In this document: positions 1 through 64,000 of the stretch, one piece after another | Layout of the letters: every line of letters starts with the position of its first letter | How positions within the stretch are numbered: position 1 is the stretch's first letter | Assembly (NCBI GenBank): GCA_963833425.1 | Contig: CAWHXP010000010.1 | Location: forward strand, 1-64,000 | Direction: 5' to 3' | Origin: an uncultured Methanosarcinaceae archaeon | GTDB taxonomy: Archaea > Halobacteriota > Methanosarcinia > Methanosarcinales > Methanosarcinaceae | Length of the DNA: 64,000 nucleotides | Program-made: the position numbers and the translations under genes | The notes under the pieces: generated by a model | Seen by the model: the letters and a program-made list of their open reading frames with translations, nothing else | The model's database searches: none | Told to the model about the DNA's origin: nothing

Positions 1-19
1 ATACACAAACCGAAAAATC

Positions 20-1273
20 TCATTTTTTGAAGTTAGGAATAAACTCTTTAAAAGGAATATTTGATATCGATTGCATCCGAAAGTCTTCAAGAATCTTCTC
101 TAAAGCATGTTCTTTTGAAGAAACACTTGAAATTTTCCTATTTCTACCATATCTCCCATTATATTCGAGAGTCGAATCGATTATTCCTAGCTGGTCCAAT
201 TCATTTATAAGATCTGTTACCCATCTTTGTGTTAAAATATTAATATCAAGGGCAGAACATAGAAGCTGATAGACTTGATATATCGTTGATATGGTACACT
301 TTTGTCCTGAATTCAAAGTGTAAATACAGGATATCAATACCGTCTTGGATTGTGTAGGCAATGTTTTTACAGTTTCTATTACTCTATCGATTTCTATCTT
401 ATCCTTTGCTTTTTTAACATCTGCTTCATTTATAATAGGGCTTTTTCGCATCTCGGCAATTTCTCCAGCTACACGCAAAACATCGATGGCTTTCCTTGCA
501 TCTCCATGTTCTTGAGCTCCGTAGGCAGCACAAAGAGGGATTACTGTTTCTTCAAGGACTCCTTCTTTAAAAGAAATTTCTGACCTGGCTTTAAGTATCT
601 CACTTAACTGTTCAGCGTCATAAGGAGGTACAATTAACTCGTTCTCAGAAAGGACACTAATGAGATGGGCTGGAAACCGCTCACGGAGTTTTAAATCGTT
701 AGTTATTCCAATAATGCAAGGTGTATTGCCCGAAGCTTCTGATTCTGTTCTGATGATACTATTGATTATTTGTGGGTTATCGGCTTTATCGATCTCGTCT
801 AATAATATGATAACAATCCCAGAATAACAGTTAATGAGATGCTCAAAGTAAATGCTATGTTTTGATCTCGAGTTCCCTATTTTTTGCTTAGTTTCCCCTT
901 CTGGAATGGGCAGGTCATCGTTAATTTTTTGCCATATTGCATTTTCAGTCTTCGATTTTTCGCAATTAACGTTGATCACACAAAGTTCTATGTCTCTGTT
1001 AGCCGCTTCTTTAATTACTTCTTCTAATACCCATTTTGAAAGAATTGTTTTTCCGGTTCCTGGCTTACCATAGATGAATATGTTATGAGGGGATATTTCT
1101 CTAAAAAGGTCCTTTAAGAATTCATAATACATTTTTATTTCGTTATCTCTTTGCTTAATATCGGAAATGCCACGAAGAGGGTAATTGGGCTTCAAAACAT
1201 GCTTATTGACGAAAAGACTGTTCTCAAAGTCGAGTACATCAGATAGCGAGACAGATCCTGACAAAATATACAC
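20..1273 (-). CDS. cdc6: Orc1/Cdc6 family replication initiator (AAA+ plus winged helix)
   Basis: Walker A GKPGTGKT, Walker B IILLDEID, PPYDAEQL, HGDARKAIDVLR, C-terminal wHTH; GTG start. Confidence 0.95.
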   Translation of the reverse strand: MYILSGSVSLSDVLDFENSLFVNKHVLKPNYPLRGISDIKQRDNEIKMYYEFLKDLFREISPHNIFIYGKPGTGKTILSKWVLEEVIKEAANRDIELCVINVNCEKSKTENAIWQKINDDLPIPEGETKQKIGNSRSKHSIYFEHLINCYSGIVIILLDEIDKADNPQIINSIIRTESEASGNTPCIIGITNDLKLRERFPAHLISVLSENELIVPPYDAEQLSEILKARSEISFKEGVLEETVIPLCAAYGAQEHGDARKAIDVLRVAGEIAEMRKSPIINEADVKKAKDKIEIDRVIETVKTLPTQSKTVLISCIYTLNSGQKCTISTIYQVYQLLCSALDINILTQRWVTDLINELDQLGIIDSTLEYNGRYGRNRKISSVSSKEHALEKILEDFRMQSISNIPFKEFIPNFKK

Positions 1274-1424
1274 TCCGAAAATCTATCTACAATTTGCATG
1301 AGAATACTTTAAGCTTTCGATTTGTTCCAATGGGAATTCAAGTTCTTCTAATTATGTTCTCCATGAGAAGTGTAATACATATTAATAGGATGAAAGAGGA
1401 GTAAAAATAAAAAAATTAGAAGTA

Positions 1425-1457
1425 GATACTGTTGACAGTATACGAATCAACAGTATC
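1425..1457. repeat. 33-bp dyad, family B (GATACTGTTGR-N11-YCAACAGTATC)
   Basis: gatactgttga-cagtatacgaa-tcaacagtatc, perfect 11-bp arms. Confidence 0.85.
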
Positions 1458-1573
1458 GAACTTACTATATACAAAATATAAATATTTTGTACAGTGCATA
1501 AATAGTTTCATAAATTTATAAATTTATTATTAATATTTTTTTTGGATAGGTTACATTAAAAATAGATGGTTAG

Positions 1574-2347
1574 ATGAAGGAGACAATAAAAGTGAAAGAT
1601 AATCAAGCAAGCTTTACTGCAATGACGGTAGCCTACATGCGTGCCTATCATTCCATACATGCAACTCAAAAAATCTTTGACGACTTTCTGGCCTATGAGT
1701 TGATACCCGAGGAAAAAAGGGCACTAATTGAACAACATTTAATTGAACAAAATATGATCTATGATCAACCGTTGAATGATTTTACTTATACTGCATTGCA
1801 ATCTGAGCAAACAATTACTCCAGAGTTATTAAGACAAGCAACCAGTAGATTGGAAGGCTTTTTCAATAGCTATGCACGGTATGCTGAAGACGCCTTAAAA
1901 AATGAAATCAAAAAAGGAGTAAAGCAGTACGTGATTCTTGGAGCAGGAATGGATACATTTGCATTCAGACAACCTGAAATGATGGAACATTTGGAAGTGT
2001 TTGAGGTTGATCACCCAGCTACACAAAAATTTAAACTTCATCGTCTTGCTGATTTGGGATGGAAACATCCAGCAAAATTACATTTTATTTCCATAGATTT
2101 CACGAAGGAAAGCCTGATAACAGCACTAACTAGCTCATCGTCTTATGACCCAAAAGTTAAAACATTCTTTAATTGGCTTGGTGTCACTTACTTCTTGACC
2201 CGAGATGAAGTATTCACAACATTTCGTTCTATCAGGGAAATTGCTCCTGCAAATGGCACTATTGTCTTCGATTATCTCGATACTGATGCATTTATTCCTG
2301 AGAAATCGTCTCCAGAAATGCAAAAATTTCTCCGGCAGCGTTCCTAA
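1574..2347 (+). CDS. SAM-dependent methyltransferase (LCM/TIGR00027-like), probably C-terminally truncated
   Basis: TAMTVAYMRA, QYVILGAGMDT, FEVDHPATQ, WLGVTYFL motifs; ends 8 bp before an IS6-type end at 2355. Confidence 0.85.
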   Translation: MKETIKVKDNQASFTAMTVAYMRAYHSIHATQKIFDDFLAYELIPEEKRALIEQHLIEQNMIYDQPLNDFTYTALQSEQTITPELLRQATSRLEGFFNSYARYAEDALKNEIKKGVKQYVILGAGMDTFAFRQPEMMEHLEVFEVDHPATQKFKLHRLADLGWKHPAKLHFISIDFTKESLITALTSSSSYDPKVKTFFNWLGVTYFLTRDEVFTTFRSIREIAPANGTIVFDYLDTDAFIPEKSSPEMQKFLRQRS

Positions 2348-2502
2348 AAATAAGGGTTCCGTTGCGAAAAATTAAAAGAATATTCGTCGAAATAAGTGGC
2401 AGTTTAGAAATATATATGATGAATATTTAACAAATATATAATTCCTTATCTCTAGGCTTCGTAGAGTTTAGGAGCTTTTTTACTGCTTTCTGAGAAAATA
2501 TT

Positions 2503-2534
2503 ATGCAGAAATTATAATGTTAAAACCTGTGCAT
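2503..2534. repeat. Family A dyad site (putative recombination site)
   Basis: atgcagaaattat-aatgtt-aaaacctgtgcat. Confidence 0.75.
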
Positions 2535-2555
2535 CAATAAAGTTATACATATTTA

Positions 2556-2702
2556 GATGCTATTGCAAAAAATCCTGCTTCGTAAAAACCAGTCTAAACT
2601 TTTAAAATTAGAAAAATTAATCAACTCATATCCGAAACAATGGTACATAAAGATAAGAATTGTAATAGTAAACTGCAGAAATATTATTTTTGCAACGGAA
2701 CC
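2556..2702 (+). mobile_element. IS6-related MITE, degenerate left end
   Basis: Right end ttttgcaacggaacc, left end gatgctattgcaaaaaatc; 147 bp, similar to other copies. Confidence 0.65.
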
Positions 2703-2759
2703 AAATTATGTAAGTTGTTTCAGGATATGTTTAAATTATAACAATTAAATTATACCAGT

Positions 2760-3056
2760 ATGGAAATCGCTTCCGAGCATAAAGAGTTATTTGAAAAAAT
2801 TACTGCATTCCTGAAAAAAGAAGGAGCGACAAAAATATGGATTTTTGGCTCTTATGCAAGAGGAGAAGAAAAAACGGAGAGCGACGTAGATATTCTTGTG
2901 GAATTTTCCAGTACAAAAAGTCTGCTCACCATGGTTAGAATCGAAAGAGAGCTGTCAGACTTTCTTGGAGTAAAAGTCGATTTACTCACTGAAGCTTCAA
3001 TTAGCTCGTACCTTATTGATGAAATTAAAAACGATGCAAAAGTGATCTCGACATGA
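2760..3056 (+). CDS. Minimal nucleotidyltransferase antitoxin (MntA-like)
   Basis: FGSYARGE...SDVDILVEF (GSX10DXD); overlaps the HEPN gene by 4 bp. Confidence 0.92.
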   Translation: MEIASEHKELFEKITAFLKKEGATKIWIFGSYARGEEKTESDVDILVEFSSTKSLLTMVRIERELSDFLGVKVDLLTEASISSYLIDEIKNDAKVIST

Positions 3057-3403
3057 GAAAAAATGATTTGGTTTACCTCAATCACATTCTCAACTCTATC
3101 AAAAGAATTGAGGAATATACTCAAAATATGGATAAAAGAGATTTTCTGTCCAATCACCTGGTTCAAGATGGAACGATCAGACAAATTGAGATCATAGGGG
3201 AAGCTACTAAGAATTTATCTAAAGATTTCAGGGAGAAATATTCTCAAATTCCTTGGAGCGATATTGCAGGTATGAGAGACAGGTTAATTCACCACTATTT
3301 TGGAGTTGACCTTCAGGCCGTCTGGAGCACTGTAAAAATCGATATCCCAGATTTTAAAGATGATATTTTAGCTATACTCGATGTTTTGAGATTCGAAAAC
3401 TAA
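3053..3403 (+). CDS. HEPN/DUF86 RNase toxin (HepT-like)
   Basis: EIIGEA and RDRLIHHY (RX4HXY) motifs. Confidence 0.92.
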   Translation: MRKNDLVYLNHILNSIKRIEEYTQNMDKRDFLSNHLVQDGTIRQIEIIGEATKNLSKDFREKYSQIPWSDIAGMRDRLIHHYFGVDLQAVWSTVKIDIPDFKDDILAILDVLRFEN

Positions 3404-3441
3404 AATACTCTTAATGAGTTATATTTTTTATTATGTTTATT

Positions 3442-3472
3442 GTGCATAGATTTTGCTATAAAACCTGTGTAT
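3442..3472. repeat. Family A dyad site
   Basis: gtgcatagatttt-gctat-aaaacctgtgtat. Confidence 0.85.
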
Positions 3473-4106
3473 ATTTTCCAGAATATAATTCAATATTTTT
3501 AATATTTGTTTTTATATATTATAAATAATTCACGTAATAGTATCAATGATATCTTTGGACAGGCCAATAGACCACCTAAAGATATTGCAACATTAAAAAT
3601 AAGTAAAAATATTATATGCCTGTTATTGTGTAAGTCTTAACCAAAAAAAAATAAAATTAAAGAGATATCCATTTATTCTCAAAAAGAGAAAAATTGTAGT
3701 GCTCATTGGATGCCTGGATAGTTATATTAAACCTGTTGCCTTCAAGTTAAGCAGAAAATATTGATTTATCACTTGATCCAACAGAAAACTAATTAAATAA
3801 ATGATCCCGGAGTTTTGAAATGTTTCAGTATTTATTGTTAAAATCCATCACTTATTTCATTTTTGGAATATCATACACATAAATTTTATAATTTCTAAAT
3901 TCAAGTATTTTTTTTGGCGGATTTTTATGCACAAAATTCTCATTTTCTTCTTTTTGGAACTGGCTTTGTATAATGAAAAAGTTTCCACTGGTCTTAGGTA
4001 ATTCTGTAAACCATCTTTCGCATGAGAGCCACATATAAGGCTTTATCATTGCATTTCTACTTGATAGGCTTTCATTTCTTTCAATTGTGTATGGATTGTG
4101 TCTAAA

Positions 4107-4538
4107 ATGAAATTTGATAGGCCTAATAATGATTTTTTCTTTGGATAGATAAGTTATGATGTTGGAGTCCCAATAGTTACCATTGTTATTCTTTATATGC
4201 TGCTCCTAGCGCTACTTGTTGGGGTGATACACATTCTTATGAATCTCAAATTACTTTTATTTGTGACCCAAGGGGGCGGCTTTAGTCAAATAGTATCAAG
4301 TATCCTAACGGTTTTTGTTCTTATCGACCTTTTCAAAATTTTTACTGATTTTCGCAAACATGAGGAAATAAGAATTATATATGTAACCGATGCTACAATT
4401 TTAATAGTCTTGCGTGAAATTGCGGCTACGGTATATGCTCAAAGATCTGATTTTCAAGTTATTATAGGTCTCTCGATATTGCTGCTGATATTGGGGATAA
4501 CCAAGGCTCTAGCTACTAAATATCCACATAAACAATGA
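4107..4538 (+). pseudogene. PsiE-like membrane protein, 5' part disrupted
   Basis: ORF 4197-4538 has ILTVFVLIDLFK and DATILIVLREI; upstream ATG at 4107 is separated by an in-frame TAG at 4146. Confidence 0.6.
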
Positions 4539-4602
4539 TTTTTCACTTAATCTGTAGTAAATGATGTATTGGCTCTCTAAGTATAATTGTAGCCGAAGTT
4601 AT

Positions 4603-5070
4603 CAAAATCGCCACATGGGTTTTAGCTCCAGATACTTCGATAGCCTTTTGATTCAAAACAGTTTGTAAGTGAAGTGCTTGAGCTTCAAGCTGATGATTCT
4701 TTACTCTCATTTGCTCTTGTATGTCAGCCAATTGGCTCTGAAGGCTCCCAATTGGTTCATCTTTCTCTTCCAATAATCTCTGTATGATTAAATATTTGCT
4801 CTCAAATCTACTAGTTCCACTGGTTTAGGTGCATCTTGTAAGGCACTATTAAATCGCTCTAATTCATTTTTCAGGCTGCCATTTTCTGCTAGCAAATTTG
4901 TGTAGTTTGCCATAATAGTGCTAGTTTCATTCTGGCATTCACTATCATCTAATAACCGCTCAAAACCTTGGGCCATGCCAGATTTGGGGCTTGTTTATCC
5001 GATATTTACTACATTGATATACAAATCAATCGGCGCCTATACGCACAATTTACGCTTGTCTTCTGGCGTA
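4603..5070 (-). pseudogene. Decayed paralog of the coiled-coil protein at 36702-37412
   Basis: Broken frames read PEDKRKLC..., LQTVLNQKAIE and PMWRF, matching MPEDKRKINCW...LINQKAIEAPGEKKPWWQFW. Confidence 0.7.
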
Positions 5071-5228
5071 TACCAGCAATAATAAGGCACTTGTAAAAAA
5101 TAATTCTAATTTGCTAGAAATTGTTCCAAAATGTTAGCACTATTTTTATACATACATTATTATAAAAAGTTAGTATTTCCTCAGTTTTGAATCCATATTT
5201 ACCTTAAAATCAAGGCAGACCTGTAAAA

Positions 5229-5260
5229 ATGCAGCGGTTTTGCTATATGAACCTATACAG
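5229..5260. repeat. Family A dyad site (degenerate)
   Basis: atgcagcggtttt-gctata-tgaacctatacag. Confidence 0.6.
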
Positions 5261-5501
5261 TAGTAAAACCAATAAATCCTATTTTTTATGATCAAAAAGA
5301 ATGGATATCAAGCAAATATATTGATTTTATCTGTATGTTTATGACACATTTTTGTATTTACTGGGCGCCAATTGACCAAATATCCATATTAAATATTAAT
5401 TTAGAGATCGGCTCAATTAGTTGTGTGCTTGAAAGTCACTATTATTTTGATTTTTACTTTGGGCTCTTCAACAATTTTTGTATAAATTTGTGTAAGCCTA
5501 T

Positions 5502-6503
5502 TCAGGGATCTTCAAAGTAGAATCCTTCTTTCATATACTCATCTAGGAATGCGAACACTTCACACATATTTTCAGCATTGTCGAATGATTCTGGGTCCCA
5601 GTGACCTGCTCCGTCAAGTAATGTAAGGATTACTTTATCCTGTCCTATTTTTTTTGCGATTGCAGCTGCAAGGTCAACAGATTGCTGCGTTGGAACTAGT
5701 GGATCCAACGTGCCGTGCTGAATTAAAAATGGGGGGCACTCTGAAGTTATATAAGTTGTGGGGTCTGCCTGTTTGCATAGGTCCGGTACCTTTGAAATAT
5801 TTTGCCCTAAATATTGTGACGGAGGAGAAGCTTCGGTATTATAAATTGGAACCCCCTGTATTATATCCTGAATTCCGCTTTCCTTGAATTGTTTATCCAT
5901 AATAGAGAAATTTGTAAAACCACACCAATCGACTACTGCTGTCACATTATCCGAAACGTTTGCGTTGCCGAGTGATGTATCATAGCAATTGTTTGTGCCG
6001 CCTGTTGTGCCTGCAAGGGCAGCAAGATTTCCACCTGCTGAAATGCCCCACAAAGCAATCTTGTTGGGATTTAAATTATATTGAACAGCATTAACTTTAA
6101 TAAAACGAATAGCTGCTTTTGCATCATTTATCGCTGCTGGGAATTTAGCTTCACCACTCAAACGGTAATCAACAGGTACCACTGCATAACCATGATTTAA
6201 GCCCTGAAGCATCTGGGCTATATATTTTCTATTATTATTGCCTGCAGTAAATCCCCCACCATGAAATGCTATAATCACAGGTAAAGGACCTTGCCCTTCA
6301 TTTGGCAGATATATATCAAGTTTTTGTGTCTCTGATTTAGTAGCATAAGCAATATCAGTGAATTTATTTTTAATGCTTGATGGCATTGATGTTCCATCCC
6401 AGCAATTGACTACACTTACTGTAATCGTCACGAATGCTATAAAAACGACTACCAATAAAATACTCAGTGTCCTTTTTGTTCTGTTTAATATCTGTTTTCC
6501 CAC
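5502..6503 (-). CDS. Secreted alpha/beta-hydrolase (esterase/lipase, HSL-like)
   Basis: Signal peptide; HGGGF, GISAGG nucleophile elbow, HGTLDPLVP, GAGH. Confidence 0.9.
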   Translation of the reverse strand: MGKQILNRTKRTLSILLVVVFIAFVTITVSVVNCWDGTSMPSSIKNKFTDIAYATKSETQKLDIYLPNEGQGPLPVIIAFHGGGFTAGNNNRKYIAQMLQGLNHGYAVVPVDYRLSGEAKFPAAINDAKAAIRFIKVNAVQYNLNPNKIALWGISAGGNLAALAGTTGGTNNCYDTSLGNANVSDNVTAVVDWCGFTNFSIMDKQFKESGIQDIIQGVPIYNTEASPPSQYLGQNISKVPDLCKQADPTTYITSECPPFLIQHGTLDPLVPTQQSVDLAAAIAKKIGQDKVILTLLDGAGHWDPESFDNAENMCEVFAFLDEYMKEGFYFEDP

Positions 6504-6919
6504 TTAAAGACTCCACAAAAGTGCATAAAGTAAACATTTATAAAATTAATTAGACTGTTGGCGAATACGATCTTAAGATTGTTGATATTTTAATTCGCTT
6601 GCCAGTAGTAGATGAAATACATAAATGCGATCATCAAATTTGGAAATCTAGCTAAAGTTCTTAAAGAAAATTGCGATTATAAACTCAGAAGCTATGTTCT
6701 ATATTTGGATAATTAGCATTTAAAATAAATATTAGTCAATTGAATATTAAATAATATAATATATATAGAAATATATATACTAATCGTTATTCAGTAGCTT
6801 ATTGACAAAAAGGTAGTTTATTGAAAGTTCTGTAAAATTAAAAAAGACATAGGTTAAATGCAGTCAATACCTAAAACATTCGAAAATTAGTGGTCCCTAT
6901 GCTAAAATGCAACCTTCCA

Positions 6920-6949
6920 CTGCATCGTTTTTCTATAAAACTTATGCAT
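6920..6949. repeat. Family A dyad site
   Basis: ctgcatcgttttt-ctat-aaaacttatgcat. Confidence 0.75.
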
Positions 6950-7198
6950 TAGTAAAAACAATATATTTGCATTAGTTGAAACAACATAAAGTCATTGTTA
7001 ATATTCATTTGTTTTTGACTGTGAAATATTTTATGTGATGTTATTTTTCGTTTATAAACTATTTTTCGTATCAGTAATTTTAAATAACCAGGCTTATAAA
7101 AATAACCATCTCTAAGTATGTACATCATCAGTACATAAAAAGAGAATAGAATTTACAAAATCATATATTTATAAAAATAAACAGGAAGTGTATGTTTA

Positions 7199-7324
7199 AT
7201 GGGAAAACAAATAGATAACGGAACAAAAAAGATAATAGGTATTCTCTTATCAGTCTTTTTCATAATATCAATGACATTAGCAACAGTAAACGCATTCATT
7301 ACCAGCGTGGATTGTGTTTTTTAA
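7199..7324 (+). CDS. Small leader-family peptide (41 aa, possibly truncated)
   Basis: Manual translation MGKQIDNGTKKIIGILLSVFFIISMTLATVNAFITSVDCVF. Confidence 0.5.
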   Translation: MGKQIDNGTKKIIGILLSVFFIISMTLATVNAFITSVDCVF

Positions 7325-7429
7325 TAGCAGGAATATCTACAGCAATAAACACAGTGACTACTACAGAAATGACAACACTACTGCAAAACAGTATCTTGTA
7401 TCAAATTCAGCAAATTTGGAGAGTAAACT

Positions 7430-7624
7430 ATGGGAAAACAAACATTTGACCGAATAAAAAAGACGCTTGCTATTTTATTGGTAGTCCTATTTTTAATATC
7501 AGTAACATCCACGGCAGTGAATGCAGAAACAACTACATTAGGTAACAATACTACTACAACTAAGACAATTATGGGAAGTAACAACAATACTGCAGAGTTT
7601 TGTGACAATCCAAGCTGTAATTAA
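7430..7624 (+). CDS. Small secreted Thr/Asn-rich leader-family peptide
   Basis: MGKQTFDRIKKTLAILLVVLF...AVNA signal; a degenerate repeat of the core follows to ~7748. Confidence 0.6.
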   Translation: MGKQTFDRIKKTLAILLVVLFLISVTSTAVNAETTTLGNNTTTTKTIMGSNNNTAEFCDNPSCN

Positions 7625-7823
7625 GGCCGTTATGGAAGGTACTGCAACGAAGACCATTATGGGAAGTAGCAACACTACTGCAACTACAACCGTTAAAGTA
7701 GGGAACAATACAACTGCAGAGTTTTTTACCGAGCCAGGCTGTGGTTAATCCAAATTAACAGTATAAGTAACAGCTTCATCTGTAACCACAGAGACCACTA
7801 CAGTAGCCAATGATGGTTAATAT

Positions 7824-8578
7824 ATGAAATCAAAATTTCTTATCTTTTTATTGATCATTTAGCTTGCTGAGAATGCTTATTTTGTCTTGTTTGAAGAACA
7901 GCCTTCCATTGAAAAAAGACATGGCCAAGAAAATCCCACAGGCATAAAGGGATTAGCTACTCTCCAGGGACCTACCGTCTTCAAGGCCGAAAAATCAGAT
8001 TCAACAGTTCCTGGAGAAGGTGCTCTATATAATATCTCTGTTGAAATCCAGCCAGGAAAGGGCCGTGTGCTCGTCCAGACAACTCCACTAACAGGTATAG
8101 GTTTCCAGGAAGCAGAGAACACTGCAGTCTTATTAGCTGAGACCATAACCGGGAAATCACTGTCAAGAAGTGACATTATATTCAGCATCGACGCTAACGA
8201 TCAAATTTCGCGTGTTGAAGGTCCCAGTGCAGGTGTTCCCCTGACTCTTCTTGCGATTTCAGCAATCAATAGCAATACAAAACTTAATGACAGCATCACT
8301 CTTACAGGCACTATTGATAGCAATGGCAACATTGGTAAGGTAGGCGGAATTCTCGGAAAAGCCAAGGTAGCAAAAGCTGGGGGGAAAACACTATTCTTAA
8401 TTCCCAGAAACGACAGCGAGCTTGTTATACACACATACTTAAAAAGTAATTTCGGTGGTCTTACTATTGTTGAGAGAGCATCGGAAATTGTGGATGCTAA
8501 AGAATATATAGAGAAAAATGAGGCATCAGAGTCGAATACGTAGATACAATTGACGATGTGTTGAATTACGAAAAATAA
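7824..8578 (+). pseudogene. Lon-C (S16) protease-domain protein, frameshifted
   Basis: EGPSAG, TGTIDSNGNIGKVGGILGK; N-terminal membrane segment and C-terminal GIRVEYVDTIDDVLNY are in other frames. Confidence 0.8.
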
Positions 8579-8649
8579 GGTTGATAAATTATAGACATCT
8601 ATACAATTGTGCTACAATCCTTCTTTTAAAATTAAATTGGAAAAGTTCC

Positions 8650-8680
8650 ATACATAGTTTTTGTAATTAAATCTATGCAT
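8650..8680. repeat. Family A dyad site
   Basis: atacatagttttt-gtaat-taaatctatgcat. Confidence 0.85.
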
Positions 8681-9168
8681 AAATGAAATCAATAGAAACA
8701 TAAGCTTTGTCAGTAAAACTATTGACTCTGCATCCTACTTTTTGCGGTGAAAGAAAAGATAACTTTGGAAATTCCATGGTCGTTTTGGATTAAAGCCAGA
8801 AAGATTAGAGATGTATAGCATAACCATAAAGGTAGAAGAACATTATACGCTAAAAATATTAAATATTTTAGGAACTTAGTATAACTTACGTTCTCATCTG
8901 CTACTACATAGCAACGATCTATTCCACAAAAATTATCCATCAAACGCTGTATAAAAATTTATTATATATGGTAAAAAAATAAAATCAAAAAAATGTAACT
9001 AGTGGGTCCATTATAGAATCCCTTCCATGTAAGATTGTGCCTTTAGGAACTTCAATAATTTTTCAGGTGAGAACGCAATTACCCCACTATTTTTTAAAAT
9101 TAACGAATGAACGGATATTAATAACTTTCTAACTTGGTTTATTATTTTTATTTGTTGTCTGATATTTG

Positions 9169-9199
9169 ATGTATATATTTTGTGCTAAAATCTCTGAAT
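9169..9199. repeat. Family A dyad site
   Basis: atgtatatatttt-gtgct-aaaatctctgaat. Confidence 0.7.
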
Positions 9200-9686
9200 T
9201 TCCTAAGTTCCATCTGAAATAGAAATCACTGTTGATCTATTACTCATGGAACTTATGGAGCTCATGGAACATCTGAAAATAATGTAACTAAACCCCAATC
9301 AAAAATTATAAAATAAGATAAATAATAATTAGATAGTAGTCAAAACTAGAAATATGAATAAACTAAATCAGAGACTAATTCCATACTCAGTAAATACCAA
9401 AAAAGAATTGTAAAATACAGAAATATATTTAGTATATTTTGATACCAATTAGGTATATAATTAATTAATTAATCTATTAAGTCTGATTGGTTTGTCAGAA
9501 ATTGGATAATGTATTTGAAATAGTGTGATAAAATATAAAAGCCGGCGCCAGCACTGTACTATTACCTGCCATAACACTGTTACTGGCGCTACTTTTACCA
9601 TTGCTGTGGATTACATTAACTGTTGTAGATGCCAAAGAAGCTACAACGAAAGCCACTTACATAAGGTCTGTTTTAAAGTTTCATTT

Positions 9687-9717
9687 ATGTATAGTTTTTG
9701 TGTGTAAATCTCTGCAT
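9687..9717. repeat. Family A dyad site
   Basis: atgtatagttttt-gtgtg-taaatctctgcat. Confidence 0.85.
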
Positions 9718-9804
9718 ATCTCTCACTTTTCGCAGATGCACACAAAAATGCTACCTATTTTTTTCAATAGTCCTATTCTCACTGTTTAGAATTGGAAGTG
9801 CGGC

Positions 9805-11139
9805 CTATATCCTTATGATAACTTTGGAAAGAGTCGCCATGAAAATTCCAAGAATTAACCAACCAAGAGCCCCTTCAAGTGCGACCAATTTCTTGAAACT
9901 ATCTCTAGGATACCAGTTATCATGGCTCATAAAAGTAAAACAGCCGAAGCTATAGTAAATTATATCCGTTAAGTATATCTTTTGATCCTGATCACGATCC
10001 CTTACAATACCAGGGTTCTTCAAAGCAAAAGGTAGTATTTTATTACTTTTTATATCCCAATATACATTTGCTGTTAAGCTTTTCAAACATATGGGATTTA
10101 CATATATACCCGAAAATAAAAATATAACCGCAATACCAAAAAAAATAGTATATAATGGTTTTACCCCGAAACCACAGGTGAGCCAAGAAAGAAAATCCCA
10201 CCAAAATTCAGAATCATTCCATTTTTCCTTTCTCAGTTTACTTTGTCGGTAGTTATAATATACGACATCTGCATCTGCGTATCGCCCCCGATCATTATAA
10301 TATTTATAGAATTTTTGAAAATTCTTCCCATCCAAAATAAGTTTTTCAGATGTTTCCGGCCCTATGAACTCGGCAGCATCATTAAATTTCGCCAAAGTGA
10401 AGTCGGCAGAATTATTAAAAATCGCCCAACTAAAGTCGGAAGAATTATTAAAAGTCGCCCCTGAGAAGGAGACTGAATTTTTAAAAAATACATTTGACAA
10501 ATTAAAAATGTCTTTAAAATTTTAGTTTGTTATTATGATATCGCTTTTAACAACACTTAAATGTTTTTTTAATCCAAGGGAAATAAGTAATTCTTTTGTG
10601 TTTCCGCGTCCCAAATATTTATTAAAATATGGACTGGGAACAGTTTCAAGTTTTATATTACTTATGTTTAATTTCCCAACTATGCTGCAGTTCACAAGAT
10701 TTATGTCGTCACCATCAGCTATATGTTTTAAGATATCTTCTGCGTGAACTACTGTAGACACTAATAAGATAAACTGGTCATCCATCCATAGTTTTTTAAA
10801 GTCGGGATCTTTCTTTGCTTCTTCTTTACACAATGAGTTAAGCTCTATGACTCTTTTTAAGTTAAATATTACTTGTTCTTTGTTATCAATATGAGAATAC
10901 AAACATGCACGATTGTACCAAGCATCTGAATGGTTTGGGTTAATTTCAATTGCTTTGTCATATGCCTTTAGTGCTTCGTCATGCTTATCTGATTCATCTA
11001 AAGCATTGCCTTTATGGATCCAAGTATTTGGATCCTTTGGATCAACTTCGGTGTATCCAGTTACCTGAACTACTGTAGACAGCACAGAAAATACCAGAGT
11101 TAGTAATAGGATATAAGAACCTAAAACTCCAGCTGTCAT
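9805..11139 (-). pseudogene. TPR + pentapeptide-repeat + channel-like membrane protein with one nonsense codon
   Basis: ORFs 10522-11139 and 9805-10500 are in the same frame, split by TAA at 10522-10524; TPR YDKAIEINP, ADFxxAxF repeats, WLTCGFG and hydrophobic C-terminus. Confidence 0.8.
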
Positions 11140-11183
11140 TTCTACACCAAGGTACTCTATATGTAAGCATAATTATTTATTTT

Positions 11184-11978
11184 TTGATGTCATCAATAAT
11201 TTTGCTCATTGATGACTCGGAGACATTAATTATGTTATTCCCACATTTTTTTGAGTCACTTAGTAGTGATAATCTAAAAATCCTAGATGGTACTTTTACT
11301 ATTGCAATAGTCACAGGAATACTTTATTATTTTGGTTATCTTTTGGAATTAAAAAATGTGGATAGATATGGAAAAAGACGACTATTTAAAGGATTTTTTT
11401 TTGTATTAACATTTGTTACTACTCCATGTATTGGATTTCATATTTTCATGAGAGTCACGTGTTTTGATTTTATTTAAACTCCCCATGATTCTAATCAACT
11501 TGTATATTGGTTTATTCAATATATATTGGTGATTATGCTATATATTTATGAATTTGGACAATTATCTCCAGAAGCAAAGAGAATTAAGGAGACAATTACA
11601 GCAAAAACTGATAAGGAAGTAACTGGTCATTTTACTTATATAAAAAAGAAACCAATAAAACATTTATTTACAATATTTTTACTATTCCTATTTTCGATGT
11701 TCACGATTTTTGTAAGTCTCTTCTATCTATTTGATTTAGAGTTAATGTCAATGACATTTTTAGTACTTTCTGTTATTGCTTTTGTGCTTCCTTTATATCT
11801 TAATGACTATGCAAAAGTTACCGTTTATTTGTCTGCAGAGAACAAGTCTCAGATTAACGGTTATTTGGTAATGAAAAGTGATGATGGTGTTAAAATTTAC
11901 AATGATGAGAATAACACATTTATTGACTTAAAAAATAATAATATAATACTAATTGAGTCACAAATCGATGATGTATAA
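11184..11978 (+). pseudogene. Hypothetical membrane protein, probably split by a frameshift
   Basis: Two consecutive hydrophobic ORFs, 11184-11477 and 11526-11978. Confidence 0.45.
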
Positions 11979-12146
11979 AATACAATTTTTCTCGCTTAGA
12001 AATGAAATAAATCAAGTAGTCTACCTTGCTTATAGAGAGAACTAACTAGCTAGTTAAGTTTGAGTAACTTTCTCATAGGATGTAGGGACAGCTTTGAGTA
12101 GAATTGCAGGATCAATTATGTAAATTGCATTCTCTACCATCTTAGA

Positions 12147-12177
12147 ATACATAGTTTTTGTGCCAAAATCTCTGAAT
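12147..12177. repeat. Family A dyad site
   Basis: atacatagttttt-gtgcc-aaaatctctgaat. Confidence 0.85.
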
Positions 12178-12728
12178 TTCCTAAGTTCTACCTGAAATAA
12201 AAAAAATATCGCTGATCTAATTACTCATGGAGCTTATGTGACTCATAGAACATCTAGAGCTCATGGAACACTTGGAACTAATTAACCCAAACACCCACCA
12301 TAAATAGAAAATAAGAAATAATAATTATATAAATTTGGCATTGTACCAAAAGTTCTGTAAAGTGTGGTTGATTCTATATCTTTTTCTTCCCAATGACAAA
12401 AATAGGGATTCTCAGTTTGTTAGCAAAATGAGTTAAGCAGTTACGGAAAAAAGCTTAAGCGCATCGGGTTGATTATCTCACTAACTACACAAACAATTTA
12501 TTATTATTGTTAATTTCATGTTGATAGATGTATTCTCCATGCATAATTTAAAAGGGTTGGTCACCTAATTTTCCAGGGCAATAATGATATTCCTTAAGGT
12601 AATCTCTATTGCTCTATTTCTTTTTTGAGTCTTTAGCTCAGTGATATTACTCCCATTTCAATATTTGATAATAAGTTTTTTAAAAAATTAAGAATTATAA
12701 CTCTTACAAAAAGGATTAATTTTCAGGA

Positions 12729-13286
12729 GTGAGTAATCTGGAAAAATACCAAAAATTCGTTGAGATGGCTGTCAAGCTGGGCGCCCACGATGCTAAGATT
12801 ATTAAGACAGATAGTATAGTCACAGCGGCGTGGACCAGATGGAAGTGCAGGTATGGATGTCCGGAGTATAACAAAAGCCTTTGCTGTCCGCCTAATTCAC
12901 CTACACATCAAGAGACTCGGGAACTGGTAGATTGCTATGAATACGCGCTTTTAGTACATTTTTCGCCAAATATTGACAAAGCGACGGAAGACCTGCTAAA
13001 TAGGATAAAGGTCATCACAAGGGACAGCACAACGGTCATCAACACGCTTGAGAGAGATATCTTCCTTGCTGGGTACTATAAGGCTTTTGCACTAAGCGGT
13101 GGTCACTGTCAGCTTTGCCCTGAATGCACGCTGAAGGATTGCAGGAATCCAAAGATTGCCAGACCATCGATGGAAAGTTGCGGTATAGACGTTTACAGCA
13201 CGGTGAAGAATAACGGCTATCCTATCGAAGTATTGACGGATGTATCCGATATGATGAACATCTTTTGCCTTGTACTGATCGAATAA
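12729..13286 (+). CDS. DUF2284 predicted metal-binding protein
   Basis: CRYGC, CCPP, GGHCQLCPEC, ARPSMESCGIDV; AGGA immediately before the GTG start. Confidence 0.88.
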   Translation: MSNLEKYQKFVEMAVKLGAHDAKIIKTDSIVTAAWTRWKCRYGCPEYNKSLCCPPNSPTHQETRELVDCYEYALLVHFSPNIDKATEDLLNRIKVITRDSTTVINTLERDIFLAGYYKAFALSGGHCQLCPECTLKDCRNPKIARPSMESCGIDVYSTVKNNGYPIEVLTDVSDMMNIFCLVLIE

Positions 13287-13402
13287 CCGAGATATCCTGT
13301 ATAATTTTTTCATCTTGGCTTTTTTTCATTAAAATAATATATTTCAGCTCTGTAGAATCCCTTTAAATTTGCCACAAATAACATAATTTCTTGTTTTTAG
13401 TG

Positions 13403-13433
13403 ATGCACAGTTTTTGATATAAAACTTATGCAA
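13403..13433. repeat. Family A dyad site
   Basis: atgcacagttttt-gatat-aaaacttatgcaa. Confidence 0.85.
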
Positions 13434-13927
13434 TAATCAAAGATAAAGTTTCTACAGCCTTTGAATTACGAAAATTTATTCTATTCTTTAATAAGTTGAG
13501 AATACATTTCCTTAATTTCCCATTTGAAGATAAAATGTCGCTGAGTGATTAACTCCAAAAATTATGGAACTTAAAAGTTGCCTACTTACAGGCAACTACT
13601 TAACTCTATGGCAGGATACCGACAGTGCAGTAAGGATAGCTTTGTATCTTTCATTCAAATATCTTCTTTTACTGTTTTTTTTCATAAATTGAAAGTTTTG
13701 CATACGAACCCCTATTTGTAATTGTTTATAATCATAATTTATTTTCAGTTCGAATAGATTAATATAGCATGTTGTTTTTCTATTGCTTGTTAGATTACTA
13801 AAATTCTATAGATTTTAGATCAGTATTTTATAGTTTTATAATATTGATTTAAAACTCGTGGTTTTTAGAATCTGACTTTATGAAAAAACGTAAGAAATAA
13901 TTAAATTAAACTAGAAGTGAGAAATTA

Positions 13928-14878
13928 ATGGTAGAACGTCATTCTATTGACATAAAACAAAATTCAAATGGTAGAGATAAAGCAATTAAAGAATTTAATA
14001 AGTTGTTTGAAAATTTCATTGAAAGAAGTGGTAACGTACGGGATTTAGAGAATTTTGAAATCCTTGGAACTGGAAAAATTGCTTTCAATAACACAGTTAC
14101 TGCAAAAAGTGGTACCTATAACGGAAAGCTACAAGGACTATATACTCACAATCAACTTGATAAAAGAGTTAAAATCTTCTCTCAACTGAAGGAACCAGGA
14201 AACGAAGAATTTATAGAAAGTGCCCTTAACTTTGCTTGCAATATTCAATATGGAGATTTAAGGGCCCAGGCACTTTCCATTCTTGTTCCTATTCTGGATG
14301 GGTCAAAAAAAGTCGAATTTATAGAAAAGGTCCTTTATTTTACTTCAAATATTCAAGATGAAAACGAAAGGGCCCTTGTTCTATCTTCACTTGTCTATCA
14401 TCTCAATGGGCATGACAAAGAAGAAATTATTGAACATATTTTGGATTTTTCTTCAAAAATTCAATATGATGATGCAAAGTTTCAGATTCTATCTTCTCTT
14501 ATTCCGCACTTTGCTGGATCAAAAAATGAAGCAATTATGGATAAAGCCCTTGAGCTAGTATCCGGGTTTATATCTGAATATAAAAAAATAGAGTCGTTTT
14601 CTCTTCTTCTTCCATATATGGATAAGCAAAGAAAAGAAGAAATTCTAGAACAAGCCCTTGAATTAGCTTTTAATCTCAAAGGTAAGAGCATGATGGCACA
14701 AGCTATCTCAGCTATTATACCGGGTCTTGATAAATCCAAGAAAAAGGAAATTAGTGAGAAAATATTTTATCTTAAACGTATGGGTAGATGTACGTATCTT
14801 TACGATAGAGCCGCTGTTCTTCGCAAAAGAGCAGAGACGCTTTCTTCTCTGGCACAGTATTCGGATATCTCTTGCTAG
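13928..14878 (+). CDS. Hypothetical alpha-helical repeat protein
   Basis: ~37-aa repeats (IQxExxRAxxLSSLxPxL...EFIEKAL). Confidence 0.7.
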   Translation: MVERHSIDIKQNSNGRDKAIKEFNKLFENFIERSGNVRDLENFEILGTGKIAFNNTVTAKSGTYNGKLQGLYTHNQLDKRVKIFSQLKEPGNEEFIESALNFACNIQYGDLRAQALSILVPILDGSKKVEFIEKVLYFTSNIQDENERALVLSSLVYHLNGHDKEEIIEHILDFSSKIQYDDAKFQILSSLIPHFAGSKNEAIMDKALELVSGFISEYKKIESFSLLLPYMDKQRKEEILEQALELAFNLKGKSMMAQAISAIIPGLDKSKKKEISEKIFYLKRMGRCTYLYDRAAVLRKRAETLSSLAQYSDISC

Positions 14879-15054
14879 ATATCTTGACAAACCAGGAATT
14901 TTGGTGATAAGAGTAATCAGAGTGAAAGACTCAAATTAATTTTTTGCCAGAAAAATTTTATTCTGAAGCGTATAAAAATTCTGTAAAATATAACCGGAGA
15001 TTAATCGATGGTTATAACAAAGCTTTTTTCTTATTTTTTTTCAATGTCCCATTG

Positions 15055-15085
15055 ATGCACAGTTTTTGTGATAGAACATATGTAT
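15055..15085. repeat. Family A dyad site
   Basis: atgcacagttttt-gtgat-agaacatatgtat. Confidence 0.85.
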
Positions 15086-15235
15086 TGCCTTGGATATTAC
15101 CAGCAATTATGATTAGTTCGTCATCTATAAATTTACATGCTTATTTTGAACTTTTTGCAACGAAACCTTTTGTTCAATATCCTAGCTGATAGCCAAGATA
15201 ATTATTTATCCGATATACACACTTGTGTATTTGGT

Positions 15236-15502
15236 ATGCATATGAAACAAGCTAGAATTAAAATGTCTGACCGAACCAATCAAGTTCTGAACATTGTTAA
15301 AGCAAAGTATAACCTTAAAGATAAGAGCGCAGCTATCGAATTAGTAGTAGCTAGATATGAAAGCGAAGTGCTCGAACCTGAATTAAAGCCTGAATATATC
15401 GAAAAAATGGAAAGGATTCATCAGGAAAAACCGGTTTTTATTGGTACTGTTGCCGAGTTGGACAAATTCATAGATGACTTGCCGGATGAAGATGATGACT
15501 GA
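15236..15502 (+). CDS. Antitoxin (DUF2683-like)
   Basis: NQVLNIVKAKYNLKDKSAAI...LKPEYIEK, acidic tail; overlaps the toxin gene. Confidence 0.8.
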   Translation: MHMKQARIKMSDRTNQVLNIVKAKYNLKDKSAAIELVVARYESEVLEPELKPEYIEKMERIHQEKPVFIGTVAELDKFIDDLPDEDDD

Positions 15503-15764
15503 GTACAAAGTAGCTGTTAATGCAAACATATTAAAAATTTTGAAAAAACTAAAGAAGAAAAATCGACAACTATACGAAGCTATTTTGAGAAAAGCAAGCG
15601 AAATAAGTGTTAAGCCACATCGATATAAAAATCTCAAGCACGAAAAAAGCGGATTAAGCAGAGTGCATATAGACCCTTTAGTTTTAACATTTTCGATAGA
15701 TGATGAATCAAAAACCGTGTTGTTAGAAGATTTCGACCATCATGATTTGATCTACAAAAAGTGA
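15492..15764 (+). CDS. RelE/YafQ-family toxin
   Basis: Basic ~90 aa; PHRYKNL, SRVHIDPLVLTF, DFDHHDLIY. Confidence 0.82.
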   Translation: MMTEYKVAVNANILKILKKLKKKNRQLYEAILRKASEISVKPHRYKNLKHEKSGLSRVHIDPLVLTFSIDDESKTVLLEDFDHHDLIYKK

Positions 15765-15788
15765 ACTACTTATTACAAATATTCATCT

Positions 15789-15819
15789 ATGCATATGTTT
15801 TGCTATAAAACCAATCCAC
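15789..15819. repeat. Family A dyad site
   Basis: atgcatatgtttt-gctat-aaaaccaatccac. Confidence 0.7.
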
Positions 15820-15962
15820 AGGTAAAAACGACAAATCATATTTTTATGAGAAAGATAAAAAGTGCCAGGAGCCAAAAAAAACGGTGGAGATCATGATAAA
15901 TTTCGAAAAGACTGTTATCAAGAGGCCTTCCAGGCACTTAAAAACAGGAGTGCTTCTAATTT

Positions 15963-16325
15963 TCAACAGGTCACATGAAACATTGCTATTATCTTTCCCT
16001 CGCTTTCGTTCCACAGTTTTATCGCTTCCGGGGTGCGAAGGAGTTTTGCCTCAAGCCCTTTCTCCTCGAAAAACTCCTTTGCTTCTTTTGAGAGCTCAAC
16101 GTAACCAGTCTGACCAGTTCCTATTATTATTTCATCTGCTCCTTTTTCATAGATGAATTTCGCCTCTGCAAGCGATATTTTATGGGATGTACCGTAGACT
16201 TCTTTAGAAAGCTTTTTCTTACGCTTTTCTATCTGCCCACTAATGCGGATAAGTATATCCTTTTCAAAATTATTTTCATTGACCGTAATCGAACCGAAAC
16301 TGGTTGAGTTTATCTTCGGATTCAT
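15963..16325 (-). CDS. MTH938/NDUFAF3 (DUF498) family protein
   Basis: FGSITVN, YGTSH, IIIGTG, TPEAIKLWN, FHVTC. Confidence 0.88.
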   Translation of the reverse strand: MNPKINSTSFGSITVNENNFEKDILIRISGQIEKRKKKLSKEVYGTSHKISLAEAKFIYEKGADEIIIGTGQTGYVELSKEAKEFFEEKGLEAKLLRTPEAIKLWNESEGKIIAMFHVTC

Positions 16326-16592
16326 GGTTTTCTCTCCAAATATTTATCTTTTTCCATTGCTACTCTACTGTATCTGCTAATTTATACTCTTAATAAAATC
16401 TCACATAACCGAATTATCACGTTTTTATAGATAATATGACTTAGCATTATATAAGAATCAAGTACAATAAGCTTTATAGTTTAAGTGGGGTATTATATCT
16501 TCAAACTTTAATAAGTTTAATTTTTCGTTTCAACTGCAAAAGTCCTATTTGACCGTTGACAAGAATCGAATCTAAATAAGTATAAGCATAAA

Positions 16593-16742
16593 GGCTCCGT
16601 TGCAAAAAATTTGGCTTTCTTGCAAAATCATTAAAAATCATCACAATTCTGAAATTTAATTATTTTAATTCGAGCGAAAATGATACCTAAAGGTGAAAAT
16701 TGTAGCGTCAAATTGCAGAAATAATATTTTTGCAACGGAATC
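16593..16742 (+). mobile_element. IS6-related MITE (150 bp)
   Basis: Ends ggctccgttgcaaaa and ttttgcaacggaatc. Confidence 0.8.
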
Positions 16743-16947
16743 CTGTGATCAACTTGAATTCCTCTTTCTATCATCATTTTCTTTAAATTTCTATAGCTCA
16801 ATGGGTATTTTAAGTACCATCTTACATTCAATAGGATAATTTCTCCTTCATAATGCTTCCATTTAAAGGAATTAAATAGCATATTACTATCTTTGGTTTC
16901 CGTTTTATTCTATTGTATCATTAAAAAGGATTTTTTGCAACGGGACC
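16743..16947 (-). pseudogene. IS6 remnant (one end plus transposase N-terminus)
   Basis: Near-identical to ~38184-38388 (FKWKH..GEIILLNVRWYL.YPLSYRNL); cut by the adjacent MITE. Confidence 0.9.
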
Positions 16948-17272
16948 CTTAATACATTCCCTGATAGTGGATTATATTTAAAGATTCCAGGTACTGTGCA
17001 TTAAGATACGGAATCTTTAGCAGTCGCATCTAGCTGAGTACTGCCCTAAAAAAATCTTCAAAGGATTTGATGCTGTTAACAATATTTCATCTACAAATAA
17101 ACTTTTTTAATTTTTTCTCAAAACAAGTTAATACTAAACATGTCAATAGAAGCCATTACTAACGTGCTGGAAGTTAAATCAGCTATGGCTAGTAAATGGT
17201 CGTTTTGTGTAGCGAAACAATGTGATTCCGATTATTTTAATGTTCATTTTTATAAAAAGATGAGGCAGGGCC

Positions 17273-18328
17273 GTGAAACGGAAAAGACTTGAAAAAGGGA
17301 AATTAAAGGTAGGACATGAGCCTGGAACTCTGATCCATATTGGTGAAAAAAAAGTAAAGATTGTGGAGTATAATAGCGAAAAAATTATAGAAAAGGAATT
17401 AAATAGTGTTGATGAGTGCTTGGCCTTTAAGAATCAACCAGGTACCAACTTATGGATAAATGTGGACGGGCTCGATCAAATAGAGATTATAGCAAAACTT
17501 GGGAATTATTTTGATATTCATCCCCTTATCCTTGAAGACATACTCAATACCGAGCAGAGGCCCAAGATGGAAGATTATGAATCTTATGCCTATATGGTTT
17601 TTAAAGTAATGTTCTTTGACATACTGAAGAAGGAGATCGTAATTGATCAGGTAAGTATCATCTTAGGTTACAATTACATTCTTTCTTTTCAGGAAAGAGA
17701 AATTAGCATTTTCGATCCCTTAAGAAATAGACTAAAAAATTCGTTTTCTCGCCTTCGAAAAAATGGAGTAGATTATCTCGCTTATAGCCTTATAGATTCT
17801 GCAATTGATAACTATTTCTTGATTCTCGAGCAATTGGGGGAGGAAATTGAAGACCTCGAGGAAGAATTGATAATACATCCAGTTCCTGAAACTCTCAAAA
17901 CTATTCATAAATATAAAAGGGACATGATTATCCTTCGTAAATCTGTTTGGCCTCTTAGGGAGCTAATCAGTGGTATGCAGCAAATCGAATCGAAAATTAT
18001 TAAGGCGACTACTCGAATTTACCTTAGGGATATCTATGATCACACCGTCCGGGTGATCGAGACAATCGAAGATTTTAGGGATATCTTGTCCTCAATGGTG
18101 GATATTCACCTCTCAAGCGTCAGCAATAGAATGAATGAAATCATGAAAGTTTTGACAGTCGTAGCCACTATCTTCATCCCTCTAACCTTTATAGTAGGGA
18201 TTTATGGAATGAATTTCGAATACATGCCTGAACTCCATTGGCGCTGGGGCTATCCTGCGGTCATGCTGTTTATGGCATCACTAGGAATCAGTATGCTTAT
18301 TTATTTTAAAAAGAAAAGATGGATTTGA
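17273..18328 (+). CDS. corA: Magnesium/cobalt transporter CorA
   Basis: HPLILEDILN.EQRPK, GIYGMNF signature, MPELHW, two C-terminal TM helices. Confidence 0.95.
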   Translation: MKRKRLEKGKLKVGHEPGTLIHIGEKKVKIVEYNSEKIIEKELNSVDECLAFKNQPGTNLWINVDGLDQIEIIAKLGNYFDIHPLILEDILNTEQRPKMEDYESYAYMVFKVMFFDILKKEIVIDQVSIILGYNYILSFQEREISIFDPLRNRLKNSFSRLRKNGVDYLAYSLIDSAIDNYFLILEQLGEEIEDLEEELIIHPVPETLKTIHKYKRDMIILRKSVWPLRELISGMQQIESKIIKATTRIYLRDIYDHTVRVIETIEDFRDILSSMVDIHLSSVSNRMNEIMKVLTVVATIFIPLTFIVGIYGMNFEYMPELHWRWGYPAVMLFMASLGISMLIYFKKKRWI

Positions 18329-18509
18329 ATCTGCTTTTTCTTTTTAGCATTTTAAGATTTATACTTTCTAGGTATAAAATCGAGTACAATTAGCAAAGTA
18401 GTTTAAATTTGTATCTCTGACATCCATTGAACAAGCTTTAGCTTTTACTGTAATAAGCTCATTCAATACAAGTATTGATAATGGTACTGTTTTTTCAACG
18501 GTATATTTA

Positions 18510-18540
18510 ATGCAGAGATTTTGTAATAAAAGCTATGTAT
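18510..18540. repeat. Family A dyad site
   Basis: atgcagagatttt-gtaat-aaaagctatgtat. Confidence 0.88.
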
Positions 18541-18718
18541 AAATTAAAACTCTAAAAATAGAAGCTTTGTCAATCAAAATATTGGCTCTGGATTCTATTT
18601 TTTGTGATGAAGTAGAGTGATACAGAGCCAATAAGGATTCATAGATTTTTGGATACATTGTCCTAAGAGCAGAGTTGACTTTAAACTTGAATCTATTACA
18701 GGTGTCTATACTCACTGG

Positions 18719-19015
18719 TTAACAGGTCCATACATACTGGTTAGTATAAGGATTCCACACCCAGTCACAGTTAGCGTAGTAACGGCCATTGTTGTAGTGG
18801 TGACGCCAATGACTATTTCCCCCATCGTGGTAGCCATTGCGGCCCACCCCATGATCACCACGGTTACCATGATCACCAAGGCTACCATGATTACCATGGT
18901 CACCACGATCTCCACGCTCTGCACTAGCTGCTACAGCTGTCAACGATACTACAAAAAGGACGACTAGTATAACAGCCAGTCCCTTTTTCATTCTATCAAA
19001 TGATTGTTTCAACAT
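18719..19015 (-). CDS. Small secreted Gly/His-rich leader-family peptide
   Basis: Signal ending AASA; GDHGN repeats; C-terminal CDWVWNPYTNQYVWTC; RBS GGAGTG. Confidence 0.75.
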   Translation of the reverse strand: MLKQSFDRMKKGLAVILVVLFVVSLTAVAASAERGDRGDHGNHGSLGDHGNRGDHGVGRNGYHDGGNSHWRHHYNNGRYYANCDWVWNPYTNQYVWTC

Positions 19016-19272
19016 TTATTTCACTCCATTCATAGTGTTCAAATTAATAACATGTTAAAGTATGAGAATTTCAATAAATCTCTGATTTTAACAAGTCGCT
19101 TATCATGGACATTATAAGCACCCAGTCCAAAATGGAGATTTGTTGAAATATTTTCTAAATAATTTTTTTCCTTGTTTTACGAATACGAATATTTTCTTCA
19201 TTGCTTTTTGTTTAATTTTTAAGCAGTTCTTTTGCTTCAGCTCTCCATTATATATGTTAGATCTTTGCCTGC

Positions 19273-19578
19273 TCAGCTATTCATGGGTATATTACTGCTA
19301 GCTCCGGTTTTCATAGGCATATTTTTGTTAGTTTCTATTTTCATAGGCATTTTTTTACCATTTCTGCCATTCATAGTTGAGTTTTTGTGATGGTGTTTAA
19401 AGAACTTGCCATGGTGGTGATGCTTGAAGATTTTAGTCTTCACATCTTTCATGATTACAATGGCTGTTTTCTTATCCTTAACCACGACGGGTCCTGCGCT
19501 TACTGCTGCAGCTGTCACGGACATTAAAAAACAAACTGCTAGCAAAATACCAAGTGTCTTTTTCATTTGTTTAAGCAT
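19273..19578 (-). CDS. Small secreted His/Lys-rich leader-family peptide
   Basis: Signal ending AVSA; KHHHHGKFFKHHH; paralog of 26031-26330. Confidence 0.75.
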   Translation of the reverse strand: MLKQMKKTLGILLAVCFLMSVTAAAVSAGPVVVKDKKTAIVIMKDVKTKIFKHHHHGKFFKHHHKNSTMNGRNGKKMPMKIETNKNMPMKTGASSNIPMNS

Positions 19579-20315
19579 CTTTTTATCTCCTATTTTAGTT
19601 ATTTTTAAGAAAATTATTCACCAATCTACTTTTCATTGGCAGGTGTAATAAAGAACCAGAGTTCGATATGTATCTCTAAAATTGTTTTAATCATAATGAC
19701 ACTTGCCTATGGGTAGACATACATACCATATTATGATTAGTCTATAAGCTTACTTGCTGAAAGCTTTCTTATTCATAAAAATATTTTCCAGATAAAATAA
19801 TTAATATTATGCTTTAAAAATTAAATTAAAACTTCTAGACCTGTGATAATTCTTCTTAAAAGTAATATAGAGTGAATTTTGCACAATACCAAGAAGAATA
19901 TCGCCTATTTATAATACTAAGGCGGAAATCCCGGCAATATCATTTTCGTAATGGGCATGATATTCGTCATCATCACTACCATGACAACTACTACAATGAT
20001 GTGTACTATCCTGACTAAGAAGGGGCACATAACCCTGTTATTCTCGCGTAGACTGGACCTACGTACCCGTAGTGGAATAACAACCTGTCGTAATACAACA
20101 TATACTAGAACAATTATAACCCATTACAACCCAACCCACTACAGGAAAAATACTGAACGCATCAAACAGATCCCCTGAAATAGCTGATGGATTCTACTTT
20201 ACTCATATAGAAAACTAACAAGTTCAGCTTGAATGACTTTTTCACATGATGCATAGCCAGGTTGAGTATAATTGCAGAATCAATGACTTTGATTGCATTC
20301 TCTCCCATCTCACAT

Positions 20316-20346
20316 CTGAATAGTTTTCGTGTCTAAACCTAAGCAT
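20316..20346. repeat. Family A dyad site (degenerate)
   Basis: ctgaatagttttc-gtgtc-taaacctaagcat; its left flank is homologous to the left flank of site 12147. Confidence 0.65.
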
Positions 20347-20533
20347 CTTATTTTAGACAAGTAATATTAAAAAACTGTATAAAGTATTGAACGAATTATT
20401 GCTTTGCAGGAGTATCTCCCTACCCAATTCATGATGAAATTTGATTTCCATAATGGTTAGTTTATTTAAAGTTCGGACACATACCAAGTAACCCATTATA
20501 TTGCAAATGAACATTTGTTGGATACTAGATAAT

Positions 20534-20947
20534 ATGAGCAAAAAAATAATCAAGATTGGAATAGTAGCACTACTAATGCTAGTTATTTGTGGTTCAGTAG
20601 TCAATGCTTGGCCATGGAGCAATAACAACGACAAACAAAATAATAATATCAAATTTGATCAAAGCAAATTTGAGCAGTTACTTCAGGAAGGACAGTTTTC
20701 AGTTCAAGCAGGAGATAGTATTTCTGCACTCAAATATTACAGAGATGCAGCGAAAATGAATCCAACTGGACAAAACTTGCAACGATTAACTTATAATCTT
20801 GGAATATTATCTGAGCAGGCTGGAGATTATAATAATTCACTGAAATTTTATAATGTATCTATTGTAGCAGATCCAAATTCAAAGACATCAGATTTTCTTG
20901 TTCAGCATAGACGTGAATTAATGAGAAAATTAGGTCAATCAGACTAA
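20534..20947 (+). CDS. Secreted TPR-like protein
   Basis: Signal peptide MSKKIIKIGIVALL...VVNA; TPR-like helices (ALKYYRDAAKMNP, YNLGIL). Confidence 0.7.
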   Translation: MSKKIIKIGIVALLMLVICGSVVNAWPWSNNNDKQNNNIKFDQSKFEQLLQEGQFSVQAGDSISALKYYRDAAKMNPTGQNLQRLTYNLGILSEQAGDYNNSLKFYNVSIVADPNSKTSDFLVQHRRELMRKLGQSD

Positions 20948-21187
20948 GCATGTGATTTTAATTGAAAAATCATTCTGTAAAAGTTTAGATAGTATGTCCA
21001 AAATATAATTTTATTATACATTTTTGATATTCTGACCGCTGAACAAACATATAAAAAATGCGGAAGAATCTGATAGTAATTATCAGAACTTCCATTATAT
21101 TTGTTTTATTTTTAGACGTTCAGGAAGCAGTTTAATGTTTAACCTTCTATCCTTCCGGATTGATGTTTGAATGTTGAGCCCTTGAAT

Positions 21188-21219
21188 ATACATAGTTTAT
21201 TGCTATAAAATCTATGCAT
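21188..21219. repeat. Family A dyad site (contains the SGNH gene stop codon)
   Basis: atacatagtttat-tgctat-aaaatctatgcat. Confidence 0.85.
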
Positions 21220-22651
21220 TAATTGAAGGTTCAATTTTAAAATTATTGTTATTGCTTTCCGGTATATTGCCTTTTGTTAGATTGTCTTGTACGTCAAGTG
21301 CATAAGTCCTATATACAGGTAAATTTTCACCAACTTTTAGTTGTGTCAGCAACATAGTATTAGCAATTTCTAGGCCCAGAATTGAATATCCTGCAGCGTT
21401 GAAGTGAGTATTATCAATATTGTATTCTGGTTTTATGCTCCATTTATCTGTCACCTGGTTATAAATACCAAGTTTGTCTCGAGCATCTACAATAGTTGCA
21501 TTATATTTAATTGACAAAATTATAAGTTGCTCATTGATATAATTTACCTTAGCTGTTTTAGTGACATTTCCATATGTCCATGGAAGAATAAGAATTACAA
21601 CCGGCTGTATACTGTTATTTATGCACTCAGAGAGCATGAACTTCCAGTTTTCGAGAATTGTTTCATTTGACGCCAATCCCAGTTCCACATCATTGACTCC
21701 ACCTTCAAGTACTGCATATTTAGGATGTTGGTTTATTACATCTTTCTGGAAACGTGCTCTGATTTGTGAAGTTGTCTGGCCCCCGACACCCATATTCTGA
21801 TATGAAAGTCCTGTAAATTTGCCAAAGTAATATTCGCATGAAGAATTGAGATTTGTTGTGTTGTTTGCTTCAAGGAATGAATAGTGTCCAGGGTGCCCTG
21901 CGCAAATAGAATCTCCGATGAATACTGATTCCGGAGCTTGCATTTTTACTAAAATTGGGTGAACCATGACTAATGTATTGCTTGCAGTCCAATTATAAGC
22001 AGTTCCATTATTGCCATTTGAAACCGGATCTGTCCCATAATTATACCTACAATTTCCTATTGTTGCACCATATATTGCATACGTGAATGCACCAGTTCCA
22101 TCGATCGACTCGCCGACAAAATCGCCTTCTTGTGCATATGCGTTTGTTAAATTTATTGAATTGTTTCCATTTATTAACTGTGATGATAAATCTGGACTCT
22201 GATACACAAGATTATAAAATGTACCGTTTTGTCGCCATATATTTATTTTATATGAAGCAATTGCAGATTTATCAACTATGTTAAATTCAACTGATGTAAT
22301 TTGTCCAGTTTGTCTAATCGCCGCATTATGATCTAGGTAAACAATTTGTGTATCCTTTTTTTCAGTATTTCCTAGGTTTGCGGTTCCTGTAACTAATGTT
22401 TTTCCATACATGTTTGTTTGGACGGATACATTGTTCACTATGTAAGAAAAATTTGGTACTGATATATTTATTTGCCCTGTGGGTGTCGGCGATAAAGAGT
22501 TATTCGTCACAATCGCTATATTTGTATTTTCCCCTGGCAGAACATTTAATGATGCTAAGACGCATCCAGCCAAAAAAAAGCAAAGGTAACTTGCAACTAC
22601 GAAACTTCGAATTCTAATGTTATTCCACTCCTTAAATTGTAGCACCCACAA
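21212..22651 (-). CDS. Secreted SGNH/GDSL hydrolase
   Basis: Blocks FIGDSI, NMGVGG, GGVND, DNTH; hydrophobic N-terminus; start uncertain. Confidence 0.85.
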   Translation of the reverse strand: MWVLQFKEWNNIRIRSFVVASYLCFFLAGCVLASLNVLPGENTNIAIVTNNSLSPTPTGQINISVPNFSYIVNNVSVQTNMYGKTLVTGTANLGNTEKKDTQIVYLDHNAAIRQTGQITSVEFNIVDKSAIASYKINIWRQNGTFYNLVYQSPDLSSQLINGNNSINLTNAYAQEGDFVGESIDGTGAFTYAIYGATIGNCRYNYGTDPVSNGNNGTAYNWTASNTLVMVHPILVKMQAPESVFIGDSICAGHPGHYSFLEANNTTNLNSSCEYYFGKFTGLSYQNMGVGGQTTSQIRARFQKDVINQHPKYAVLEGGVNDVELGLASNETILENWKFMLSECINNSIQPVVILILPWTYGNVTKTAKVNYINEQLIILSIKYNATIVDARDKLGIYNQVTDKWSIKPEYNIDNTHFNAAGYSILGLEIANTMLLTQLKVGENLPVYRTYALDVQDNLTKGNIPESNNNNFKIEPSINA

Positions 22652-23013
22652 CTTTTGATATCAGATCAAATTTGTATTGGTTTTAACCACAATTTGTTAT
22701 CTTTCAATTTTTCCATTCATTTTTGCTTCAAAGATTATTAATGTTCTAATTCGTTTGCCACCGATAGATGAACTACGTGAATATGGTCATCAAATTTGGA
22801 AATCTAGTTAAAGTTCTTAAAAACAATTACAATTTAATTTTAAATAATATAATATATCGAGAAATATGTGTACTAATCTTTCTTCGGTAACCTATTCACA
22901 AAACGGCAGTCTACTTAATATTTTGTAAAATTAAAAAAGTCATAGGTCTGATATTGTCAATACTTTAAAACATTCAAAAATTGGTGGTCCCTATGCTAAG
23001 GTGCAACTTTTCA

Positions 23014-23044
23014 ATGCACAGTTTTTTTATGAAAACTTCTGAAT
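23014..23044. repeat. Family A dyad site
   Basis: atgcacagttttt-ttatg-aaaacttctgaat. Confidence 0.82.
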
Positions 23045-23221
23045 CAGTAAATATGGTAATTTTATACTAGGCAGTTGATACAGAACTAAATTTTCATGAT
23101 AAAAGAAGGGATCATGCTTTAAGCAATAGGCTGACACTACTTTACAAAAATGCAAAGTTACATATTTATTATGAATTTTTGCAACATAACCGTTGGGAAA
23201 GAATACAATATTAAAGACTAA

Positions 23222-23773
23222 ATGGGTGATATAATGGATAACTCATGGATTCCCTTGATAGCTTCAATTTCAGGTGGTATGTTGGCAGTTACTGGTGGAT
23301 TAATGTCCCAGTTAGTAATAAATAATAAGCAAAATTCAGTTGAGAATAAAGTAAGAACTGCAAACAAATTGGAAGAAGCTGGGAGTTTAGCAAACCAAAT
23401 ACTGAAAAGTGGATACAGTTATCGTGCCGGAATAGCACAAATGATGTTAGATACTATGGACAAAGAATCTAAAGAATTCGGTGCTCAAAAAATTATAGAA
23501 TCAAATATCGGAGTAGATATCGACTATTTTCTCTTATTAATAAAATTGTATGAACCTTCATTGTTGAAAGAAGCACATCGTCTAGCAGCAGCTGAAAAAG
23601 ATATTGGGAAGTATACCTTAGGTTTATTAATCACAGCAATAGCCACAGGTTCTTTTGACCCACTTAAAGAATATGGGGGTGAAACTTCACAGATGTACCA
23701 TAACTTAGAATCTTGTTTCAATATTTTCATGGGTAGTTTGCAACAGAAGTTTAGTACATATCGTTTGCCATAA
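23222..23773 (+). CDS. Hypothetical protein with N-terminal membrane anchor
   Basis: 183-aa ORF; IPLIASISGGMLAVTGG hydrophobic stretch. Confidence 0.65.
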   Translation: MGDIMDNSWIPLIASISGGMLAVTGGLMSQLVINNKQNSVENKVRTANKLEEAGSLANQILKSGYSYRAGIAQMMLDTMDKESKEFGAQKIIESNIGVDIDYFLLLIKLYEPSLLKEAHRLAAAEKDIGKYTLGLLITAIATGSFDPLKEYGGETSQMYHNLESCFNIFMGSLQQKFSTYRLP

Positions 23774-23904
23774 TCAATCAATAACTTGGTCCAGTGTTAT
23801 AGTGTCATAAGGTAGAGTAAAAATTTGGTCTAAAGAAGCTTATCATTCTTATAAAGCAAAGAAAAGCTAAAGAGCCAAATTCGTCCATTTATCGGTTCTA
23901 TACG

Positions 23905-23935
23905 ATACATAGTTTTTGTGCGAAAAACTGTGCAT
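23905..23935. repeat. Family A dyad site
   Basis: atacatagttttt-gtgcg-aaaaactgtgcat. Confidence 0.9.
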
Positions 23936-24445
23936 CGATAAAATAATAAATTCAAATTAGTTACAATGATAAATTAAGAATCTAAACTACTATGGTTTTG
24001 ATGAAGTCAAATATATTATCAATTATTTGGGATAATTCTATAATGTTGCAAATTTTTTTCAGATTTTTTAACTGCTCTCATACACTTATTTGCATGTTCA
24101 TCTGAGATTTTTGCAACGGAACCTGAAAATATGCACAATGCTTAAACAAACCAAAGATGGATGCAACCTTCTTTGAGTTGTAAATATACTGCAACAATTA
24201 TAAGCAAAGAATACTTATTATATAGAACTCATCTATCTCGACTACCTAAAAAAACAACCATCTTAAAGTTCATAAAAATTTGAAGGTAGATTTGATTTTG
24301 AAGTAAACGATTAGCAGTAGAATGAGAAAGGTTCAGTTAGTATTGAAATTGTTAAAAACATAATATCAACATATTTTAAAAATATTTTATTCAACTTTAA
24401 ATTGTATATTCAAAAAATCTTATAGATTAAAGGAGACATATCCAC

Positions 24446-24661
24446 ATGCATGATTTAGCAGGAAAAGGACCAATAATACAGACTATAATGACTCAGACAT
24501 GGGAGCTTCTGACTGAAGAACAGAAAAAGAAAATTACAGTAATGAGAATGGATAAAATAATAAAAATTTTGGAAATGAAAATATCTGGTATGGAAAAAAT
24601 GATTGAAATGAAGAAAGAAACTATCGCTGATATTAAAAAAGCCCAGGAAATGTTCAAATAG
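24446..24661 (+). CDS. Small helical hypothetical protein
   Basis: AGGAG RBS; WELLTEEQKKKI followed by a coiled coil. Confidence 0.65.
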   Translation: MHDLAGKGPIIQTIMTQTWELLTEEQKKKITVMRMDKIIKILEMKISGMEKMIEMKKETIADIKKAQEMFK

Positions 24662-24844
24662 TAAAATAAATTCAATAGAATATAATAAAGAATTGAGTTC
24701 TATATGAATTTTCTCAAATACTAAATTTCTATAATTATTCACAGCCTTGAAAGGCTCTTTTTTTGGATGAACAAAGCATTTTTTAAATTTTTAATATTAT
24801 ATGTCTTTTTTGATAGGCCTATGGCCTAAATCAAATATCAGAGA

Positions 24845-25669
24845 ATGATATTAATGATCAACGTGAAGCATGATACTGAATTGTTAGCCGAAAAATATGA
24901 CAAAGTAAGCAAATATCAATACATCAATGGGCTGGCTTTAGTAGAGAAGTTAAATATCTCAGCCAGACATAAGGTGTTGGACGTAGGCTGTGGTACAGGG
25001 CGTCTCACATTGAAACTGATAGATAAGGTTGACCATATTACGGGTATTGATCCTTCTCTCCAAAGAATTGAAATAGCTCATAGGAAACTCACTCAAATGA
25101 ATCCCGGGAACGTAACTTTTGAGCTGGGAAGCAGTGATGACATCTGTCGCTACGGTGAAGACGTATTCGACGTTGTATACCTGAATGCAGTTTTTCACTG
25201 GATAAATGATAAAGAAGAAGCCCTGAATAATATTTACAGGGTATTAAAGCCCGGTGGAAGGCTTGGTATATGCACCGGTGATAAGGACCATCCGTTCACG
25301 GTAAAGATTATATTAAATGAAGTGCTAAGGAAAGCTGAAATCACTGATGAAGGCGCAGATTTCAGTGCTCCAGTAAATACAGTAGAGCTAGATTCACTGT
25401 TAAAAAAATCGGGTTTTAGGGTAATAAAAATAAAGCTAAAAAGAGACCCATGGTATTTCGAGACTCCTGCTAAATGTTTAGAATTCATCGAAGCTAGCTC
25501 CTTTGGGAATTTCCTGGGTAATATTCCGGTATCAGCACACGAAAAAGTAACGTCTGAAATTATGACAGAGCTGGAAAAATACCAGACTACAAAAGGCATA
25601 GAAAATGTTTCTCATACTTTGTTCGCACTTGCTGAAAAATCACTTGATAAATGTCATAAAAAGTCTTAA
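24845..25669 (+). CDS. Class I SAM-dependent methyltransferase
   Basis: VLDVGCGTG, FDVVYLNAVFHW, RVLKPGG. Confidence 0.92.
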   Translation: MILMINVKHDTELLAEKYDKVSKYQYINGLALVEKLNISARHKVLDVGCGTGRLTLKLIDKVDHITGIDPSLQRIEIAHRKLTQMNPGNVTFELGSSDDICRYGEDVFDVVYLNAVFHWINDKEEALNNIYRVLKPGGRLGICTGDKDHPFTVKIILNEVLRKAEITDEGADFSAPVNTVELDSLLKKSGFRVIKIKLKRDPWYFETPAKCLEFIEASSFGNFLGNIPVSAHEKVTSEIMTELEKYQTTKGIENVSHTLFALAEKSLDKCHKKS

Positions 25670-26030
25670 TCAAGCTATTTATGTCTTATTTTGAAAATGA
25701 AAGTGCAAATGACTATATTTATTAAAATTGACGTTTATTTCTTTTTTTCTCCCGATATAAGTAATTATTACTCGCATTTTTAACAAAACAACTTGATAGC
25801 AATCAAAAGCACTTTTAATCACTTTATATAAGTTTTATTATAATATTAACAGCTCAATTAGCTTTGTTTCTTAAAGCTTATTTTTATTTAATTTCTCTTA
25901 TTTTTAAAAGTAATTATTTATTAAAGGTAGTTAATTTGGGATTGGAAATCATTAAAAATACCTTTGTGGATTTTGAAATGATATATATATATATATAAAA
26001 ACAATAAATAAAAAAGAAGGAGATAAAAAG

Positions 26031-26330
26031 ATGATAAAACAAATGAAAAAGACGATTGGTATTTTGCTAGCAGTTTGTTTTTTAATGTCCGTGACTGCTG
26101 CAGCAGTAAGTGCAGTACCCAGTGTGGTTAAGGAGAAGAAAACCACTGCAGGAATAGGCGCAGGACCCGTTGTGGTTAAGGACAAGAAAACGGCTGTTTT
26201 AATATTTCAACATGTGAAGACTAAAATTTTCGGGCATCACCACCACAAGTTACATCGCCACCACAAGTTACATCACCACCACAAATTAACAAAAGCCGTA
26301 AAAGCCATGAAAGCTTTCGTGAATTCATGA
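26031..26330 (+). CDS. Small secreted His-rich leader-family peptide
   Basis: Signal ending AVSA; HHHHKL repeats; AGGAG RBS. Confidence 0.75.
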   Translation: MIKQMKKTIGILLAVCFLMSVTAAAVSAVPSVVKEKKTTAGIGAGPVVVKDKKTAVLIFQHVKTKIFGHHHHKLHRHHKLHHHHKLTKAVKAMKAFVNS

Positions 26331-26825
26331 AAGTTCAAAAAGCTATCATTCTAATACCATTGCTTAAAAATTAATCAAAAGTCTCTAAAGTGTTTTTGGT
26401 GGTATTCGGTGATATCTATAAGAAGACTTACAAAGCATATCTGCTTATGTCACCATGGATACCACAATAAACAACTTTTTGGGATGAATATTACTATTCC
26501 ACTGCTAACTAGATATTAAAACATAGAATGTAGGGCAAAACATATTATGAAGTTTGATTCTATTAAAAATTAAAAAAGAATAACAAAAAGAGATAAACAT
26601 GTTTTTGAATATTGACTTACCTTTTCGGGGATTATTGGTAAAGAAGAAATTTTAAATTTTTATATTTATCATAAAGTTCTTTTGTGCATTGTTTTATATT
26701 CTAACGCAATTGTCTTATTTCTGTTCCTAAAGACATGATCTTTTTTTATCATGAAAATTTAGTTCTGTATCAACTAACTAGGATGAAATTACCATATTTG
26801 AAAGATATTTTCTGTGACTGTATAC

Positions 26826-26948
26826 CTAAATTTTGCAAAATCTTTCCTTTTTTTGCATTTCTAGTGCTTTTCGTTTTTTCATAAGTTCTTTTAATGTTGG
26901 TGGGACTACGCACATACTCTCAAGTTTTTTATTATCCGCAATGTACAT
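26826..26948 (-). CDS. Conserved 40-aa basic small protein, copy 1
   Basis: MYIADNKKLESMCVVPPTLKELMKKRKALEMQKKERFCKI; frame intact in the second copy at 39223-39345. Confidence 0.5.
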   Translation of the reverse strand: MYIADNKKLESMCVVPPTLKELMKKRKALEMQKKERFCKI

Positions 26949-27289
26949 TGGTCTTTTTTATATATACATATATATATTATTGTTATTTATATGTGCCTAT
27001 TTTCTCTGCGTTTTATCACTACAAAAAAATAGGACTTATAGTTTTGTTGATATGGAAATTTTCATACAAAGCATGTGCATCCTAGGGTTAAAATAATTCA
27101 AATATTTGGACCAAAATAGAAACCAGTATTAAGATTAACAGTCTCAATATTCATAAGTATAAATGAAAACTAGATAACAGGAAACAAGTAGATAAATTAA
27201 TTCCAAGTGCTCTATAGGCTCTATAAGTCCCAGAAGCTCCATTAGCAATAAATCAATACCTTTTTCTTATTTCTTATGGAACTTAGGGA

Positions 27290-27320
27290 CTGAAGAGATT
27301 TTAGCACAAAAAATGTGTAT
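27290..27320. repeat. Family A dyad site
   Basis: ctgaagagatttt-agcac-aaaaaatgtgtat. Confidence 0.75.
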
Positions 27321-27492
27321 AGTAAATCTACAATGAACACAATTTCTGTAAAACTCCGAGTTCAACAAACTGTTGATATAAGCTTATATAAGTACCCGAA
27401 TAAAAAATAGAGTTTGTCTAAATTCTCTTAATTTTTAGAGAGTTTCAAAAAGACTAAAAACACAATTAATATAAAATTATTGTACGACGTCA

Positions 27493-27620
27493 AAGCAATT
27501 TATATGGAAATTATTTTTATTCTAAAACATTTTATGTGAAAGTAATTTTTGTTCTTAAACATTTTATGTGGAAGTGATTTTTATTCTTAAACATTTTATG
27601 TGGAGATAATTTTAATTCAG
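27493..27620. repeat. Tandem repeat, 4 x 32 bp
   Basis: aaacattttatgtg at 27525, 27557 and 27589, degenerate copy at 27493; no spacers. Confidence 0.85.
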
Positions 27621-27980
27621 AAACTATTTTTCATATCGATTATTTGAAATAAAGTAAAATGCAATTCTTTACATTGTAGCTTAAAGTGAATGAATCAAGA
27701 GCAAAAGAGATGGAATGCTCAATTGTAAATGTTAGTATATGAGATAATTATAGTTAATTTAGATAAATTTTCTATTTCAATAAATTGCTTATATTGGCTT
27801 ATATGAGCAATCAGGCAAAAATTTGAGAGCCCACAAAATAAATTCATTAAAATTAGGATATATAAAAGGAACTATATAAATAAATACTCAAATTTGAAAA
27901 TCATAAGCGATTGGAATAAAAACGATTGTATAGTAAACGCGGTCGTCTTAAGAGATGACCTTTCAAAAGTAGGGATTATT

Positions 27981-28793
27981 ATGAATGAACAAGCAAGCAA
28001 TCCAAAAATCTGTTACGATCGTATTCTTCCGGAACATCTGCACCCGATCAGCAACATGATACACCAAGCAGACATCGCAGCTGCACTACATGGCACGGAT
28101 TTAAAATCGCCGCGTGCGCTCTTCCACAACCTCGACCCGAGGCAGATCATTCCGGCAGAGCGATTGGCACTGATCACTTTTAAACAGTGGCCAGTCGGCT
28201 CTACGCTCAAGTGCCGTTTCCTCGGCGGCTCGGAAGCCCAGCAGGACAAGGCCATCAAGATGGCCAACGAATGGATGGACTACGCGAACATCAACATCGC
28301 CTTCGTAGATACCCAGGATGCAGCTGTTCGGATTGCTTTTATACCGGGGCAGGGCTCGTGGTCGGCCATAGGCGTGGACGCGCTGGATACGTCGGCGTCG
28401 GGTTTCCCCAAAGATCAGCCGACCATGAATTTTGGCTGGCTCGATGAGACGACCGATGATACTGAATGGAGGCGCGTGGTCGTCCACGAATTTGGGCACG
28501 CGCTGGGTTGCATTCACGAGCACCAACAGCCCAACGAGCAACTCGACTGGGATACGGCGGCGGTATACAATTACTTCTCGAAGCCTCCGAATAGCTGGGA
28601 CAAGGACACGATAGACCACAATATCCTCGAGAAATATTCGGCTGAGGGAATATCGGCGACCCTTTTCGACCCGAACTCGATCATGTTGTACATGTTCCCG
28701 CCAGAGCTATTCCTGGATCACAAGGGGACGAACAATAATACGGATCTTTCGGACATGGACAAGGCGTTCATCCAGCAGATGTACCCAAAATGA
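27981..28793 (+). CDS. Zinc metallopeptidase (metzincin, M12A/astacin-like)
   Basis: HEFGHALGCIHEH and Met-turn SIMLY; visibly GC-rich. Confidence 0.9.
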   Translation: MNEQASNPKICYDRILPEHLHPISNMIHQADIAAALHGTDLKSPRALFHNLDPRQIIPAERLALITFKQWPVGSTLKCRFLGGSEAQQDKAIKMANEWMDYANINIAFVDTQDAAVRIAFIPGQGSWSAIGVDALDTSASGFPKDQPTMNFGWLDETTDDTEWRRVVVHEFGHALGCIHEHQQPNEQLDWDTAAVYNYFSKPPNSWDKDTIDHNILEKYSAEGISATLFDPNSIMLYMFPPELFLDHKGTNNNTDLSDMDKAFIQQMYPK

Positions 28794-29218
28794 TCTCTCT
28801 TTTTATATTTTTTTAATTTTTAGTATACTTATGCGAGGCTTTCAAATTAGAATGCTTGATGCTATCCAGGATATTATTGAAAATGTGTGTTCTTTTTATC
28901 CAGAAGATCTATGCATTATGAAAAATAGTTAGTGACTCACTATTTTGATAATACCATACATTTAGGTTGCGTTATTCTCTCTTCTTTTTTGTCAGATTTG
29001 ATTTTAAATAATTTAACAGGATTGTTTTTATAAGAAAATGTATGGGTTTAGTGCATAAATATACACGCTTTTAAGATGATTTATGAATTAAAATCTTCTT
29101 TTTTTGCAAATTGAACTATCAACCCTGATATAGTTAGACAATGTACTGAAAGTCCTGTAAAAGCGAATGTTTTCCATTTTTCTCTTTCCTTACAAAACAG
29201 GATTTCTCTGTTTCATGT

Positions 29219-29249
29219 ATACATAGGTTTTATAGCAAAACATCTGCAT
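29219..29249. repeat. Family A dyad site
   Basis: atacataggtttt-atagc-aaaacatctgcat. Confidence 0.88.
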
Positions 29250-29555
29250 TTTCCAATTTAGCGACCGCATGCATACAATTCTATATTTAGTTCTGGTGCC
29301 TTATGTTTACTAGGGCCTGCAGCATGAATGCTTAAAACGCATTATTTTAGCGTGGAACTCTAGTATGTAATTTTTTTTCCTGGCTATAATCGCTATAGCT
29401 TTTAATTCTACAGAAAATTATGCACACTGCTTTCCATTGCGTTTTACTATTAAATTTCACAGGTTAATCGAGCCTTAATTTTAAATATGGAATACAAAAT
29501 ATATTACATTACTAATTCCGCGATTTATAGCTTAAATTCAGGATCATGAGGCTAC

Positions 29556-29888
29556 ATGACAGTAAATACCGCCATTAAATCAAGCGATAAAAAAACAAAA
29601 GATGCAGCATATTTCTCAAAAATTTTACGGCAGCATCTTCAGAAACTTGTACAAGAGTATAATATTAGCTATCTGGGTATTTTTGGTTCTTACATTCGCG
29701 GTGAACAACAAGAGGATAGTGATCTTGATATTCTTGTGGAATTCTCTAAAGAACCTAATCTCTTAGAATTCATAGGGCTCAAGCAGGAGCTTTCAGAAAT
29801 ACTTGGCGTAGAAGTGGATCTTGTCATGAAAAATGCGTTAAAATCGAGAATTGGGAAAAGGATTCTTGAAGAGGTCATGCAGGTATGA
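29556..29888 (+). CDS. Minimal nucleotidyltransferase antitoxin (MntA-like)
   Basis: FGSYIRGEQQEDSDLDILVEF. Confidence 0.92.
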   Translation: MTVNTAIKSSDKKTKDAAYFSKILRQHLQKLVQEYNISYLGIFGSYIRGEQQEDSDLDILVEFSKEPNLLEFIGLKQELSEILGVEVDLVMKNALKSRIGKRILEEVMQV

Positions 29889-30235
29889 TCAAGCGTAACG
29901 TCGTAGATTATTTGCAGGATATCCTTGAGACAATTAAAAGTTGTGAACGTTTTATTGCAGGAATGGATTTCGATCAGTTTGCTTCCGATGAAAAAACAAT
30001 TTTTGCCGTAAACCATGCACTTGAAATTATTGGGGAAGCAACGAAACATATTCCTGAAGAAATTAGAAAGGCGTATCCACTTGTTCCCTGGAGAAGAATG
30101 GCTGGAATTAGGGATGTTATAATTCATGCTTACTTTGGTGTAAATTTGAATGTTGTCTGGAATACTGCAAATGAAAGATTACCTGAACTAAAAATGGCTA
30201 TTGAAAAGATACTTGAAGACAGAACCTTTGAATAA
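29885..30235 (+). CDS. HEPN/DUF86 RNase toxin
   Basis: LEIIGEA, RDVIIHAY. Confidence 0.92.
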   Translation: MIKRNVVDYLQDILETIKSCERFIAGMDFDQFASDEKTIFAVNHALEIIGEATKHIPEEIRKAYPLVPWRRMAGIRDVIIHAYFGVNLNVVWNTANERLPELKMAIEKILEDRTFE

Positions 30236-30467
30236 AGCTTTCTTTTAAAGAGATGAGAGATCTGACAGGATAGGCTTCTGTAGAACTTAATCATTCTTCT
30301 TTGGCGATTATTATGCCTACAATAATGTTGATAAAAAGATAATAACAAGCTAAAAAGGTCACCCAACACATGCTCAATTACAATACGATGGAATTTGGGT
30401 TAAGGGTCTGAATGTTACAAAGATGAACTATTATGGAAATCAAACTTCATCGTGAATTGGAGAGGTT

Positions 30468-30500
30468 GATACTATTGGCGATGCACACACCAACAGTATC
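30468..30500. repeat. 33-bp dyad, family B
   Basis: gatactattgg-cgatgcacaca-ccaacagtatc. Confidence 0.8.
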
Positions 30501-30594
30501 TAATTTACTGTATGAGGATTTGTTTGTCTGTTCGACAAAACAATATTTGTTCTAATACATTAAAAACTTTTTCTATAAGTAGTTAGCCTTTTAG

Positions 30595-30625
30595 ATACAC
30601 AGGTTTAATATTATAATCTATGTAT
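30595..30625. repeat. Family A dyad site
   Basis: atacacaggttta-atatt-ataatctatgtat. Confidence 0.8.
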
Positions 30626-30851
30626 TGTATATCATCTCGATAAATAAATAGACCTCTTACATATATAGTAAGCTCAAAACATGTGATCATCTATTTTTTT
30701 TAATATAAAACCACGCGCTGCATTTGCTCAATATTTCATAGTACTTTTGAGTTGTATAATTTATTTATTTCTTGATTTCACGATTTTTGTAACAACATTG
30801 ATTTCTATTAAATGAAATATATTTTATAAAATTGGACGAATTGGTTAATAT

Positions 30852-31337
30852 ATGGAAAATTTGCTAATGGAGCTAAAAGGTCACAATGGTCAGCTCGAAC
30901 TTTACAAAGATAAAGTTATTATCAAACGGAAGGGCTTTTTCGCAAAATTATATTTTGGATTCGTTAAAGGAGACAAAACAATTTATTTGAACCGGATTTC
31001 CGGAATAAAACTGAAAGAATGTGGACTTTGGATGGGGTATATACAGTTCATACTTCCAGGAAATATCGAAATTACACGTGAATCTATTAATGGGATACAA
31101 AATGACGAAAACACCGTTACATTTGGATTATGTCCTTTCAATCGTGGTAAATACAACAATCTTGCCAACCAAATAAAATTGGAAATCGAAAACAGAATTT
31201 TAAATTATTCTCAACAAGTAATAAATTCTAATTCAAATGGGCCGGATACAATAAGGAAATATAAACAATTATGTGATGATGGCATAATTACCAAGGAAGA
31301 ATATGAAGCAAAGAAAAAAGAAATATTAGGCCTTTAA
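30852..31337 (+). CDS. DUF4429-like domain protein with C-terminal SHOCT
   Basis: KGHNGQLEL, GYIQF, DENTVTF; SHOCT LCDDGIITKEEYEAKKKEIL. Confidence 0.8.
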   Translation: MENLLMELKGHNGQLELYKDKVIIKRKGFFAKLYFGFVKGDKTIYLNRISGIKLKECGLWMGYIQFILPGNIEITRESINGIQNDENTVTFGLCPFNRGKYNNLANQIKLEIENRILNYSQQVINSNSNGPDTIRKYKQLCDDGIITKEEYEAKKKEILGL

Positions 31338-31374
31338 GGTTATGTGAATTCTTAGTCTGCTGATTAGTTTAAGA

Positions 31375-31407
31375 AGTACTGTTGATTATTCACATACCAA
31401 CAGTATT
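31375..31407. repeat. 33-bp dyad, family B
   Basis: agtactgttga-ttattcacata-ccaacagtatt. Confidence 0.75.
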
Positions 31408-31502
31408 TATTTTACTTAAAAAATTTTATTTATTTGTTCTACAAAATATTAATTATTCTTTTACTTTAGAAATATTTTTAATACTATCGGTTTTAAAATA
31501 TG

Positions 31503-31533
31503 ATGCATAGGTTTTCACAAAAAAACTGTGTAT
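31503..31533. repeat. Family A dyad site
   Basis: atgcataggtttt-cacaa-aaaaactgtgtat. Confidence 0.88.
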
Positions 31534-31943
31534 TTAAGAATTACACATTGAATATGAACACTTACAAAAAAATATTTTTTTAAGGTGCTATAAATATAAT
31601 GAAACAGTAAACAAAATAGAAAATTAAAGCTTATAGGGCAAATTGTAAAGAAAATTATGCACGCTGCCCTAGTTAAATAGTCATGGGAATTATTATTTCA
31701 GATAATTTCGAAAAAGCTTAAATTCTGAAATTGTTTCTTCCATTTAACCGAAAATGAAGCAAAAAAATGTAGCGGTTTAGATGTTAATATTATGAACAAA
31801 ATCTGTTGGCAGAATTCGTGTGAGGAGATTTTAGCTTACTTGAATATTCTTATTAAATGTATTCCTCTCATAATTTTTCGTAACTGAACCTTTGCAGAAG
31901 AGTTAAGAGATTTGAGAACTTTGGTTAATTCTGAAAATAGTTG

Positions 31944-32714
31944 TTACTTGTCTTCTATGATATCACTTGGCACAATTAGTCGTTCATAGATGGCTTTTTG
32001 CAAATAAGCAACAATCGGCAAGTTAATTATCAAGCCTTCTCTTCTGTTTCCTGCTCTGTAAACTGTTATTGATATCTTTCCATCGGCAATCATAAAAAAT
32101 TCTTCTTTATACTGAACGCCGTCAATTGCAATTTTATTCATAAAACTTGTAAACTTTTTTGAAGTTTCTCTGAAATCAAGAGACATTGATGTGAACTTGT
32201 CCAGTTTATCAACGATAAGATTTACACTACAAATTTTTCCCAAATTTTTTATCTCTGGCTCAAACTCCTGTAGAAATTCGGGATTTGTAGAATAGATAAT
32301 CACTTCTTCTCTAATTCCGTTCATAATTTCACGTATACGGACTTTCATTACACGGTCACTCTGAATATACCAAACAGGAGATTTTTTTGGGAGTTCATAA
32401 CTTAGTTCATTGAGCTGGTTAAGTGTATCAATTGAACAGTTTAAAAAATCGTCTCTTATTTCTTCGATTACCTCCTTAGGATCAACTGCTCGGAAATATG
32501 TTGGAGATCCCTGCTTCACTTCCAGATAGCCTTTCTTCGCAAGCGTGTTAAGAATCTCATAGATTTTAGCTCTTGGCACATTTGTAAATTCATGAATTTC
32601 GCGAGCTGTAGCTTCTCTCAAACTAACAAGTCCTACATATGCCTTTGCTTCATTTTCGGTTAGCCCAAGCTTTTCAAGATTACTAATTAACTGAAGATTT
32701 ATCTGAGAACACAT
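31944..32714 (-). CDS. TrmB-family transcriptional regulator
   Basis: LGLTENEAKAY...VPRAKIYEILNTLAKKG...FRAVDP. Confidence 0.92.
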   Translation of the reverse strand: MCSQINLQLISNLEKLGLTENEAKAYVGLVSLREATAREIHEFTNVPRAKIYEILNTLAKKGYLEVKQGSPTYFRAVDPKEVIEEIRDDFLNCSIDTLNQLNELSYELPKKSPVWYIQSDRVMKVRIREIMNGIREEVIIYSTNPEFLQEFEPEIKNLGKICSVNLIVDKLDKFTSMSLDFRETSKKFTSFMNKIAIDGVQYKEEFFMIADGKISITVYRAGNRREGLIINLPIVAYLQKAIYERLIVPSDIIEDK

Positions 32715-32880
32715 GTTACTACTATAGTAACAACAGATTTAAATACTCTCTGTTTATTATTTTTATCTATAGCAGGATTAGAAAGTTATTGGCCTTTTGA
32801 TGTTGATTTTATATCCAAGTGCGTAAGTCCTGCTGTAGATACGATGTGTGAGAAAATTGAAACTATATGGAGATTGTTTT

Positions 32881-33822
32881 ATGACAGAAACAGAAAAATT
32901 AGGCTTTCCGGAATATCTGGAATTTGACGCGGAACAAGCCCGGAAAGAAATAGTTGAATTTGTTAGGAATCAGGTAACCAATTTTAGGAAAGATGGTGTA
33001 GTGGTCGGCCTTTCTGGCGGACTGGATTCATCGACGGTTGCATACCTGTGTGCTGAAGCACTAGGCAAGGATAAGGTTTACGGTCTTATACTGCCCGATC
33101 GTGACACTAAGCCACAGAACACAGATGATGGTATGAACTTGGCTAAGAGCCTCGGAATACCTCACCAGAAGATCGTTATTTCGCCGTTTCTAAAAGAGCT
33201 GGGTGCATACGACATCATTTCCCACGAAAAGGCATCTGACAGGAAGGCCATAGAGAAGGCCGGGGAAAGCTTTACAATAATTAATGATAAGGAGTTGCCT
33301 TCAACCGAGAACTTCAGCCCAACAGCAACTGTCGGTGCATCATCCGCGTCTCTAAGGGATTTTATGGCTGTGGGGGGAGCAAAATTACACACAAGGATGA
33401 CAGTATTGTATTTCTATGCCACTCTCAAGAATTACCTGCTTGTGGGCACCGATGACAATTCCGAGTTAACTATGGGTGTGTACGACCGGTATGGCGATGG
33501 TGCCTGTGACATTTCTATCATGTCGCATCTATACAAAACGCAGATAAAACAACTGGCAAAGCACATTGGGGTACCGGATCACATCGTAAACAAGACATCC
33601 TCTGCGGACCTTTTTGGGGACAGCATGCCCAACGAAAAGTTAATTGGATTATCTTATCTAAAGTTGGATGACATCCTCGTTGGCATCAGGAAGAGCGGCT
33701 TAAGTGATGACGATATTGCCAGAAGAGCAGGAGTGAAACCGGCTGTAGTGCAATCTGTCAGGAAGGGGATGAAAGATGCCAGCTTTGTTGCAAATTTGCC
33801 GATATCAGTAAAAAGAATATAA
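32881..33822 (+). CDS. nadE: NH3-dependent NAD+ synthetase homolog
   Basis: VGLSGGLDS PP-loop, RMTVLY, GT..SE, YGDG, LYKTQ. Confidence 0.85.
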   Translation: MTETEKLGFPEYLEFDAEQARKEIVEFVRNQVTNFRKDGVVVGLSGGLDSSTVAYLCAEALGKDKVYGLILPDRDTKPQNTDDGMNLAKSLGIPHQKIVISPFLKELGAYDIISHEKASDRKAIEKAGESFTIINDKELPSTENFSPTATVGASSASLRDFMAVGGAKLHTRMTVLYFYATLKNYLLVGTDDNSELTMGVYDRYGDGACDISIMSHLYKTQIKQLAKHIGVPDHIVNKTSSADLFGDSMPNEKLIGLSYLKLDDILVGIRKSGLSDDDIARRAGVKPAVVQSVRKGMKDASFVANLPISVKRI

Positions 33823-34001
33823 AAAAGTTAAATGCCCATAAAATGTTGCCATGAATAAAACACAAATTGGAAGGAATGTGATTTTATTAGATAAATATTA
33901 TACTTAAACAGAAAATAGCAGATGTAACAATTAAACCTACAAAAAATCAGTTGAATAATATCGATTTTGATATTGATGAAAAAATAAATTAGGTGAGACA
34001 A

Positions 34002-34175
34002 ATGCTAAACCAATTATCTAGTAGAATTAAAAAAGTATTGGCTATTTTTATGGCAGTACTTTTTGTTGTATCGTTGACAGGAGTAGCGGTTGAAGCACAC
34101 GGCGGCGGTCATGGTGGCTTCGGCGGCTAAGGCTGGGGCTGGCCTTATCTAGGTTATGATTATCCCTACTACTAA
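34002..34175 (+). pseudogene. Small secreted Gly/Trp/Tyr-rich leader-family peptide with internal TAA
   Basis: MLNQLSSRIKKVLAIFMAVLFVVSLTGVAVEAHGGGHGGFGG*GWGWPYLGYDYPYY; AGGTGA RBS. Confidence 0.65.
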
Positions 34176-34788
34176 ATAGGGTTATGCTATCCATATTATT
34201 CTAGAAATATATGGAGCTCTATGCATGATGGACAATACTAAGCCCCCACAACTTTAACCCAAGACCAAAATTAAAATCAAACTGGAACTCAAACGCGAGC
34301 TTCACCACCTGGAGCTCCAACCAAATAAAAACTCAACAAAAAACGCTGAAAGTGATATATTAAAGATATATAATAATTAATATATTCACAGAGGATTATA
34401 TCTTTGATTTATTTTTTGTAGAGATCTTATTTAACTCTTTCTTTTTAATCTGTTCTTTGAAGCCATTTTATATTAAATTTCATACGTCAGTGTTTAGTTA
34501 CCTTGACTTTTTTAAAACAGCAGCTTAATTTCAATTGCTTTGTCATATGCTTTTATTGCTTCATCTAATTTGCTTAGTTTCACTCGACTAATTCCTTTAT
34601 TATATCAAGCGTCTAAATCTCGAAGGTTGTCTGATGTAGCAGAAGCACTTAGTAGTGTAAGGATAAGAATTAAAACAGTTTTCAATGCAAATTGATTAAA
34701 GGTAATTTTTGTCATGCTTTTTTGTCCAAGCTGAATTGTTATGACTGCCGTTTTCCTGGATTAAGTTTTGAATATAAACAGTTTTCTT

Positions 34789-34820
34789 ATGCATAGATTT
34801 ATATAGCAAAATCTCTGCAT
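34789..34820. repeat. Family A dyad site
   Basis: atgcatagattta-tatagc-aaaatctctgcat. Confidence 0.88.
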
Positions 34821-35112
34821 TAGGATACCTGTTTTGTAAGCCTGATATACGATGCACGAATGTGCCTTCTCCTTATTATTACACCTACAAGGAAGGAAAC
34901 AGAAACAGATTACTCACTCACTACTAGAAAAACCAAGACCGGAAAAAAGAGCGATAAAGGGAAAAGCAAAATATAAGTGGATCTTTTAATTTTGTAAAGG
35001 AACTGTGAAAAATGAAAAAATATTATCCATTACAATTACCATCAACCACTAACAATAAACTATGAATGTTAATAAATCGTATATAGTAGCGTAGTTTCTT
35101 GAAAATTTACGG

Positions 35113-35370
35113 GTGGATAGACTGGGTAATATGAAAGGCGGTAAAACAAAATTTCAAAAAAAATTTACAGAAGATATGTTCCTGAATGCGCTATCAATTG
35201 ACAGTATTAAGTCCACTACAACTATTATGAGTTTAGTAGGATGCAGCAGGTCCACTGCCAAAATCATGCTTTATAAGCTTGTAAATGAAGGTAAAGTAAA
35301 TAAAATAGAAATCGAAGGCGACGGATACGGTTGGCAAAAAGTGAAAGGTGATTTAAATGAGTTTCATTGA
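35113..35370 (+). CDS. Small winged-HTH protein
   Basis: STTTIMSLVGCSRSTAKIMLYKLVNEGKV; start may be the downstream ATG. Confidence 0.6.
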   Translation: MDRLGNMKGGKTKFQKKFTEDMFLNALSIDSIKSTTTIMSLVGCSRSTAKIMLYKLVNEGKVNKIEIEGDGYGWQKVKGDLNEFH

Positions 35371-35629
35371 TAGCTACAGAAAAGAAATCAGTCCAGAATT
35401 TGCATTGCAACTCATGCCTGAATTAAAAGAAGATTATCTCCAAGATCGTCCGTGTAAATGGGAAGAAGATACGATACAGCTTTGGAAAGTCGCAAGTGCA
35501 TTTATTGAAGATTGTGACCCATCAATCGAGAAACGTTCTTTTTTGTGTACTCCGGTATTTTTTGACAAAACAGGTAAACATAGATATTTCACATCACACG
35601 AAAAAAACAATGCAAGAGCAAATAGCTGA
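35357..35629 (+). CDS. Hypothetical protein
   Basis: Overlaps the upstream ORF; GGTGA RBS. Confidence 0.5.
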   Translation: MSFIDSYRKEISPEFALQLMPELKEDYLQDRPCKWEEDTIQLWKVASAFIEDCDPSIEKRSFLCTPVFFDKTGKHRYFTSHEKNNARANS

Positions 35630-36168
35630 GTTTGATCAACAAGTTGGTGTTATTCATGAATTGGGTTGCACTATAACCGATAAGGATGGTAATACAGAAG
35701 CAAAAGTTTGGCTTCTGCAGATTGAGACCGAAATTAATCATGGGTAATTAGTATATATTTGACTGGAAAGTTGACTAATTGACAATCACTTCTAACATTC
35801 AATTTTTTTGTTTAATTACAGCCATAAGTCTTTCCACACTAGTAAATAAATTATTTAGTTTTTATTATTTTAAAGTAATAAAAATATATGAAAAATATCT
35901 CGAAGACACTTACCGGTCTATGGCTGCAAATTTATGGGGACTTGGTTCTGTCAAAAAAATGACTTAATCTGGGGCCACTGGAGAGACTTTTATAAGCAGT
36001 CCCATAAAATAAAGACTAGCCTAGTCAAAAAACGTCTTAAAACGTCTGAGAATGGCTCATTGTTGATTAATCTAGTCAAAACCCCGCCTTAGTGCATAAA
36101 AGAACTAAATAAACATTTAATACAAGATTCACTAATATTAACTATTGAAAATAAAAAACGGTGTTATC

Positions 36169-36618
36169 ATGCCACGTCCTACAAAGCTCACTCATGAAGT
36201 ACAACAAAAAATTGGTGATAGTGTATCTCTTGGATTAACTTATGCTCTAGCTGCTAATTCAGCAGGTCTATCGTATCAGACTTTTAATCAATGGATGAAA
36301 CTGGGAAGAGATTCTACATCAGGAAAGTACTTTGAATTCTATCAACATATTGAAAAATGTAATGCTGATGCCGCAAAGGTTCTTCTTGAACGGTTAAATA
36401 ACGCAGCTACAGCTGGAAATTGCCAGGTTTCCATGTGGATTTTGGAGAGAAGGTTCCCTGCAGAATTTGGACGGCGGGTATATAGAAAAACGAATGTTGT
36501 TGCAGAAAACCTGAATCAAAATGTCGAGATAAGAGTCACGGACGCAGATATACTGAGAAAACAAATTTTAGCAAAATTTTATCGGATTGGAGAAGGTAAT
36601 GAGTCTTTAACTAATTAA
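36169..36618 (+). CDS. HTH protein resembling viral terminase small subunits
   Basis: MPRPTKLT, AGLSYQTFNQW HTH, WILERRFPAEFGR. Confidence 0.6.
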   Translation: MPRPTKLTHEVQQKIGDSVSLGLTYALAANSAGLSYQTFNQWMKLGRDSTSGKYFEFYQHIEKCNADAAKVLLERLNNAATAGNCQVSMWILERRFPAEFGRRVYRKTNVVAENLNQNVEIRVTDADILRKQILAKFYRIGEGNESLTN

Positions 36619-36701
36619 TATTTTTCATCCTAACTTGATCTATTTTTAATACAAAATATCCTTTTATTCATTTTTATTCGTTGGTATAATTGTAGTCGGA
36701 A

Positions 36702-37412
36702 TTACCAAAATTGCCACCAAGGTTTCTTTTCTCCTGGTGCTTCAATAGCCTTCTGATTAATTAACGTTTGAACCTGCAGGAAGTAATTGTTATGCGTTGT
36801 TTTGAGATCTTCCTTATCCCTTTCTGCCTTATCAAGCTCTGCCTTTAAGGTGGTATTATGCCGTTCTAACTCTTCGAATCTGGCTCGCAGCTGGAGAAGT
36901 TCCCCAGGTTCCCGGGCTTCCTGCAGAGAATCTTTAAGTTTAAAGTTTTCGGCCTGTAGTACCTCTATATTCTGTGTATATCCTGTGATATCCTGATTTA
37001 GATCCTTTTTGATCCTTTCTATATCCTTTTTGTATCCTTCTGTATCCTGCTTGTATCCAACTATATCCTTTCGATATCCTAAAAGGTCATCTTTCAATTG
37101 AGTATTTTCAGATTTGAGAGCTTCAATATTCTGTAAACATCCCTCAATATCCTGTTTGTATCCGATTATATCCTTCTGATATCCTAAAAGGTCATCTTTC
37201 AATTGAGTATTTTCAGATTTGAGAGCTTCAATATCCTGCAAATATCTCTCAATATCCTGTTTGTATCCTACGATATTTTTTCCTGGATCCTCTAGGAGTC
37301 TTTGAAGGGCTGTTATTATGGCTTGTGTGGTATGTTCGTACCCTGCAGATCCTATCTTATCATACAAGCTCACAGGTATCCAACAATTTATTTTCCTCTT
37401 ATCCTCGGGCAT
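36702..37412 (-). CDS. Coiled-coil protein with heptad and 35-aa repeats, ending KKPWWQFW
   Basis: GYKQDIE heptads; duplicated IEALKSENTQLKDDLLGY. Confidence 0.8.
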   Translation of the reverse strand: MPEDKRKINCWIPVSLYDKIGSAGYEHTTQAIITALQRLLEDPGKNIVGYKQDIERYLQDIEALKSENTQLKDDLLGYQKDIIGYKQDIEGCLQNIEALKSENTQLKDDLLGYRKDIVGYKQDTEGYKKDIERIKKDLNQDITGYTQNIEVLQAENFKLKDSLQEAREPGELLQLRARFEELERHNTTLKAELDKAERDKEDLKTTHNNYFLQVQTLINQKAIEAPGEKKPWWQFW

Positions 37413-37526
37413 GTATCCATGTTATTTTTTAGTAGGATATAGTTGTATCCTTTTGTATCCGGGATGGAGTGTCAAGTCTCACGGTAACAATCATTAGTAT
37501 GCCATCTTTTATCTCATGTTAAATGG

Positions 37527-38388
37527 GGTTCTGTTGCAAAAAATCATATTAATAAGTAATAATTTAGTTTTACAGCAAAGTACATAAAAACAGAATGTTC
37601 CTCAGAGAACATTCAGATTTAGATAGCTATTCCGAATAACTTGTTTATAAAATTAACTTCATCAAGAACACATCGATTTAGAGTAGCAATCTGTCCTTTT
37701 CTTATCATATGCATTATTTCAATTCCTTTTAAAGTCTTGATGGCTGTACAAAAAGACCGAAAGCCTAACATTGGGCGAATTATCCGCTTTATAAATCTAT
37801 GATCCTGTTCAACAACATTATTCAAATACTTGATTTGCTGAAGATTTATGTTTTTAGGTAATATTTTATCATTTTTGAGTTCATTTACCGCAGGTGGATA
37901 AGCTGGATTTTTATCAACAGCTATTACCTTTGGAATTTGATTATGGTTAGAACTCAAAGCTTTCTTAAGGAATCTCTTTGCAGCTTTTCTATCACGTTTT
38001 TCACTTAGCATAAAATCAACTGTGTTTCCAGTTGAATCAACTGCAAGATACAGATATTTCCATTCTCCTTTTACCTTGACGTAAGTTTCGTCCACTCTCC
38101 AAGAATCATTAGTTGGCCTTAAATACCTACGCACCTTCTTTTCGATCTCAGGAAAATATTGATGCACCCATTTCATTATAGTACTGTGATCAACTTGAAT
38201 TCCTCTTTCTATCATCATTTCCTTTAAATTTCTATAGCTCAATGGATATCTTAAGTACCATCTGACATTCAATAAGATAATCTCACCTACAAAGTGCTTC
38301 CATTTAAAGGAATTAGATAACATATTACTACTTTTGATTTCCTTTTTGTTTTATGATATCCTTAAAAAATATTTTTTGCAACGGAACC
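37527..38388 (-). mobile_element. IS6-family insertion sequence (862 bp)
   Basis: TIRs ggttctgttgcaaaa and ttttgcaacggaacc around an intact transposase; no flanking duplication. Confidence 0.95.
37619..38323 (-). CDS. IS6-family DDE transposase
   Basis: WRVDETYVKVKG, VDKNPAY, YLNNVVEQDHR; 234 aa. Confidence 0.96.
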   Translation of the reverse strand: MLSNSFKWKHFVGEIILLNVRWYLRYPLSYRNLKEMMIERGIQVDHSTIMKWVHQYFPEIEKKVRRYLRPTNDSWRVDETYVKVKGEWKYLYLAVDSTGNTVDFMLSEKRDRKAAKRFLKKALSSNHNQIPKVIAVDKNPAYPPAVNELKNDKILPKNINLQQIKYLNNVVEQDHRFIKRIIRPMLGFRSFCTAIKTLKGIEIMHMIRKGQIATLNRCVLDEVNFINKLFGIAI

Positions 38389-38476
38389 ATCCTTTTACTT
38401 CATTTATAAATACTATACGCATTATAGTGATAATTATGTCCAAGACCATATAATCAGATAACAAAGAAGGTGATAA

Positions 38477-38704
38477 ATGATGAAAGTAAAAGAATTTCTT
38501 GTTATCTTAGAACAAGATGAAGATGGAACTTATATTGCTTCAGTACCTGATCTTCCGGGATGTCATACTCAAGGAGATACAATTGAAGAAGTGAAAGATA
38601 ACATCAAAGAGGCAATTGAACTTTATCTTGAAGTTAAACCAGAAATGATAGACTGTGAGCCTGTAAATTTTATTGGAGTAGAGAAAGTTAAAGTTGAGGT
38701 TTAA
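38477..38704 (+). CDS. hicB: HicB-family antitoxin
   Basis: VPDLPGCHTQGDTIEE..NIKEAIELYL. Confidence 0.9.
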   Translation: MMKVKEFLVILEQDEDGTYIASVPDLPGCHTQGDTIEEVKDNIKEAIELYLEVKPEMIDCEPVNFIGVEKVKVEV

Positions 38705-38715
38705 TAAGTAGAATA

Positions 38716-38946
38716 GTGCCTCTTCCTGCTAAAAAAATTATTAAAGCGCTTGAAAAGGTAGGTTTTCAATCTATTCGGCAAAAAGGCAGTCATTTATTCT
38801 TAGAACACCCCGACGGAAGAACGACAGTATTACCTATACATTCAAGTAAGGATCTAAAAGTTAACTTAATAAACAAAATTTTAAAAGATGCTGAAATTTC
38901 AAGAGACGAATGGATAGAATTAATTCAAACTTTGATTGTTTTTTAG
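38716..38946 (+). CDS. hicA: HicA-family toxin
   Basis: GF..IRQKGSH...HPDGRTTVLPIH. Confidence 0.9.
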   Translation: MPLPAKKIIKALEKVGFQSIRQKGSHLFLEHPDGRTTVLPIHSSKDLKVNLINKILKDAEISRDEWIELIQTLIVF

Positions 38947-38961
38947 AGTGTTGATATAAAC

Positions 38962-39129
38962 GGTTCCGTTGCAAAAAATCTGGCTATTTTACAAAAACAA
39001 TGAAAATATCACAAATGGGATACTTATATACTATAAACAGATCGATAATTATACAAAAAGCAATAATTATAATCTAAAAAGGCAGTAAAGTTATTTTTGC
39101 AACAGAACCAGATTTTTTGCAACAGAACC
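38962..39129 (+). mobile_element. IS6-related MITE (148 bp) plus a second tandem end
   Basis: ggttccgttgcaaaa to ttttgcaacagaacc (ends 39109), then agattttttgcaacagaacc. Confidence 0.85.
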
Positions 39130-39222
39130 CATAATCTATTTCCTTTTCACGAACATTTAGTTCTCTACCAACTAACTAGGATGAAATTACCATATTTGAA
39201 AATATTTTCCGTGGCAGTATAC

Positions 39223-39345
39223 CTAAAGTTTGAAAAATCGTTCCTTTTGTTGCATTTCGAGTGCTTTTTGTTTTTTCACTAGTTCTTTTAATGTTGGTGG
39301 GACTATAAACCTACTCTCAGGTTTTTTATTATCCGCAATATACAT
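39223..39345 (-). CDS. Conserved 40-aa basic small protein, copy 2
   Basis: MYIADNKKPESRFIVPPTLKELVKKQKALEMQQKERFFKL. Confidence 0.5.
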   Translation of the reverse strand: MYIADNKKPESRFIVPPTLKELVKKQKALEMQQKERFFKL

Positions 39346-39627
39346 GGGCTTTTTTTATATGTTTATAATTATTTGTATATGCCTATTTTATCTGCTTTTT
39401 GTCACTACAAAAAATAGGACTTATAGTTTTGCTGATATGGAAAGTTTCATACAATGCATGTGCATCTTAGGGTTAAGATAATTAAAATATTTGGACCAAA
39501 ATTGATAACAGGAAACAAGTAGGTTAATTAGTTCCAGATGTTACATGAGCTCCATATGTTCTAGGAGTCTCATAAGCTCCATGAGAAATAAATTCATATA
39601 TTTTTTATTTTTTGTGGAACTTCGGAA

Positions 39628-39658
39628 ATGAAGAGATTTTTACGCAAAAACTATGCAT
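39628..39658. repeat. Family A dyad site
   Basis: atgaagagatttt-tacgc-aaaaactatgcat. Confidence 0.88.
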
Positions 39659-39665
39659 CTATAAG

Positions 39666-40198
39666 TTAGAATTTGTTTTGTCCAGATCTTTTTATTAACC
39701 AATGTAAAGTCAAAATAGCTATTATCCCTATCCCGAATACTTCAGGAATAGAAGAGAGCGAGAAATTTAGTGTAAATGAATTTTCTACCAGTCTTATTAA
39801 ATATTCCATTCCAGTGGAATCCACATGATCTCTGGGGAAATTCAATCCGAAAAAAGGCCAGAATAAAGTTTTAGGAGTTGCCCACATTTGATCTTCCATA
39901 AGATGGAAGAAAGAGCCTGTGGTAAGAGAAATAATCCTGATATCTCCTTTTTTTTGTACAAGTATAAACCTATCAGGAAGAGAATAAGAGAGAAAAATAG
40001 AGTATGACCTATAATGCGTCCGTTTTCGAAGGTAGAAGCAAAGATAACTCTTCCTAGAGGTTTGTCTATCAGATCAGGTAAAAGGGCTCCAATAGCCAGG
40101 TACTTTGAATCTATAGTAGTTCTTAGTCGAGGTATAAAAATTCCAAGTCCGAAAAATACTCCCAACGTGACGCCAATATGTCCAAAAATAAGCATCAA
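39666..40198 (-). pseudogene. Membrane metal-dependent hydrolase (YdjM-like), frameshifted
   Basis: FGHIG, GALLPDLIDKP, GRIIGHTL; frame changes near the homopolymer at ~39950 and continues EDQMW...LFWP. Confidence 0.8.
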
Positions 40199-40335
40199 AA
40201 TTAAAAGGTACTTTAGTTATATATAAATATTGTTTGTTTATTACAGAACCTCACCAAAGTAGCAACTTTTTGTGATAAAACTTTGCCATTTCCCAGGTTC
40301 TGGCAATTTTTTGCAATGGAACCGGCGTGATATTT

Positions 40336-40803
40336 TCAGGAGCTTTGTTGCCTCCAACAATTATCAACAAAATTCAATATATCTCGGGACATATCAAAAT
40401 AATCACGTAATGGGATAGTAGATACCAGCTCTAAGAACGAGGGTGCTTCGCTATCATCAGTTCTGACAACTAAAACTTTCTTATCTTTAGCCATTGCATA
40501 TCCAATGCTGTATATTACACTATCATCATTTTCCTTCATGAAAGCAATAAGAATATCACATATTTTTATAGTATCAAGAAGAGCAATTCGGTTATCATAT
40601 TCTATTCCCACATAGTTGGTGTCATATATTTGTACTTTAGGATATATCTGTAATTTATGTAATGCACTTATGTTATTGTCTTTTTTTTCAAAATCGTTGG
40701 CATCATATATTTGTATTCCATGTGATTCTAGTTCGTCTTTTAGTGACTGTATATAATCGCTTTCTTTCCCATTAAAAGCATAGGACAAAAAAACCGTCTT
40801 CAT
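40336..40803 (-). CDS. TIR / nucleoside-deoxyribosyltransferase-like domain protein
   Basis: VFLSY, CDILIAF, YSIGYAMAKDKKVLVV. Confidence 0.6.
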   Translation of the reverse strand: MKTVFLSYAFNGKESDYIQSLKDELESHGIQIYDANDFEKKDNNISALHKLQIYPKVQIYDTNYVGIEYDNRIALLDTIKICDILIAFMKENDDSVIYSIGYAMAKDKKVLVVRTDDSEAPSFLELVSTIPLRDYFDMSRDILNFVDNCWRQQSS

Positions 40804-41081
40804 TTTTAAAATCCATCCAAATAAATTTTCTTCTGTTAATATATAATAATATAGCTTTTATATAAACATATTGCGTTTTATTTTGACTGTTCTAAAATAA
40901 ACACATGATTTAGTCTCCTCTGCTTGCATATACCTGGAACCTTATTTATTAATGATCCGTGGGTTATTATCAAAAATAGAAGAATCAAAAAACACATAAG
41001 TAATGTGGAATACTGAGCGAATGCAGTCAATATTTCACAATATTTAAGAAGCAGTGGTCAATGCTAAAGTGCAACTTTTTA

Positions 41082-41112
41082 ATACACAGTTTTTGCTATA
41101 AAATCTCTGCAT
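41082..41112. repeat. Family A dyad site
   Basis: atacacagttttt-gctat-aaaatctctgcat. Confidence 0.9.
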
Positions 41113-41425
41113 TAGTAAAAAAAGATACGATTCTATTTTTTTGTGGCAGTCCACTATTTTTGTATTAACTAGGAATCTAATCAATTAAAACTTGTATATT
41201 ACTCTCTTAGGTTGTGGAATCATTTATTTCTCGGAAAAATAGATAAAAATCAAGATATATTATCAAATTTCAAGCAGAAACATATCTCATTTAGTCGTGT
41301 CAATGGCAGCTAGTTAGTTTTATATCATTTGATTGATGCTATCTCCAATAATAATCTGAATGCCATTTCTTAGTTTGTAATAAATTAATAGAGAAATAAA
41401 TATGCCTTCGAATGGAGAAAATAAA

Positions 41426-42127
41426 ATGAAACTTTTACTGATTGCTGACATTCACGCAAATTATGAAGCTCTCCAAACTGTTCTTGAAGTCCCTCACGAT
41501 AGTGCTATCTGCCTTGGAGATATCGTGGACTACGGACCGGATCCTGACAAATGTATTGATCTCTTGCGAGAAAAAGCAATCCCAACAATAAGGGGAAACC
41601 ATGATAATGCTGTTGCTTTTGGGGTAGACTGTCAATGTGGATACAAGTATAAGCATCTATCAATTGCGACCAGGGAATACACATGGAAAATTCTTAACAA
41701 ATCTAGAATAGAATATTTGCAAAAACTCCCTCTCCTGATTGAAGAGCTAATCGATGGTAAAAGGTTTTATCTGACCCATGGAAGTCCGAGGTCTATGTTT
41801 GAATATATTAAACCAGACACTCCGGATGAAGTAATTAGGGATATGGTAGATGAAGCAATGGAGACTATGGATGCAGATTTCCTGGTAATTGGACATTCAC
41901 ATATTCCTATGGATAAAAAGCTAGGAAATCTTACAATTATAAACCCTGGTTCAGTAGGACAACCAAGAGACGGAAATCCCAGGGCAAGTTGCGTATTGTT
42001 TGATACAGAATACGACAAAGCCGAATTTCTTAGACTTGATTACGATATCGATGCTGTCTGCACAAAAATTAAAGACAGAATGCCTCATGCAGATGAACTG
42101 ATAGATATCCTCAGGCGTGGATATTAA
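41426..42127 (+). CDS. Metallophosphoesterase (YfcE/MJ0936-like)
   Basis: DIHAN, GDIVDYG, GNHD, THGS, GHSH, NPGSVGQPRDG. Confidence 0.93.
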   Translation: MKLLLIADIHANYEALQTVLEVPHDSAICLGDIVDYGPDPDKCIDLLREKAIPTIRGNHDNAVAFGVDCQCGYKYKHLSIATREYTWKILNKSRIEYLQKLPLLIEELIDGKRFYLTHGSPRSMFEYIKPDTPDEVIRDMVDEAMETMDADFLVIGHSHIPMDKKLGNLTIINPGSVGQPRDGNPRASCVLFDTEYDKAEFLRLDYDIDAVCTKIKDRMPHADELIDILRRGY

Positions 42128-42159
42128 TAGTAAATAAATAGGTGTTAACTTCTTTTAGT

Positions 42160-42318
42160 TCATCGCAATTCCATCGGCGCTCCGCAGCATTGTACATCGC
42201 CATTACAGCATACGTCTGTAGAGCAGCAATTCTCTTCGCATGCATTTGCTACTTCAAGTTCAAACCCGCAGACTTCACAAAAAAGACGCTGACCTTGCAT
42301 TAGCTCACTGCAATTCAT
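42160..42318 (-). CDS. Small Cys-rich metal-binding protein (desulforedoxin-like pattern), 52 aa
   Basis: MNCSELMQGQRLFCEVCGFELEVANACEENCCSTDVCCNGDVQCCGAPMELR; GAGGTGA RBS. Confidence 0.75.
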   Translation of the reverse strand: MNCSELMQGQRLFCEVCGFELEVANACEENCCSTDVCCNGDVQCCGAPMELR

Positions 42319-42430
42319 TTTATATCACCTCAGAGTGTTTTATATAAAAATAGAGAATTTGTATTTAAATATTTTTCGAAACAATAATTCTTTGTTGCCT
42401 AAGTTATCTCATAATGATCCCTACGTACTT

Positions 42431-43042
42431 TCAGTCCAAACGTGCAATTCTTACAAGAAACTGAATCGGAACATTATAAATTGTATCTGCACCTTTTTTG
42501 TCGACCAGCGCAACTACAACTCTTGGTTTTGCATCCATTTCTCTAAGCTGCTCAATCACTTCTATAATAGTTGAACCGGTGGTAATCACATCATCTACAA
42601 TAACGCAGTTTTTACCGGCAACGGATCCAAAATTTCTGCTTATGGTCCCGCTATGACATAGCTTGACGATATCATGACCTTTACAATGATAAATCGCTAA
42701 ATCTGCACCCAGTTCATATGCCACCATGCTTGCCAGGGGAATACCATTGGCAGCAACACCAACAACAACGTCGACTTCAGTATTTATTTTTTCCAAGGTC
42801 TCAAGCACTATGTCGCAGAGCACAAGTGAGATGTTGTGGAGACGTTTAGCACTTTTTCCTATATTGCTCCAGTTTACGGAAATATCTTTCGGAGCTAGGG
42901 ATAATACTTCTTTTTTTGAACGGTTTAAAAGCCAAGTAACAGTTTCTCTTGAAACGTTGAATTCATCTGCGATCTGACCGGTAATAAGCCCGTTACTCTG
43001 CAGTTCTACAGCTTTCTGAATTAAATCTTCTATATCCTTCAT
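42431..43042 (-). CDS. PyrE-like phosphoribosyltransferase with N-terminal HTH (GfcR-like)
   Basis: [36 protein letters not shown] loop. Confidence 0.88.
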
Positions 43043-43575
43043 GCGTACATACCCACCTGAAAATTTTATCTGGCTTTATTTCCGGGGCTTCCAAATTAAT
43101 GACAGTATTATAATATCAAGCGTTATATCGCTTTCTTCTCCTAAGATTGAATTTTTTTCTTTAGCATTTGCTACTGCTGCTGTTACTGATAATAAAAAAC
43201 AGTTCTGGTGTAAAAAATAATATTTACGTAATTTGATACTATAATTCTTACCTTTGTTTACTAATTTTCCAGGAAATGAGATTGATTAACTTCCTAATTG
43301 TGAATGCCTATATTGATTTTGTAACAAAGCCAGATTTTTACATTACAATCCCAAATGAAGTTAATTCCCACAGAAAAAAGGTTAGAAGCTACCCCAGAGA
43401 AATGCAGTAGTTTTCTAAAAGTACTTTATTCTGCCTGTAATCGTCTAAAGTATACCGTTAACTGTAACGTTTAATTCGCTTGATTCTGAACCTCAAGTGC
43501 ATAGATCCTAAGTTTGGATAGCTTAAAGTATCAAGTTATTGTCTTCTACTTCAACAGAATAAATCTTATGAAGAG

Positions 43576-44835
43576 ATGAAAGATTTAATGAAGACCACAC
43601 AGATTGATTATGCCCGTGATGGGATACTTACTCATGAAATGAAACAAATCATGGAAAACGAAAATATTGATGAAGATATACTGCTTTCGAGAGTAGCTGA
43701 AGGAAGCCTAGTTATAATGACAAGGAAAAGTTACTCTCCCATAGCCATAGGTAAAGGCAGCAGCACTAAGGTAAATGTTAATCTTGGTACGTCTGCTGCA
43801 AAAATTGATCCTGACGCTGAGATAGAAAAGGTCAAGGTTGCAGAGAAGTATGGAGCAGATACAATCACTGATCTTTCCATGGGTGGAGATATTAAGTCAA
43901 TCCGTGCAAGTATATTAAAAAATTGTAATCTACCTATTACCACGGTGCCAATTTATCAGGCCATTGTGGAGTGTGGTATGAAAGATATCACTGAAGATGA
44001 TCTTTTATCGTATCTAAGGGCTCACGTAGATGAAGGTATGAGTTCTGTGGTGCTGCATTGTGTGGATAAGAAGACACTAGACAAATTGAAGGGAGTGGGT
44101 AGGATAATGGGTATGGTTTCTAAGGGTGGTTCTCTTACAAGTGTTTATATGCTAACAAATGGTTGTGAAAATCCATTCATAAAGAACTTTGAAGAGATTA
44201 TCGAGATACTTAGAAAAAAGGATGTTGTTCTTTCCCTAGGAAATACTATGCGAAGTGGATGCGTTCATGATTTTAGGGACAGTGCCCAGATGATGGAAAT
44301 TGAGACAAATGTCAGGCTTGCAAATAGAGTTAACGAAGAAGGTGTTCAGGTCATAATAGAAGGCATGGGTGGGCATATACAGGCAGCGGATATTCCTACT
44401 CAAGTTGAGCTGTATAAATCAAGATCAAGTTTCCCTCTCTTCGTTGCAGGTCCCCTGCCCACAGACATCGCCCTTGGATATGATCATATCGCAGGAGCAA
44501 TAGGAGCTAGTATTGCAAGCGGTGCAGGGGCAGATTATTTGTGTTATATTACACCTGCAGAGCATCTTTCTCTGCCGAGTTCTCAGCAAGTAAGAGAAGG
44601 TTTAATTGCTTTTAAGATAGCTGCCCATATAGGTGATTCTGTGAAGTATGGAGTTAATTGCAGGGATCTGCTGCTTGCAAAGAAACGTGCACAACTTGAC
44701 TGGAAAGGTCAAATAGATCTTGCACTTGATCCTGACAAACCTAAGGAGATGTGTCCCACAATTGGTCCCTGTTCTATGTGTGGTGAATATTGTGCCATAA
44801 AAATTATGGGAGATTATAGTCAACGTACTGGATAA
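43576..44835 (+). CDS. thiC: ThiC-family protein (phosphomethylpyrimidine synthase, or BzaA/B-like paralog)
   Basis: TKVNVNLGTS, GADTITDLS, TVPIYQA, GYDHI, YITPAEHL, CSMCGEYC. Confidence 0.88.
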   Translation: MKDLMKTTQIDYARDGILTHEMKQIMENENIDEDILLSRVAEGSLVIMTRKSYSPIAIGKGSSTKVNVNLGTSAAKIDPDAEIEKVKVAEKYGADTITDLSMGGDIKSIRASILKNCNLPITTVPIYQAIVECGMKDITEDDLLSYLRAHVDEGMSSVVLHCVDKKTLDKLKGVGRIMGMVSKGGSLTSVYMLTNGCENPFIKNFEEIIEILRKKDVVLSLGNTMRSGCVHDFRDSAQMMEIETNVRLANRVNEEGVQVIIEGMGGHIQAADIPTQVELYKSRSSFPLFVAGPLPTDIALGYDHIAGAIGASIASGAGADYLCYITPAEHLSLPSSQQVREGLIAFKIAAHIGDSVKYGVNCRDLLLAKKRAQLDWKGQIDLALDPDKPKEMCPTIGPCSMCGEYCAIKIMGDYSQRTG

Positions 44836-44899
44836 GAGCCTATTCAAAACTAGAAAAATGAATTAACTAATCAGATATGAATTGCATGCTCAGTAAATA

Positions 44900-45187
44900 C
44901 TAAAAAAGAATTATGGGATACAGAAATGTATTTAGTATATTTTGGTACCATTTAACTATATAATTGATTAACTCGTTTATGAAGTCTGGTTGGTTTGTCA
45001 GAAATGGGATAATGTGTCTGAAATGATATAAATATAAAAAGCCAGCGCCAGGACTTGTATTACCACCTGTCACAAAGTCATTACTGGCGCTACTTTTACC
45101 ATTGTTGTGGATTGCACTAACCTTTATTGCTACCAATGAAGCTGCAATAACAGCCACTAACAAAAGATCTGTTTTAGAGTTTTATTT
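44900..45187 (-). pseudogene. Small secreted-type protein remnant abutting a family A site; second decayed copy at ~9390-9686
   Basis: ORF 44900-45163 lacks a clear start; the block is homologous to ~9390-9717. Confidence 0.45.
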
Positions 45188-45218
45188 ATGCATAGTTTTT
45201 ATGTTAAAATCCATGGAT
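45188..45218. repeat. Family A dyad site
   Basis: atgcatagttttt-atgtt-aaaatccatggat. Confidence 0.85.
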
Positions 45219-45996
45219 TTCCTTGGTTCATCATAATAAAAAAATTGCTGATTTGCTATTCGTGGAGCTCATGGAACTCATAGAACGTATGGGGCTTATG
45301 GAACACTTAGAACTAGTTAATCTAGACCACCATAATAAATAAGAAAATCCCAACAAGTTGTTGATCTGGTTCCTGGGATCAGGATTATTTATATATGATA
45401 TAAATTAGTAAAACTTGCTAAAATATAGAAAATCTTAAAAAAGTATAAATTATATAATGTTTATATTTTAGAGTTTGACGCATAAATCACAACTTTATGA
45501 TATAAAATTATTAGAGTATTTATGTGTCATTAGGAGAGATTGGAATTGAGCTATTTGACACATAGTTTACCAAGCTGCAGGTATCATTACCGTTTTAGTG
45601 TAATATGTGTCTGATAGTGAATAATTATCATATAGGTCTTTGGCTCTTAGTCTATTCAGCTGAATTTTGATCTCTCCTGTTTTATATGGGATCTTCAGAT
45701 AGACTGAATAATCCATCCAAAACAGAAATTAGTTGCTATACACTCAATATAAATTTTTTGATTTACTTCATAACTTTTAAAATTACTAAGTAACTATTTA
45801 AAAGCCAAATAGATTTTTATCCCTAGGCTATGATATTACTATTAGTATCATATACATTTTTGATAATTTTTCTCCTTCTTCACTATTACGAATGCTTTTG
45901 CCAGAAGTCGATATTTAGGGGCTGTGTCAAGAATGTCAGAATATGTTTTCGGATACAAGGTAGCATGGTAAACTGCTGGTTTTTGTGACTTAGGAA

Positions 45997-46027
45997 ATCC
46001 AGAGATTTTGTGTAAAAATCTCTGCAT
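45997..46027. repeat. Family A dyad site
   Basis: atccagagatttt-gtgta-aaaatctctgcat. Confidence 0.88.
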
Positions 46028-46120
46028 CATATTTTAAGACAGAATATATTAAAAATATTTATAAAGTAAACCAACAATTACTGTCTTGTAGAACAAATAA
46101 AAAATCTCATACAGTATACT

Positions 46121-46155
46121 AGATACTGTTGATGTGTGCATCATCAACAGTATCT
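46121..46155. repeat. Family B dyad (33-bp core 46122-46154; perfect 14-bp arms)
   Basis: agatactgttgatg-tgtgcat-catcaacagtatct. Confidence 0.88.
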
Positions 46156-46194
46156 CCTTTCCTATTCATAATGAATTTTGATTTTCCATAATAA

Positions 46195-46959
46195 TTAAGC
46201 AGGTTCAGCTGCTCTATTGTATCCTTTAGCCAAGTTTGTATTTACGTGTACTACAGCTTCATTTGTATGCTTATATGCAAAGTCTTCGGTAATTATTGGC
46301 AGCTTATCAGCGTCTGTCTGAGAAGTGACGACCATACCTGCTGGAATGTACTTATTGTCAGAAATGGTTACGCCAATAGCTGCTGATTTTGGCTCAAGTA
46401 CACAATTGTTTCCTACTTTTGCCTTGAAAACAAGAGTTTGAAAGCCAATAAATGTATCATTACCTACATAAGCCGGACCATGCACCATGGACTGGTGAGC
46501 AAGAGTAACATTTTCTCCCACATAGACAGAGTATTTTTCACCATTGACATAAACAAGATGCTTTTCGACCGGTTTACCTTGTTCGTCAGTTGTCTCAAGG
46601 CCATGAATTACAACTCCATCCTGGACATTGCTATCCGTACCTATGAAAACAGGCATCCCCTCATCTCCACGGATGGATGCCATGGGAGAAACCATCACAT
46701 TAGCACCGATTATCACGTCTCCAATGACCGAAGCCTGGGGATGGATATAAGCTGTGGGATCAATTACAGGATAGATGGGCTTCGGATTCCATGGTGTTAC
46801 GGGATTGCTCATAATATTCGAAAAATTCAACGATGTTAATTGTTTATCCTTTGCTCCATTGTAATGTTGGGCACTTGTGCTCGCGACGGTGGCCACTAAA
46901 ATAGCCAAAATTAAGATTGTAAATATCTGCTTGTGAAACTTCATAACTTTGTGCCTCAT
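46195..46959 (-). CDS. cam: Gamma-class carbonic anhydrase with signal peptide
   Basis: NPVTPWNP, ASIRGDEG, NVQDGVVIH, LAHQSMVHGP hexapeptide repeats, NEAVVHVNTNLAKGY. Confidence 0.93.
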   Translation of the reverse strand: MRHKVMKFHKQIFTILILAILVATVASTSAQHYNGAKDKQLTSLNFSNIMSNPVTPWNPKPIYPVIDPTAYIHPQASVIGDVIIGANVMVSPMASIRGDEGMPVFIGTDSNVQDGVVIHGLETTDEQGKPVEKHLVYVNGEKYSVYVGENVTLAHQSMVHGPAYVGNDTFIGFQTLVFKAKVGNNCVLEPKSAAIGVTISDNKYIPAGMVVTSQTDADKLPIITEDFAYKHTNEAVVHVNTNLAKGYNRAAEPA

Positions 46960-47547
46960 TTTTTTGAAAAAGCGATTCGCCCTTTTTTCTTGATCGACTA
47001 ATTTCAGTTAAAATATACAAAATCCCCACTATTATTATTAATTAATTGTACAAAAAATAGTTTCTGAATAAAAGTTACCTCTACATAAGAAATTTTAATT
47101 TTGAACAACAATTTAATATTAATTATGTCTTTATTATTTCCAAATAAATTCCTAAATTTAGCATAGATTTCCTTCTAAAAAAATAACTAAGTTAAATCTC
47201 ATACCAAATTCTGGTCGTGTACAAATCCTAAATGGGTTGATCTTGTTTTTTTTCTTCCCAATGAAAAACAGAAATTGCTCAGTCTATTAGCAGAACAAGT
47301 TAAACAGTTCGGGAAAAATAAGCTTAAAAGTATCGGATTGATGATCTTACTAACTGCACAAACAACATTTTATTGTTGTTAATTTCACGTTGATAGATGT
47401 GATCTCCATGCATAATTTAAAAGGATTGGTTCCCAATTTTTCAGGTCAATGATGAAATTCCTTAAGATAATCAATATTGCTCTATTTTCTTTTTGAGCTT
47501 TCATTAATTGACCTTAACTAGTAATGTAATCACATAAACGGTATAGT

Positions 47548-47830
47548 TCACACGTTCCTAGCGTCTTCCAATCTATAGCCTTGATACATCAACTCTTCTA
47601 ATTTTTCTTTAGAAGGAGTGTCTAATTCGATCTCTCTTCCTGAAGCACCCTGTCCTTTTCGGAGAGCGACTTCTTTAATCATACCAATCATAATTAATTC
47701 AGCGATAGAGTTTGCTACCGTTGTCCTAGCCCTGCAGTTTTCTCCAATCACTTTACTTATTTGGGTGTACGTATCTTTAATTTCGGTTGCAGTATCAATG
47801 ACTGCGATTGTATTTTCTTCCATCTCATAT
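47548..47830 (-). pseudogene. Orc1/Cdc6 C-terminal winged-helix fragment cut at a family A site
   Basis: YTQISKVIG...VANSIAELIMIGMI...GQGASGREI resembles the C-terminus of 20-1273; frame runs into site 47831. Confidence 0.65.
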
Positions 47831-47861
47831 ATGCACAGTTTTTGTGGTTGAACCTATGCTT
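47831..47861. repeat. Family A dyad site
   Basis: atgcacagttttt-gtggt-tgaacctatgctt. Confidence 0.8.
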
Positions 47862-47985
47862 TTTTTCCATTTAGCGAAAATTGAGAAAGTTTCAACCAAA
47901 AATTAGTTTGCTTGAGTAAGCGAAGCGCATAAAGCAGATAGTGCGCCGTAAAGACGAAGGAAAATGGCAAAACTCGGGTTGAAAA

Positions 47986-48339
47986 TTACTTATTCTTGAT
48001 ATCTTCCAGTATCCGTTCAATTGGCTCCTTTATAGAAGGAACATCTTTCTTTATAGTGCTCCAAATAATGGGAAGATCTACCACAAAGTATCCGTGAACT
48101 ACTTTGTCACGGATTCCTGCCATAAACTTCCATGGAACTTCTGAATATTCATTTTTCAGGGTATCAGGAATATTCTTTGCTGCTTCTCCAATGATTTCCA
48201 GGGATTTCGTCACGGCATATATTGTTTTCTTATCGCCGGAAAATTCATTAAATTCAATTCCTTTGACGAATTCCTCTATATCATCAATAGAACCTAGAAT
48301 ATCCAGCAAAAATTGAGTGGAATCCCGACTGTAAGTCAT
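47986..48339 (-). CDS. HEPN/DUF86 RNase toxin
   Basis: LEIIGEAA, RDKVVHGY. Confidence 0.92.
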   Translation of the reverse strand: MTYSRDSTQFLLDILGSIDDIEEFVKGIEFNEFSGDKKTIYAVTKSLEIIGEAAKNIPDTLKNEYSEVPWKFMAGIRDKVVHGYFVVDLPIIWSTIKKDVPSIKEPIERILEDIKNK

Positions 48340-48644
48340 AAAGATATAACCTCATTAAGGATATGTTTTTCAACATTCTGTTTGAGCCCAGTTCTTGTCA
48401 CTAGGTCTACTTTTACTCCCAGGAGATCACTAAGATAGTATTCAAGTTCAATGTATTTCAGGAGACCAGGTATTTTATCAAATTCTACCAGAATATCAAG
48501 ATCACTATCCTTAGTCTGCTCCCCACGAATATAAGACCCAAAAATTCCCAGATAGCTTACACTATATTTTTCTTTTAACTCAGGTAGATGTTTCCTTAAT
48601 ATCTTGATAAAATATTCTGAATCTTTTAACTCTTGAGAAAGCAT
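48336..48644 (-). CDS. Minimal nucleotidyltransferase antitoxin
   Basis: FGSYIRGEQTKDSDLDILVEF; start placed at the MLSQ ATG. Confidence 0.9.
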   Translation of the reverse strand: MLSQELKDSEYFIKILRKHLPELKEKYSVSYLGIFGSYIRGEQTKDSDLDILVEFDKIPGLLKYIELEYYLSDLLGVKVDLVTRTGLKQNVEKHILNEVISL

Positions 48645-48862
48645 TGTATATGGAGTCCTCCAAGTATCCCCACACAAATATGGTGAAAAAGTGAATTTGT
48701 TGCTAACGAGAATACGCATAATATCTATTTGTCATTTTCTCCAGTTTGTTTTTAACTAATGCGTTAGGAGCTTAGTAATGATTATTTTCTTTCCATATAA
48801 GTAGAACACTGTGCCTTAGAGCTACAGTGTACCGGAAGTTCTGTAAAATATTATTTTCATTA

Positions 48863-48893
48863 ACGCACAGGTTTTGCTATAAAACCTATGCAT
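48863..48893. repeat. Family A dyad site
   Basis: acgcacaggtttt-gctat-aaaacctatgcat. Confidence 0.9.
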
Positions 48894-48988
48894 AAGTGTA
48901 ATCAAAAAATATTATTTAGTAATGAAAAAAAGGGTAAACCGTAGTTCTTACAGAACTTTCAGTACACTACCTTCTCTACTTGATTGGG

Positions 48989-49138
48989 GGTTCCGTTGCA
49001 AAAAATCTGAACATTTTACAAAATCGTTGAAAACATTCACAATAAGGAGATTTTAGTTATCAAAGTTGAGTTAAAATAGTATTTAATGGAAATAATAATA
49101 GCCTCAAAGTACAGAAAAATTATTTTTGCAACAGAACC
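48989..49138 (+). mobile_element. IS6-related MITE (150 bp), left boundary of the composite unit
   Basis: TIRs ggttccgttgcaaaa and ttttgcaacagaacc; preceded by tgattggg. Confidence 0.92.
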
Positions 49139-49398
49139 AAATAACTATTTAGTCCATCTAAAATAAGTTAACAGATATCTATTCTACGTAATGTATATTT
49201 TTAATTGCTAACTGATGGAAGGATAAAATGGATTATTAACTAACAGTTAATACATAAAAAAATCGAAATTTGCTGCAAATTTATGCAAAAAAAGTTATTT
49301 ATCTTGTTTTAACCAGGCTGAATAGTTATTATTTTAGATTTAATTTTTATAGTCTTCTTCTAAACTGTAAAGTCTAGTACAACTTTCTTAAAATAATA

Positions 49399-49429
49399 AT
49401 ACATCGTTTTTGATATAAAACCTATGCAT
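49399..49429. repeat. Family A dyad site
   Basis: atacatcgttttt-gatat-aaaacctatgcat. Confidence 0.88.
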
Positions 49430-49556
49430 TAGTGGACACAGCAGAAACAGAAGTTTATTCAGTAAAAGTATTGGCTTTGCATGTAATAGGAAGGAAATCG
49501 ACCAAATATTCTACATTCTTATAAACTATAGAACATCAGATTTTCCAAGCATGTAA

Positions 49557-49703
49557 GTTCAAGTAGTTGGTGTCCTTCATATTTTTTCATTAATGATTAC
49601 GCCTGCAGCGATCGCTCATCTATTTGCAAAACGACCCAAACAAGACATAATAATCTCCATATTTATTGCTCTAATAGCGACGTGGCTTAGACTCTTCATT
49701 TAG
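49557..49703 (+). pseudogene. Fragment of ABC metal-transporter permease (ZnuB/MntB-like)
   Basis: Manual translation VQVVGVLHIFSLMITPAAIAHLFAKRPKQDIIISIFIALIATW. Confidence 0.6.
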
Positions 49704-49875
49704 TTTTATGAGCCCTTGAACAGTGAGCTTTTTTAAAACGTATGCATAAATTATTGTTTCTATGAAGTCTGTACAAGTTAGGCACATAGAAAGACAGCAT
49801 CGTAAGCTCTAATGACGTTGTCCACATTGAGATTTACCAAGCTGCCCCGTCTACAACATTGTTTATTTGGTGAAC

Positions 49876-51858
49876 TTATACCCGCTCAACATCCAGAGAA
49901 GCTATCTGGGATGATATGTTAAGCATACTAGCAGGGATCATCACCTGGTAATCAGACACTTTTTGTAAATCGGTTGGAGCAACTTGAATTCGAGTATAAG
50001 TGCCCATATTTTTTACATTTATTTTTGGTGTGTGCCCCATTTTATACCCCCAAACTTCATTGATTACTCTTTTGACTCCATGGCTTTTTGGGGAATCGCC
50101 TTGTGATATCATCCATTGTTTTGGTGTGTAGAGATATTGTGTATTTTTGGTTGTCATAAGCGGTGCACGCGGAGTTGTGAATGTTCCCACTTTCCAGACA
50201 CCTTTTTCCTTAGTTGCTTGCGTGTAAAAAACAGTCCAAACTCCATTATTATCTTGCGCAGGAATCCAGAGTTTCAAGATGTTTCCGTCATCACTAAATA
50301 CACCTGCACTACGATATAATAGAACATCCTGGTGTGTTGCAGATGATGAATCCTTGAGGTTTAGAAGTGATGTGTTTTGAACTGTAAAATTATCGGTGTA
50401 GTTATTTGCAGTTGCAATATGTAGATCGTGGGTGAATTTACCGCCTTTACTCATCAATGTAAATAATGCATATATTGTTGAATTTCCTGGATAATTCATT
50501 GTATTCATGTGCCAGGGCTGGTAGTTGCTCGATTGATCCACAGCTTGTTTATTACCAAAATGAATCCCATCAGTGGACGTGTATCTGTTTATTACATGCG
50601 GGACAGGATCGATATCAACAATCCACATGTAATATGTTCTTGTAGCTTCATCATACAATACAGCTGGTGATACGCCATGACCATTGACATTTATTTCTGG
50701 TGAAACAGTAATACCATCATACGTTTTAACCTTCGGATCTTCTACGATTTCATCACCAACGACATCCCCTATGACATAGTAGCACATGAATTTCCCAGTA
50801 TTAGGATTGTATATTATATGCGAATCAGAACCATATGGATCAGAACCACGTGAATCAGAACCATATGGATCAGAACCATATGGATCAAGACCATAGACAT
50901 TTGCTTCATACTCAGATTCTATTGGTGTTCCAATAGGATTTTTCACTCCTGGCGGTACATACCAAACCAGTCCATCATCAGAATAGTACAAACATGCATT
51001 TTCAAGCTCACCTCTCGAGTATGCATATGGTGTAATAAACATCCACCATTTGTGACCAAAGACGCCAGTCTTATTGAAATAGATAGATGGATGATTGAAC
51101 TGATTATATCCGTATGGGTCAGGTATTGATAACGGTAGACGATTTTGAGTTGCATTTAGCATGCACATATTTGCACTACCAGCAGAATCATAACTGTATA
51201 CCACTGTATGTGAAACATTGTCTTCGATGAAGTCATTTAGCCTGATCCCAGGGGTTGGCATCTGAATATCCGAACTTTCTGAGTTTACCCAAATCATTGC
51301 TTTGTCTATTCCTTGACTTTGGAATGAACCACCACCGGCTTTGAAATATGTATGCCACCAATCTGTTCCCCTAATCCCACCTACGGGTGCGCCGGAACCA
51401 AAAGAAACGTCAGAGAATGTGCCTAGGTTATGAGTGCCCCCTGTTAGTGTTTCATTGATAGCCAATTCAATGCCGTTAGTGAATGGCTTATTCAGCACAA
51501 CATTCGCAGAAGATGTGTTTCCAGAACCTGACAAAACCAAATGTCCATTTTGTATGTCTACTGTTGAATTATTGCTTCCTTCTTTGTAAGCCGTCCACTT
51601 TGATGTATTTAAGCTGTCTGAGCTAAAGTTATCGTATGTCCACATGACTAGATCTCCATTGGGAGAATAGCCAGGAGTATCGTACACATTGAAATGTTGT
51701 GTGCTGCCATTCATATTGACTTTGAGCCACAAGTTATGCTGGGGATCAATGTAATAAGGCTGTACAGAAGATTTCAAGGGCGTAGATGTTGCAAGTGAAG
51801 TTGACAACAATAAAATCATGCTTATTAATATAAAGAATATTTTATATTTCAGTTCCAT
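49876..51858 (-). CDS. Large secreted protein with possible glycosidase-like beta-propeller and DPYGS repeats
   Basis: Signal peptide; HPSIYF, WWMFITPY, YYSDDG, YTSTDGIHF (Asp-box-like); 15-bp repeats at ~50822-50895. Confidence 0.75.
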   Translation of the reverse strand: MELKYKIFFILISMILLLSTSLATSTPLKSSVQPYYIDPQHNLWLKVNMNGSTQHFNVYDTPGYSPNGDLVMWTYDNFSSDSLNTSKWTAYKEGSNNSTVDIQNGHLVLSGSGNTSSANVVLNKPFTNGIELAINETLTGGTHNLGTFSDVSFGSGAPVGGIRGTDWWHTYFKAGGGSFQSQGIDKAMIWVNSESSDIQMPTPGIRLNDFIEDNVSHTVVYSYDSAGSANMCMLNATQNRLPLSIPDPYGYNQFNHPSIYFNKTGVFGHKWWMFITPYAYSRGELENACLYYSDDGLVWYVPPGVKNPIGTPIESEYEANVYGLDPYGSDPYGSDSRGSDPYGSDSHIIYNPNTGKFMCYYVIGDVVGDEIVEDPKVKTYDGITVSPEINVNGHGVSPAVLYDEATRTYYMWIVDIDPVPHVINRYTSTDGIHFGNKQAVDQSSNYQPWHMNTMNYPGNSTIYALFTLMSKGGKFTHDLHIATANNYTDNFTVQNTSLLNLKDSSSATHQDVLLYRSAGVFSDDGNILKLWIPAQDNNGVWTVFYTQATKEKGVWKVGTFTTPRAPLMTTKNTQYLYTPKQWMISQGDSPKSHGVKRVINEVWGYKMGHTPKINVKNMGTYTRIQVAPTDLQKVSDYQVMIPASMLNISSQIASLDVERV

Positions 51859-52400
51859 ATTATCACAAAATTTTTTAAAATATCTTGATAGTTTTACTGA
51901 CTTGTATATTTAATTTTAGAGATAGGCGATTTTCAGTAATAATAAGTAATTTATGTCATAACATGGTAAATAATACGCATGTTAATCTATAAATATTTTA
52001 GTATGTTTAAAAAATATGATTCGCTAAAAAATTATAAACACCACTTTAGAAATTAAGACAGTTTGCTTTGAATAGCTGGGCTAGAAATACAACCAAAAAA
52101 AGAAGTTTTTCAGCAACGATCTTGTTTGCTAACAAAATAAACAGTAACAAGGACGCAATATAAGTATTACTCATCAAAAACCAAAGCAAATCGGACTATA
52201 GCAGACTTCATCTCTTTAAAATTAAACAAGCGAATTTATTACTTTTATACTTCAAATACAAAATCCTTTAACAGTAATGATGGATTTTAATTTTCTTTTC
52301 CGATAATTCGTTTCAAATTTGAAAAGATAGGTAAACAAAAGAACTCTTCAATTAAATATAGGTTTATAGAAATTCTCGTCAAAACCCAATTAAGATTTTA

Positions 52401-52550
52401 GGTTCTGTTGCAAAAATAATTTTTCTGTACTTTGAGTCTATTATTATTTCCTTTAAATGCTAATTTAACTCAACTTTGATAACTAAAATCTCCTTATTGT
52501 GAATGTTTTCAATGATTTTGTAAAATGTTCAGATTTTTTGCAACGGTACC
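52401..52550 (-). mobile_element. IS6-related MITE (150 bp), inverted copy
   Basis: Near reverse complement of 48989-49138; truncates ORF 52529-52810. Confidence 0.9.
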
Positions 52551-52810
52551 GTCCATTTTAATGTATTTAAGCTGCCGGAGCTGAAATTATCGTATGCCCA
52601 CATAACTATATCTCCATCAGGAGAATAACCAGGTGTATTGTACACATTAAAATGTTGTGTGCTGCCATTCATGTTGACTTTGAGCCACAAATTATGGTGG
52701 GGGTCGATGTAATATGACTGTGCCGTAGATTTTACAGTCTGAGTTGCTGCAAGTGCAGGAGCAGACGATAAGATTATGCTGATTAATAAAAAGAATACTT
52801 TATATTTCAT
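52551..52810 (-). pseudogene. 5' fragment of a paralog of 49876-51858
   Basis: YYIDPHHNLWLKVNMNGSTQHFNVY nearly identical; ends at the MITE. Confidence 0.85.
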
Positions 52811-53264
52811 TTCCAGGATGTTTCCATCTTTTAAGTGTTATTGTGATAGTTTTACTGAAGGATGGGCTAAATTTCAAAGTATACAGTTTTTTAATTTAAT
52901 AAAAGTCAGTATAATTAGAAAGCCTACTTAAAAGTAAGAGTGCTTGTGTATTTATACTTATACATCTCTAAATAAAATTACATATGTTAAAAAAAACACC
53001 TGTCTGGCGTCATAAAATAAATATAATAGCACTTATGTGGTTGAAAATCAAAAAAATCAGCAAGATAAAATCATTAATTATCTAACACTTTCATTTATTT
53101 GGTTAAAAATGTATTAATATCAAAATGAATGTTGCAATAATCTATTAGATGGGGAGAACAATCGTTTAAATTACTAATATCAACAAATTCATTAGTTATA
53201 GACCAGTTGGACTTTAAGGAACTATTTTTTAAAAGAGCTATTAAATTATATAACTCTTAAAATA

Positions 53265-55106
53265 TCAACTAATTAATGGAGAAGCATTATTTACTAAATA
53301 AAGAGCAAAATTACCATCTTTAGCCATTTTATTGTATGGCAAAGATTTTGTCGATATTAGATATGTTGTTTTGTTTAATTCCACGGCTTTTAGAGAAATC
53401 TTTCCGGCATTGACATAATTAATATCTCCTTTATTCCAAAATCCATACACGTACTTTTCTTTGTTTATATTTGTAGGAGTAGTAGCTTGATCGATGAGAT
53501 AGACAGTCCCGTTATTTGTGCTATTTGTTAAAAATTTTGCTATACTATTATTCATTTCATCATTTGATTTTGCTACTGAAACCTGGTATAATGTTGTAGA
53601 AAAAATTAGGGATGAAGTGATAATAAAAATCAATAGTAGATTAATATAATGCTTTTTTTTCATTGATAGTGTTATTAATACTACCATCGCCGAAAAATAG
53701 ATGTAAATAACTAATGATGGATGTAAAGATGATGAGATTGTTTGTGTTAGAGTTGTAAAACTAGGGTCATAAAATCTTGCGAATGCATTAAATGTAGGAT
53801 ACCCATAAAATATATTATATACATATAGTGTCGGATTATTTTGTATGTCATTGAATACATTTATAATAATATTATCCCAGGCGAAAATAGATGCTATAAC
53901 AAGTATGAAAGGAATGCAGCTAACTAAAAAATAAATAATATTCCTCTGGTTCATTATTCTTTGATCAAAATTACTTATACATATAATTCCGATTATCACT
54001 ATTATTGGTATGATTGGCTCGATGTACCTCCCAAGTATCAAGTTCGTATTTTTATCCTTAAACAGAAAGCTGATAGTAGCGATTATCAGTAAGATTGAAC
54101 TTATAGAAGCATAGAAAATTGGCACTGATAATGTATGATTTTTCAATGGTTTCTGATTGATCAGTAACAAGATAAAATAATAAATAATGATGAATAACAG
54201 AAAAGATGAACCAACCGACAGGTAACTTATCAAATTAGTAAAGAATTTAATAAATATCATCATATTTTTCATATTTGCGAAAATGTCTATTCCATGTCCT
54301 GCCACTCCTTTGATATTATGAGCTGATCCAAAATCATAAGTTTTCGTTAATTTATCACTAAAGGGTTGATTTATGTCCACGAAATATGTTGAATATGTAA
54401 GCCAACCCAATAAAAATATGATGATACTAACCATTAAAATGAACTTTTTTTTGATTAAAACAAGCATATGATCAGGACTCAAATTTGAAATAATATAATA
54501 TATAAATGCCAATACAAATGCTATTAGCATTGCCAATCCAGTTGATCTGGTGATATATAAATATACAGTTGACAATGAAGCTAATAATTCCCATTTTTTA
54601 TTGTCAGTTTCATAGCTTTTAAGGATAAACCATATGGAAAATAAAAATAAGGGTATAAATAATGTCTCAGTCATTAGCGTAAAGCTATAAAAATTTAAAG
54701 CTGGCAATGTTGACACGGTAATAGAGCCCAGGACTGATACTGCCTTTGAACAGTATTTTTCCATAATAAAAAATGAAGGAAAAATGATTGTGCTAGATAC
54801 GAAAGCGCTTATCACCAACATTATGTGATAGATAATATTTTGGTTATTGGAAATATGATATGCTAATGACAATAAAAATGGATACCCTGGAGAAAAAGAA
54901 CCTAACTTTCCATACAAATTACCGTGCACAATACTTTGGGCAAGGCTATTGTACAAAGTTTCATCTGGAAAAATAAATGGACCACAAAAACGAGATGATA
55001 ATATAATTTTTACAATTACCAATATTACAAAAAATATACATATGATATGAAACGCGTAATTATTGATTAGTCTATCCAAAAATTTGCTTGCGCTAGTATT
55101 ATTCAT
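53265..55106 (-). CDS. Multi-pass membrane protein, GT-C/PMT-like glycosyltransferase
   Basis: PDETLY, PGYPFLL, MTETLF, GRYIEP; many TM segments. Confidence 0.7.
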   Translation of the reverse strand: MNNTSASKFLDRLINNYAFHIICIFFVILVIVKIILSSRFCGPFIFPDETLYNSLAQSIVHGNLYGKLGSFSPGYPFLLSLAYHISNNQNIIYHIMLVISAFVSSTIIFPSFFIMEKYCSKAVSVLGSITVSTLPALNFYSFTLMTETLFIPLFLFSIWFILKSYETDNKKWELLASLSTVYLYITRSTGLAMLIAFVLAFIYYIISNLSPDHMLVLIKKKFILMVSIIIFLLGWLTYSTYFVDINQPFSDKLTKTYDFGSAHNIKGVAGHGIDIFANMKNMMIFIKFFTNLISYLSVGSSFLLFIIIYYFILLLINQKPLKNHTLSVPIFYASISSILLIIATISFLFKDKNTNLILGRYIEPIIPIIVIIGIICISNFDQRIMNQRNIIYFLVSCIPFILVIASIFAWDNIIINVFNDIQNNPTLYVYNIFYGYPTFNAFARFYDPSFTTLTQTISSSLHPSLVIYIYFSAMVVLITLSMKKKHYINLLLIFIITSSLIFSTTLYQVSVAKSNDEMNNSIAKFLTNSTNNGTVYLIDQATTPTNINKEKYVYGFWNKGDINYVNAGKISLKAVELNKTTYLISTKSLPYNKMAKDGNFALYLVNNASPLIS

Positions 55107-55724
55107 TAGTCATCCTTTACCGTCAATCATTAGTCTTCCTTAACTGTTACATATAATTGGTGCAGTTAAATTATAAAAAATATTCTATAACTCCCGAATT
55201 TCATTACATGCTTAGAAATAATATCAAAATTAATCTTGAAAGTAAAATATTTAGATAAATCCACATAAGTTTATAAATCCTCATAAGTTGATTATAAAAT
55301 ATATCAACAGCACAACATTTTCCATTATTCTAGTATTTTCCCAGTATTGAAAGATAAATTAAGTTATTATGATAATCAATAATATGAACAGGAAATGTGA
55401 TAAAGCCAGGTTAAATTGGGTTGAGTTGTGGAGTGGCTTATCTTCAATATTGTTCTTATGATCGAACTGTAGTAATAGTTCAGTAACTCCTTTCCTCTGA
55501 TTCCATGTTTTCATACCGGATTCAAGATTTTTGGAAATTCTGAAGAGAACTCTGGTTTTTTTATTATTGTTGTCTACATAAAAATTGCTTCCTGTAGCCT
55601 TTGATTCTTTCTGACAAATATAAAAACATAAAACTTGATCAGCTAAAAATTCCATGTTTGGTAATTTAGGTTAGCCAAAATTTATATATATACGTGGATT
55701 GTTTTTAACCGTGGTAGTGATTCG

Positions 55725-56429
55725 ATGCCATCAGCACAAGTGGAAGAGTATCTGAAAACGATCTATGATATAGCAGGCAAAAACGGCGCTGTGCGGACTA
55801 CTGAGATAGCGAAATGCCTAAAAATATCGCCAGCAAGTGTTACAGAAGCGGTTCAGCATATGGCGAAAAAAGGCCTTGTAGTTTATGCTCCTTATAAAGG
55901 TGCTACTCTCACAAAGGAAGGATTGATAATAGCTATTAAAATTAAACGAAAGCATAGACTTCTGGAAGTATTTCTCACTGATGCCCTCCACATAGATGAA
56001 AAAAAGGCGCATGCTGAAGCCTGTAAGATGGAGCACGATATTTCTGACGAGACGGAAAACGCTTTATGTAAGATTCTTAATGCTCCTGCTAGGTGTCCAC
56101 ATGGAAGCCATATCAGTTCCTGTACCATGTTTGTAGGTACGTGCGATGAATGCAACGGAGCTACTAGTTCACGGAAGCGTAGAACAAATGATGGTAGTAT
56201 TGTTCCGATTACTGACCTTGAACCGTGTGAAAAAGGCCTCATCAAATTCCTTAGGGGAGATAAGAAAATCGTACAGCGGTTATCTGATCTTGGATTAACA
56301 TTGAATACAAAAGTCGAACTACTGCGAAAAGCACCAATGAATGGTCCCATAGAAATATGTGTCAGAAGGACGAATCTAGCGATAGCAAGGGAAATAGCAG
56401 ATAATATTTTTGTAAACGTGTCAAGATAA
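55725..56429 (+). CDS. DtxR-family metal-dependent regulator with C-terminal FeoA domain
   Basis: EEYLKTIY, SPASVTE, RKHRLLEVFL, ACKMEH, CPHG, RLSDLGL...APMNGP. Confidence 0.92.
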   Translation: MPSAQVEEYLKTIYDIAGKNGAVRTTEIAKCLKISPASVTEAVQHMAKKGLVVYAPYKGATLTKEGLIIAIKIKRKHRLLEVFLTDALHIDEKKAHAEACKMEHDISDETENALCKILNAPARCPHGSHISSCTMFVGTCDECNGATSSRKRRTNDGSIVPITDLEPCEKGLIKFLRGDKKIVQRLSDLGLTLNTKVELLRKAPMNGPIEICVRRTNLAIAREIADNIFVNVSR

Positions 56430-56442
56430 AACGGAGTATTTA

Positions 56443-58422
56443 ATGGCAGGATGTAAAAATTGTGGGCAATGTGATCCAGCATCTAAAAGGATGAAAGATT
56501 TCAAAAGGGTGGTTGCTCTTGCAGGGAATTCTAACGTGGGTAAGAGTGCCATATTTAACCAATTAACTGGCGTGGATCAGATAATAGGCAACTGGCCGGG
56601 GAAGACTGTAGAGCATGCCGAGGGATTATTGCATTATAAAGGTCTGAGGATCAAGATAATCGATCTGCCAGGAATATACTCGTTCTCCACATACTCAATG
56701 GAAGAGATCGTATCTAGAGATTTCATCGCTCTTGAAAAGCCGGACATAGTCGTAAATGTCATAGACGCATCGGCACTGGAACGAAATTTGTTTTTCACAC
56801 TACAACTGATAGAATTAGGCGTACCGATGGTCATAGCACTCAACCAAGTGGACCTTATGGAAAAGAAAGGATTATCCATCGATGCTAAAAAACTTGAGGA
56901 AATCCTGGGAGTGTCTGTAGTCACCACTGTAGCAATCAAGGGAACTGGCATCGATAAATTGACAGAAATAATCATCGATGCAATCGAAAATAAAAAACTT
57001 CCAACCAAAATAAAATACGGTCAAGAAATAGAGCACCGCTTAGAGAAGCTTATAGCAGCTATGGGCAATGTAAACACTGGATATCCTTCACGTTGGACGG
57101 CTATCAAACTCATCGAGAAAGACGCTGATATTCAAAAACTCTTCGAGAAGGCTGATCCGAATGTTCCCATATTAGCTGATTCGCTGGCTGACGAGATCGA
57201 GAAGATACACGGTGAGCCATCTGGAATAGTGATCACAGGGGAGCGCTATCATGTAGCTGACATGATTGCTCACGAAGTCTTCAGAGATATCATGCCAGGT
57301 ATGAAAAAAAGAACGTTGACAGAAACTTTGGATAATATCGCTCTGCACCCAGTATTGGGATATGTGACTGCTATCATGGTCATTGGGGGGCTGTTGGTCT
57401 GGACATTTCTCATAGGTACCCGTGTTTCGGACTTTATACAAGATTCTTTAACTGCTATAGAGCAATACGAGCCAGTCATTACAGGCTCCATAGAAAACAT
57501 TTTATGGAATGGCGCTTTCACCGGATTTGTGGCCGGAGTAACTCTCATAATCCCGTATGTACTACCATTTTACTTAATACTTGCATTTATTGAGGATTCT
57601 GGATACTTGACTAGAATATCATTCATGCTCGATCGCGGTATGCATAAGCTTGGGTTACATGGCAAAGCAGTCATTCCCTTAATACTTGGGTATGGGTGCA
57701 ATGTGCCAGCGGTTTACTCTTGTCGGATAATGGAAACCCCTAAGCAAAAAACACTTCTAGCCTACCTGGTTACACTAATACCATGCACAGCAAGGACTGT
57801 AGTCATTTTAGGATTAGTAGCTACATTTGTAAGTATTTGGTGGGGTCTGGCGCTATATGTATTTGATATATTACTAATTATCGTGGTAGGCCGTATAGCG
57901 TTCAAAGTAATGCCTGGAGAATCTGTTGGTCTGATTATAGAGATGGCAGACTATCATGTCCCTTCTCTCAAAGTCATACTTAAACAGACGTGGGCACGCA
58001 CCAAATCATTAATTATGATTGTATTTCCGGCTTATATCATCGGCAGTGCAGTAGTACAAGCATTATATGCATTTGGGATACTGACTCCAATTAACAATGC
58101 ACTAATACCAATAACTGTTTGGTGGCTTGGATTGCCAGCCGTCTCTGGTATATTGTTGATATTCGGAATCGTTAGGAAAGAAATGACTCTATTAACACTT
58201 GCAGTACTTTTTCATACAACGAACTTTGGCTCGATCATGACTCCGGTTCAATTAATAGTATTAGCGCTTGTCAGCATGATATACATCCCATGCCTAGCTA
58301 ATATACTTGCCCTAGCATCGGAGTTCGGATGGAGAAAAGCGACAGTTGTAACAATAGCAGAAATAGGCACGGCAATAATGATAGGAGGTATTGGATTCAG
58401 GCTACTAAGTCTATTCATGTGA
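56443..58422 (+). CDS. feoB: Ferrous iron transporter FeoB
   Basis: GNSNVGKS, GNWPGKTVE, DLPG, EDSGYL, GYGCNVP, YIPC. Confidence 0.95.
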   Translation: MAGCKNCGQCDPASKRMKDFKRVVALAGNSNVGKSAIFNQLTGVDQIIGNWPGKTVEHAEGLLHYKGLRIKIIDLPGIYSFSTYSMEEIVSRDFIALEKPDIVVNVIDASALERNLFFTLQLIELGVPMVIALNQVDLMEKKGLSIDAKKLEEILGVSVVTTVAIKGTGIDKLTEIIIDAIENKKLPTKIKYGQEIEHRLEKLIAAMGNVNTGYPSRWTAIKLIEKDADIQKLFEKADPNVPILADSLADEIEKIHGEPSGIVITGERYHVADMIAHEVFRDIMPGMKKRTLTETLDNIALHPVLGYVTAIMVIGGLLVWTFLIGTRVSDFIQDSLTAIEQYEPVITGSIENILWNGAFTGFVAGVTLIIPYVLPFYLILAFIEDSGYLTRISFMLDRGMHKLGLHGKAVIPLILGYGCNVPAVYSCRIMETPKQKTLLAYLVTLIPCTARTVVILGLVATFVSIWWGLALYVFDILLIIVVGRIAFKVMPGESVGLIIEMADYHVPSLKVILKQTWARTKSLIMIVFPAYIIGSAVVQALYAFGILTPINNALIPITVWWLGLPAVSGILLIFGIVRKEMTLLTLAVLFHTTNFGSIMTPVQLIVLALVSMIYIPCLANILALASEFGWRKATVVTIAEIGTAIMIGGIGFRLLSLFM

Positions 58423-58434
58423 GAAGTAAAATCT

Positions 58435-58584
58435 GGTTCCGTTGCAAAAAATCTGAACATTTTACAAAATCGTTGAAAACATTCACAATAAGGAGATTTT
58501 AGTTATCAAAGTTGAGTTAAAATAGCATTTAAAGGAATTAATAATAGCCTCAAAGTACAGAAAAATTATTTTTGCAACAGAACC
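58435..58584 (+). mobile_element. IS6-related MITE (150 bp), right boundary of the composite unit
   Basis: Near-identical to 48989-49138; followed by tgattggg. Confidence 0.92.
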
Positions 58585-58706
58585 TGATTGGGAACTGAAT
58601 ATCTTAAAAAATGAAGATCCAATAAAAGAATCATTGGTTAATTGGTTGAGATTATTTAGGGCAAGCTAAAGAGTATCATATTGCCTTTCTGCGATACTTT
58701 GCCTAT

Positions 58707-59867
58707 TCAATATTCAAAAATAGCTTCAATTACGGGCTCTGCAAGTTTTATCACATCTTTTTTAAAAGAGTATATATCATCTAAAACAGCAGAATTTCTT
58801 CCCTTTAATAGTTTCTGTTTCAGTTTTTTCCCCAGAATGTCGTCGTTTCCCGCTTCCAGCCTGAGCACTAAAGACCCCGGATAAATTTCTGTTCGACGCG
58901 CAAGGTTGTCGCAGTCCCCGTCAATGATCCCGATAATAGGAATCTCAAGCCTGGAGAGGATGTCGCCTGCTATGGCTGTGGTGTCATCCCCCACGGTAAC
59001 TGCAAGTTCAGCTCCAGCAGCTAGTTCGAAGGTGTATTCTGCTTTATGATCTATAAGTACAACTTTTCCTGTTCTGAGCCTGGAAGAGAAACCTGAACTT
59101 CTGTCACAGGGATTTTGTTTTTGGGTATTAGGGAGTAAGAAATCGCTTCTTCTCAGGTTCCCACTCTTTGCCCAGGCTTTTGCAAGGTCAAGTGAGTCCA
59201 TTTTTTCATAATTATGAAGCTTTTCTAACCCGTGCTTCTTTAATACTCCCCCTTCGATTGCAACAATAAAGCCATTTTCGGAAACTATGCTTATTTTGGA
59301 AGATAGGGCTTTCCCAATCACGATCCCGTTTACCAGGATATTTTCACCGGGAAAGATGCCTGAAAGCTTGCGGATAACCCGGATTTTACCTGTGATCTGG
59401 CATTTTTCTACAAATACCTTATTTTGAAGAGGTAGAGGGCTTTTCATAGGAAGCCCTAAAGTCTCGGAAAGTGTCTCGAGGTATTCTCCTGCTTTTTTGT
59501 TAAAAAGTATCAATTTCCCATCGGTGCATTTTGGGCTTTCTATCTGGATAAGAGGCTTCATCTCCGGCTCTCTGAGACGAGCGACAACCATCGCTCCGAA
59601 TACCCCCCCGGTTTCAACTGTTTTTCCTCTGTTCAGGAGGCACACAAGGTTTGAGGTCTCAAAAAAGGCTTCGATACAGGCACTCGGCTTCAAGTGTCGA
59701 CTGATGTCTATAACATTTTCAAGTCCGGCATCAAGGACAGCTGTTTTTCCCATGGTCCCTCCAAGCATGGCCTCTACTGTGCCCATGCGAGAAAGTTTTT
59801 CAAGGACTCTTTTCGCCTCTCCCGAATCAATCACTTCGGGTCCGTGAATTACCAGGCCGATCTTCAT
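58707..59867 (-). CDS. DUF2117-family methanogen protein
   Basis: MKIGLVIHGPEVIDSG, GGTMGKTAVLDA, VTVGDDTT, GIIDGDCD. Confidence 0.85.
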   Translation of the reverse strand: MKIGLVIHGPEVIDSGEAKRVLEKLSRMGTVEAMLGGTMGKTAVLDAGLENVIDISRHLKPSACIEAFFETSNLVCLLNRGKTVETGGVFGAMVVARLREPEMKPLIQIESPKCTDGKLILFNKKAGEYLETLSETLGLPMKSPLPLQNKVFVEKCQITGKIRVIRKLSGIFPGENILVNGIVIGKALSSKISIVSENGFIVAIEGGVLKKHGLEKLHNYEKMDSLDLAKAWAKSGNLRRSDFLLPNTQKQNPCDRSSGFSSRLRTGKVVLIDHKAEYTFELAAGAELAVTVGDDTTAIAGDILSRLEIPIIGIIDGDCDNLARRTEIYPGSLVLRLEAGNDDILGKKLKQKLLKGRNSAVLDDIYSFKKDVIKLAEPVIEAIFEY

Positions 59868-59910
59868 TTTCAGCTGGTTTAAAGAGAAGACACTTATTAA
59901 TGTTGCCCTT

Positions 59911-60173
59911 AGAGCTTATCCAAAAAGTGTTGTAACCTACTGTAATATTTACGGTCCGTCGCTGTTCCTAAACCTTAAAGAGGCGCATCGTGCTTGCAAT
60001 CTGCATGTTCATAGGCCCAGGAATTTTTGCATTGACCGGCCTGGCTCGCAGCATGGGAACTATCCATGAAGCGATCCTTTCCTCGCTCCTTATAACCTTT
60101 GTTACCATTTCAATGATCCAGATATCTTCCTTCTTGGCCTGAAATTCCCTTCGACCACCTAGGCTTGCCGGAG
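59911..60173 (-). pseudogene. Possible IS5-like transposase C-terminal relic ending at a family A site
   Basis: GC-rich patch; broken frames read VEGNF/GQEGRYLD; stops at site 60174. Confidence 0.35.
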
Positions 60174-60203
60174 ATACACAGTTTTTGTAATAAAACTTGG
60201 TAT
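60174..60203. repeat. Family A dyad site
   Basis: atacacagttttt-gtaat-aaaacttggtat (1-bp deletion in the right arm). Confidence 0.75.
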
Positions 60204-60400
60204 GTTTATGGATATCCGTATTGATGACTTACAAAACTAACATGCTTAAATGTCATCAAATATCACAATGGGATTATAAATAATAAACCATTAATTATAT
60301 GTACATATTTATATATCTAAAAATATTATTTTCATTTAGTATTAAGTTGAAATATATAAAATGACCATAATAAAATATTGGAAAAAAATCATCTACTAGA

Positions 60401-60690
60401 ATGAAAAAGGTACTGTCCATTTTGTTTGCAGTCCTTTTTGTAGCATCGTTGACAGCTATGTCAGCTAGTGCACGTCCTGGTTGGTACGTGGTGGAAATTG
60501 GGGCTGGGGTGGAAGCTGGCGTGACGGCCTTGGCTGGGGCTGGAACTGGTCTGACCCTTGTCAGTATGTTTTTAATGGTGCAGGATCCTGGGTTGTGTCT
60601 TGCCCTTCCCCAGCAACCAGTTTTCCCTACTTGTGTGAGGTACCTGCCGGTACCGTTAACAACCATTTTCAGCCCACTGTCCAGTCTTAA
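60401..60690 (+). pseudogene. Small secreted Gly/Trp-rich leader-family peptide, frameshifted near 60485
   Basis: Leader MKKVLSILFAVLFVASLTAMSASA; core RGGNWGWGGSW...CQYVFNGAGSWVVSC is in another frame. Confidence 0.6.
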
Positions 60691-61113
60691 CTCCGTTAAA
60701 TGAAAACAACAACTGGGTAAAATAAAATTATATGTAAAATGGAAATAAGGTCTAAATGCTTTTACATCCTGCGCAAAATGACCCCAAAAAAGTCCACTAG
60801 CAATTGGTCATAAAAATAAGTTTGAGACCTTTAATTTCTTTTTTTTAGAAATAAATCTATTTCTTTTTATGATCATATAACACAGATCTAAGAAATCTAC
60901 GTCGTAACAGTAACGTTTTACTCTCGTTGCTATCCAGACAATTGATAAATCATGACGATCCGAAAAACCTTATGTCGAAAAACATAAATATTTGTAGATA
61001 TAAGTTAGTTATGAAGTAATAATTAATTGATATTAATTAATAACTTTATACATGTAAAAGCTTCTGAAAATTAAAAAATTAACGACTATTCTAAATCTAC
61101 TGGAGATAACTAA

Positions 61114-61392
61114 ATGACAGAAGCATTAAGTTCCAATAAATCGAGACCTTCCCCCACCCTTAACACTATTCTTATGGTCGAAGACGCCCTCAAGAATAAC
61201 ATGAATAGTGTTGTAACGATAGCAGAACTAAAAAAAATGCTGCCAAGACAAGTAAACCACAACACTCTGATGGTTATTCTGAATTATCTGGAACAAGGAA
61301 ATAAAATTGTTCTGGGGCTCAAGGGAATAACATGGATTCACAGCAGAAATGAAAATTTGAAAAAGGCCGTGGTTCAAGGACTTGAACTATGA
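61114..61392 (+). CDS. Small winged-HTH protein (putative antitoxin or regulator)
   Basis: PTLNTILMVE...LKKMLPRQVNHNTL..ILNYLE; overlaps the next ORF by 4 bp. Confidence 0.7.
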   Translation: MTEALSSNKSRPSPTLNTILMVEDALKNNMNSVVTIAELKKMLPRQVNHNTLMVILNYLEQGNKIVLGLKGITWIHSRNENLKKAVVQGLEL

Positions 61393-61673
61393 AACATGTC
61401 AGGGTAATTCTTGCCTCAGAGGCTGCAGAAGCATATTATAATGTTATAAACAAAGCATCAGACTCAAAACAAGAAGAAGTTATCCTTAATGCATTTCTTC
61501 AGAAAGTGGAATTGATAAAAGAGAACGTTCATTATGGACAGCCAATTACCAAAAAATTGATTCCTGTTGAATAAAAAACCAAATATGGAATAACGAACCT
61601 GTTTAGAGTAGAGCTTCCTAATTTTTGGAGGATGCTTTACACACTTACAGCAGGAAGGCCTGAAAGTACGTGA
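61389..61673 (+). pseudogene. RelE-like toxin with premature stop
   Basis: TAA at 61572; frame continues KYGITNLFRVELPNFWRMLYTL. Confidence 0.6.
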
Positions 61674-62141
61674 TTAAAAAGGTTCCACACGTACTTCTTT
61701 CTTATTTTCCCATAATTACGATTATTTAACTCATTATTTCTATCCGTTTTTAAATTTCTCTCTATTTATACCCTGTTTTCATCCTCGTACATCTCAACCT
61801 CTGTAATTAAATGCCATATTATATTTATAAAAATGTTGTTTTTGTTTTCACTGGATTTAAGACTTACACAATTGAACTGAGACTTCAATAGCATTAAACT
61901 GTTATAGATTTTTATGCATCTGAGTTTTTTTAAATAACAATATTTATTTATATTTAGCACAACTAAATTTGATTTAACTTAACTAATCTTTACTTGATAT
62001 AATATTGAGACTCGCACAGTTTAACTGAAAAATCACTCTGAAATTCAAGTTTAGACCACATCGTCTGTTACGCTTGATTTTGTACTTCAAATGCGTGAGT
62101 CTTAAGCATATTTACTTGACTTGATATTTAATGGTGATCTT

Positions 62142-62849
62142 ATGCATATAATGGAAGGCTTTTTACCGGTTTTTTGGTGTCTAGTATGGTTTGCAGTATC
62201 AATACCAATGGTCGCATTTGGTGTTTACAAAATGAATAAATTAGTGAGCAAAAAACGCGAGATATTACCTATCCTTGCGGTCGCAGGTGCATTTATCTTC
62301 GTGCTTTCCTCCCTAAAAATGCCCTCGGTTACAGGAAGCTGTTCTCATCCTACAGGAACAGGGGTAGGAGCAATCATTTTTGGGCTTGCGATTACTGCAG
62401 TTCTTGGGTCTATTGTACTAATCTTCCAAGCTCTCTTCCTAGCCCATGGAGGGCTTACGACCCTTGGAGCAAATGTATTCTCCATGGGCATCGTGGGTCC
62501 GGTGGTGTCATACCTAATTTATAAGGCCGGAATGAAAGCCAAAATCAACTTTTATTTTATTGTCTTTCTGGCTGCAGCTTTCGGCGACTGGGCTACTTAT
62601 ATTACAACTTCTACACAACTTGCTTTGGCATTTCCTGCAGGAGGAATCTTAAATTATGTGGGTTTCTTCAGTTCATTCAGCAAATTTCTTGAAGTCTTCG
62701 CAATTACTCAGATACCCCTAGCAATCATCGAAGGCGCTGTTAGTGCCCTACTCTTCAAGTATGTGATTGAGGTCAAGAGTGATATCCTTGTTGAAATGAA
62801 CGTATTGACCGAATCTTTAGTTCGCAAAATCAGGGGGCTTGTTGCATGA
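62142..62849 (+). CDS. cbiM: Cobalt ECF transporter substrate component CbiM
   Basis: MHIMEGFL N-terminus, [19 protein letters not shown]. Confidence 0.95.
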
Positions 62850-63190
62850 GCAGGAAACTTGAATTTATCGTGATTGCTATAATTCTGATTTTTGCAGCTC
62901 AGTTCTTTTATATGTCTTCTACTACACATGCCGAATATGGTGGAGCTGATGACAAACCCGAAGGTGTTATTGATCAAATTACAGATGGGACTTACAAGCC
63001 CATTGCAAAACCTATCTGGAAACCTCCGAGTGATGAAATAGAAAGCCTGCTTTTTGGCCTTCAGGCAGCTACCGGTGCAATAATTATCGGTTACTTCCTC
63101 GGGTATTACAGAGCAAAAAACAGTTTTGAAAGCGATTTCGGTATTCAAAAAGATAAAAAACTGCAAAGGGACGAAAAAATCCAAACATGA
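62846..63190 (+). CDS. cbiN: Cobalt transporter component CbiN
   Basis: [27 protein letters not shown]. Confidence 0.92.
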
Positions 63191-63276
63191 TAGGTAATCC
63201 TTAATTTTTAACCTTTAGAGGGTTCTAAAAAACCCTCAAATTTGCTTGATTGTTTGTAAAGAGCATATAATTAATT

Positions 63277-63425
63277 GGTTCCGTTGCAAAAATAATTTTA
63301 CTGCCTTTTTAGGCTATAATGGTTGCCTTTTGTGTCATTATTGACCTGTTGATGGCATATATAGATCCTATTTGTGAATGTTTTCAACGATTTTGTAAAA
63401 TAGCCATATTTTTTGCAACGGAACC
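63277..63425 (-). mobile_element. IS6-related MITE (149 bp)
   Basis: TIRs ggttccgttgcaaaa and ttttgcaacggaacc; resembles the reverse complement of 38962-39109. Confidence 0.88.
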
Positions 63426-63514
63426 TTAATATGAGTACACTAAAATAAAATATAAAAATTCATTTAAAATAGTTGTATTATTCATTTGCATTAATTCATC
63501 ATCGAGAGAAAAAT

Positions 63515-64000
63515 TCACTTGGAGTTAATAAATCCTGTGTTTTTATGTACTACCTTTGCGTTGGAAAGTACAATAGATTCGATATCAGCGTAATTTTTCA
63601 CAATTGCTGCTTTCAAAAGTGGCGTATATAATATGTCCATGACATCAATAATATCACCAGTCACGGAGAAAAACCGAGTATTGCCGTGTCCACGTATTTC
63701 GTATTTATGAATTAGTTGCTTTTCTCCGAGTTCGCCTAATCTATGTGAAACATGGGTATCGCAATTTGGAGAATCGCCAATTAATTTACATATTTTCTTG
63801 TATACTTGATTCACTATTCCGGAGTGCGGTGGTAATTTGCCTTTCACTGTAGTTAAAGCCATACTAGCCAAGTGAATAGATAATATGAGATATCTATCTA
63901 TGTGCTGATATTTTTTGGAGCATTTCAGTTGTTGCTCTGGTATTTACGGCATTTTCTGCTGCATCTATATGGTCTTTGGTAACGCATATGGAATTTTCAA
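63515..64000 (-). CDS. C-terminal part of a divergent Orc1/Cdc6-like protein (continues beyond the window)
   Basis: Open frame to the window edge: VTKDHIDAA...VYKKICKLIG...VSHRLGELGEKQLI...GHGNTR. Confidence 0.65.

Follow-up and report, generated by a model that had tools for sequence, protein, structure and literature searches.

The window analysed here, a stretch of 64,000 nucleotides from an uncultured Methanosarcinaceae archaeon, contains an array of 28 dyad sites (2503..49429), which splits the region into modules and is the largest array of the genome. In the coordinates given below + and - denote the polarity of a site or the strand of a gene, and the cargo is named according to Pfam. 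The array begins with a site with a 6-bp centre (2503..2534), whose left flank is common to sites at C8:16674, C10:118130 and C2:187360 while the right flanks differ, followed by a first MNT + HepT pair (2760..3403, +), a site with the centre GCTAT (3442..3472, +), a site with a 6-bp centre (5229..5260), a BD-FAE esterase (5502..6503, -) and a site with a 4-bp centre (6920..6949). The next site (8650..8680, +) is the exact start of many genomic alignments, and the module that it forms with its successor (9169..9199, +), 8650-9169, is found again in another genome (G255) with both neighbours different. After a further site (9687..9717, +) comes a DUF2284 module that runs from site to site (12147..13433, +; sites 12147..12177, +, and 13403..13433, +), and an 87% match to it on contig C32 of G255 covers 12147-13424 and has different neighbours. 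A site at 15055..15085 (+) precedes a DUF2683 + ParE/RelE-type pair (15137..15764, +), and then follow a site with a weak right arm (15789..15819, +), one with a weak polarity call (18510..18540, +), one at 20316..20346 (+), one with a 6-bp centre (21188..21219), an SGNH/GDSL hydrolase (21212..22651, -) and two more sites (23014..23044, +; 23905..23935, +).

From the site at 27290..27320 (-) up to position 39658 most sites have the opposite polarity. This block comprises a site at 29219..29249 (-), a second MNT + HepT module (29219..30625, site-to-site) with a 97% copy at C8:15295-16704 whose neighbours are both different, a site of ambiguous polarity (30595..30625), and a SHOCT module (30595..31533, site-to-site) with a 92% copy on contig C13 of genome G229, again with different neighbours; a contig of 1,320 bases from sequencing run X3 matches 30594-31527, i.e. 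the SHOCT module, only. The block continues with a site at 31503..31533 (-), genes of TrmB (-) and NAD synthase (+) (31944..33822), a site with a 6-bp centre (34789..34820) and a site at 39628..39658 (-). The following site (41082..41112, +) has the same left flank, letter for letter, as C8:17611 and C10:119066, and the right flanks are unrelated; this site starts a module of metallophosphoesterase, PRTase and ThiC (41082..45218), for which a 96% match on contig C7 of G229 stops 6 bp beyond the site and has different neighbours. The array is completed by sites at 45188..45218, 45997..46027 and 47831..47861 (all +), a third MNT + HepT pair (47986..48719, -), a site at 48863..48893 (+) and the site at its right end (49399..49429, +). 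An earlier note on this DNA had described an array of about 30 sites; the 28-site array stands, and the site at 60174..60203 is an isolated and weak one (score 20.7), 10.8 kb past the array.

The cargo names proposed in that note agree with Pfam (three MNT + HepT pairs, DUF2683 + ParE, BD-FAE esterase, GDSL/SGNH, DUF2284, TPR, SHOCT, TrmB + NAD synthase); for the protein named a metalloprotease the Pfam match (M10/astacin) is weak. The cargo is a mixture of metabolic, surface, TPR and TA genes. A defence island was considered a weak reading: among 30 proteins, PADLOC hit the three MNTs and three others partially, and the cargo is mixed. IS and MITE copies abound in the array region, and the window contains no Rfam match and no tRNA. 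As had been claimed, it contains no integrase either: a scan of 51 proteins from the window gave no match to Phage_integrase, and none of the PF00589 matches of the genome is located in it.

All 29 dyads listed originally are present in the window. A symmetric matrix with 13-bp arms, trained on 21 of them, retrieved exactly these 29 at a score of at least 15 and likewise at a score of at least 18, compared to a mean of 0.13 and 0.03 matches, respectively, in 30 shuffles; the 8 dyads outside the training set score 18.5-35. The consensus is ATRCAYAGTTTTT-G(T/C)(G/T)AT-AAAAYCTATGCAT, a fixed dyad of 30-32 bp with near-symmetric arms. The array is real, however not unique to the window: the matrix scan identified 235 polar sites in this Methanosarcina genome (80% complete), with a centre of 5 bp in 174, 6 bp in 43 and 4 bp in 18. 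Of the 235, 232 are intergenic. The sites are clustered, and 58 stand alone as complete dyads. Among 97 neighbouring pairs, the matrix-based polarity is the same in 78 and opposite in 19. The "either orientation" reported before for the units applies to the genes that they contain; the sites are polar and mostly direct. Within the genus, the number of pattern matches per genome ranges from 0 to 127.

Of 1,562 ends of alignments between repeated DNA, 44 fall inside a site in both copies, against 1.6 (max 7) in controls, and the refuting test by synteny breakpoints proposed earlier does not refute the reading. Where two sites have one flank in common, the other flank is not common in 74 of 80 pairs; the left arm tracks the left flank, the right arm tracks the right flank, and the switch of identity occurs within the 31 bp of the site. 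Thirteen of 15 pairs of site-to-site modules have at least one new neighbour. The centre is co-inherited with the G-side flank in 18/32 one-flank pairs and with the other side in 16/61; it differs in the remaining 14/32 and 45/61, possibly in part by later mutation, with identity above the 6.5% background on both sides. The two centres that flank one module are identical in 2/78 cases, no more than a background of 7%. These comparisons show that DNA has been exchanged with crossovers inside the sites and that the modules between sites move as units. Six low-copy alignments pass through a site; there is no clean empty-versus-filled pair (two weak trios), and among 34 indel events none has both ends at sites and three have one. 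The best-looking of these events, an esterase next to DUF2284 on contig C32 of G255, was considered as a deletion, but its module is paralogous and better matched by C8, so the case shows shuffling, not deletion. Among the joints listed for four sequencing runs (contigs, covering only 0.07-0.16 of the stretch) no excised circle closes a module at sites.

The candidate enzyme is encoded outside the window, on contig C6 (91902-92510): a tyrosine recombinase of 202 aa that consists of the catalytic domain only and scores above the PF00589 cut-off. Alignment-based structure prediction yielded the tyrosine recombinase catalytic fold (pLDDT 90.8; 35 from the single sequence), with XerA and Tn1549 Int as the best fold matches. 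The putative catalytic residues R56, R146 and Y178 are conserved in 121/121 family members, H169 in 119 and K143 in 118, and the C6 protein was also aligned to XerD. Since the profile search was length-unrestricted, the family appears to be stand-alone (median 192 aa; 6/150 representatives longer than 260 aa). This protein replaces XerA as the candidate put forward earlier; it reaches 19.4 bits with the XerA model NF040815 (cut-off 220), the IntI models TIGR02249 and PRK15417 do not match it, and PF13495 has no match at the gene. No site scoring at least 10 lies within 4 kb of the gene, which is accompanied only by a degenerate 31-bp site at about -130; a degenerate site is likewise all that its five orthologues have beside them. 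No homologue was found in phage records, or in viral contigs searched with two short peptide patterns.

In low-copy Methanosarcina genomes and plasmids the site is located 130-158 bp upstream of a ~200-aa recombinase gene. A generic 13-5-13 TTTT/AAAA dyad lies upstream in 27/44 distinct full-length loci, against 53/1,049 control windows, and the arms change as the identity of the recombinase protein falls. A variant pattern derived from distant homologues matches 3/177 genomes, each time directly upstream of a homologue; for a second variant site a homologue is absent within 1.5 kb at 7/8 fetched loci, and homologues in L019, L022 and L150 have two sites nearby. An orthologue of 94-100% identity occurs in six genomes, which have the highest counts (52-127 pattern matches each, against 0-33 in the other 53), although all six belong to one clade, and 33 matches occur in G257, where the homologue is only 75% identical. 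The intact orthologue occupies a fixed chromosomal locus; comparison of five of the loci revealed synteny over 5-20 kb. These comparisons show that the site is linked to the ~200-aa recombinase family and co-varies with it.

We consider it very unlikely that the sites are genuine recombination sites served by another enzyme, namely an integrase of 378, 388, 405 or 443 aa or a XerA missing from the assembly. The genome, 80% complete, does encode 14 further PF00589 matches (15 in all), a site is found 300 bp upstream of one of the 405-aa genes (C10:102506-103723), and members of another small family (191 aa, 19% identity) lie near sites in L017 and L029. However, no site within 4 kb scores above 12 for the three remaining 405-aa copies (one 99% identical) or for any of the five 378-aa copies, the 405-aa copies reside in shared elements that carry a primase, and only the 200-aa family exhibits cross-genome linkage and arm co-variation.

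The presence of gene and site on plasmids, and the existence of tyrosine recombinase-like relaxases with an oriT adjoining their genes (PMC6414798), would also suit a relaxase of the MpsA/TcpM type, with the dyad as origin of transfer and modules mobilised by nicking, without reciprocal recombination. This is very unlikely: MpsA exceeds 300 aa and requires MpsB, the five plasmids are typed as non-mobilizable, with no transfer genes listed in the four that were read, and the two-arm dyads form head-to-tail arrays and hybrids that look reciprocal.

Operators are typically dyads, the conserved promoter region of a gene family may stop at an operator, and IS and MITE copies are plentiful here; hence the site might only be bound, as a nucleoid anchor or as an operator for the small protein or for a transcription factor, with rearrangements due to homologous recombination or nearby IS activity. 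Such a reading retains very little probability, as the sites have no fixed upstream position (the distance to the start codon is broad, CV 0.90, in the operator test proposed earlier), are over-represented rather than rare between convergent genes (70/232 vs 345/1,532, p=0.013), switch identity internally and vary in number from 0 to 127 in one genus. The notion of tandemly inserted non-autonomous transposons, with the inverted arms at both module ends as 13-bp terminal inverted repeats and the centre as a 5-bp target duplication (a common length), is highly improbable and already largely refuted by the missing duplications (2/78, see above); in addition, the 58 lone sites are complete dyads, and the site is tied to a tyrosine recombinase, not a transposase.

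All the comparative results agree with the earlier reading, a site-specific array of cassettes on which a tyrosine recombinase acts in trans. We propose, with a probability of roughly three in four, that the dyad is the recombination site of the ~200-aa catalytic-domain-only recombinase, a plasmid resolution module that was domesticated and shuffles cassettes in trans. The module would comprise the gene, the 31-bp site and a 29-bp promoter dyad, which covers the TATA-like box of the recombinase gene and is probably an autoregulatory site; ancestrally it may have served plasmids and integrated elements as a multimer-resolution system. Within a single Methanosarcina clade, one copy would have become a fixed chromosomal gene that lost its own intact site, with the domesticated recombinase now acting in trans at hundreds of sites. 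Two monomers would bind the arms, strands would be cut near the inner TTTT/AAAA edges, and a match of the 4-6-bp centres would not be required, just as Tn1549 Int and IntDOT do without it. Arrays of accessory modules of 0.5-5 kb could then be built and reshuffled through excision, integration or cointegration at the sites.

Integrons and the dif modules of Acinetobacter are known to shuffle cassettes by site-specific recombination, and our literature search found no description of the dyad site or recombinase system. If the proposal is correct, methanogenic archaea have a separate solution, with an undescribed site, an uncharacterised minimal recombinase and accessory genes organised chromosome-wide, which would partly account for the gene plasticity seen in these Methanosarcina. 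A mechanistic question follows directly, namely how 13-bp arms would be recognised and mismatched centres tolerated without a core-binding domain. The proposal is open to immediate testing, since an 80%-identical enzyme and the same site are present on plasmids of cultured M. barkeri (for the enzyme, NZ_CP009527.1). With its matched site variants, the 200-aa family could serve as a compact genome-engineering tool.

The system is not a member of the integron, pdif or XerA/dif groups. The R''/R' boxes (RYYYAAC...GTTRRRY) of attC sites, which fold as single-strand hairpins, are absent from the matrix of the 31-bp TTTT-N5-AAAA dyad; the 202-aa enzyme does not match IntI models, its sedentary C6 gene has no attI-like site, modules include intergenic DNA and genes facing either way, and the 235 sites are spread over many contigs. 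Archaeal integrons and CALINs, with IntI, attI and attC arrays, do exist (bioRxiv 10.1101/2022.02.06.479319) and resemble our system in the tyrosine recombinase, the head-to-tail mobile accessory cassettes with many TA pairs and the arrays without adjacent integrase; the array sites in one orientation (78 vs 19 neighbours) are a further likeness.

The pdif sites (PMC13141974; see also PMC6449649 on dif modules of Acinetobacter plasmids) are short double-stranded two-arm sites with variable centres, at which modules are shuffled in trans and one centre mismatch is tolerated; they use the host XerC/XerD, distinct arms, 6-bp spacers and alternating C/D and D/C orientation, on plasmids. Here we find one enzyme, near-symmetric arms unlike those of the pdif table, mostly 5-bp centres and chromosomal arrays. 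The analogy drawn in the earlier note is partial, because it holds for modules that recur in new contexts with boundaries at sites (13/15 pairs), whereas inversely oriented flanking sites occur in only 19/97 neighbouring pairs.

Tn916/Tn1549 Int and IntDOT (PMC5871717, PMC2817482) share the AT-rich inverted TTTT...AAAA arms around a variable crossover, which in their case spans 5-7 nt and need not match; the same tolerance may hold here. Those integrases have domains for arm and core binding and each mobilise a single conjugative element, whereas here a catalytic domain alone is associated with arrays. Tn1549 Int is among the fold matches of the C6 protein (TMq 0.62-0.64). An arm-binding integrase, an excisionase and a conjugation module, as in conjugative transposons, are not seen here (family median 192 aa), and no conjugation families were named among the window and array cargo.

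With XerA/dif the system shares the single recombinase, the two-arm site and XerA as top fold match, but dif is single-copy with an 11-6-11 layout (PMC8371274), against 235 sites here. The C6 enzyme also lacks the N-terminal SAM-like domain and falls short of the XerA cut-off (19.4 vs 220 bits). Plasmid resolvases of the Cre/loxP type likewise employ one recombinase on a two-arm site, and the single site adjoining the gene on plasmids suggests multimer resolution. We give even odds to the broader proposition that this is a third, independently evolved cassette system in addition to integrons and dif modules, namely a genome-wide archaeal platform with one self-repressed, domesticated, catalytic-domain-only recombinase and more than 200 polar sites, in which integration would be one-sided and mismatch-tolerant with the cassette's own centre at its downstream end, and in which the many arm specificities of the family would amount to a natural collection of very small, orthogonal recombinases.

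At all 29 positions listed in the earlier note the dyad is present, and a matrix built from 21 sites returns exactly 29 sites in the window at a score of at least 15 or at least 18 (30 shuffles: 0.13 and 0.03), the 8 window sites outside the training set scoring 18.5-35. The site array is a real and unusual feature. The source genome (4.07 Mb in 21 contigs, 80% complete), of which the window is C10:1-64000, contains 235 sites with a score of at least 18, against 2, 3 and 2 in three shuffles, with a centre of 5 bp (174 sites), 6 bp (43) or 4 bp (18). Gaps between sites are shorter than 3 kb in 53% of cases (16% expected); the largest array is that of the window (28 sites), the next ones have 10, 8 and 7 sites, and 58 sites are solitary. 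The centre has a polar consensus, G-(T/C)-(G/T)-A-T, and neighbours at most 5 kb apart have the same polarity in 78 cases and the opposite one in 19 (p=1e-9). In the window the polarity is plus from 3442 to 23935, mostly minus from 27290 to 39658 and plus again on to 49429. The cargo of the modules, i.e. the DNA from one site to the next, was confirmed as named earlier.

Sites with AATGT/ACATT-like centres are of ambiguous polarity (2503 and 30595 in the window; C8:16674, C10:118130 and C2:187360 on contigs of the same genome), and C8:16674 seemingly serves as the upstream site for the modules on either side. The commonest centre, GCTAT/ATAGC (40 sites in this genome, including 3442 in the window), is the same as the crossover in the Tn1549 CI5 crystal DNA, as given in an excerpt of PMC5871717, which is probably a coincidence.

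Comparison of the source genome with itself, for which 781 low-copy alignments were retained from 6,731 after removal of high-copy repeats, revealed 44 of 1,562 alignment ends inside a site in both copies, versus a mean of 1.6 (maximum 7) in 200 in-register shifts; 6 low-copy alignments continue across a site, and duplication from site to site is seen for three units. Among 319 sites from this genome and the fetched loci, 80 pairs have one 50-bp flank in common (at least 86%), the second flank being common in 6. The variable arm positions track their own flank (left 0.85 vs 0.46, right 0.77 vs 0.54), and since each arm follows its own flank, the crossover lies between the arms. Among 268 site-to-site segments (all from the source genome plus targeted regions in four relatives), 27 group into 13 families, equivalent to 15 pairs, of which 10 have changed neighbours on both sides, 3 on one side and 2 on neither. 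A copy of the MNT-HepT module (29219-30625) that is 97% identical lies at C8:15295-16704; the SHOCT module (30595-31533) is found again in the relative G229 (contig C13) and, in a 1,320-base contig from sequencing run X3, is the sole part that fits; the DUF2284 and ThiC modules of the window recur in G255:C32 and G229:C7, respectively. By sequence comparison, then, DNA has been exchanged inside the sites and the modules between them have moved. Three results count against this: no clean empty site was found among the compared segments, which yielded two weak trios; of 34 indel events, 3 had one end at a site and none had both; and no circle junction appeared among the junctions listed from the sequencing-run contigs.

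An operator role, for which the earlier note expected a fixed distance from promoters, was considered as well. With genes called as simple ORFs of at least 100 aa, 232 of the 235 sites are intergenic, the next start lies at widely scattered distances (quartiles 315, 563 and 1,095 bp; CV 0.90), and 70 of the 232 lie between convergent genes, versus 345 of 1,532 random intergenic points (p=0.013); we rejected the operator on both the broad distances and the convergent positions. Transposon ends with target duplication were rejected because the two centres flanking a module are identical in only 2 of 78 cases (7% background), so that the centres are not target duplications.

The candidate enzyme for site-specific exchange is a 202-aa tyrosine recombinase encoded outside the window (C6:91902-92510), the single intact copy in the source genome; a broken second copy (C11:39482-39828; 41-47% identity, two frames) has a site upstream at C11:38942. 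The predicted fold is that of the tyrosine-recombinase catalytic domain (pLDDT 90.8), matching XerA (4a8e, 5hxy) and Tn1549 Int (6en0), with R56, K143, R146, H169 and Y178 retained; domain-model searches detected no N-terminal domain, and the median length is 192 aa in the best 150 of 1,680 representative relatives. Each of G204, G229, G251, G255 and G258 has one orthologue (94-95%), with a conserved neighbourhood across the five loci compared. The six genomes with this gene have 52-127 pattern matches and the remaining 53 have 0-33, the six representing one clade and hence one event. The larger integrases of the source genome lie within multi-copy elements, with no site nearby except in one case. 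None of the proteins tested scored as high as the XerA cut-off (four long integrases scanned in the 80% complete assembly); should XerA really be absent, chromosome dimers might be resolved by the small recombinase as well.

Of 251 genomes of the order, 41 have the site pattern, and these belong only to genera g1 (37/48) and g7 (3/6). In low-copy genomes a gene for a ~200-aa tyrosine recombinase often follows directly downstream of the site (L019, L020, L022, L024, L025 and L035 among 20 loci fetched); the 31-bp site is then at -130 to -158, and a second dyad (29 bp, 3-bp centre) covers a TTTAAATA-type box near -50. We take this box to be the TATA box. The C6 copy and its orthologues keep the promoter dyad, while their own 31-bp site is degenerate. 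As protein identity falls (80, 63, 61, 54, 48%), the outer arm letters change and TTTT-N5-AAAA is kept; a generic dyad of this shape is found upstream of 27 of 44 distinct full-length recombinase loci versus 53 of 1,049 control windows. A first variant pattern matched in 3 of 177 family genomes, each time directly upstream of a homologue, two of the three matches not being independent as the pattern was built from homologue loci; a second matched in 13 of 59 genomes, but at 7 of 8 fetched loci the surrounding 1.5 kb contained no homologue. The small recombinase is also encoded on five Methanosarcina plasmids, the two closest of which have a single site and a single promoter dyad, both adjoining the gene, as expected of a resolvase. 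Gene and site are linked and co-vary in sequence.

Five sites are accompanied, at a distance of 82-86 bp that matches the spacing 5' of the recombinase gene, by a 29-bp dyad, with no such gene following (C2:180788/180872, C4:20241/20327, C5:13993/14079, C10:104023/103941 and C20:114382/114300); they are probably relics of the recombinase 5' module. A second family of small tyrosine recombinases (191 aa, 19% identical) is found near the same sites in L017 (G174:C1:3226600-3238600), where five sites with unannotated genes between them precede the gene, and in L029.

Other features accompany the array. Window 32024-42598 is 99.8% identical to the entire 10,580-base contig G258:C122, due to either recent transfer or a binning effect; 1-32000 and 58600-60100 gave no such match to it. 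A ~150-bp MITE-like repeat with dozens of genomic copies of at least 2 subtypes occurs at 48989-49148, 52400-52550, 58435-58585 and 63277-63425. Small proteins of a multi-copy family, often inside modules, have a common signal-peptide-like start and His/Gly-rich or low-complexity tails (18719-19015, 19273-19578, 26031-26330, 60401-60703). The left edge of the array has a cdc6/orc gene (20-1273), and a different array contains part of one (L126:9475-10131), which hints at plasmid-derived DNA. Segment 34789-39628 carries (35113-38704) small HTH-like and coiled-coil genes, an IS6-family transposase and a HicB gene, and is partly common to integrase elements on C5, C6, C10 and C20.

As to the mechanism, 18 of 32 independent pairs with a common G-side flank have identical centres, versus 16 of 61 with the other flank (p=0.006), an asymmetry that may be partly inflated as polarity calls rely on the centre itself; both classes exceed the 6.5% background. 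Module ends on the opposite side were seen in 1 pair at 88% or more and in 13 at a looser 75% cut. We infer that the small recombinase binds and cleaves the sites, and that exchange would favour, without needing, matched centres, with a net crossover near the right edge and a module order of right arm, genes, left arm, centre. There are precedents for this: according to excerpts, Tn1549 Int uses AT-rich arms, a 5-7-nt crossover and the target consensus TTTT-n6-AAAA (PMC5871717), and IntDOT requires identity only beside the first cut (PMC2817482). Modules may travel as single circles or as cointegrates, the latter route being proposed for dif modules in part of PMC13141974.

A full-text literature search, with most subscription papers outside its scope, returned no published description of the site or array; the excerpted archaeal integron paper (bioRxiv 10.1101/2022.02.06.479319) does not mention Methanosarcin-, and the portion covered of an archaeal recombinase review (PMC8371274) lists uncharacterised single-domain families without the word 'cassette'. 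The proposal of a cassette array served in trans is supported by the crossovers between arms, the module movement and the recombinase linkage, and we give about three chances in four to a so far undescribed system of cassette shuffling in archaea, in which a minimal tyrosine recombinase that has been domesticated acts in trans. By the tests that define them, the array is neither an XerA/dif system nor an integron nor a set of dif modules, yet it would work similarly to the latter two, and a module in the order given above would resemble an integron cassette that brings its attC along.

Follow-up and report, generated by a model that had tools for sequence, protein, structure and literature searches.

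The 64,000-nt stretch of DNA from an uncultured Methanosarcinaceae archaeon analysed here (the window) contains an array of polar 31-bp dyad sites that lie between small gene modules and at which the similarity of related flanks ends. The same site is located directly before a small recombinase gene on Methanosarcina plasmids, so that the array resembles an archaeal equivalent of the gene-cassette systems found in bacteria. We consider it probable that the dyads are core sites of a Methanosarcina-specific small tyrosine recombinase acting in trans on the module array of a plasmid-like replicon. The preliminary description of this DNA had proposed a cassette array on which a tyrosine recombinase acts in trans, a proposal supported by the flank breaks, the polarity and the link between site and recombinase on plasmids, from which we infer binding, strand exchange (excision and insertion) and ongoing mobility.

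Detection, build and polarity of the dyad sites

The preliminary description listed 29 starts of an imperfect inverted repeat, and the dyad is visible on reading at 29 of 29 of them. A pattern search with at most three mismatches yielded 40 strand matches corresponding to 21 distinct sites, compared with 0.01 expected. As had been proposed as a check, a half-site weight matrix was built from the window coordinates and used for a dyad scan, resulting in 26 dyads that score 14 bits or more (26 bits or more for 22 of them), whereas the same scan gave 0 dyads in 100 local shuffles. All 26 dyads belong to the 29 listed sites, i.e. the matrix recovered the same sites and no extra dyad had been overlooked, confirming that the inverted repeat is real. 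The three remaining listed sites are weak. Those at 15789..15819 (left arm 15.9 bits, right arm -0.7 bits) and 20316..20346 (2.4/8.5 bits; b module, see below, on the left), both on the + strand, are decayed, and the one at 60174..60204 (+), 10.7 kb past the array, combines a left arm of 17.3 bits with a right arm of -11 bits and is therefore only a half-site and a doubtful member. Thus, the proposed membership stands for 26 strong and two decayed sites but not for 60174, and the true array comprises 28 sites from 2503 to 49429, separated by 27 segments of 487 to 4807 nt (median 1621). These 28 sites lie in 46.9 kb, compared with one weak site in the last 14.6 kb of the window, and their arms only ever occur paired, as lone half-sites number 13 versus about 12 expected.

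In 23 of the 28 sites two 13-nt arms enclose a 5-nt centre, a build that can also be read as 12-7-12, and the centre comprises 4 or 6 nt in the five others. The dyads thus have the core-type layout of tyrosine-recombinase sites, in which inverted arms of about 9-13 bp surround a centre of about 6-8 bp. The centres themselves are variable, with 20 different ones among the 28 sites and the commonest 5-mer occurring only five times, which counts against recombination. A run of four or five T adjoins the centre on both strands. An Rfam search of the window gave no match.

Orientation of the sites revealed that 21 of 28 point the same way, a partition that was identical in five of five random restarts, and that 7 of the 27 adjacent pairs are opposed. 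Families of related flanks keep to one side of the oriented site, provided that site 30595, whose call is weak, is taken as minus. We also compared the two arms with each other. At variable positions 23 of 78 within-site identities were observed, as against 29.3 ± 4.0 with shuffled partners, so arms within a site resemble each other no more than arms from different sites do. Single-strand folding gave z ≤ -2.9 for only three of the 19 folded sites, the other 16 having z values between -2.07 and +0.66. The sites behave as polar protein sites in duplex DNA rather than as hairpins.

The left end of the array is formed by the site at 2503..2534 (- strand, 6-nt centre, arms of 6.6/20.0 bits; arm scores are given in this order throughout). 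It is followed on the + strand by 3442..3472 (15.1/17.9, polarity margin only 0.6 bits), 5229..5260 (16.1/4.1, 6-nt centre), 6920..6949 (11.2/14.9, 4-nt centre, flank family c on the left-arm side), 8650..8680 (17.2/15.6, flank family e on the right-arm side), 9169..9199 (10.0/15.5, X module on the right-arm side), 9687..9717 (14.3/15.8, Y module on the left and a pentapeptide-TPR module on the right), 12147..12177 (17.2/15.5, b module on the left and X module on the right), 13403..13433 (19.5/10.0), 15055..15085 (19.5/10.6) and, beyond the first decayed site, 18510..18540 (19.4/14.5, weak polarity of 2.6 bits, family e on the right). The second decayed site is succeeded by 21188..21219 (-, 9.4/19.2, 6-nt centre, polarity uncertain) and by 23014..23044 (+, 19.5/11.2, family c on the left) and 23905..23935 (+, 17.2/19.5), the latter being among the three sites that fold well as single strands. 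An inverted block of sites on the - strand begins at 27290..27320 (10.2/13.3, X module on the right-arm side), continues with 29219..29249 (17.8/16.1), 30595..30625 (14.4/9.2), where the matrix leans towards + by 1.8 bits and flank family f indicates -, 31503..31533 (19.9/17.3, family f) and 34789..34820 (15.6/19.4, 6-nt centre, weak polarity of 1.4 bits), and ends at 39628..39658 (14.3/19.4, X module on the right-arm side). The remaining sites are again on the + strand: 41082..41112 (17.3/19.4), which is the top matrix match, 45188..45218 (19.4/11.5, Y module on the left and X module on the right), 45997..46027 (15.9/19.4, family f on the right), 47831..47861 (19.5/8.2, b module on the left), 48863..48893 (15.9/19.9) and 49399..49429 (13.1/19.9, family e on the right), the right end of the array.

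Modules, flanks and the replicon

In related flank pairs similarity ends at the site in 21 of 21 cases, and none of the 21 pairs has both flanks in common. The adjacent 60 nt are on average 74% identical, compared with 56% for the opposite flank and 53.6 ± 5.2% for random sequence. That similarity stops at the sites and that no pair shares both flanks indicates that sequence has been exchanged or joined there. The arm beside the shared flank is 82% conserved and the far arm 77%, a gain so slight that it counts against recombination. The X module, located at 9200..9329 (+), is a conserved right-arm-side flank that contains 9-nt units in tandem; further copies are found at 12178-12328 and 45219-45363 and, reversed, at about 39522-39627 and left of 27290. 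The Y module, a left-arm-side flank at 44869..45187 (+), contains an 87-aa ORF on the - strand and has a decayed copy at 9366-9686. At 47787..47830 (-) the b module, about 44 nt long and on the left-arm side, is joined to a truncated Cdc6-paralogue gene that starts 7 nt left of site 47831, and it recurs left of sites 12147 and 20316. The unit X...Y at 9169-9717 reappears circularly permuted as Y-site-X at 45188.

None of the 28 sites lies within the 40 confident genes, which cover 47% of the interval, and the single overlap with a gene end concerns site 21188, which reaches 8 nt into the end of the SGNH hydrolase gene. This agrees with the preliminary description, in which the sites were intergenic or at gene ends, and Pfam likewise bears out the cassette contents named there, i.e. 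three MNT-HEPN pairs, esterase, SGNH hydrolase, DUF2284, TPR protein, metalloprotease, SHOCT protein and TrmB with NadE, and identifies the claimed RelE pair as a DUF2683/ParE pair. IS6-derived MITEs, which are small mobile repeats, are plentiful in the window. The genes run either way relative to the sites, and the modules include the housekeeping-type genes ThiC, NadE and CorA, both of which count against recombination. With genes in both directions the modules must carry their own promoters. The sites lie in 11 tandem, 12 convergent and 5 divergent gene contexts, and we thus discarded an array of co-oriented promoterless cassettes as in integrons. No integrase or resolvase domain was detected by Pfam in the 149 window ORFs of at least 60 aa, and tblastn with 12 members of the recombinase family described below against the window and two other loci, L001 and L002, gave a best E of 0.55 and neither gene nor remnant, corroborating that no integrase is encoded in the window, a result that counts against recombination.

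The Cdc6 protein of the window shares 52.6% identity with the Wiesmoor plasmid initiator but only 42% with the best match named ORC1-type, and judged by these similarities it is of the plasmid type. The GC content is 0.33 for the window and 0.34-0.36 for the plasmids, and the array begins 1.2 kb from this cdc6 gene. In L002, which encodes a Cdc6 with 65% identity, the pentapeptide-TPR module found right of site 9687 retains a strong site with the same arm toward the gene end, but is located on the opposite side of cdc6 compared with the window, the sole cross-genome case. ORB-like repeats adjoin cdc6 in both L001 and L002. As their sequence is unlike that of the dyad, we rejected the dyads as origin recognition boxes, i.e. 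Orc1/Cdc6 sites.

A recombinase gene preceded by the same site on Methanosarcina plasmids

With site 41082 as query a copy of the site was retrieved from plasmids. The M. barkeri 227 and MS plasmids (about 40 kb) each carry one 39-bit copy of the 31-bp site with a second dyad 84 nt beyond it, and dyads occur at this one place only. The coding sequence of a 203-aa protein starts 106 nt downstream of the end of the first dyad and 23 nt downstream of that of the second, so that the second dyad lies over the promoter. Relatives of this protein are encoded in five plasmid records, all from Methanosarcina. In three of them, where the recombinase is 62-63% identical, a dyad of the same build but with altered outer arms is located 102 nt from the annotated start and is unique on each plasmid. 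Hence, a unique dyad is found 102-106 nt upstream of the recombinase gene in five of five plasmid records representing three lineages, and since its arms differ between the groups with 100% and 62-63% recombinase identity, the site changes with the enzyme. Two observations on these plasmids count against recombination: they have no array, and the divergence between the Kolksee and Wiesmoor plasmids begins 38 nt past the dyad rather than inside it. The dyads before the recombinase gene could also be mere operators.

The 203-aa protein matches PF00589 with 31.7 bits (cut-off 27.1). Its family comprises 233 clusters of about 200-240 aa, currently annotated only as 'integrase', some of which are on Mb-size M. 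mazei and M. hadiensis contigs. All 33 aligned members share R57, K87, R147, H170 and Y179, with Lys replacing the first His, so that the family has the catalytic fold and the Arg-Lys-His-Arg-His/Trp-Tyr set of tyrosine recombinases, while an N-terminal domain is missing. A search of the PDB by sequence alone gave no match to the 203-aa protein. In a fold search of the PDB with the modelled structure (pLDDT 84.8) the top 37 matches were all tyrosine recombinases or integrases, archaeal XerA (4a8e) being the best with an E of 1.5e-3 and a TM of 0.57. XerA itself had been suggested earlier as candidate enzyme, but the plasmid-linked family scores only 16.6-18.1 bits with the archaeal XerA model of NCBIfam (cut-off 220), and on this basis the enzyme for the sites is likely not XerA.

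We envisage that the dyads act as double-stranded, polar core sites with two arms of about 13 bp and a centre of about 5 bp, which would be recognised by Methanosarcina-specific tyrosine recombinases of about 200 aa consisting of the catalytic domain only. On plasmids of the M. barkeri type the site and its second copy over the promoter would probably serve plasmid resolution or integration as well as self-regulation. In the window the 28 copies separate modules of one to four genes, among which are toxin-antitoxin pairs, genes for hydrolases, transport and cofactors, and numerous decayed pieces. At these sites, modules would be joined, cut out and put back by a recombinase whose gene lies elsewhere. 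Since direct orientation prevails among the sites, modules would be expected to leave as circles and to be re-inserted.

Known systems and alternative explanations

Single features of this arrangement are known from other tyrosine recombinases. FimB and FimE have about 200 aa and no separate N-terminal domain, and the TnpI gene of Tn4430 and Tn5401 is preceded by its own repeated binding motifs, the internal resolution site, which cover the promoter too. These enzymes flip one switch or resolve a transposon cointegrate and serve no arrays of gene modules. Bacteria are well known to have module arrays that move by site-specific recombination (integrons, Acinetobacter dif modules), and to our knowledge classical integrons are the only site-specific module arrays reported for archaea. 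Their attC sites have a length of 55-140 nt and are active as folded single strands. The window sites, in contrast, comprise 31 bp, fold poorly (z > -2.1 in 16 of 19) and lack arm co-variation, and neither the end of the array nor the rest of the 64 kb contains an integrase, so we rejected the integron. Integrons, which were reported for archaea in 2022 (preprint 10.1101/2022.02.06.479319), resemble our system in being arrays of small modules rich in toxin-antitoxin and decayed genes with mostly direct sites, and in having a recombinase gene with its own site directly upstream, which we find here on plasmids.

The preliminary description had drawn a parallel to the pdif sites of Acinetobacter. 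It holds in so far as short two-armed sites split a plasmid into small accessory modules, many of them toxin-antitoxin, and the recombinase is supplied in trans (PMC13141974), as we propose for the window array. According to this source, pdif sites are of the 11-6-11 type, must alternate in orientation and require identical or nearly identical spacers for recombination, whereas the window sites are of about 13-5-13 and alternation is not seen, only 7 of 27 neighbouring pairs being opposed. Moreover, pdif modules rely on XerC/XerD, the host's pair for chromosome resolution, and our candidate is a single small archaeal non-XerA enzyme that is both plasmid- and chromosome-borne. The arm and centre lengths together with the few opposed pairs led us to dismiss pdif-type Xer/dif modules. 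In the XerS/difSL system of streptococci and lactococci one tyrosine recombinase is linked to an atypical 31-bp site beside its gene, forming a single module (PMC5357621). This layout of gene plus site also exists on the Methanosarcina plasmids, but XerS has 356 aa and acts on one chromosomal dimer-resolving site, as compared with about 200 aa and 28 inter-module copies here. Archaeal XerA likewise is one recombinase working on an inverted-repeat site and, as mentioned, the best structural match to the modelled plasmid recombinase; its dif is, as summarised in PMC2958812 and PMC5357621, a single 28-bp 11-6-11 site per chromosome, unlike an array, and the Methanosarcina family stays far under the XerA cut-off and has no N-terminal domain. 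In the full-text literature covered, to which most subscription journals do not belong, we found no description of the site, the array or the target of the recombinase family.

The dyads might instead be operator or insulator sites, bound between the modules by a dimeric protein (possibly the small recombinase-like protein in the role of a mere repressor) that silences or insulates them, with the T-runs as two-way transcription stops and the modules assembled in another way. The second plasmid dyad over the promoter would fit such a role, as would the T-runs beside the centre on both strands and the gene ends that face the sites (35 3' ends and 21 5' ends of 56), including the 12 of 28 sites between convergent genes. 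The distance to the facing start codon, however, varies from 7 to 1300 nt, and with 35 of 56 facing ends being 3' ends we rejected a transcription-factor operator at a fixed promoter position, the second plasmid dyad being the exception. In archaea a T-run alone suffices for termination, so that the eight conserved outer bases would not be needed, and an explanation would be missing both for the similarity breaks in all 21 flank pairs and for the Y-site-X permutation; we regard this explanation as unlikely. It is less likely still that the sites serve plasmid upkeep only, as multimer resolution sites or a centromere-like or origin-proximal array multiplied by local duplication, with immobile modules. 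The plasmid-type cdc6 1.2 kb away, the ORB-like repeats by cdc6 in L001 and L002, the single orientation of most sites and the lone int-linked plasmid site, which suits a resolution site, are consistent with this role. Yet the ORB-like repeats differ from the dyad in sequence, local duplication predicts pairs sharing both flanks, of which there are none among 21, and L002 has the same module in other surroundings.

Selfish palindromic repeats of the REP or MITE type in the intergenic DNA of the lineage, marking boundaries by appearance only, would also be short, numerous and intergenic, and the abundance of IS6-derived MITEs in the same window is compatible with them. This origin is nevertheless very improbable given the weak single-strand folding of 16 of the 19 sites, the arms without compensatory change and the clustering of the sites in 46.9 kb; in addition, two unrelated flank families would have to share one site, e.g. 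at 12147 and 45188, and the plasmids carry the site at a single place, adjoining the recombinase gene. Hardly any weight is given to a reshuffling of the region by homologous recombination, with no enzyme dedicated to it, among 31-bp repeats that had been gained for some other reason. Their similarity of 70-90% is sufficient for occasional exchange, and archaeal integrases of low sequence specificity are on record (PMC8371274), but this would leave the conserved 13-nt arms around a free centre, the polarity, the link to a recombinase gene and the joint change of site and gene unexplained.

Going beyond the probable role of the dyads as recombinase core sites, we tentatively suggest, at slightly less than even confidence, that they belong to a third independent gene-cassette platform besides integrons and Xer-dependent dif modules, in which Methanosarcina plasmids and plasmid-like replicons would use a polar site of 31 bp to take up, release and trade modules that provide for their own expression. 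The enzyme would be a catalytic-domain-only tyrosine recombinase of about 200 aa, whose gene may be located anywhere in the cell. If the site and the small recombinase cooperate, methanogens would have their own route to gather and exchange accessory plasmid genes, and if the cassette platform exists, toxin-antitoxin, transport and cofactor genes would flow between methanogen replicons. Such a compact system, with a site of 31 bp and an enzyme of about 200 aa, would be simple to test and might become a genetic tool in Methanosarcina, and a function would be assigned to the 233 protein clusters of the recombinase family.

Architecture and orientation of the dyad sites

The pattern proposed in the preliminary description for the 31-bp dyad, two arms of about 13 nt around a centre of about 5 nt, gave 40 matches over the two strands when up to three mismatches were allowed, corresponding to 21 distinct sites as compared to an expected 0.01. 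On reading with flanks the dyad was visible at all 29 starts listed there, three of which proved to be weak, 15789 and 20316 being decayed and 60174 having a single good arm; in 5/29 sites the centre is 4 or 6 nt long instead of 5. A half-site matrix of 13 columns, built from the window coordinates, detected 26 dyads at a threshold of at least 14 bits, all within the listed 29, and none in 100 local shuffles. Lone half-sites are no more frequent than by chance (13 in the window vs about 12), indicating that the arms exist only in pairs. The array comprises 28 sites from 2503 to 49429, separated by 27 segments of 487–4807 nt (median 1621), and none of the 28 sites lies within one of the 40 confident genes, which fill 47% of this interval. 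Pfam confirmed the gene contents assigned earlier, and also agreed with the claim that the window carries no integrase, as neither an integrase nor a resolvase was found among 149 ORFs.

The sites are polar. Using a leave-one-out 31-column matrix we obtained the identical orientation partition from 5/5 random starts, with a left arm containing a run of five T followed by G and a right arm containing a run of four A; the preferred bases of the two arms differ at two arm positions. Twenty-one of the 28 sites point the same way and the block from 27290 to 39628 is reversed. Along the array the orientations form 8 runs vs 11.5 expected (P 0.06). The count falls to 4 (P 0.0003) once the orientation of three sites with weak calls is taken from their neighbours or flank family, an assignment that we made post hoc.

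A hairpin, terminator or attC-like element would have to fold as a single strand, and 3 of 19 folded sites indeed reach z ≤ −2.9. The other 16, however, range only between −2.07 and +0.66, and the arms of a site do not co-vary: identity between them is 23/78 at the three variable positions (29.3 ± 4.0 with partners shuffled) and 247/338 over all 13 positions (255.7 ± 4.3), so that selection for a hairpin is absent and this reading is ruled out. Rfam gave no match in the window, and tRNA genes were not found there either. From its sequence the dyad instead resembles duplex DNA to which two protein subunits bind. We also considered that the centre provides a TATA box driving leaderless genes; the spacing suited the module that carries flank family b (see below), yet none of the three sites concerned has a TATA-like centre. 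An origin recognition box (ORB) is ruled out as well, since the ORB-like repeats of related contigs differ from the dyad in sequence. The small winged-helix protein encoded at 47548–47823, a candidate site-binding factor, turned out to be a Cdc6 paralogue truncated to a C-terminal piece; it has nine relatives, longer forms among them, and does not significantly resemble the Cdc6 of the window itself.

Flank families and module boundaries

We read the flanks outward from every site and compared them all against all. Related flanks form families whose similarity starts at most a few bases from the site: X has five copies, b, c, e and f have three each, and Y and g two each. Every family is confined to one side of the oriented site, provided that the weakly called site 30595 is taken as minus. 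In all 21 related flank pairs the similarity is one-sided, the adjacent 60 nt being on average 74% identical vs 56% for the opposite flank, for which the random range is 53.6 ± 5.2 with a maximum of 67, and no pair (0/21) shares both sides. The families combine freely: X lies to the right of both 12147 and 45188, whose left flanks are b and Y, respectively. As the unit 9169–9717 opens with X and closes with Y, the Y-site-X arrangement at 45188 looks like the closed junction of that unit.

In the b module the site is joined to a truncated Cdc6-paralogue gene, which extends further upstream in near-identical relatives, and decay has affected many modules of the array. C-terminal winged-helix pieces of Cdc6 paralogues are present as an intact ORF (47548–47823), as two decayed copies (about 12060–12140 and 20162–20308) having the same 44-nt junction with a site, and as a more distant copy near the window end (63515–63871). 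The X modules, beside five sites, contain five to seven tandem 9-nt units (9242–9290, 12241–12300, 45276–45335) and differ in length by multiples of 9; these units may act as accessory repeats for binding, or may form a tiny His/Gly-rich ORF. A 32-nt unit in four tandem copies (27493–27620) adjoins site 27290.

A small recombinase on Methanosarcina plasmids and the replicon of the array

When plasmids were searched with one window site plus five flanking bases on each side, the query matched the Methanosarcina barkeri 227 and MS plasmids, in the 5' part, as annotated, of a gene for a 'site-specific integrase'. Each of these plasmids of about 40 kb carries exactly one strong copy (19.9 and 19.4 bits, equal to the best window sites) and a second dyad 84 nt further on, the matrix scan detecting no dyad elsewhere. 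The annotated integrase start is probably too far upstream, and a Met 70 codons in would give a protein of 203 aa, before whose start the two dyads end by 106 and 23 nt. The second dyad (28151–28179 in the 227 plasmid) is thus located over the promoter, an arrangement that suggests self-regulation of the recombinase. When the 53 nt between the plasmid dyads were compared with the window flanks, those of family b ranked 1, 3 and 6 of 56, a similarity too weak for use.

A tblastn search with the 203-aa protein retrieved relatives from plasmids of Methanosarcina only, in five records. Phage records gave none, and the window site matched them at chance level only. The region upstream of the integrase gene was detected in no plasmid beyond the two M. 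barkeri records. The recombinases of the Wiesmoor, Kolksee and M. vacuolata plasmids are 62–63% identical to the 203-aa protein, and the layout of gene plus dyad recurs: a dyad of the same build, unique per plasmid, stops 102 nt short of the annotated start, and a second dyad-like repeat intervenes before the gene. The outer arm bases of these dyads are changed, so that the site varies along with the enzyme. A 1.44-kb segment with a GH18 gene distinguishes the Kolksee from the Wiesmoor plasmid (6377–7816 in Kolksee vs 2290–2704 in Wiesmoor); it starts 38 nt beyond the integrase-linked dyad and has no second dyad at its far end. SsrA of plasmid pC2A, according to the available part of PMC9569500 a tyrosine recombinase of a Methanosarcina plasmid that is not needed for replication, was absent from the tblastn matches of the family.

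The 203-aa protein matches the phage-integrase catalytic domain (31.7 bits, cut-off 27.1), is without an N-terminal core-binding domain, scores far below the archaeal XerA model and had no match in a sequence search of PDB entries. Its structure model (pLDDT 84.8, pTM 0.83) matches archaeal XerA, XerD, IntI, XerH and phage integrase domains. The family comprises 233 clusters of about 200–240 aa, some encoded by contigs of Mb size that are named M. mazei and M. hadiensis, and 33 aligned members show no variation at the catalytic Arg, Lys, Arg, His and Tyr positions.

The window itself probably belongs to a large plasmid or to a replicon of plasmid origin, as its Cdc6/Orc1 gene (20–1273) is of plasmid type, relatives of this Cdc6 with at least 73% identity lie on contigs of at most 117 kb, clusters of 85–97% identity among them, and the window's GC content of 0.33 is close to that of the plasmids (0.34–0.36). 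Identity of the window's Cdc6 to the initiator-like AAA proteins of M. barkeri plasmids is 52.6% for Wiesmoor and 38% for 227 and MS; its best match named ORC1-type reaches 42%. Array DNA (8600–16000) showed no similarity to plasmid records.

A scan of genome contigs with the window's Cdc6 as sole query gave two relevant loci, L001 on a Methanosarcina sp. MAG contig (Cdc6 86% identical) and L002 on a Methanosarcinaceae MAG contig (65%). Each contains one strong dyad, and none was found in three unrelated bacterial loci. In L002 the pentapeptide and TPR genes, at 9805–11139 in the window, are followed by a dyad with its right arm toward the gene end, as at window site 9687. This module lies downstream of cdc6 next to ORB-like origin repeats in L002 and 8.5 kb upstream of cdc6 in the window, one case of a module retained with its site in an altered context. 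In both relatives the likely origin is an AT-rich stretch that lies just downstream of cdc6 between ORB-like inverted repeats (3776–3810 and 4243–4277 in L001; 1671–1705 and 1856–1890 in L002); the window has a comparable short palindrome upstream of cdc6 (about 1320–1345).

Other mobile DNA in the window includes an IS6-family element (37584–38388), with its transposase gene at 37619–38323 on the minus strand. The terminal inverted repeats of this element recur in at least six MITEs of about 150 nt (16593–16742, 38962–39110, 48989–49146, 52400–52550, 58435–58585 and 63276–63425), besides a partial copy at 2639–2706; L002 has two copies of this MITE. Small proteins with similar signal peptides are encoded at 18719–19015 (minus strand; His/Gly/Asp-rich repeats) and 60401–60703 (plus strand). 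A 660-aa protein of no known family (49876–51858) weakly matches a carbohydrate-binding protein, and the first 267 nt of its gene recur at 83% identity in a 93-aa ORF 1 kb away (52529–52810). A defence island was rejected: of 56 proteins, PADLOC matched only the three MNT proteins, CorA and a single methyltransferase.

A proposed recombinase acting in trans

In the mechanism that we propose, the dyad would be the core site of the small tyrosine recombinase family. On plasmids of the M. barkeri type it would function in resolution or integration, with the promoter-proximal copy serving self-regulation. Modules of the window would be cut and joined at the 28 sites by a recombinase whose gene lies elsewhere. 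Since the sites are mostly in direct orientation, circles would be expected to be excised and then re-inserted. Neither Pfam on the 149 window ORFs nor tblastn with family members revealed a recombinase gene or remnant in the window, L001 or L002, and a recombinase hidden among unassigned ORFs was rejected by NCBIfam (20 proteins) and a PDB sequence search (the 660-aa protein). We infer strand exchange from comparison of sequences, no event having been seen directly. Besides these negative results, several observations argue against the mechanism: the 28 sites have 20 kinds of centre, the recombinase-bearing plasmids are without arrays, and the Kolksee and Wiesmoor plasmids diverge 38 nt past the dyad and not inside it.

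Integrons resemble this system in that their arrays are direct and a site adjoins the integrase gene. Their cassettes, however, lack promoters and share one orientation, and their long attC sites act in single-stranded, folded form; the window sites, in contrast, fold poorly as single strands. XerS/difSL, as far as described in the available text of PMC5357621, likewise pairs a single recombinase with a 31-bp site beside its gene. The accessible part of PMC13141974 describes Acinetobacter dif modules as plasmid modules, many of them toxin-antitoxin pairs, that are bounded by short recombinase sites and served by an enzyme in trans; their sites, however, are of 11-6-11 build, alternate in orientation, are used by host XerC/D and require identical or nearly identical spacers. 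The array lacks defining features of integrons and of dif modules, and displays those features of a tyrosine-recombinase core site that we examined. In the available portion of a review of archaeal tyrosine recombinases (PMC8371274), Methanosarcinales are named only for pT26-2-type integrases and tRNA targets, and the literature searched contained no description of the 31-bp site, of the array or of the target of the recombinase family. On balance we consider it reasonably probable that the sites are core sites of a Methanosarcina-specific small tyrosine recombinase, which would act in trans on the module array of a plasmid-like replicon.

Follow-up and report, generated by a model that had tools for sequence, protein, structure and literature searches.

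Why does homology between duplicated blocks of this genome stop at one and the same short sequence? The window, which is the whole 64,000-nucleotide stretch analysed, contains several blocks that start or stop at a 31-bp dyad. The original prediction was that these ends are the footprint of crossovers inside the dyad, a pattern that an operator model would not predict.

A family of intergenic dyads

The dyad was one family of genome-wide intergenic dyad repeats in a Methanosarcina-lineage archaeon. Its 13-bp arm (ATGCAYAGnTTTT) occurred twice, in opposite orientations, around a 5-bp spacer, and the 31-bp 13-5-13 consensus was ATGCAYAGnTTTT-N5-AAAAnCTRTGCAT. A PWM scan gave approximately 27 copies in the window and fewer than one in shuffles (Table 1). 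At a threshold of at least 14 bits, 23 sites were found in the 64 kb compared to 0.1 in shuffles. The dyad was confirmed, and its members in the window numbered approximately 27 rather than seven. The density was approximately one dyad per 2.4 kb of the window, between genes. The spacer was 5 bp in 20 of the 23 arm pairs in the window, and spacer sequences were highly heterogeneous. The geometry could also be read as 12-7-12, and neither reading indicated a cleavage position. Solo half-sites did not exceed roughly the chance level when the window was scanned for single arms. The consensus was common to many species in a genus-level clade. At least 119 stretches of related genomes carried matches, and full flanks were obtained for 80 loci (labelled L001 and so on).

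Of 93 sites, 4 lay inside ORFs of at least 100 aa and 89 lay outside. Sites were commoner close to the 3' ends of genes and in the gaps separating convergent genes. In a count on a map of the window, approximately 14 of 32 gene 3' ends had a site within 250 bp, compared to approximately 5 of 32 gene starts. The distances from sites to gene starts ranged from 33 to 1761 bp with no fixed spacing. Several small ORFs began beside a site. The possibility that sites were 5' elements of small ORFs was rejected because they showed no enrichment relative to random intergenic positions: outward-reading ORFs of at least 25 aa were present at 0.26 of 154 site sides and at 0.27 of 3200 controls.

Table 1. 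Dyad sites and flanking modules in the window
Feature	Position	Strand	Basis or relation
Dyad site, 13-5-13	3442..3472	.	PWM scan
Dyad site, 4-bp spacer	6920..6949	.	left flank common to sites 23014, 41082
Dyad site	8650..8680	.	71-bp right flank common to site 18510
Dyad site, head of R module	9169..9199	+	self-BLAST
Dyad site, 5' side of X pseudogene	9687..9717	+	PWM scan
Dyad site, head of R module	12147..12177	+	self-BLAST
Dyad site	13403..13433	.	closes block 12147-13424 (kept in L032/L033)
Dyad site	15055..15085	.	PWM scan
Dyad site	15789..15819	.	one flank common to sites 29219, 48863; self-BLAST, PWM scan
Dyad site, 182 bp past CorA gene	18510..18540	.	PWM scan
Dyad site, weaker match	20316..20346	+	left flank common to site 12147; self-BLAST, PWM scan
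Dyad site, 6-bp spacer	21188..21219	.	left flank of ~170 bp common to L001, L064, L078
Dyad site	23014..23044	.	PWM scan, self-BLAST
Dyad site	23905..23935	.	PWM scan
Dyad site, head of inverted R module	27290..27320	-	self-BLAST, PWM scan
Dyad site	29219..29249	.	PWM scan
Dyad site, left end of duplicated site-gene-site block	30595..30625	.	L040 paralogue, 92%
Dyad site	31503..31533	.	PWM scan
Dyad site, 6-bp spacer	34789..34820	.	PWM scan
Dyad site, head of inverted R module	39628..39658	-	self-BLAST, PWM scan
Dyad site	41082..41112	.	PWM scan
Dyad site, X' on left and R' on right	45188..45218	+	self-BLAST
Dyad site, P module to right	45997..46027	.	self-BLAST
Dyad site, 8 bp from start of Cdc6_C-fragment ORF	47831..47861	.	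PWM scan
Dyad site	48863..48893	.	PWM scan
Dyad site	49399..49429	.	PWM scan
Weak dyad site, one good arm	60174..60204	.	PWM scan
R module, short decayed copy	9200..9335	+	
R module	12178..12335	+	
R module, intact 26-aa frame at 45262..45342	45219..45348	+	
Long block, copy 1, long R variant, read outward from site 27290	26734..27289	-	
Long block, copy 2	39130..39627	-	
X block, frameshifted pseudogene copy of 87-aa ORF 44900..45163	9337..9686	-	
X' block, intact 87-aa ORF at 44900..45163	44841..45187	-	
Left-flank block common to 20176-20315	12003..12146	-	self-BLAST
P module between gene 3' end and site 31503	31377..31502	+	self-BLAST

Homology ends and flank combinations

Self-BLAST of the window was performed, and the 240 alignment ends of its 60 HSPs were tested against 27 sites. 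As predicted, the ends were enriched at the sites. Within 10 bp of a site lay 34 of the 240 ends, compared to a mean of 5.1 and a maximum of 24 in 2000 random placements. When pseudo-sites were restricted to positions outside ORFs of at least 100 aa, 9.3 ends were expected and the maximum was 33. The other 206 ends fell away from sites. Homology did not generally continue through the sites either: in the window and the related loci listed, 132 of 136 pairs with abutting homology shared one flank only. Because the R family (described below) made up 68 of these 132 one-sided pairs, the counts did not represent independent events.

The individual block pairs behaved as originally described. Positions 9337-9710 matched 44841-45211 (80.9% over 377); this homology stopped inside sites 9687 and 45188, with nothing matching past them. 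A second pair, 12003-12171 and 20176-20340 (72.4% over 170), stopped inside sites 12147 and 20316. The right flanks of sites 9169, 12147 and 45188 were homologous (9178-9335 with 12156-12331, 73%; 12147-12312 with 45188-45348, 74.9%), and their left flanks were unrelated, with only chance 8-9-mers in common. In the case of the long block, 26734-27126 matched 39130-39511 (85%) and 27173-27320 matched 39504-39658 (74.5%), and the matches stopped at sites 27290-27320 and 39628-39658. It had been missed that the site-proximal 150 bp of the long block is the right-flank module of sites 9169, 12147 and 45188 in inverted orientation (12147-12287 with 39658-39522, 80.9%).

This module, R, was approximately 175 bp long and contained 9-bp repeats and a possible ORF of 23-26 aa. 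It was present in at least 16 conserved copies across several genomes, with the site always at the same end. The frame was intact in 10 of 16 copies, the codon-position entropies were 0.72, 0.49 and 0.73, and the translation had no Pfam match; the evidence for R as a protein-coding gene was equivocal. Copy 1 of the long block contained a conserved 40-aa ORF (26826..26948), and the block left of site 12147 contained an ORF of 28-32 aa (MxENAI...) beginning at the site edge. The 87-aa ORF of X' had no Pfam family. The P module was also found at 46028-46152 (inverted) and was missing in L040, which showed gene-site where the window showed gene-P-site. R, P and X had a site at one end only, and the distal ends of X and R coincided with ORF ends. 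Just after site 9687, a partial inverted second dyad copy was observed at approximately 9731-9757.

Distinct short modules adjoined the sites in varied combinations, including R, P, the flank of sites 8650 and 18510, and the left flank of sites 6920, 23014 and 41082. The flanks at the dyad were re-paired in different combinations, so the dyad probably marks places of genome recombination. The idea that R had simply inserted next to an existing site (45188 or 12147) was rejected because the sequence past R showed no homology to the right flanks of sites 9687 and 20316. Another species keeps the block 12147-13424 at 86.7%; both of its ends carry a site, and the neighbours on either side are different. 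A conserved non-coding element of 240 bp lies at 12395-12640. The site-gene-site unit 30595-31533 was duplicated at 92% in L040. The genes past the dyad around orthologous blocks were different and non-homologous. In the pairs with both flanks conserved, of which only approximately five were independent, the gap was always 31 or 32 bp, corresponding to the full site. Empty-site polymorphism was absent among these pairs, and the site as a 31-bp mobile unit was rejected.

Ancestry across the dyad and recognition of its arms

At variable dyad positions, the excess identity fell from +0.36 in the arm near the shared flank through +0.25 (spacer) to +0.12 (far arm). The non-R pairs gave +0.25, +0.20 and +0.07, respectively. 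The gradient of ancestry was smooth rather than a step. Two junctions (L008:3901 versus L043:3001; window 13403 versus L032:4273) put the switch between left arm and spacer. L008 and L043 also differed by rearranged segments with junctions remote from any site. In a 90-92% identical duplicate (window 30595 versus L040:3929), the whole site was co-inherited. No recombination event at near-100% flank identity was present among the pairs compared; all were 70-92% identical, so the junctions were blurred. The predicted crossover inside the dyad was supported in part. It agreed with the far-above-chance block ends, the one-sided pattern and the near-to-far decay of ancestry, but the exchange point was not sharp and no recombinase was found among the window ORFs. 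A site-specific crossover fits the gradient no better than does homologous recombination, or gene conversion, among the 31-bp repeats.

The arms were complementary at 9.55 of 13 positions within a site and at 9.54 between arms of different sites. RNAalifold gave no consensus fold of the dyad. An RNA or ssDNA hairpin was rejected on both grounds, and the lack of co-variation speaks for a dimer that recognises double-stranded DNA. Rfam gave no known RNA family in the window at gathering or E-value thresholds, and the window held no tRNAs. An EM orientation run did not reveal an intrinsic polarity of the dyad; it only sorted better from worse arms, and because seeds were repeated its null control was faulty. 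The half-sites were conserved independently at fixed spacing, as in a transcription-factor operator, and we infer that a putative dimeric protein binds the arms as double-stranded DNA. Since this lack of co-variation is expected at operator-type sites, binding and recombination are not exclusive. A classical operator was nevertheless unlikely because of the high copy number and the position nearer to gene 3' ends than to starts.

Explanations of the re-paired flanks

Xer/pdif-type sites have two recombinase-binding arms around a central region of 6-8 bp. The pdif (XerC/XerD) sites of Acinetobacter plasmids are dyads of approximately 30 bp with two arms and a short spacer (11-6-11) that bound one-gene modules. 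An integron has an IntI gene with an attI site, and its attC sites, 55-140 bp long and next to that gene, are recognised in single-stranded folded form with extrahelical bases. The dyad may belong to a dedicated system of site-specific recombination. In its explicit form, the dyads would be core sites with recombinase monomers on the arms and strand exchange at the spacer, and cassettes would be shuffled round the chromosome as with pdif or integrons. We consider this unlikely. The 13-5-13 geometry and the independently conserved arms suit a dimer on double-stranded DNA, and the arms segregate with their own flanks, the spacer being intermediate. Some units are site-bounded at both ends (12147-13433; 30595-31533), solo half-sites are absent, and pairs with both flanks conserved keep the full site. 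The dyad resembles pdif in its size, its arms and spacer, its one-gene modules in varied contexts and the homology ends at sites, and it resembles integrons in that repeats separate cassettes whose homology stops at the repeat. However, no recombinase was found among the 35 window ORFs of at least 120 aa. The 119 ORFs of the related loci listed included one integrase, in L002 and 125 bp away from a site, and approximately this number was expected by chance. The heterogeneous spacers, the smooth gradient and the mostly one-sited modules also count against it, and approximately 27 active sites per 64 kb would endanger genome integrity. Unlike pdif, the dyad is chromosomal, far more numerous and 13-5-13, bounds modules mostly on one side, and has no linked Xer-type enzyme or definable alternating site orientation. 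Unlike attC, it is 31 bp long with no pairing constraint and no integrase in the window, and its flanking genes, housekeeping genes among them, run in either direction. It is equally improbable that the dyads are crossover sites of an undescribed chromosomal cassette-shuffling system in Methanosarcina-lineage archaea. In such a system, a dimeric enzyme would cut the strands or exchange them at the spacer, and promoters, small-protein genes, 3' modules and single genes would be re-paired genome-wide. If true, this would be an archaeal equivalent, at the scale of the chromosome, of pdif modules or integrons.

The pattern might also arise with no exchange. The dyad would then be an operator, insulator or terminator, conserved for protein binding, beside many small transcription units, and homology would stop because only genes and dyad were selected and the DNA beyond diverged. 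The pairs are old (70-85% identical), the arms act as independent half-sites, orthologous sites are kept whenever both flanks are kept, small ORFs begin beside sites, and the distal X and R ends are ORF ends. The independently conserved half-sites and fixed spacer are also those of a dimeric archaeal transcription-factor operator, but with approximately 27 copies per 64 kb, variable gene-start distances and a location closer to 3' ends, no fixed promoter position was found. We regard this explanation as rather unlikely. It leaves unexplained the left block of one family joined to the right block of another (45188, 12147, L043:3001), the non-homologous genes past the dyad in orthologous blocks and the ancestry decay inside the dyad. 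Outward ORFs were moreover not enriched at sites, and gene-start distances were not fixed. Less probable still is a reading in which R, P and the other modules are small non-autonomous mobile elements (REP/RAYT-, IS200/IS605- or MITE-like) that either end at the dyad or insert into it. The conserved R copies with the site at one constant end would fit, as would the presence or absence of P and R beside a site. The window also contains an IS6-family transposase and a 150-bp MITE family. However, the hairpin co-variation predicted by single-strand recognition was absent, and no RAYT (Y1) or other transposase was associated with the dyad in the window (35 + 19 ORFs) or the related loci listed (119 ORFs). 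The modules had no second terminal repeat or target duplication, and there was no empty site among both-flank pairs. Positions 12100-12700 had no BLAST match in phage or plasmid collections, and one dyad can serve two different modules.

REP/BIME elements of enterobacteria and pseudomonads are short imperfect palindromes that lie in many copies in intergenic DNA, frequently downstream of genes or where two genes converge. They form mosaics with other short conserved motifs and are known rearrangement substrates. Their stem-loop is maintained and is recognised as a hairpin by a RAYT (Y1 transposase) encoded in the same genome. The dyad is likewise a short, dispersed, extragenic imperfect palindrome in a mosaic with R, P and other short flank modules. 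It differs in that its arms lack compensatory pairing and show no maintained stem-loop, no RAYT/Y1 transposase accompanies it in the ORFs searched, and its consensus spans many species of a genus-level clade in an archaeal host instead of being species-specific. Full-text literature searching and passages of PMC6749651 gave no mention of such a repeat.

The best explanation, to which we give about an even chance, is that the dyad is a REP/BIME-like intergenic repeat acting as a hotspot of recombination or gene conversion. The blocks on either side would be separate modules, each inherited with the adjacent arm, including R, X, P, the small MxENAI ORF and whole site-gene-site units. Exchange within the dyad would create new left and right combinations. 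The most likely mechanism, as we infer, would be either ectopic homologous recombination or gene conversion whose tracts begin at the dyad and take in donor flank of variable length. The host's group is reportedly polyploid and prone to gene conversion. Against a hotspot, repeats of 31 bp that are approximately 75% identical to one another offer homologous recombination only a short substrate, most HSP ends lie off-site, and the far ends of R, P and X carry no site. The lack of an event near 100% flank identity and the whole site inside the duplicated block at 30595 point in the same direction. As to the primary role of the dyad, we would guess a boundary or 3'-end element.

Such a hotspot would bring the REP-like element class to archaea, where none was found described in the literature searched. 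Exchange at the dyad would account for the spread of small-gene and regulatory modules. Methanosarcina genomes are said to have low gene density and extensive rearrangement, and a conserved, very abundant dyad with re-paired flanks would give a sequence basis for this genome plasticity.

The dyad and its distribution

The 31-bp site of the original prediction was a genuine dyad, consisting of two 13-bp arms in inverted orientation (consensus ATGCA[T/C/G]AG[N]TTTT) with a spacer between them. A half-site scan of the window gave 23 arm pairs, and the spacer was 5 bp in 20, 4 bp in 1 and 6 bp in 2. A weight matrix derived from 13 copies gave 39 strand matches of at least 14 bits, compared to 0.1 in shuffles, and merging the two scans resulted in approximately 27 sites in the 64 kb. 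Lone arms were near the chance rate (74 arm matches in the window, 46 of them paired; 20.5 arm matches in shuffles). The spread was very uneven, with 26 dyads within 3.4-49.4 kb and a single weak copy over the final 14 kb (50000-64000), which comprised the FeoAB, DUF2117 and CbiM genes. A partial second dyad was inverted 14 bp past site 9687 (sites are named by start coordinate), and the pair formed a longer imperfect palindrome.

The window was archaeal, encoding Orc1/Cdc6, TrmB, DUF2117, ThiC, FeoB and CbiM, with a GC content of about 33%. Crude counting of ORFs put its coding share at about 59%. Positions 36638-42598 matched L028, which is a contig from a Methanosarcinaceae genome bin, at 99.8% identity, placing the source organism in this lineage (L numbers denote dyad-pattern loci in other genomes). 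When genomes, one for each species, were scanned with the dyad pattern, at least 119 stretches matched. Among the matches listed, 61 of 118 loci were Methanosarcina or Methanosarcinaceae by record title, including sp. T3, Z-7115, Ant1, DH2, M. spelaei and many bins. The remaining loci were single matches in unrelated bacteria, at about the number estimated for chance with such a pattern. L053, titled Smithella sp. and labelled bacterial, carried a full dyad and an 83% match to window 19416-19596; mis-binning of an archaeal contig may explain this. The dyad had no Rfam family and no match in plasmid and phage collections, and such a repeat was unmentioned in the literature searched. In our reading, it is an intergenic repeat of the Methanosarcina lineage that resembles REP/BIME elements.

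A hairpin element was rejected. Arms of the same site were complementary at 9.55 of 13 positions, compared to 9.54 of 13 for arms of different sites; positions 3, 6 and 9 showed no compensatory change, and RNAalifold gave no fold of the dyad. The lack of arm co-variation and of a fold points to a putative dimer recognising the dyad in double-stranded form, and the dyad is probably protein-bound. An ordinary operator was also rejected; the distance from gene starts was not fixed. On the window gene map, about 14 of the 32 3' ends of genes had a site within 250 bp, versus about 5 of the 32 starts. Sites were present in 34 of 38 convergent, 24 of 50 tandem and 10 of 25 divergent intergenic intervals, classes that unannotated small genes could bias.

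Swapped flanks at the sites

Self-BLAST of the window recovered all four block pairs proposed to start or stop at the dyad, essentially at the predicted coordinates (9390-9717/44890-45218; 12093-12177/20262-20346; the right flanks of 9169, 12147 and 45188; 26740-27320/39140-39658). The left flanks of 9169, 12147 and 45188 were unrelated, as claimed, with only 8-9-mers in common. It had been overlooked that the last pair was the right-flank module of the third, R, in inverted form (12147-12287 vs 39658-39522, 80.9%). The suggested measurement of end distances covered 60 self-alignments with 240 ends in total, 34 of which fell no more than 10 bp from a site. When site positions were randomised (2000 trials), the mean was 5.1 and the maximum 24; with pseudo-sites confined to non-ORF space, these values rose to 9.3 and 33. 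Many of the other 206 ends, all away from sites, belonged to intragenic repeats, to an IS6-type element or to an unrelated family of 150-bp MITEs.

The same trend was observed across genomes. Loci L009, L031, L033, L066 and L028 were dropped before counting as they overlapped other loci or the window. Among 156 sites of the window and the non-redundant loci, 136 pairs had BLAST homology abutting the site, on the left only in 59, on the right only in 73 and on both sides in 4; these are not independent events because the R family was involved in 68 of the 132 one-sided pairs. Window 12147-13424, in the order site, R module, conserved non-coding stretch, DUF2284 gene and site, had 86.7% identity to L032/L033, which come from another species, and its neighbours were unlike on both sides. 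The esterase gene was 236 bp from the site in L032/L033 versus 5.8 kb away in the window, and the second site was followed by an R module in L032 and by none in the window. For the site-gene-site unit at 30595-31416, L040 (from the genome bin of L028) contained a paralogue of 92% identity with a site at its start and end. The swapping of flanks is real and general.

Modules and neighbouring elements

R, an element of some 175 bp, was conserved in at least 16 copies spread over several genomes. The arm variant of its copies was always the same (ending TGAAT), and the spacer usually so. R held 9-bp tandem repeats reading as a conserved putative frame of 23-26 aa (MELMGLIEHLELMEHLELI...), which 10 of 16 copies retained intact. 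This frame had a weak codon-position signal and no Pfam match; its stop was conserved, and a GATC-containing stretch was located ahead of the ATG. A 7-bp pairing of AGTTCCA, past the site, with the start-codon region was conserved without co-variation. R may represent a small-protein gene, an RNA or a repeat at the DNA level. The copy of the X' ORF at 9390-9686 was frameshifted. The P module was located between gene 3' ends and sites and was missing from the L040 paralogue. Its start, directly after two unrelated genes, carried short hairpins poor in GC (TACTGTTG...CAACAGTA) and then T-runs, which together look like terminators. The far ends of R, X and P carried no site, and L008 and L043 segments were also shuffled at places without sites. 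This meant that the dyad was a preferred boundary, not the sole one.

Other elements were recorded alongside. A conserved putative 40-aa ORF (MYIADNKK...KALEMQ..) in both 26740-27320 and 39140-39658 had protein-like substitutions and no Pfam match. The non-coding element, conserved over about 240 bp, ended in a strong hairpin and a T-run, had no Rfam match and may represent a structured RNA. Cdc6 or Cdc6-fragment genes were close to two of its copies. The MITE-like copies, up to 98% identical, had no association with dyad sites.

Coordinates of modules and other elements (window positions unless a locus is named)
Feature	Position	Strand	Remark
R module	12178-12335; 45219-45348; 9200-9335		
R module	27125-27289; 39470-39627	-	
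R module, other loci	L010, L030, L032, L035, L043, L064, L077, L083, L089		
X' ORF	44900..45163		87 aa; no known family
Putative 40-aa ORF	26826-26948; 39223-39345	-	
Hairpin and T-run	31377-31416; 46113-46152		P-module start
Partial second dyad	9731-9757		inverted
Non-coding element, ~240 bp	12395-12640; 47262-47510; L032:3268-3512; L017:2025-2262(-)		
MITE-like, 150 bp	16588-16740; 38956-39110; 48989-49138; 52400-52550; 58435-58584; 63277-63425; 2568-2691; 43213-43339		
IS6-type terminal repeats	39097-39130		form GGTTCTGTTGCAAA; beside MITE-like copy 38956-39110
IS6-family (DDE_Tnp_IS240) transposase gene	37619-38323	-	
Fragment of IS6-family element's end	16743-16947; 38184-38388		205 bp; separate
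Cdc6 C-terminal winged-helix domain only	47548-47823	-	91-aa ORF; start 8 bp from site 47831
Full Orc1/Cdc6 gene	20-1273	-	
HepT-like (HEPN) and nucleotidyltransferase (MNT) gene pair	47986-48719	-	toxin-antitoxin type; between sites 47831 and 48863

Ancestry across the dyad

One-sided pairs were compared with random site pairs at the variable positions of the dyad (positions 3, 6 and 9 of each arm, and the spacer). The near arm, beside the shared flank, had an excess identity of +0.36, the spacer +0.25 and the far arm +0.12; in non-R pairs the respective values were +0.25, +0.20 and +0.07. Therefore, shared ancestry fades over the 31 bp. In L008:3901 and L043:3001 (position in locus), the left flanks aligned closely as far as the site and the left arms were near-identical, with a switch to the R type in the spacer, right arm and right flank. 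Window 13403 and L032:4273 had identical left arms (13/13), followed by an R-type spacer and arm. The claim that crossovers occurred inside the dyad was supported by this fading and by the two junctions; however, at window 30595 and L040 the entire site was co-inherited, including an unusual inner left arm, and the claim stood only in part.

Crossovers scattered along the repeat and strand exchange at the spacer would each be expected to give such a gradient. The latter would suit a dedicated site-specific system acting at the dyads, which we consider improbable; no dyad-linked recombinase or transposase was found, the window having only the IS6-family transposase and the 119 ORFs of related loci one integrase. 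It is also unlikely that homology ending at the dyads is purely an artefact of the limit of conservation, given the fading of shared ancestry within the site. A self-inserting 31-bp unit was rejected, as the site was present in every pair with both flanks conserved, although informative pairs were few. That the dyad is the terminus or target of a mobile element seems the least probable reading. We give about an even chance to the dyad being a hotspot for re-pairing of flanking modules, most likely via ectopic recombination or via gene-conversion tracts that would begin at the repeat.
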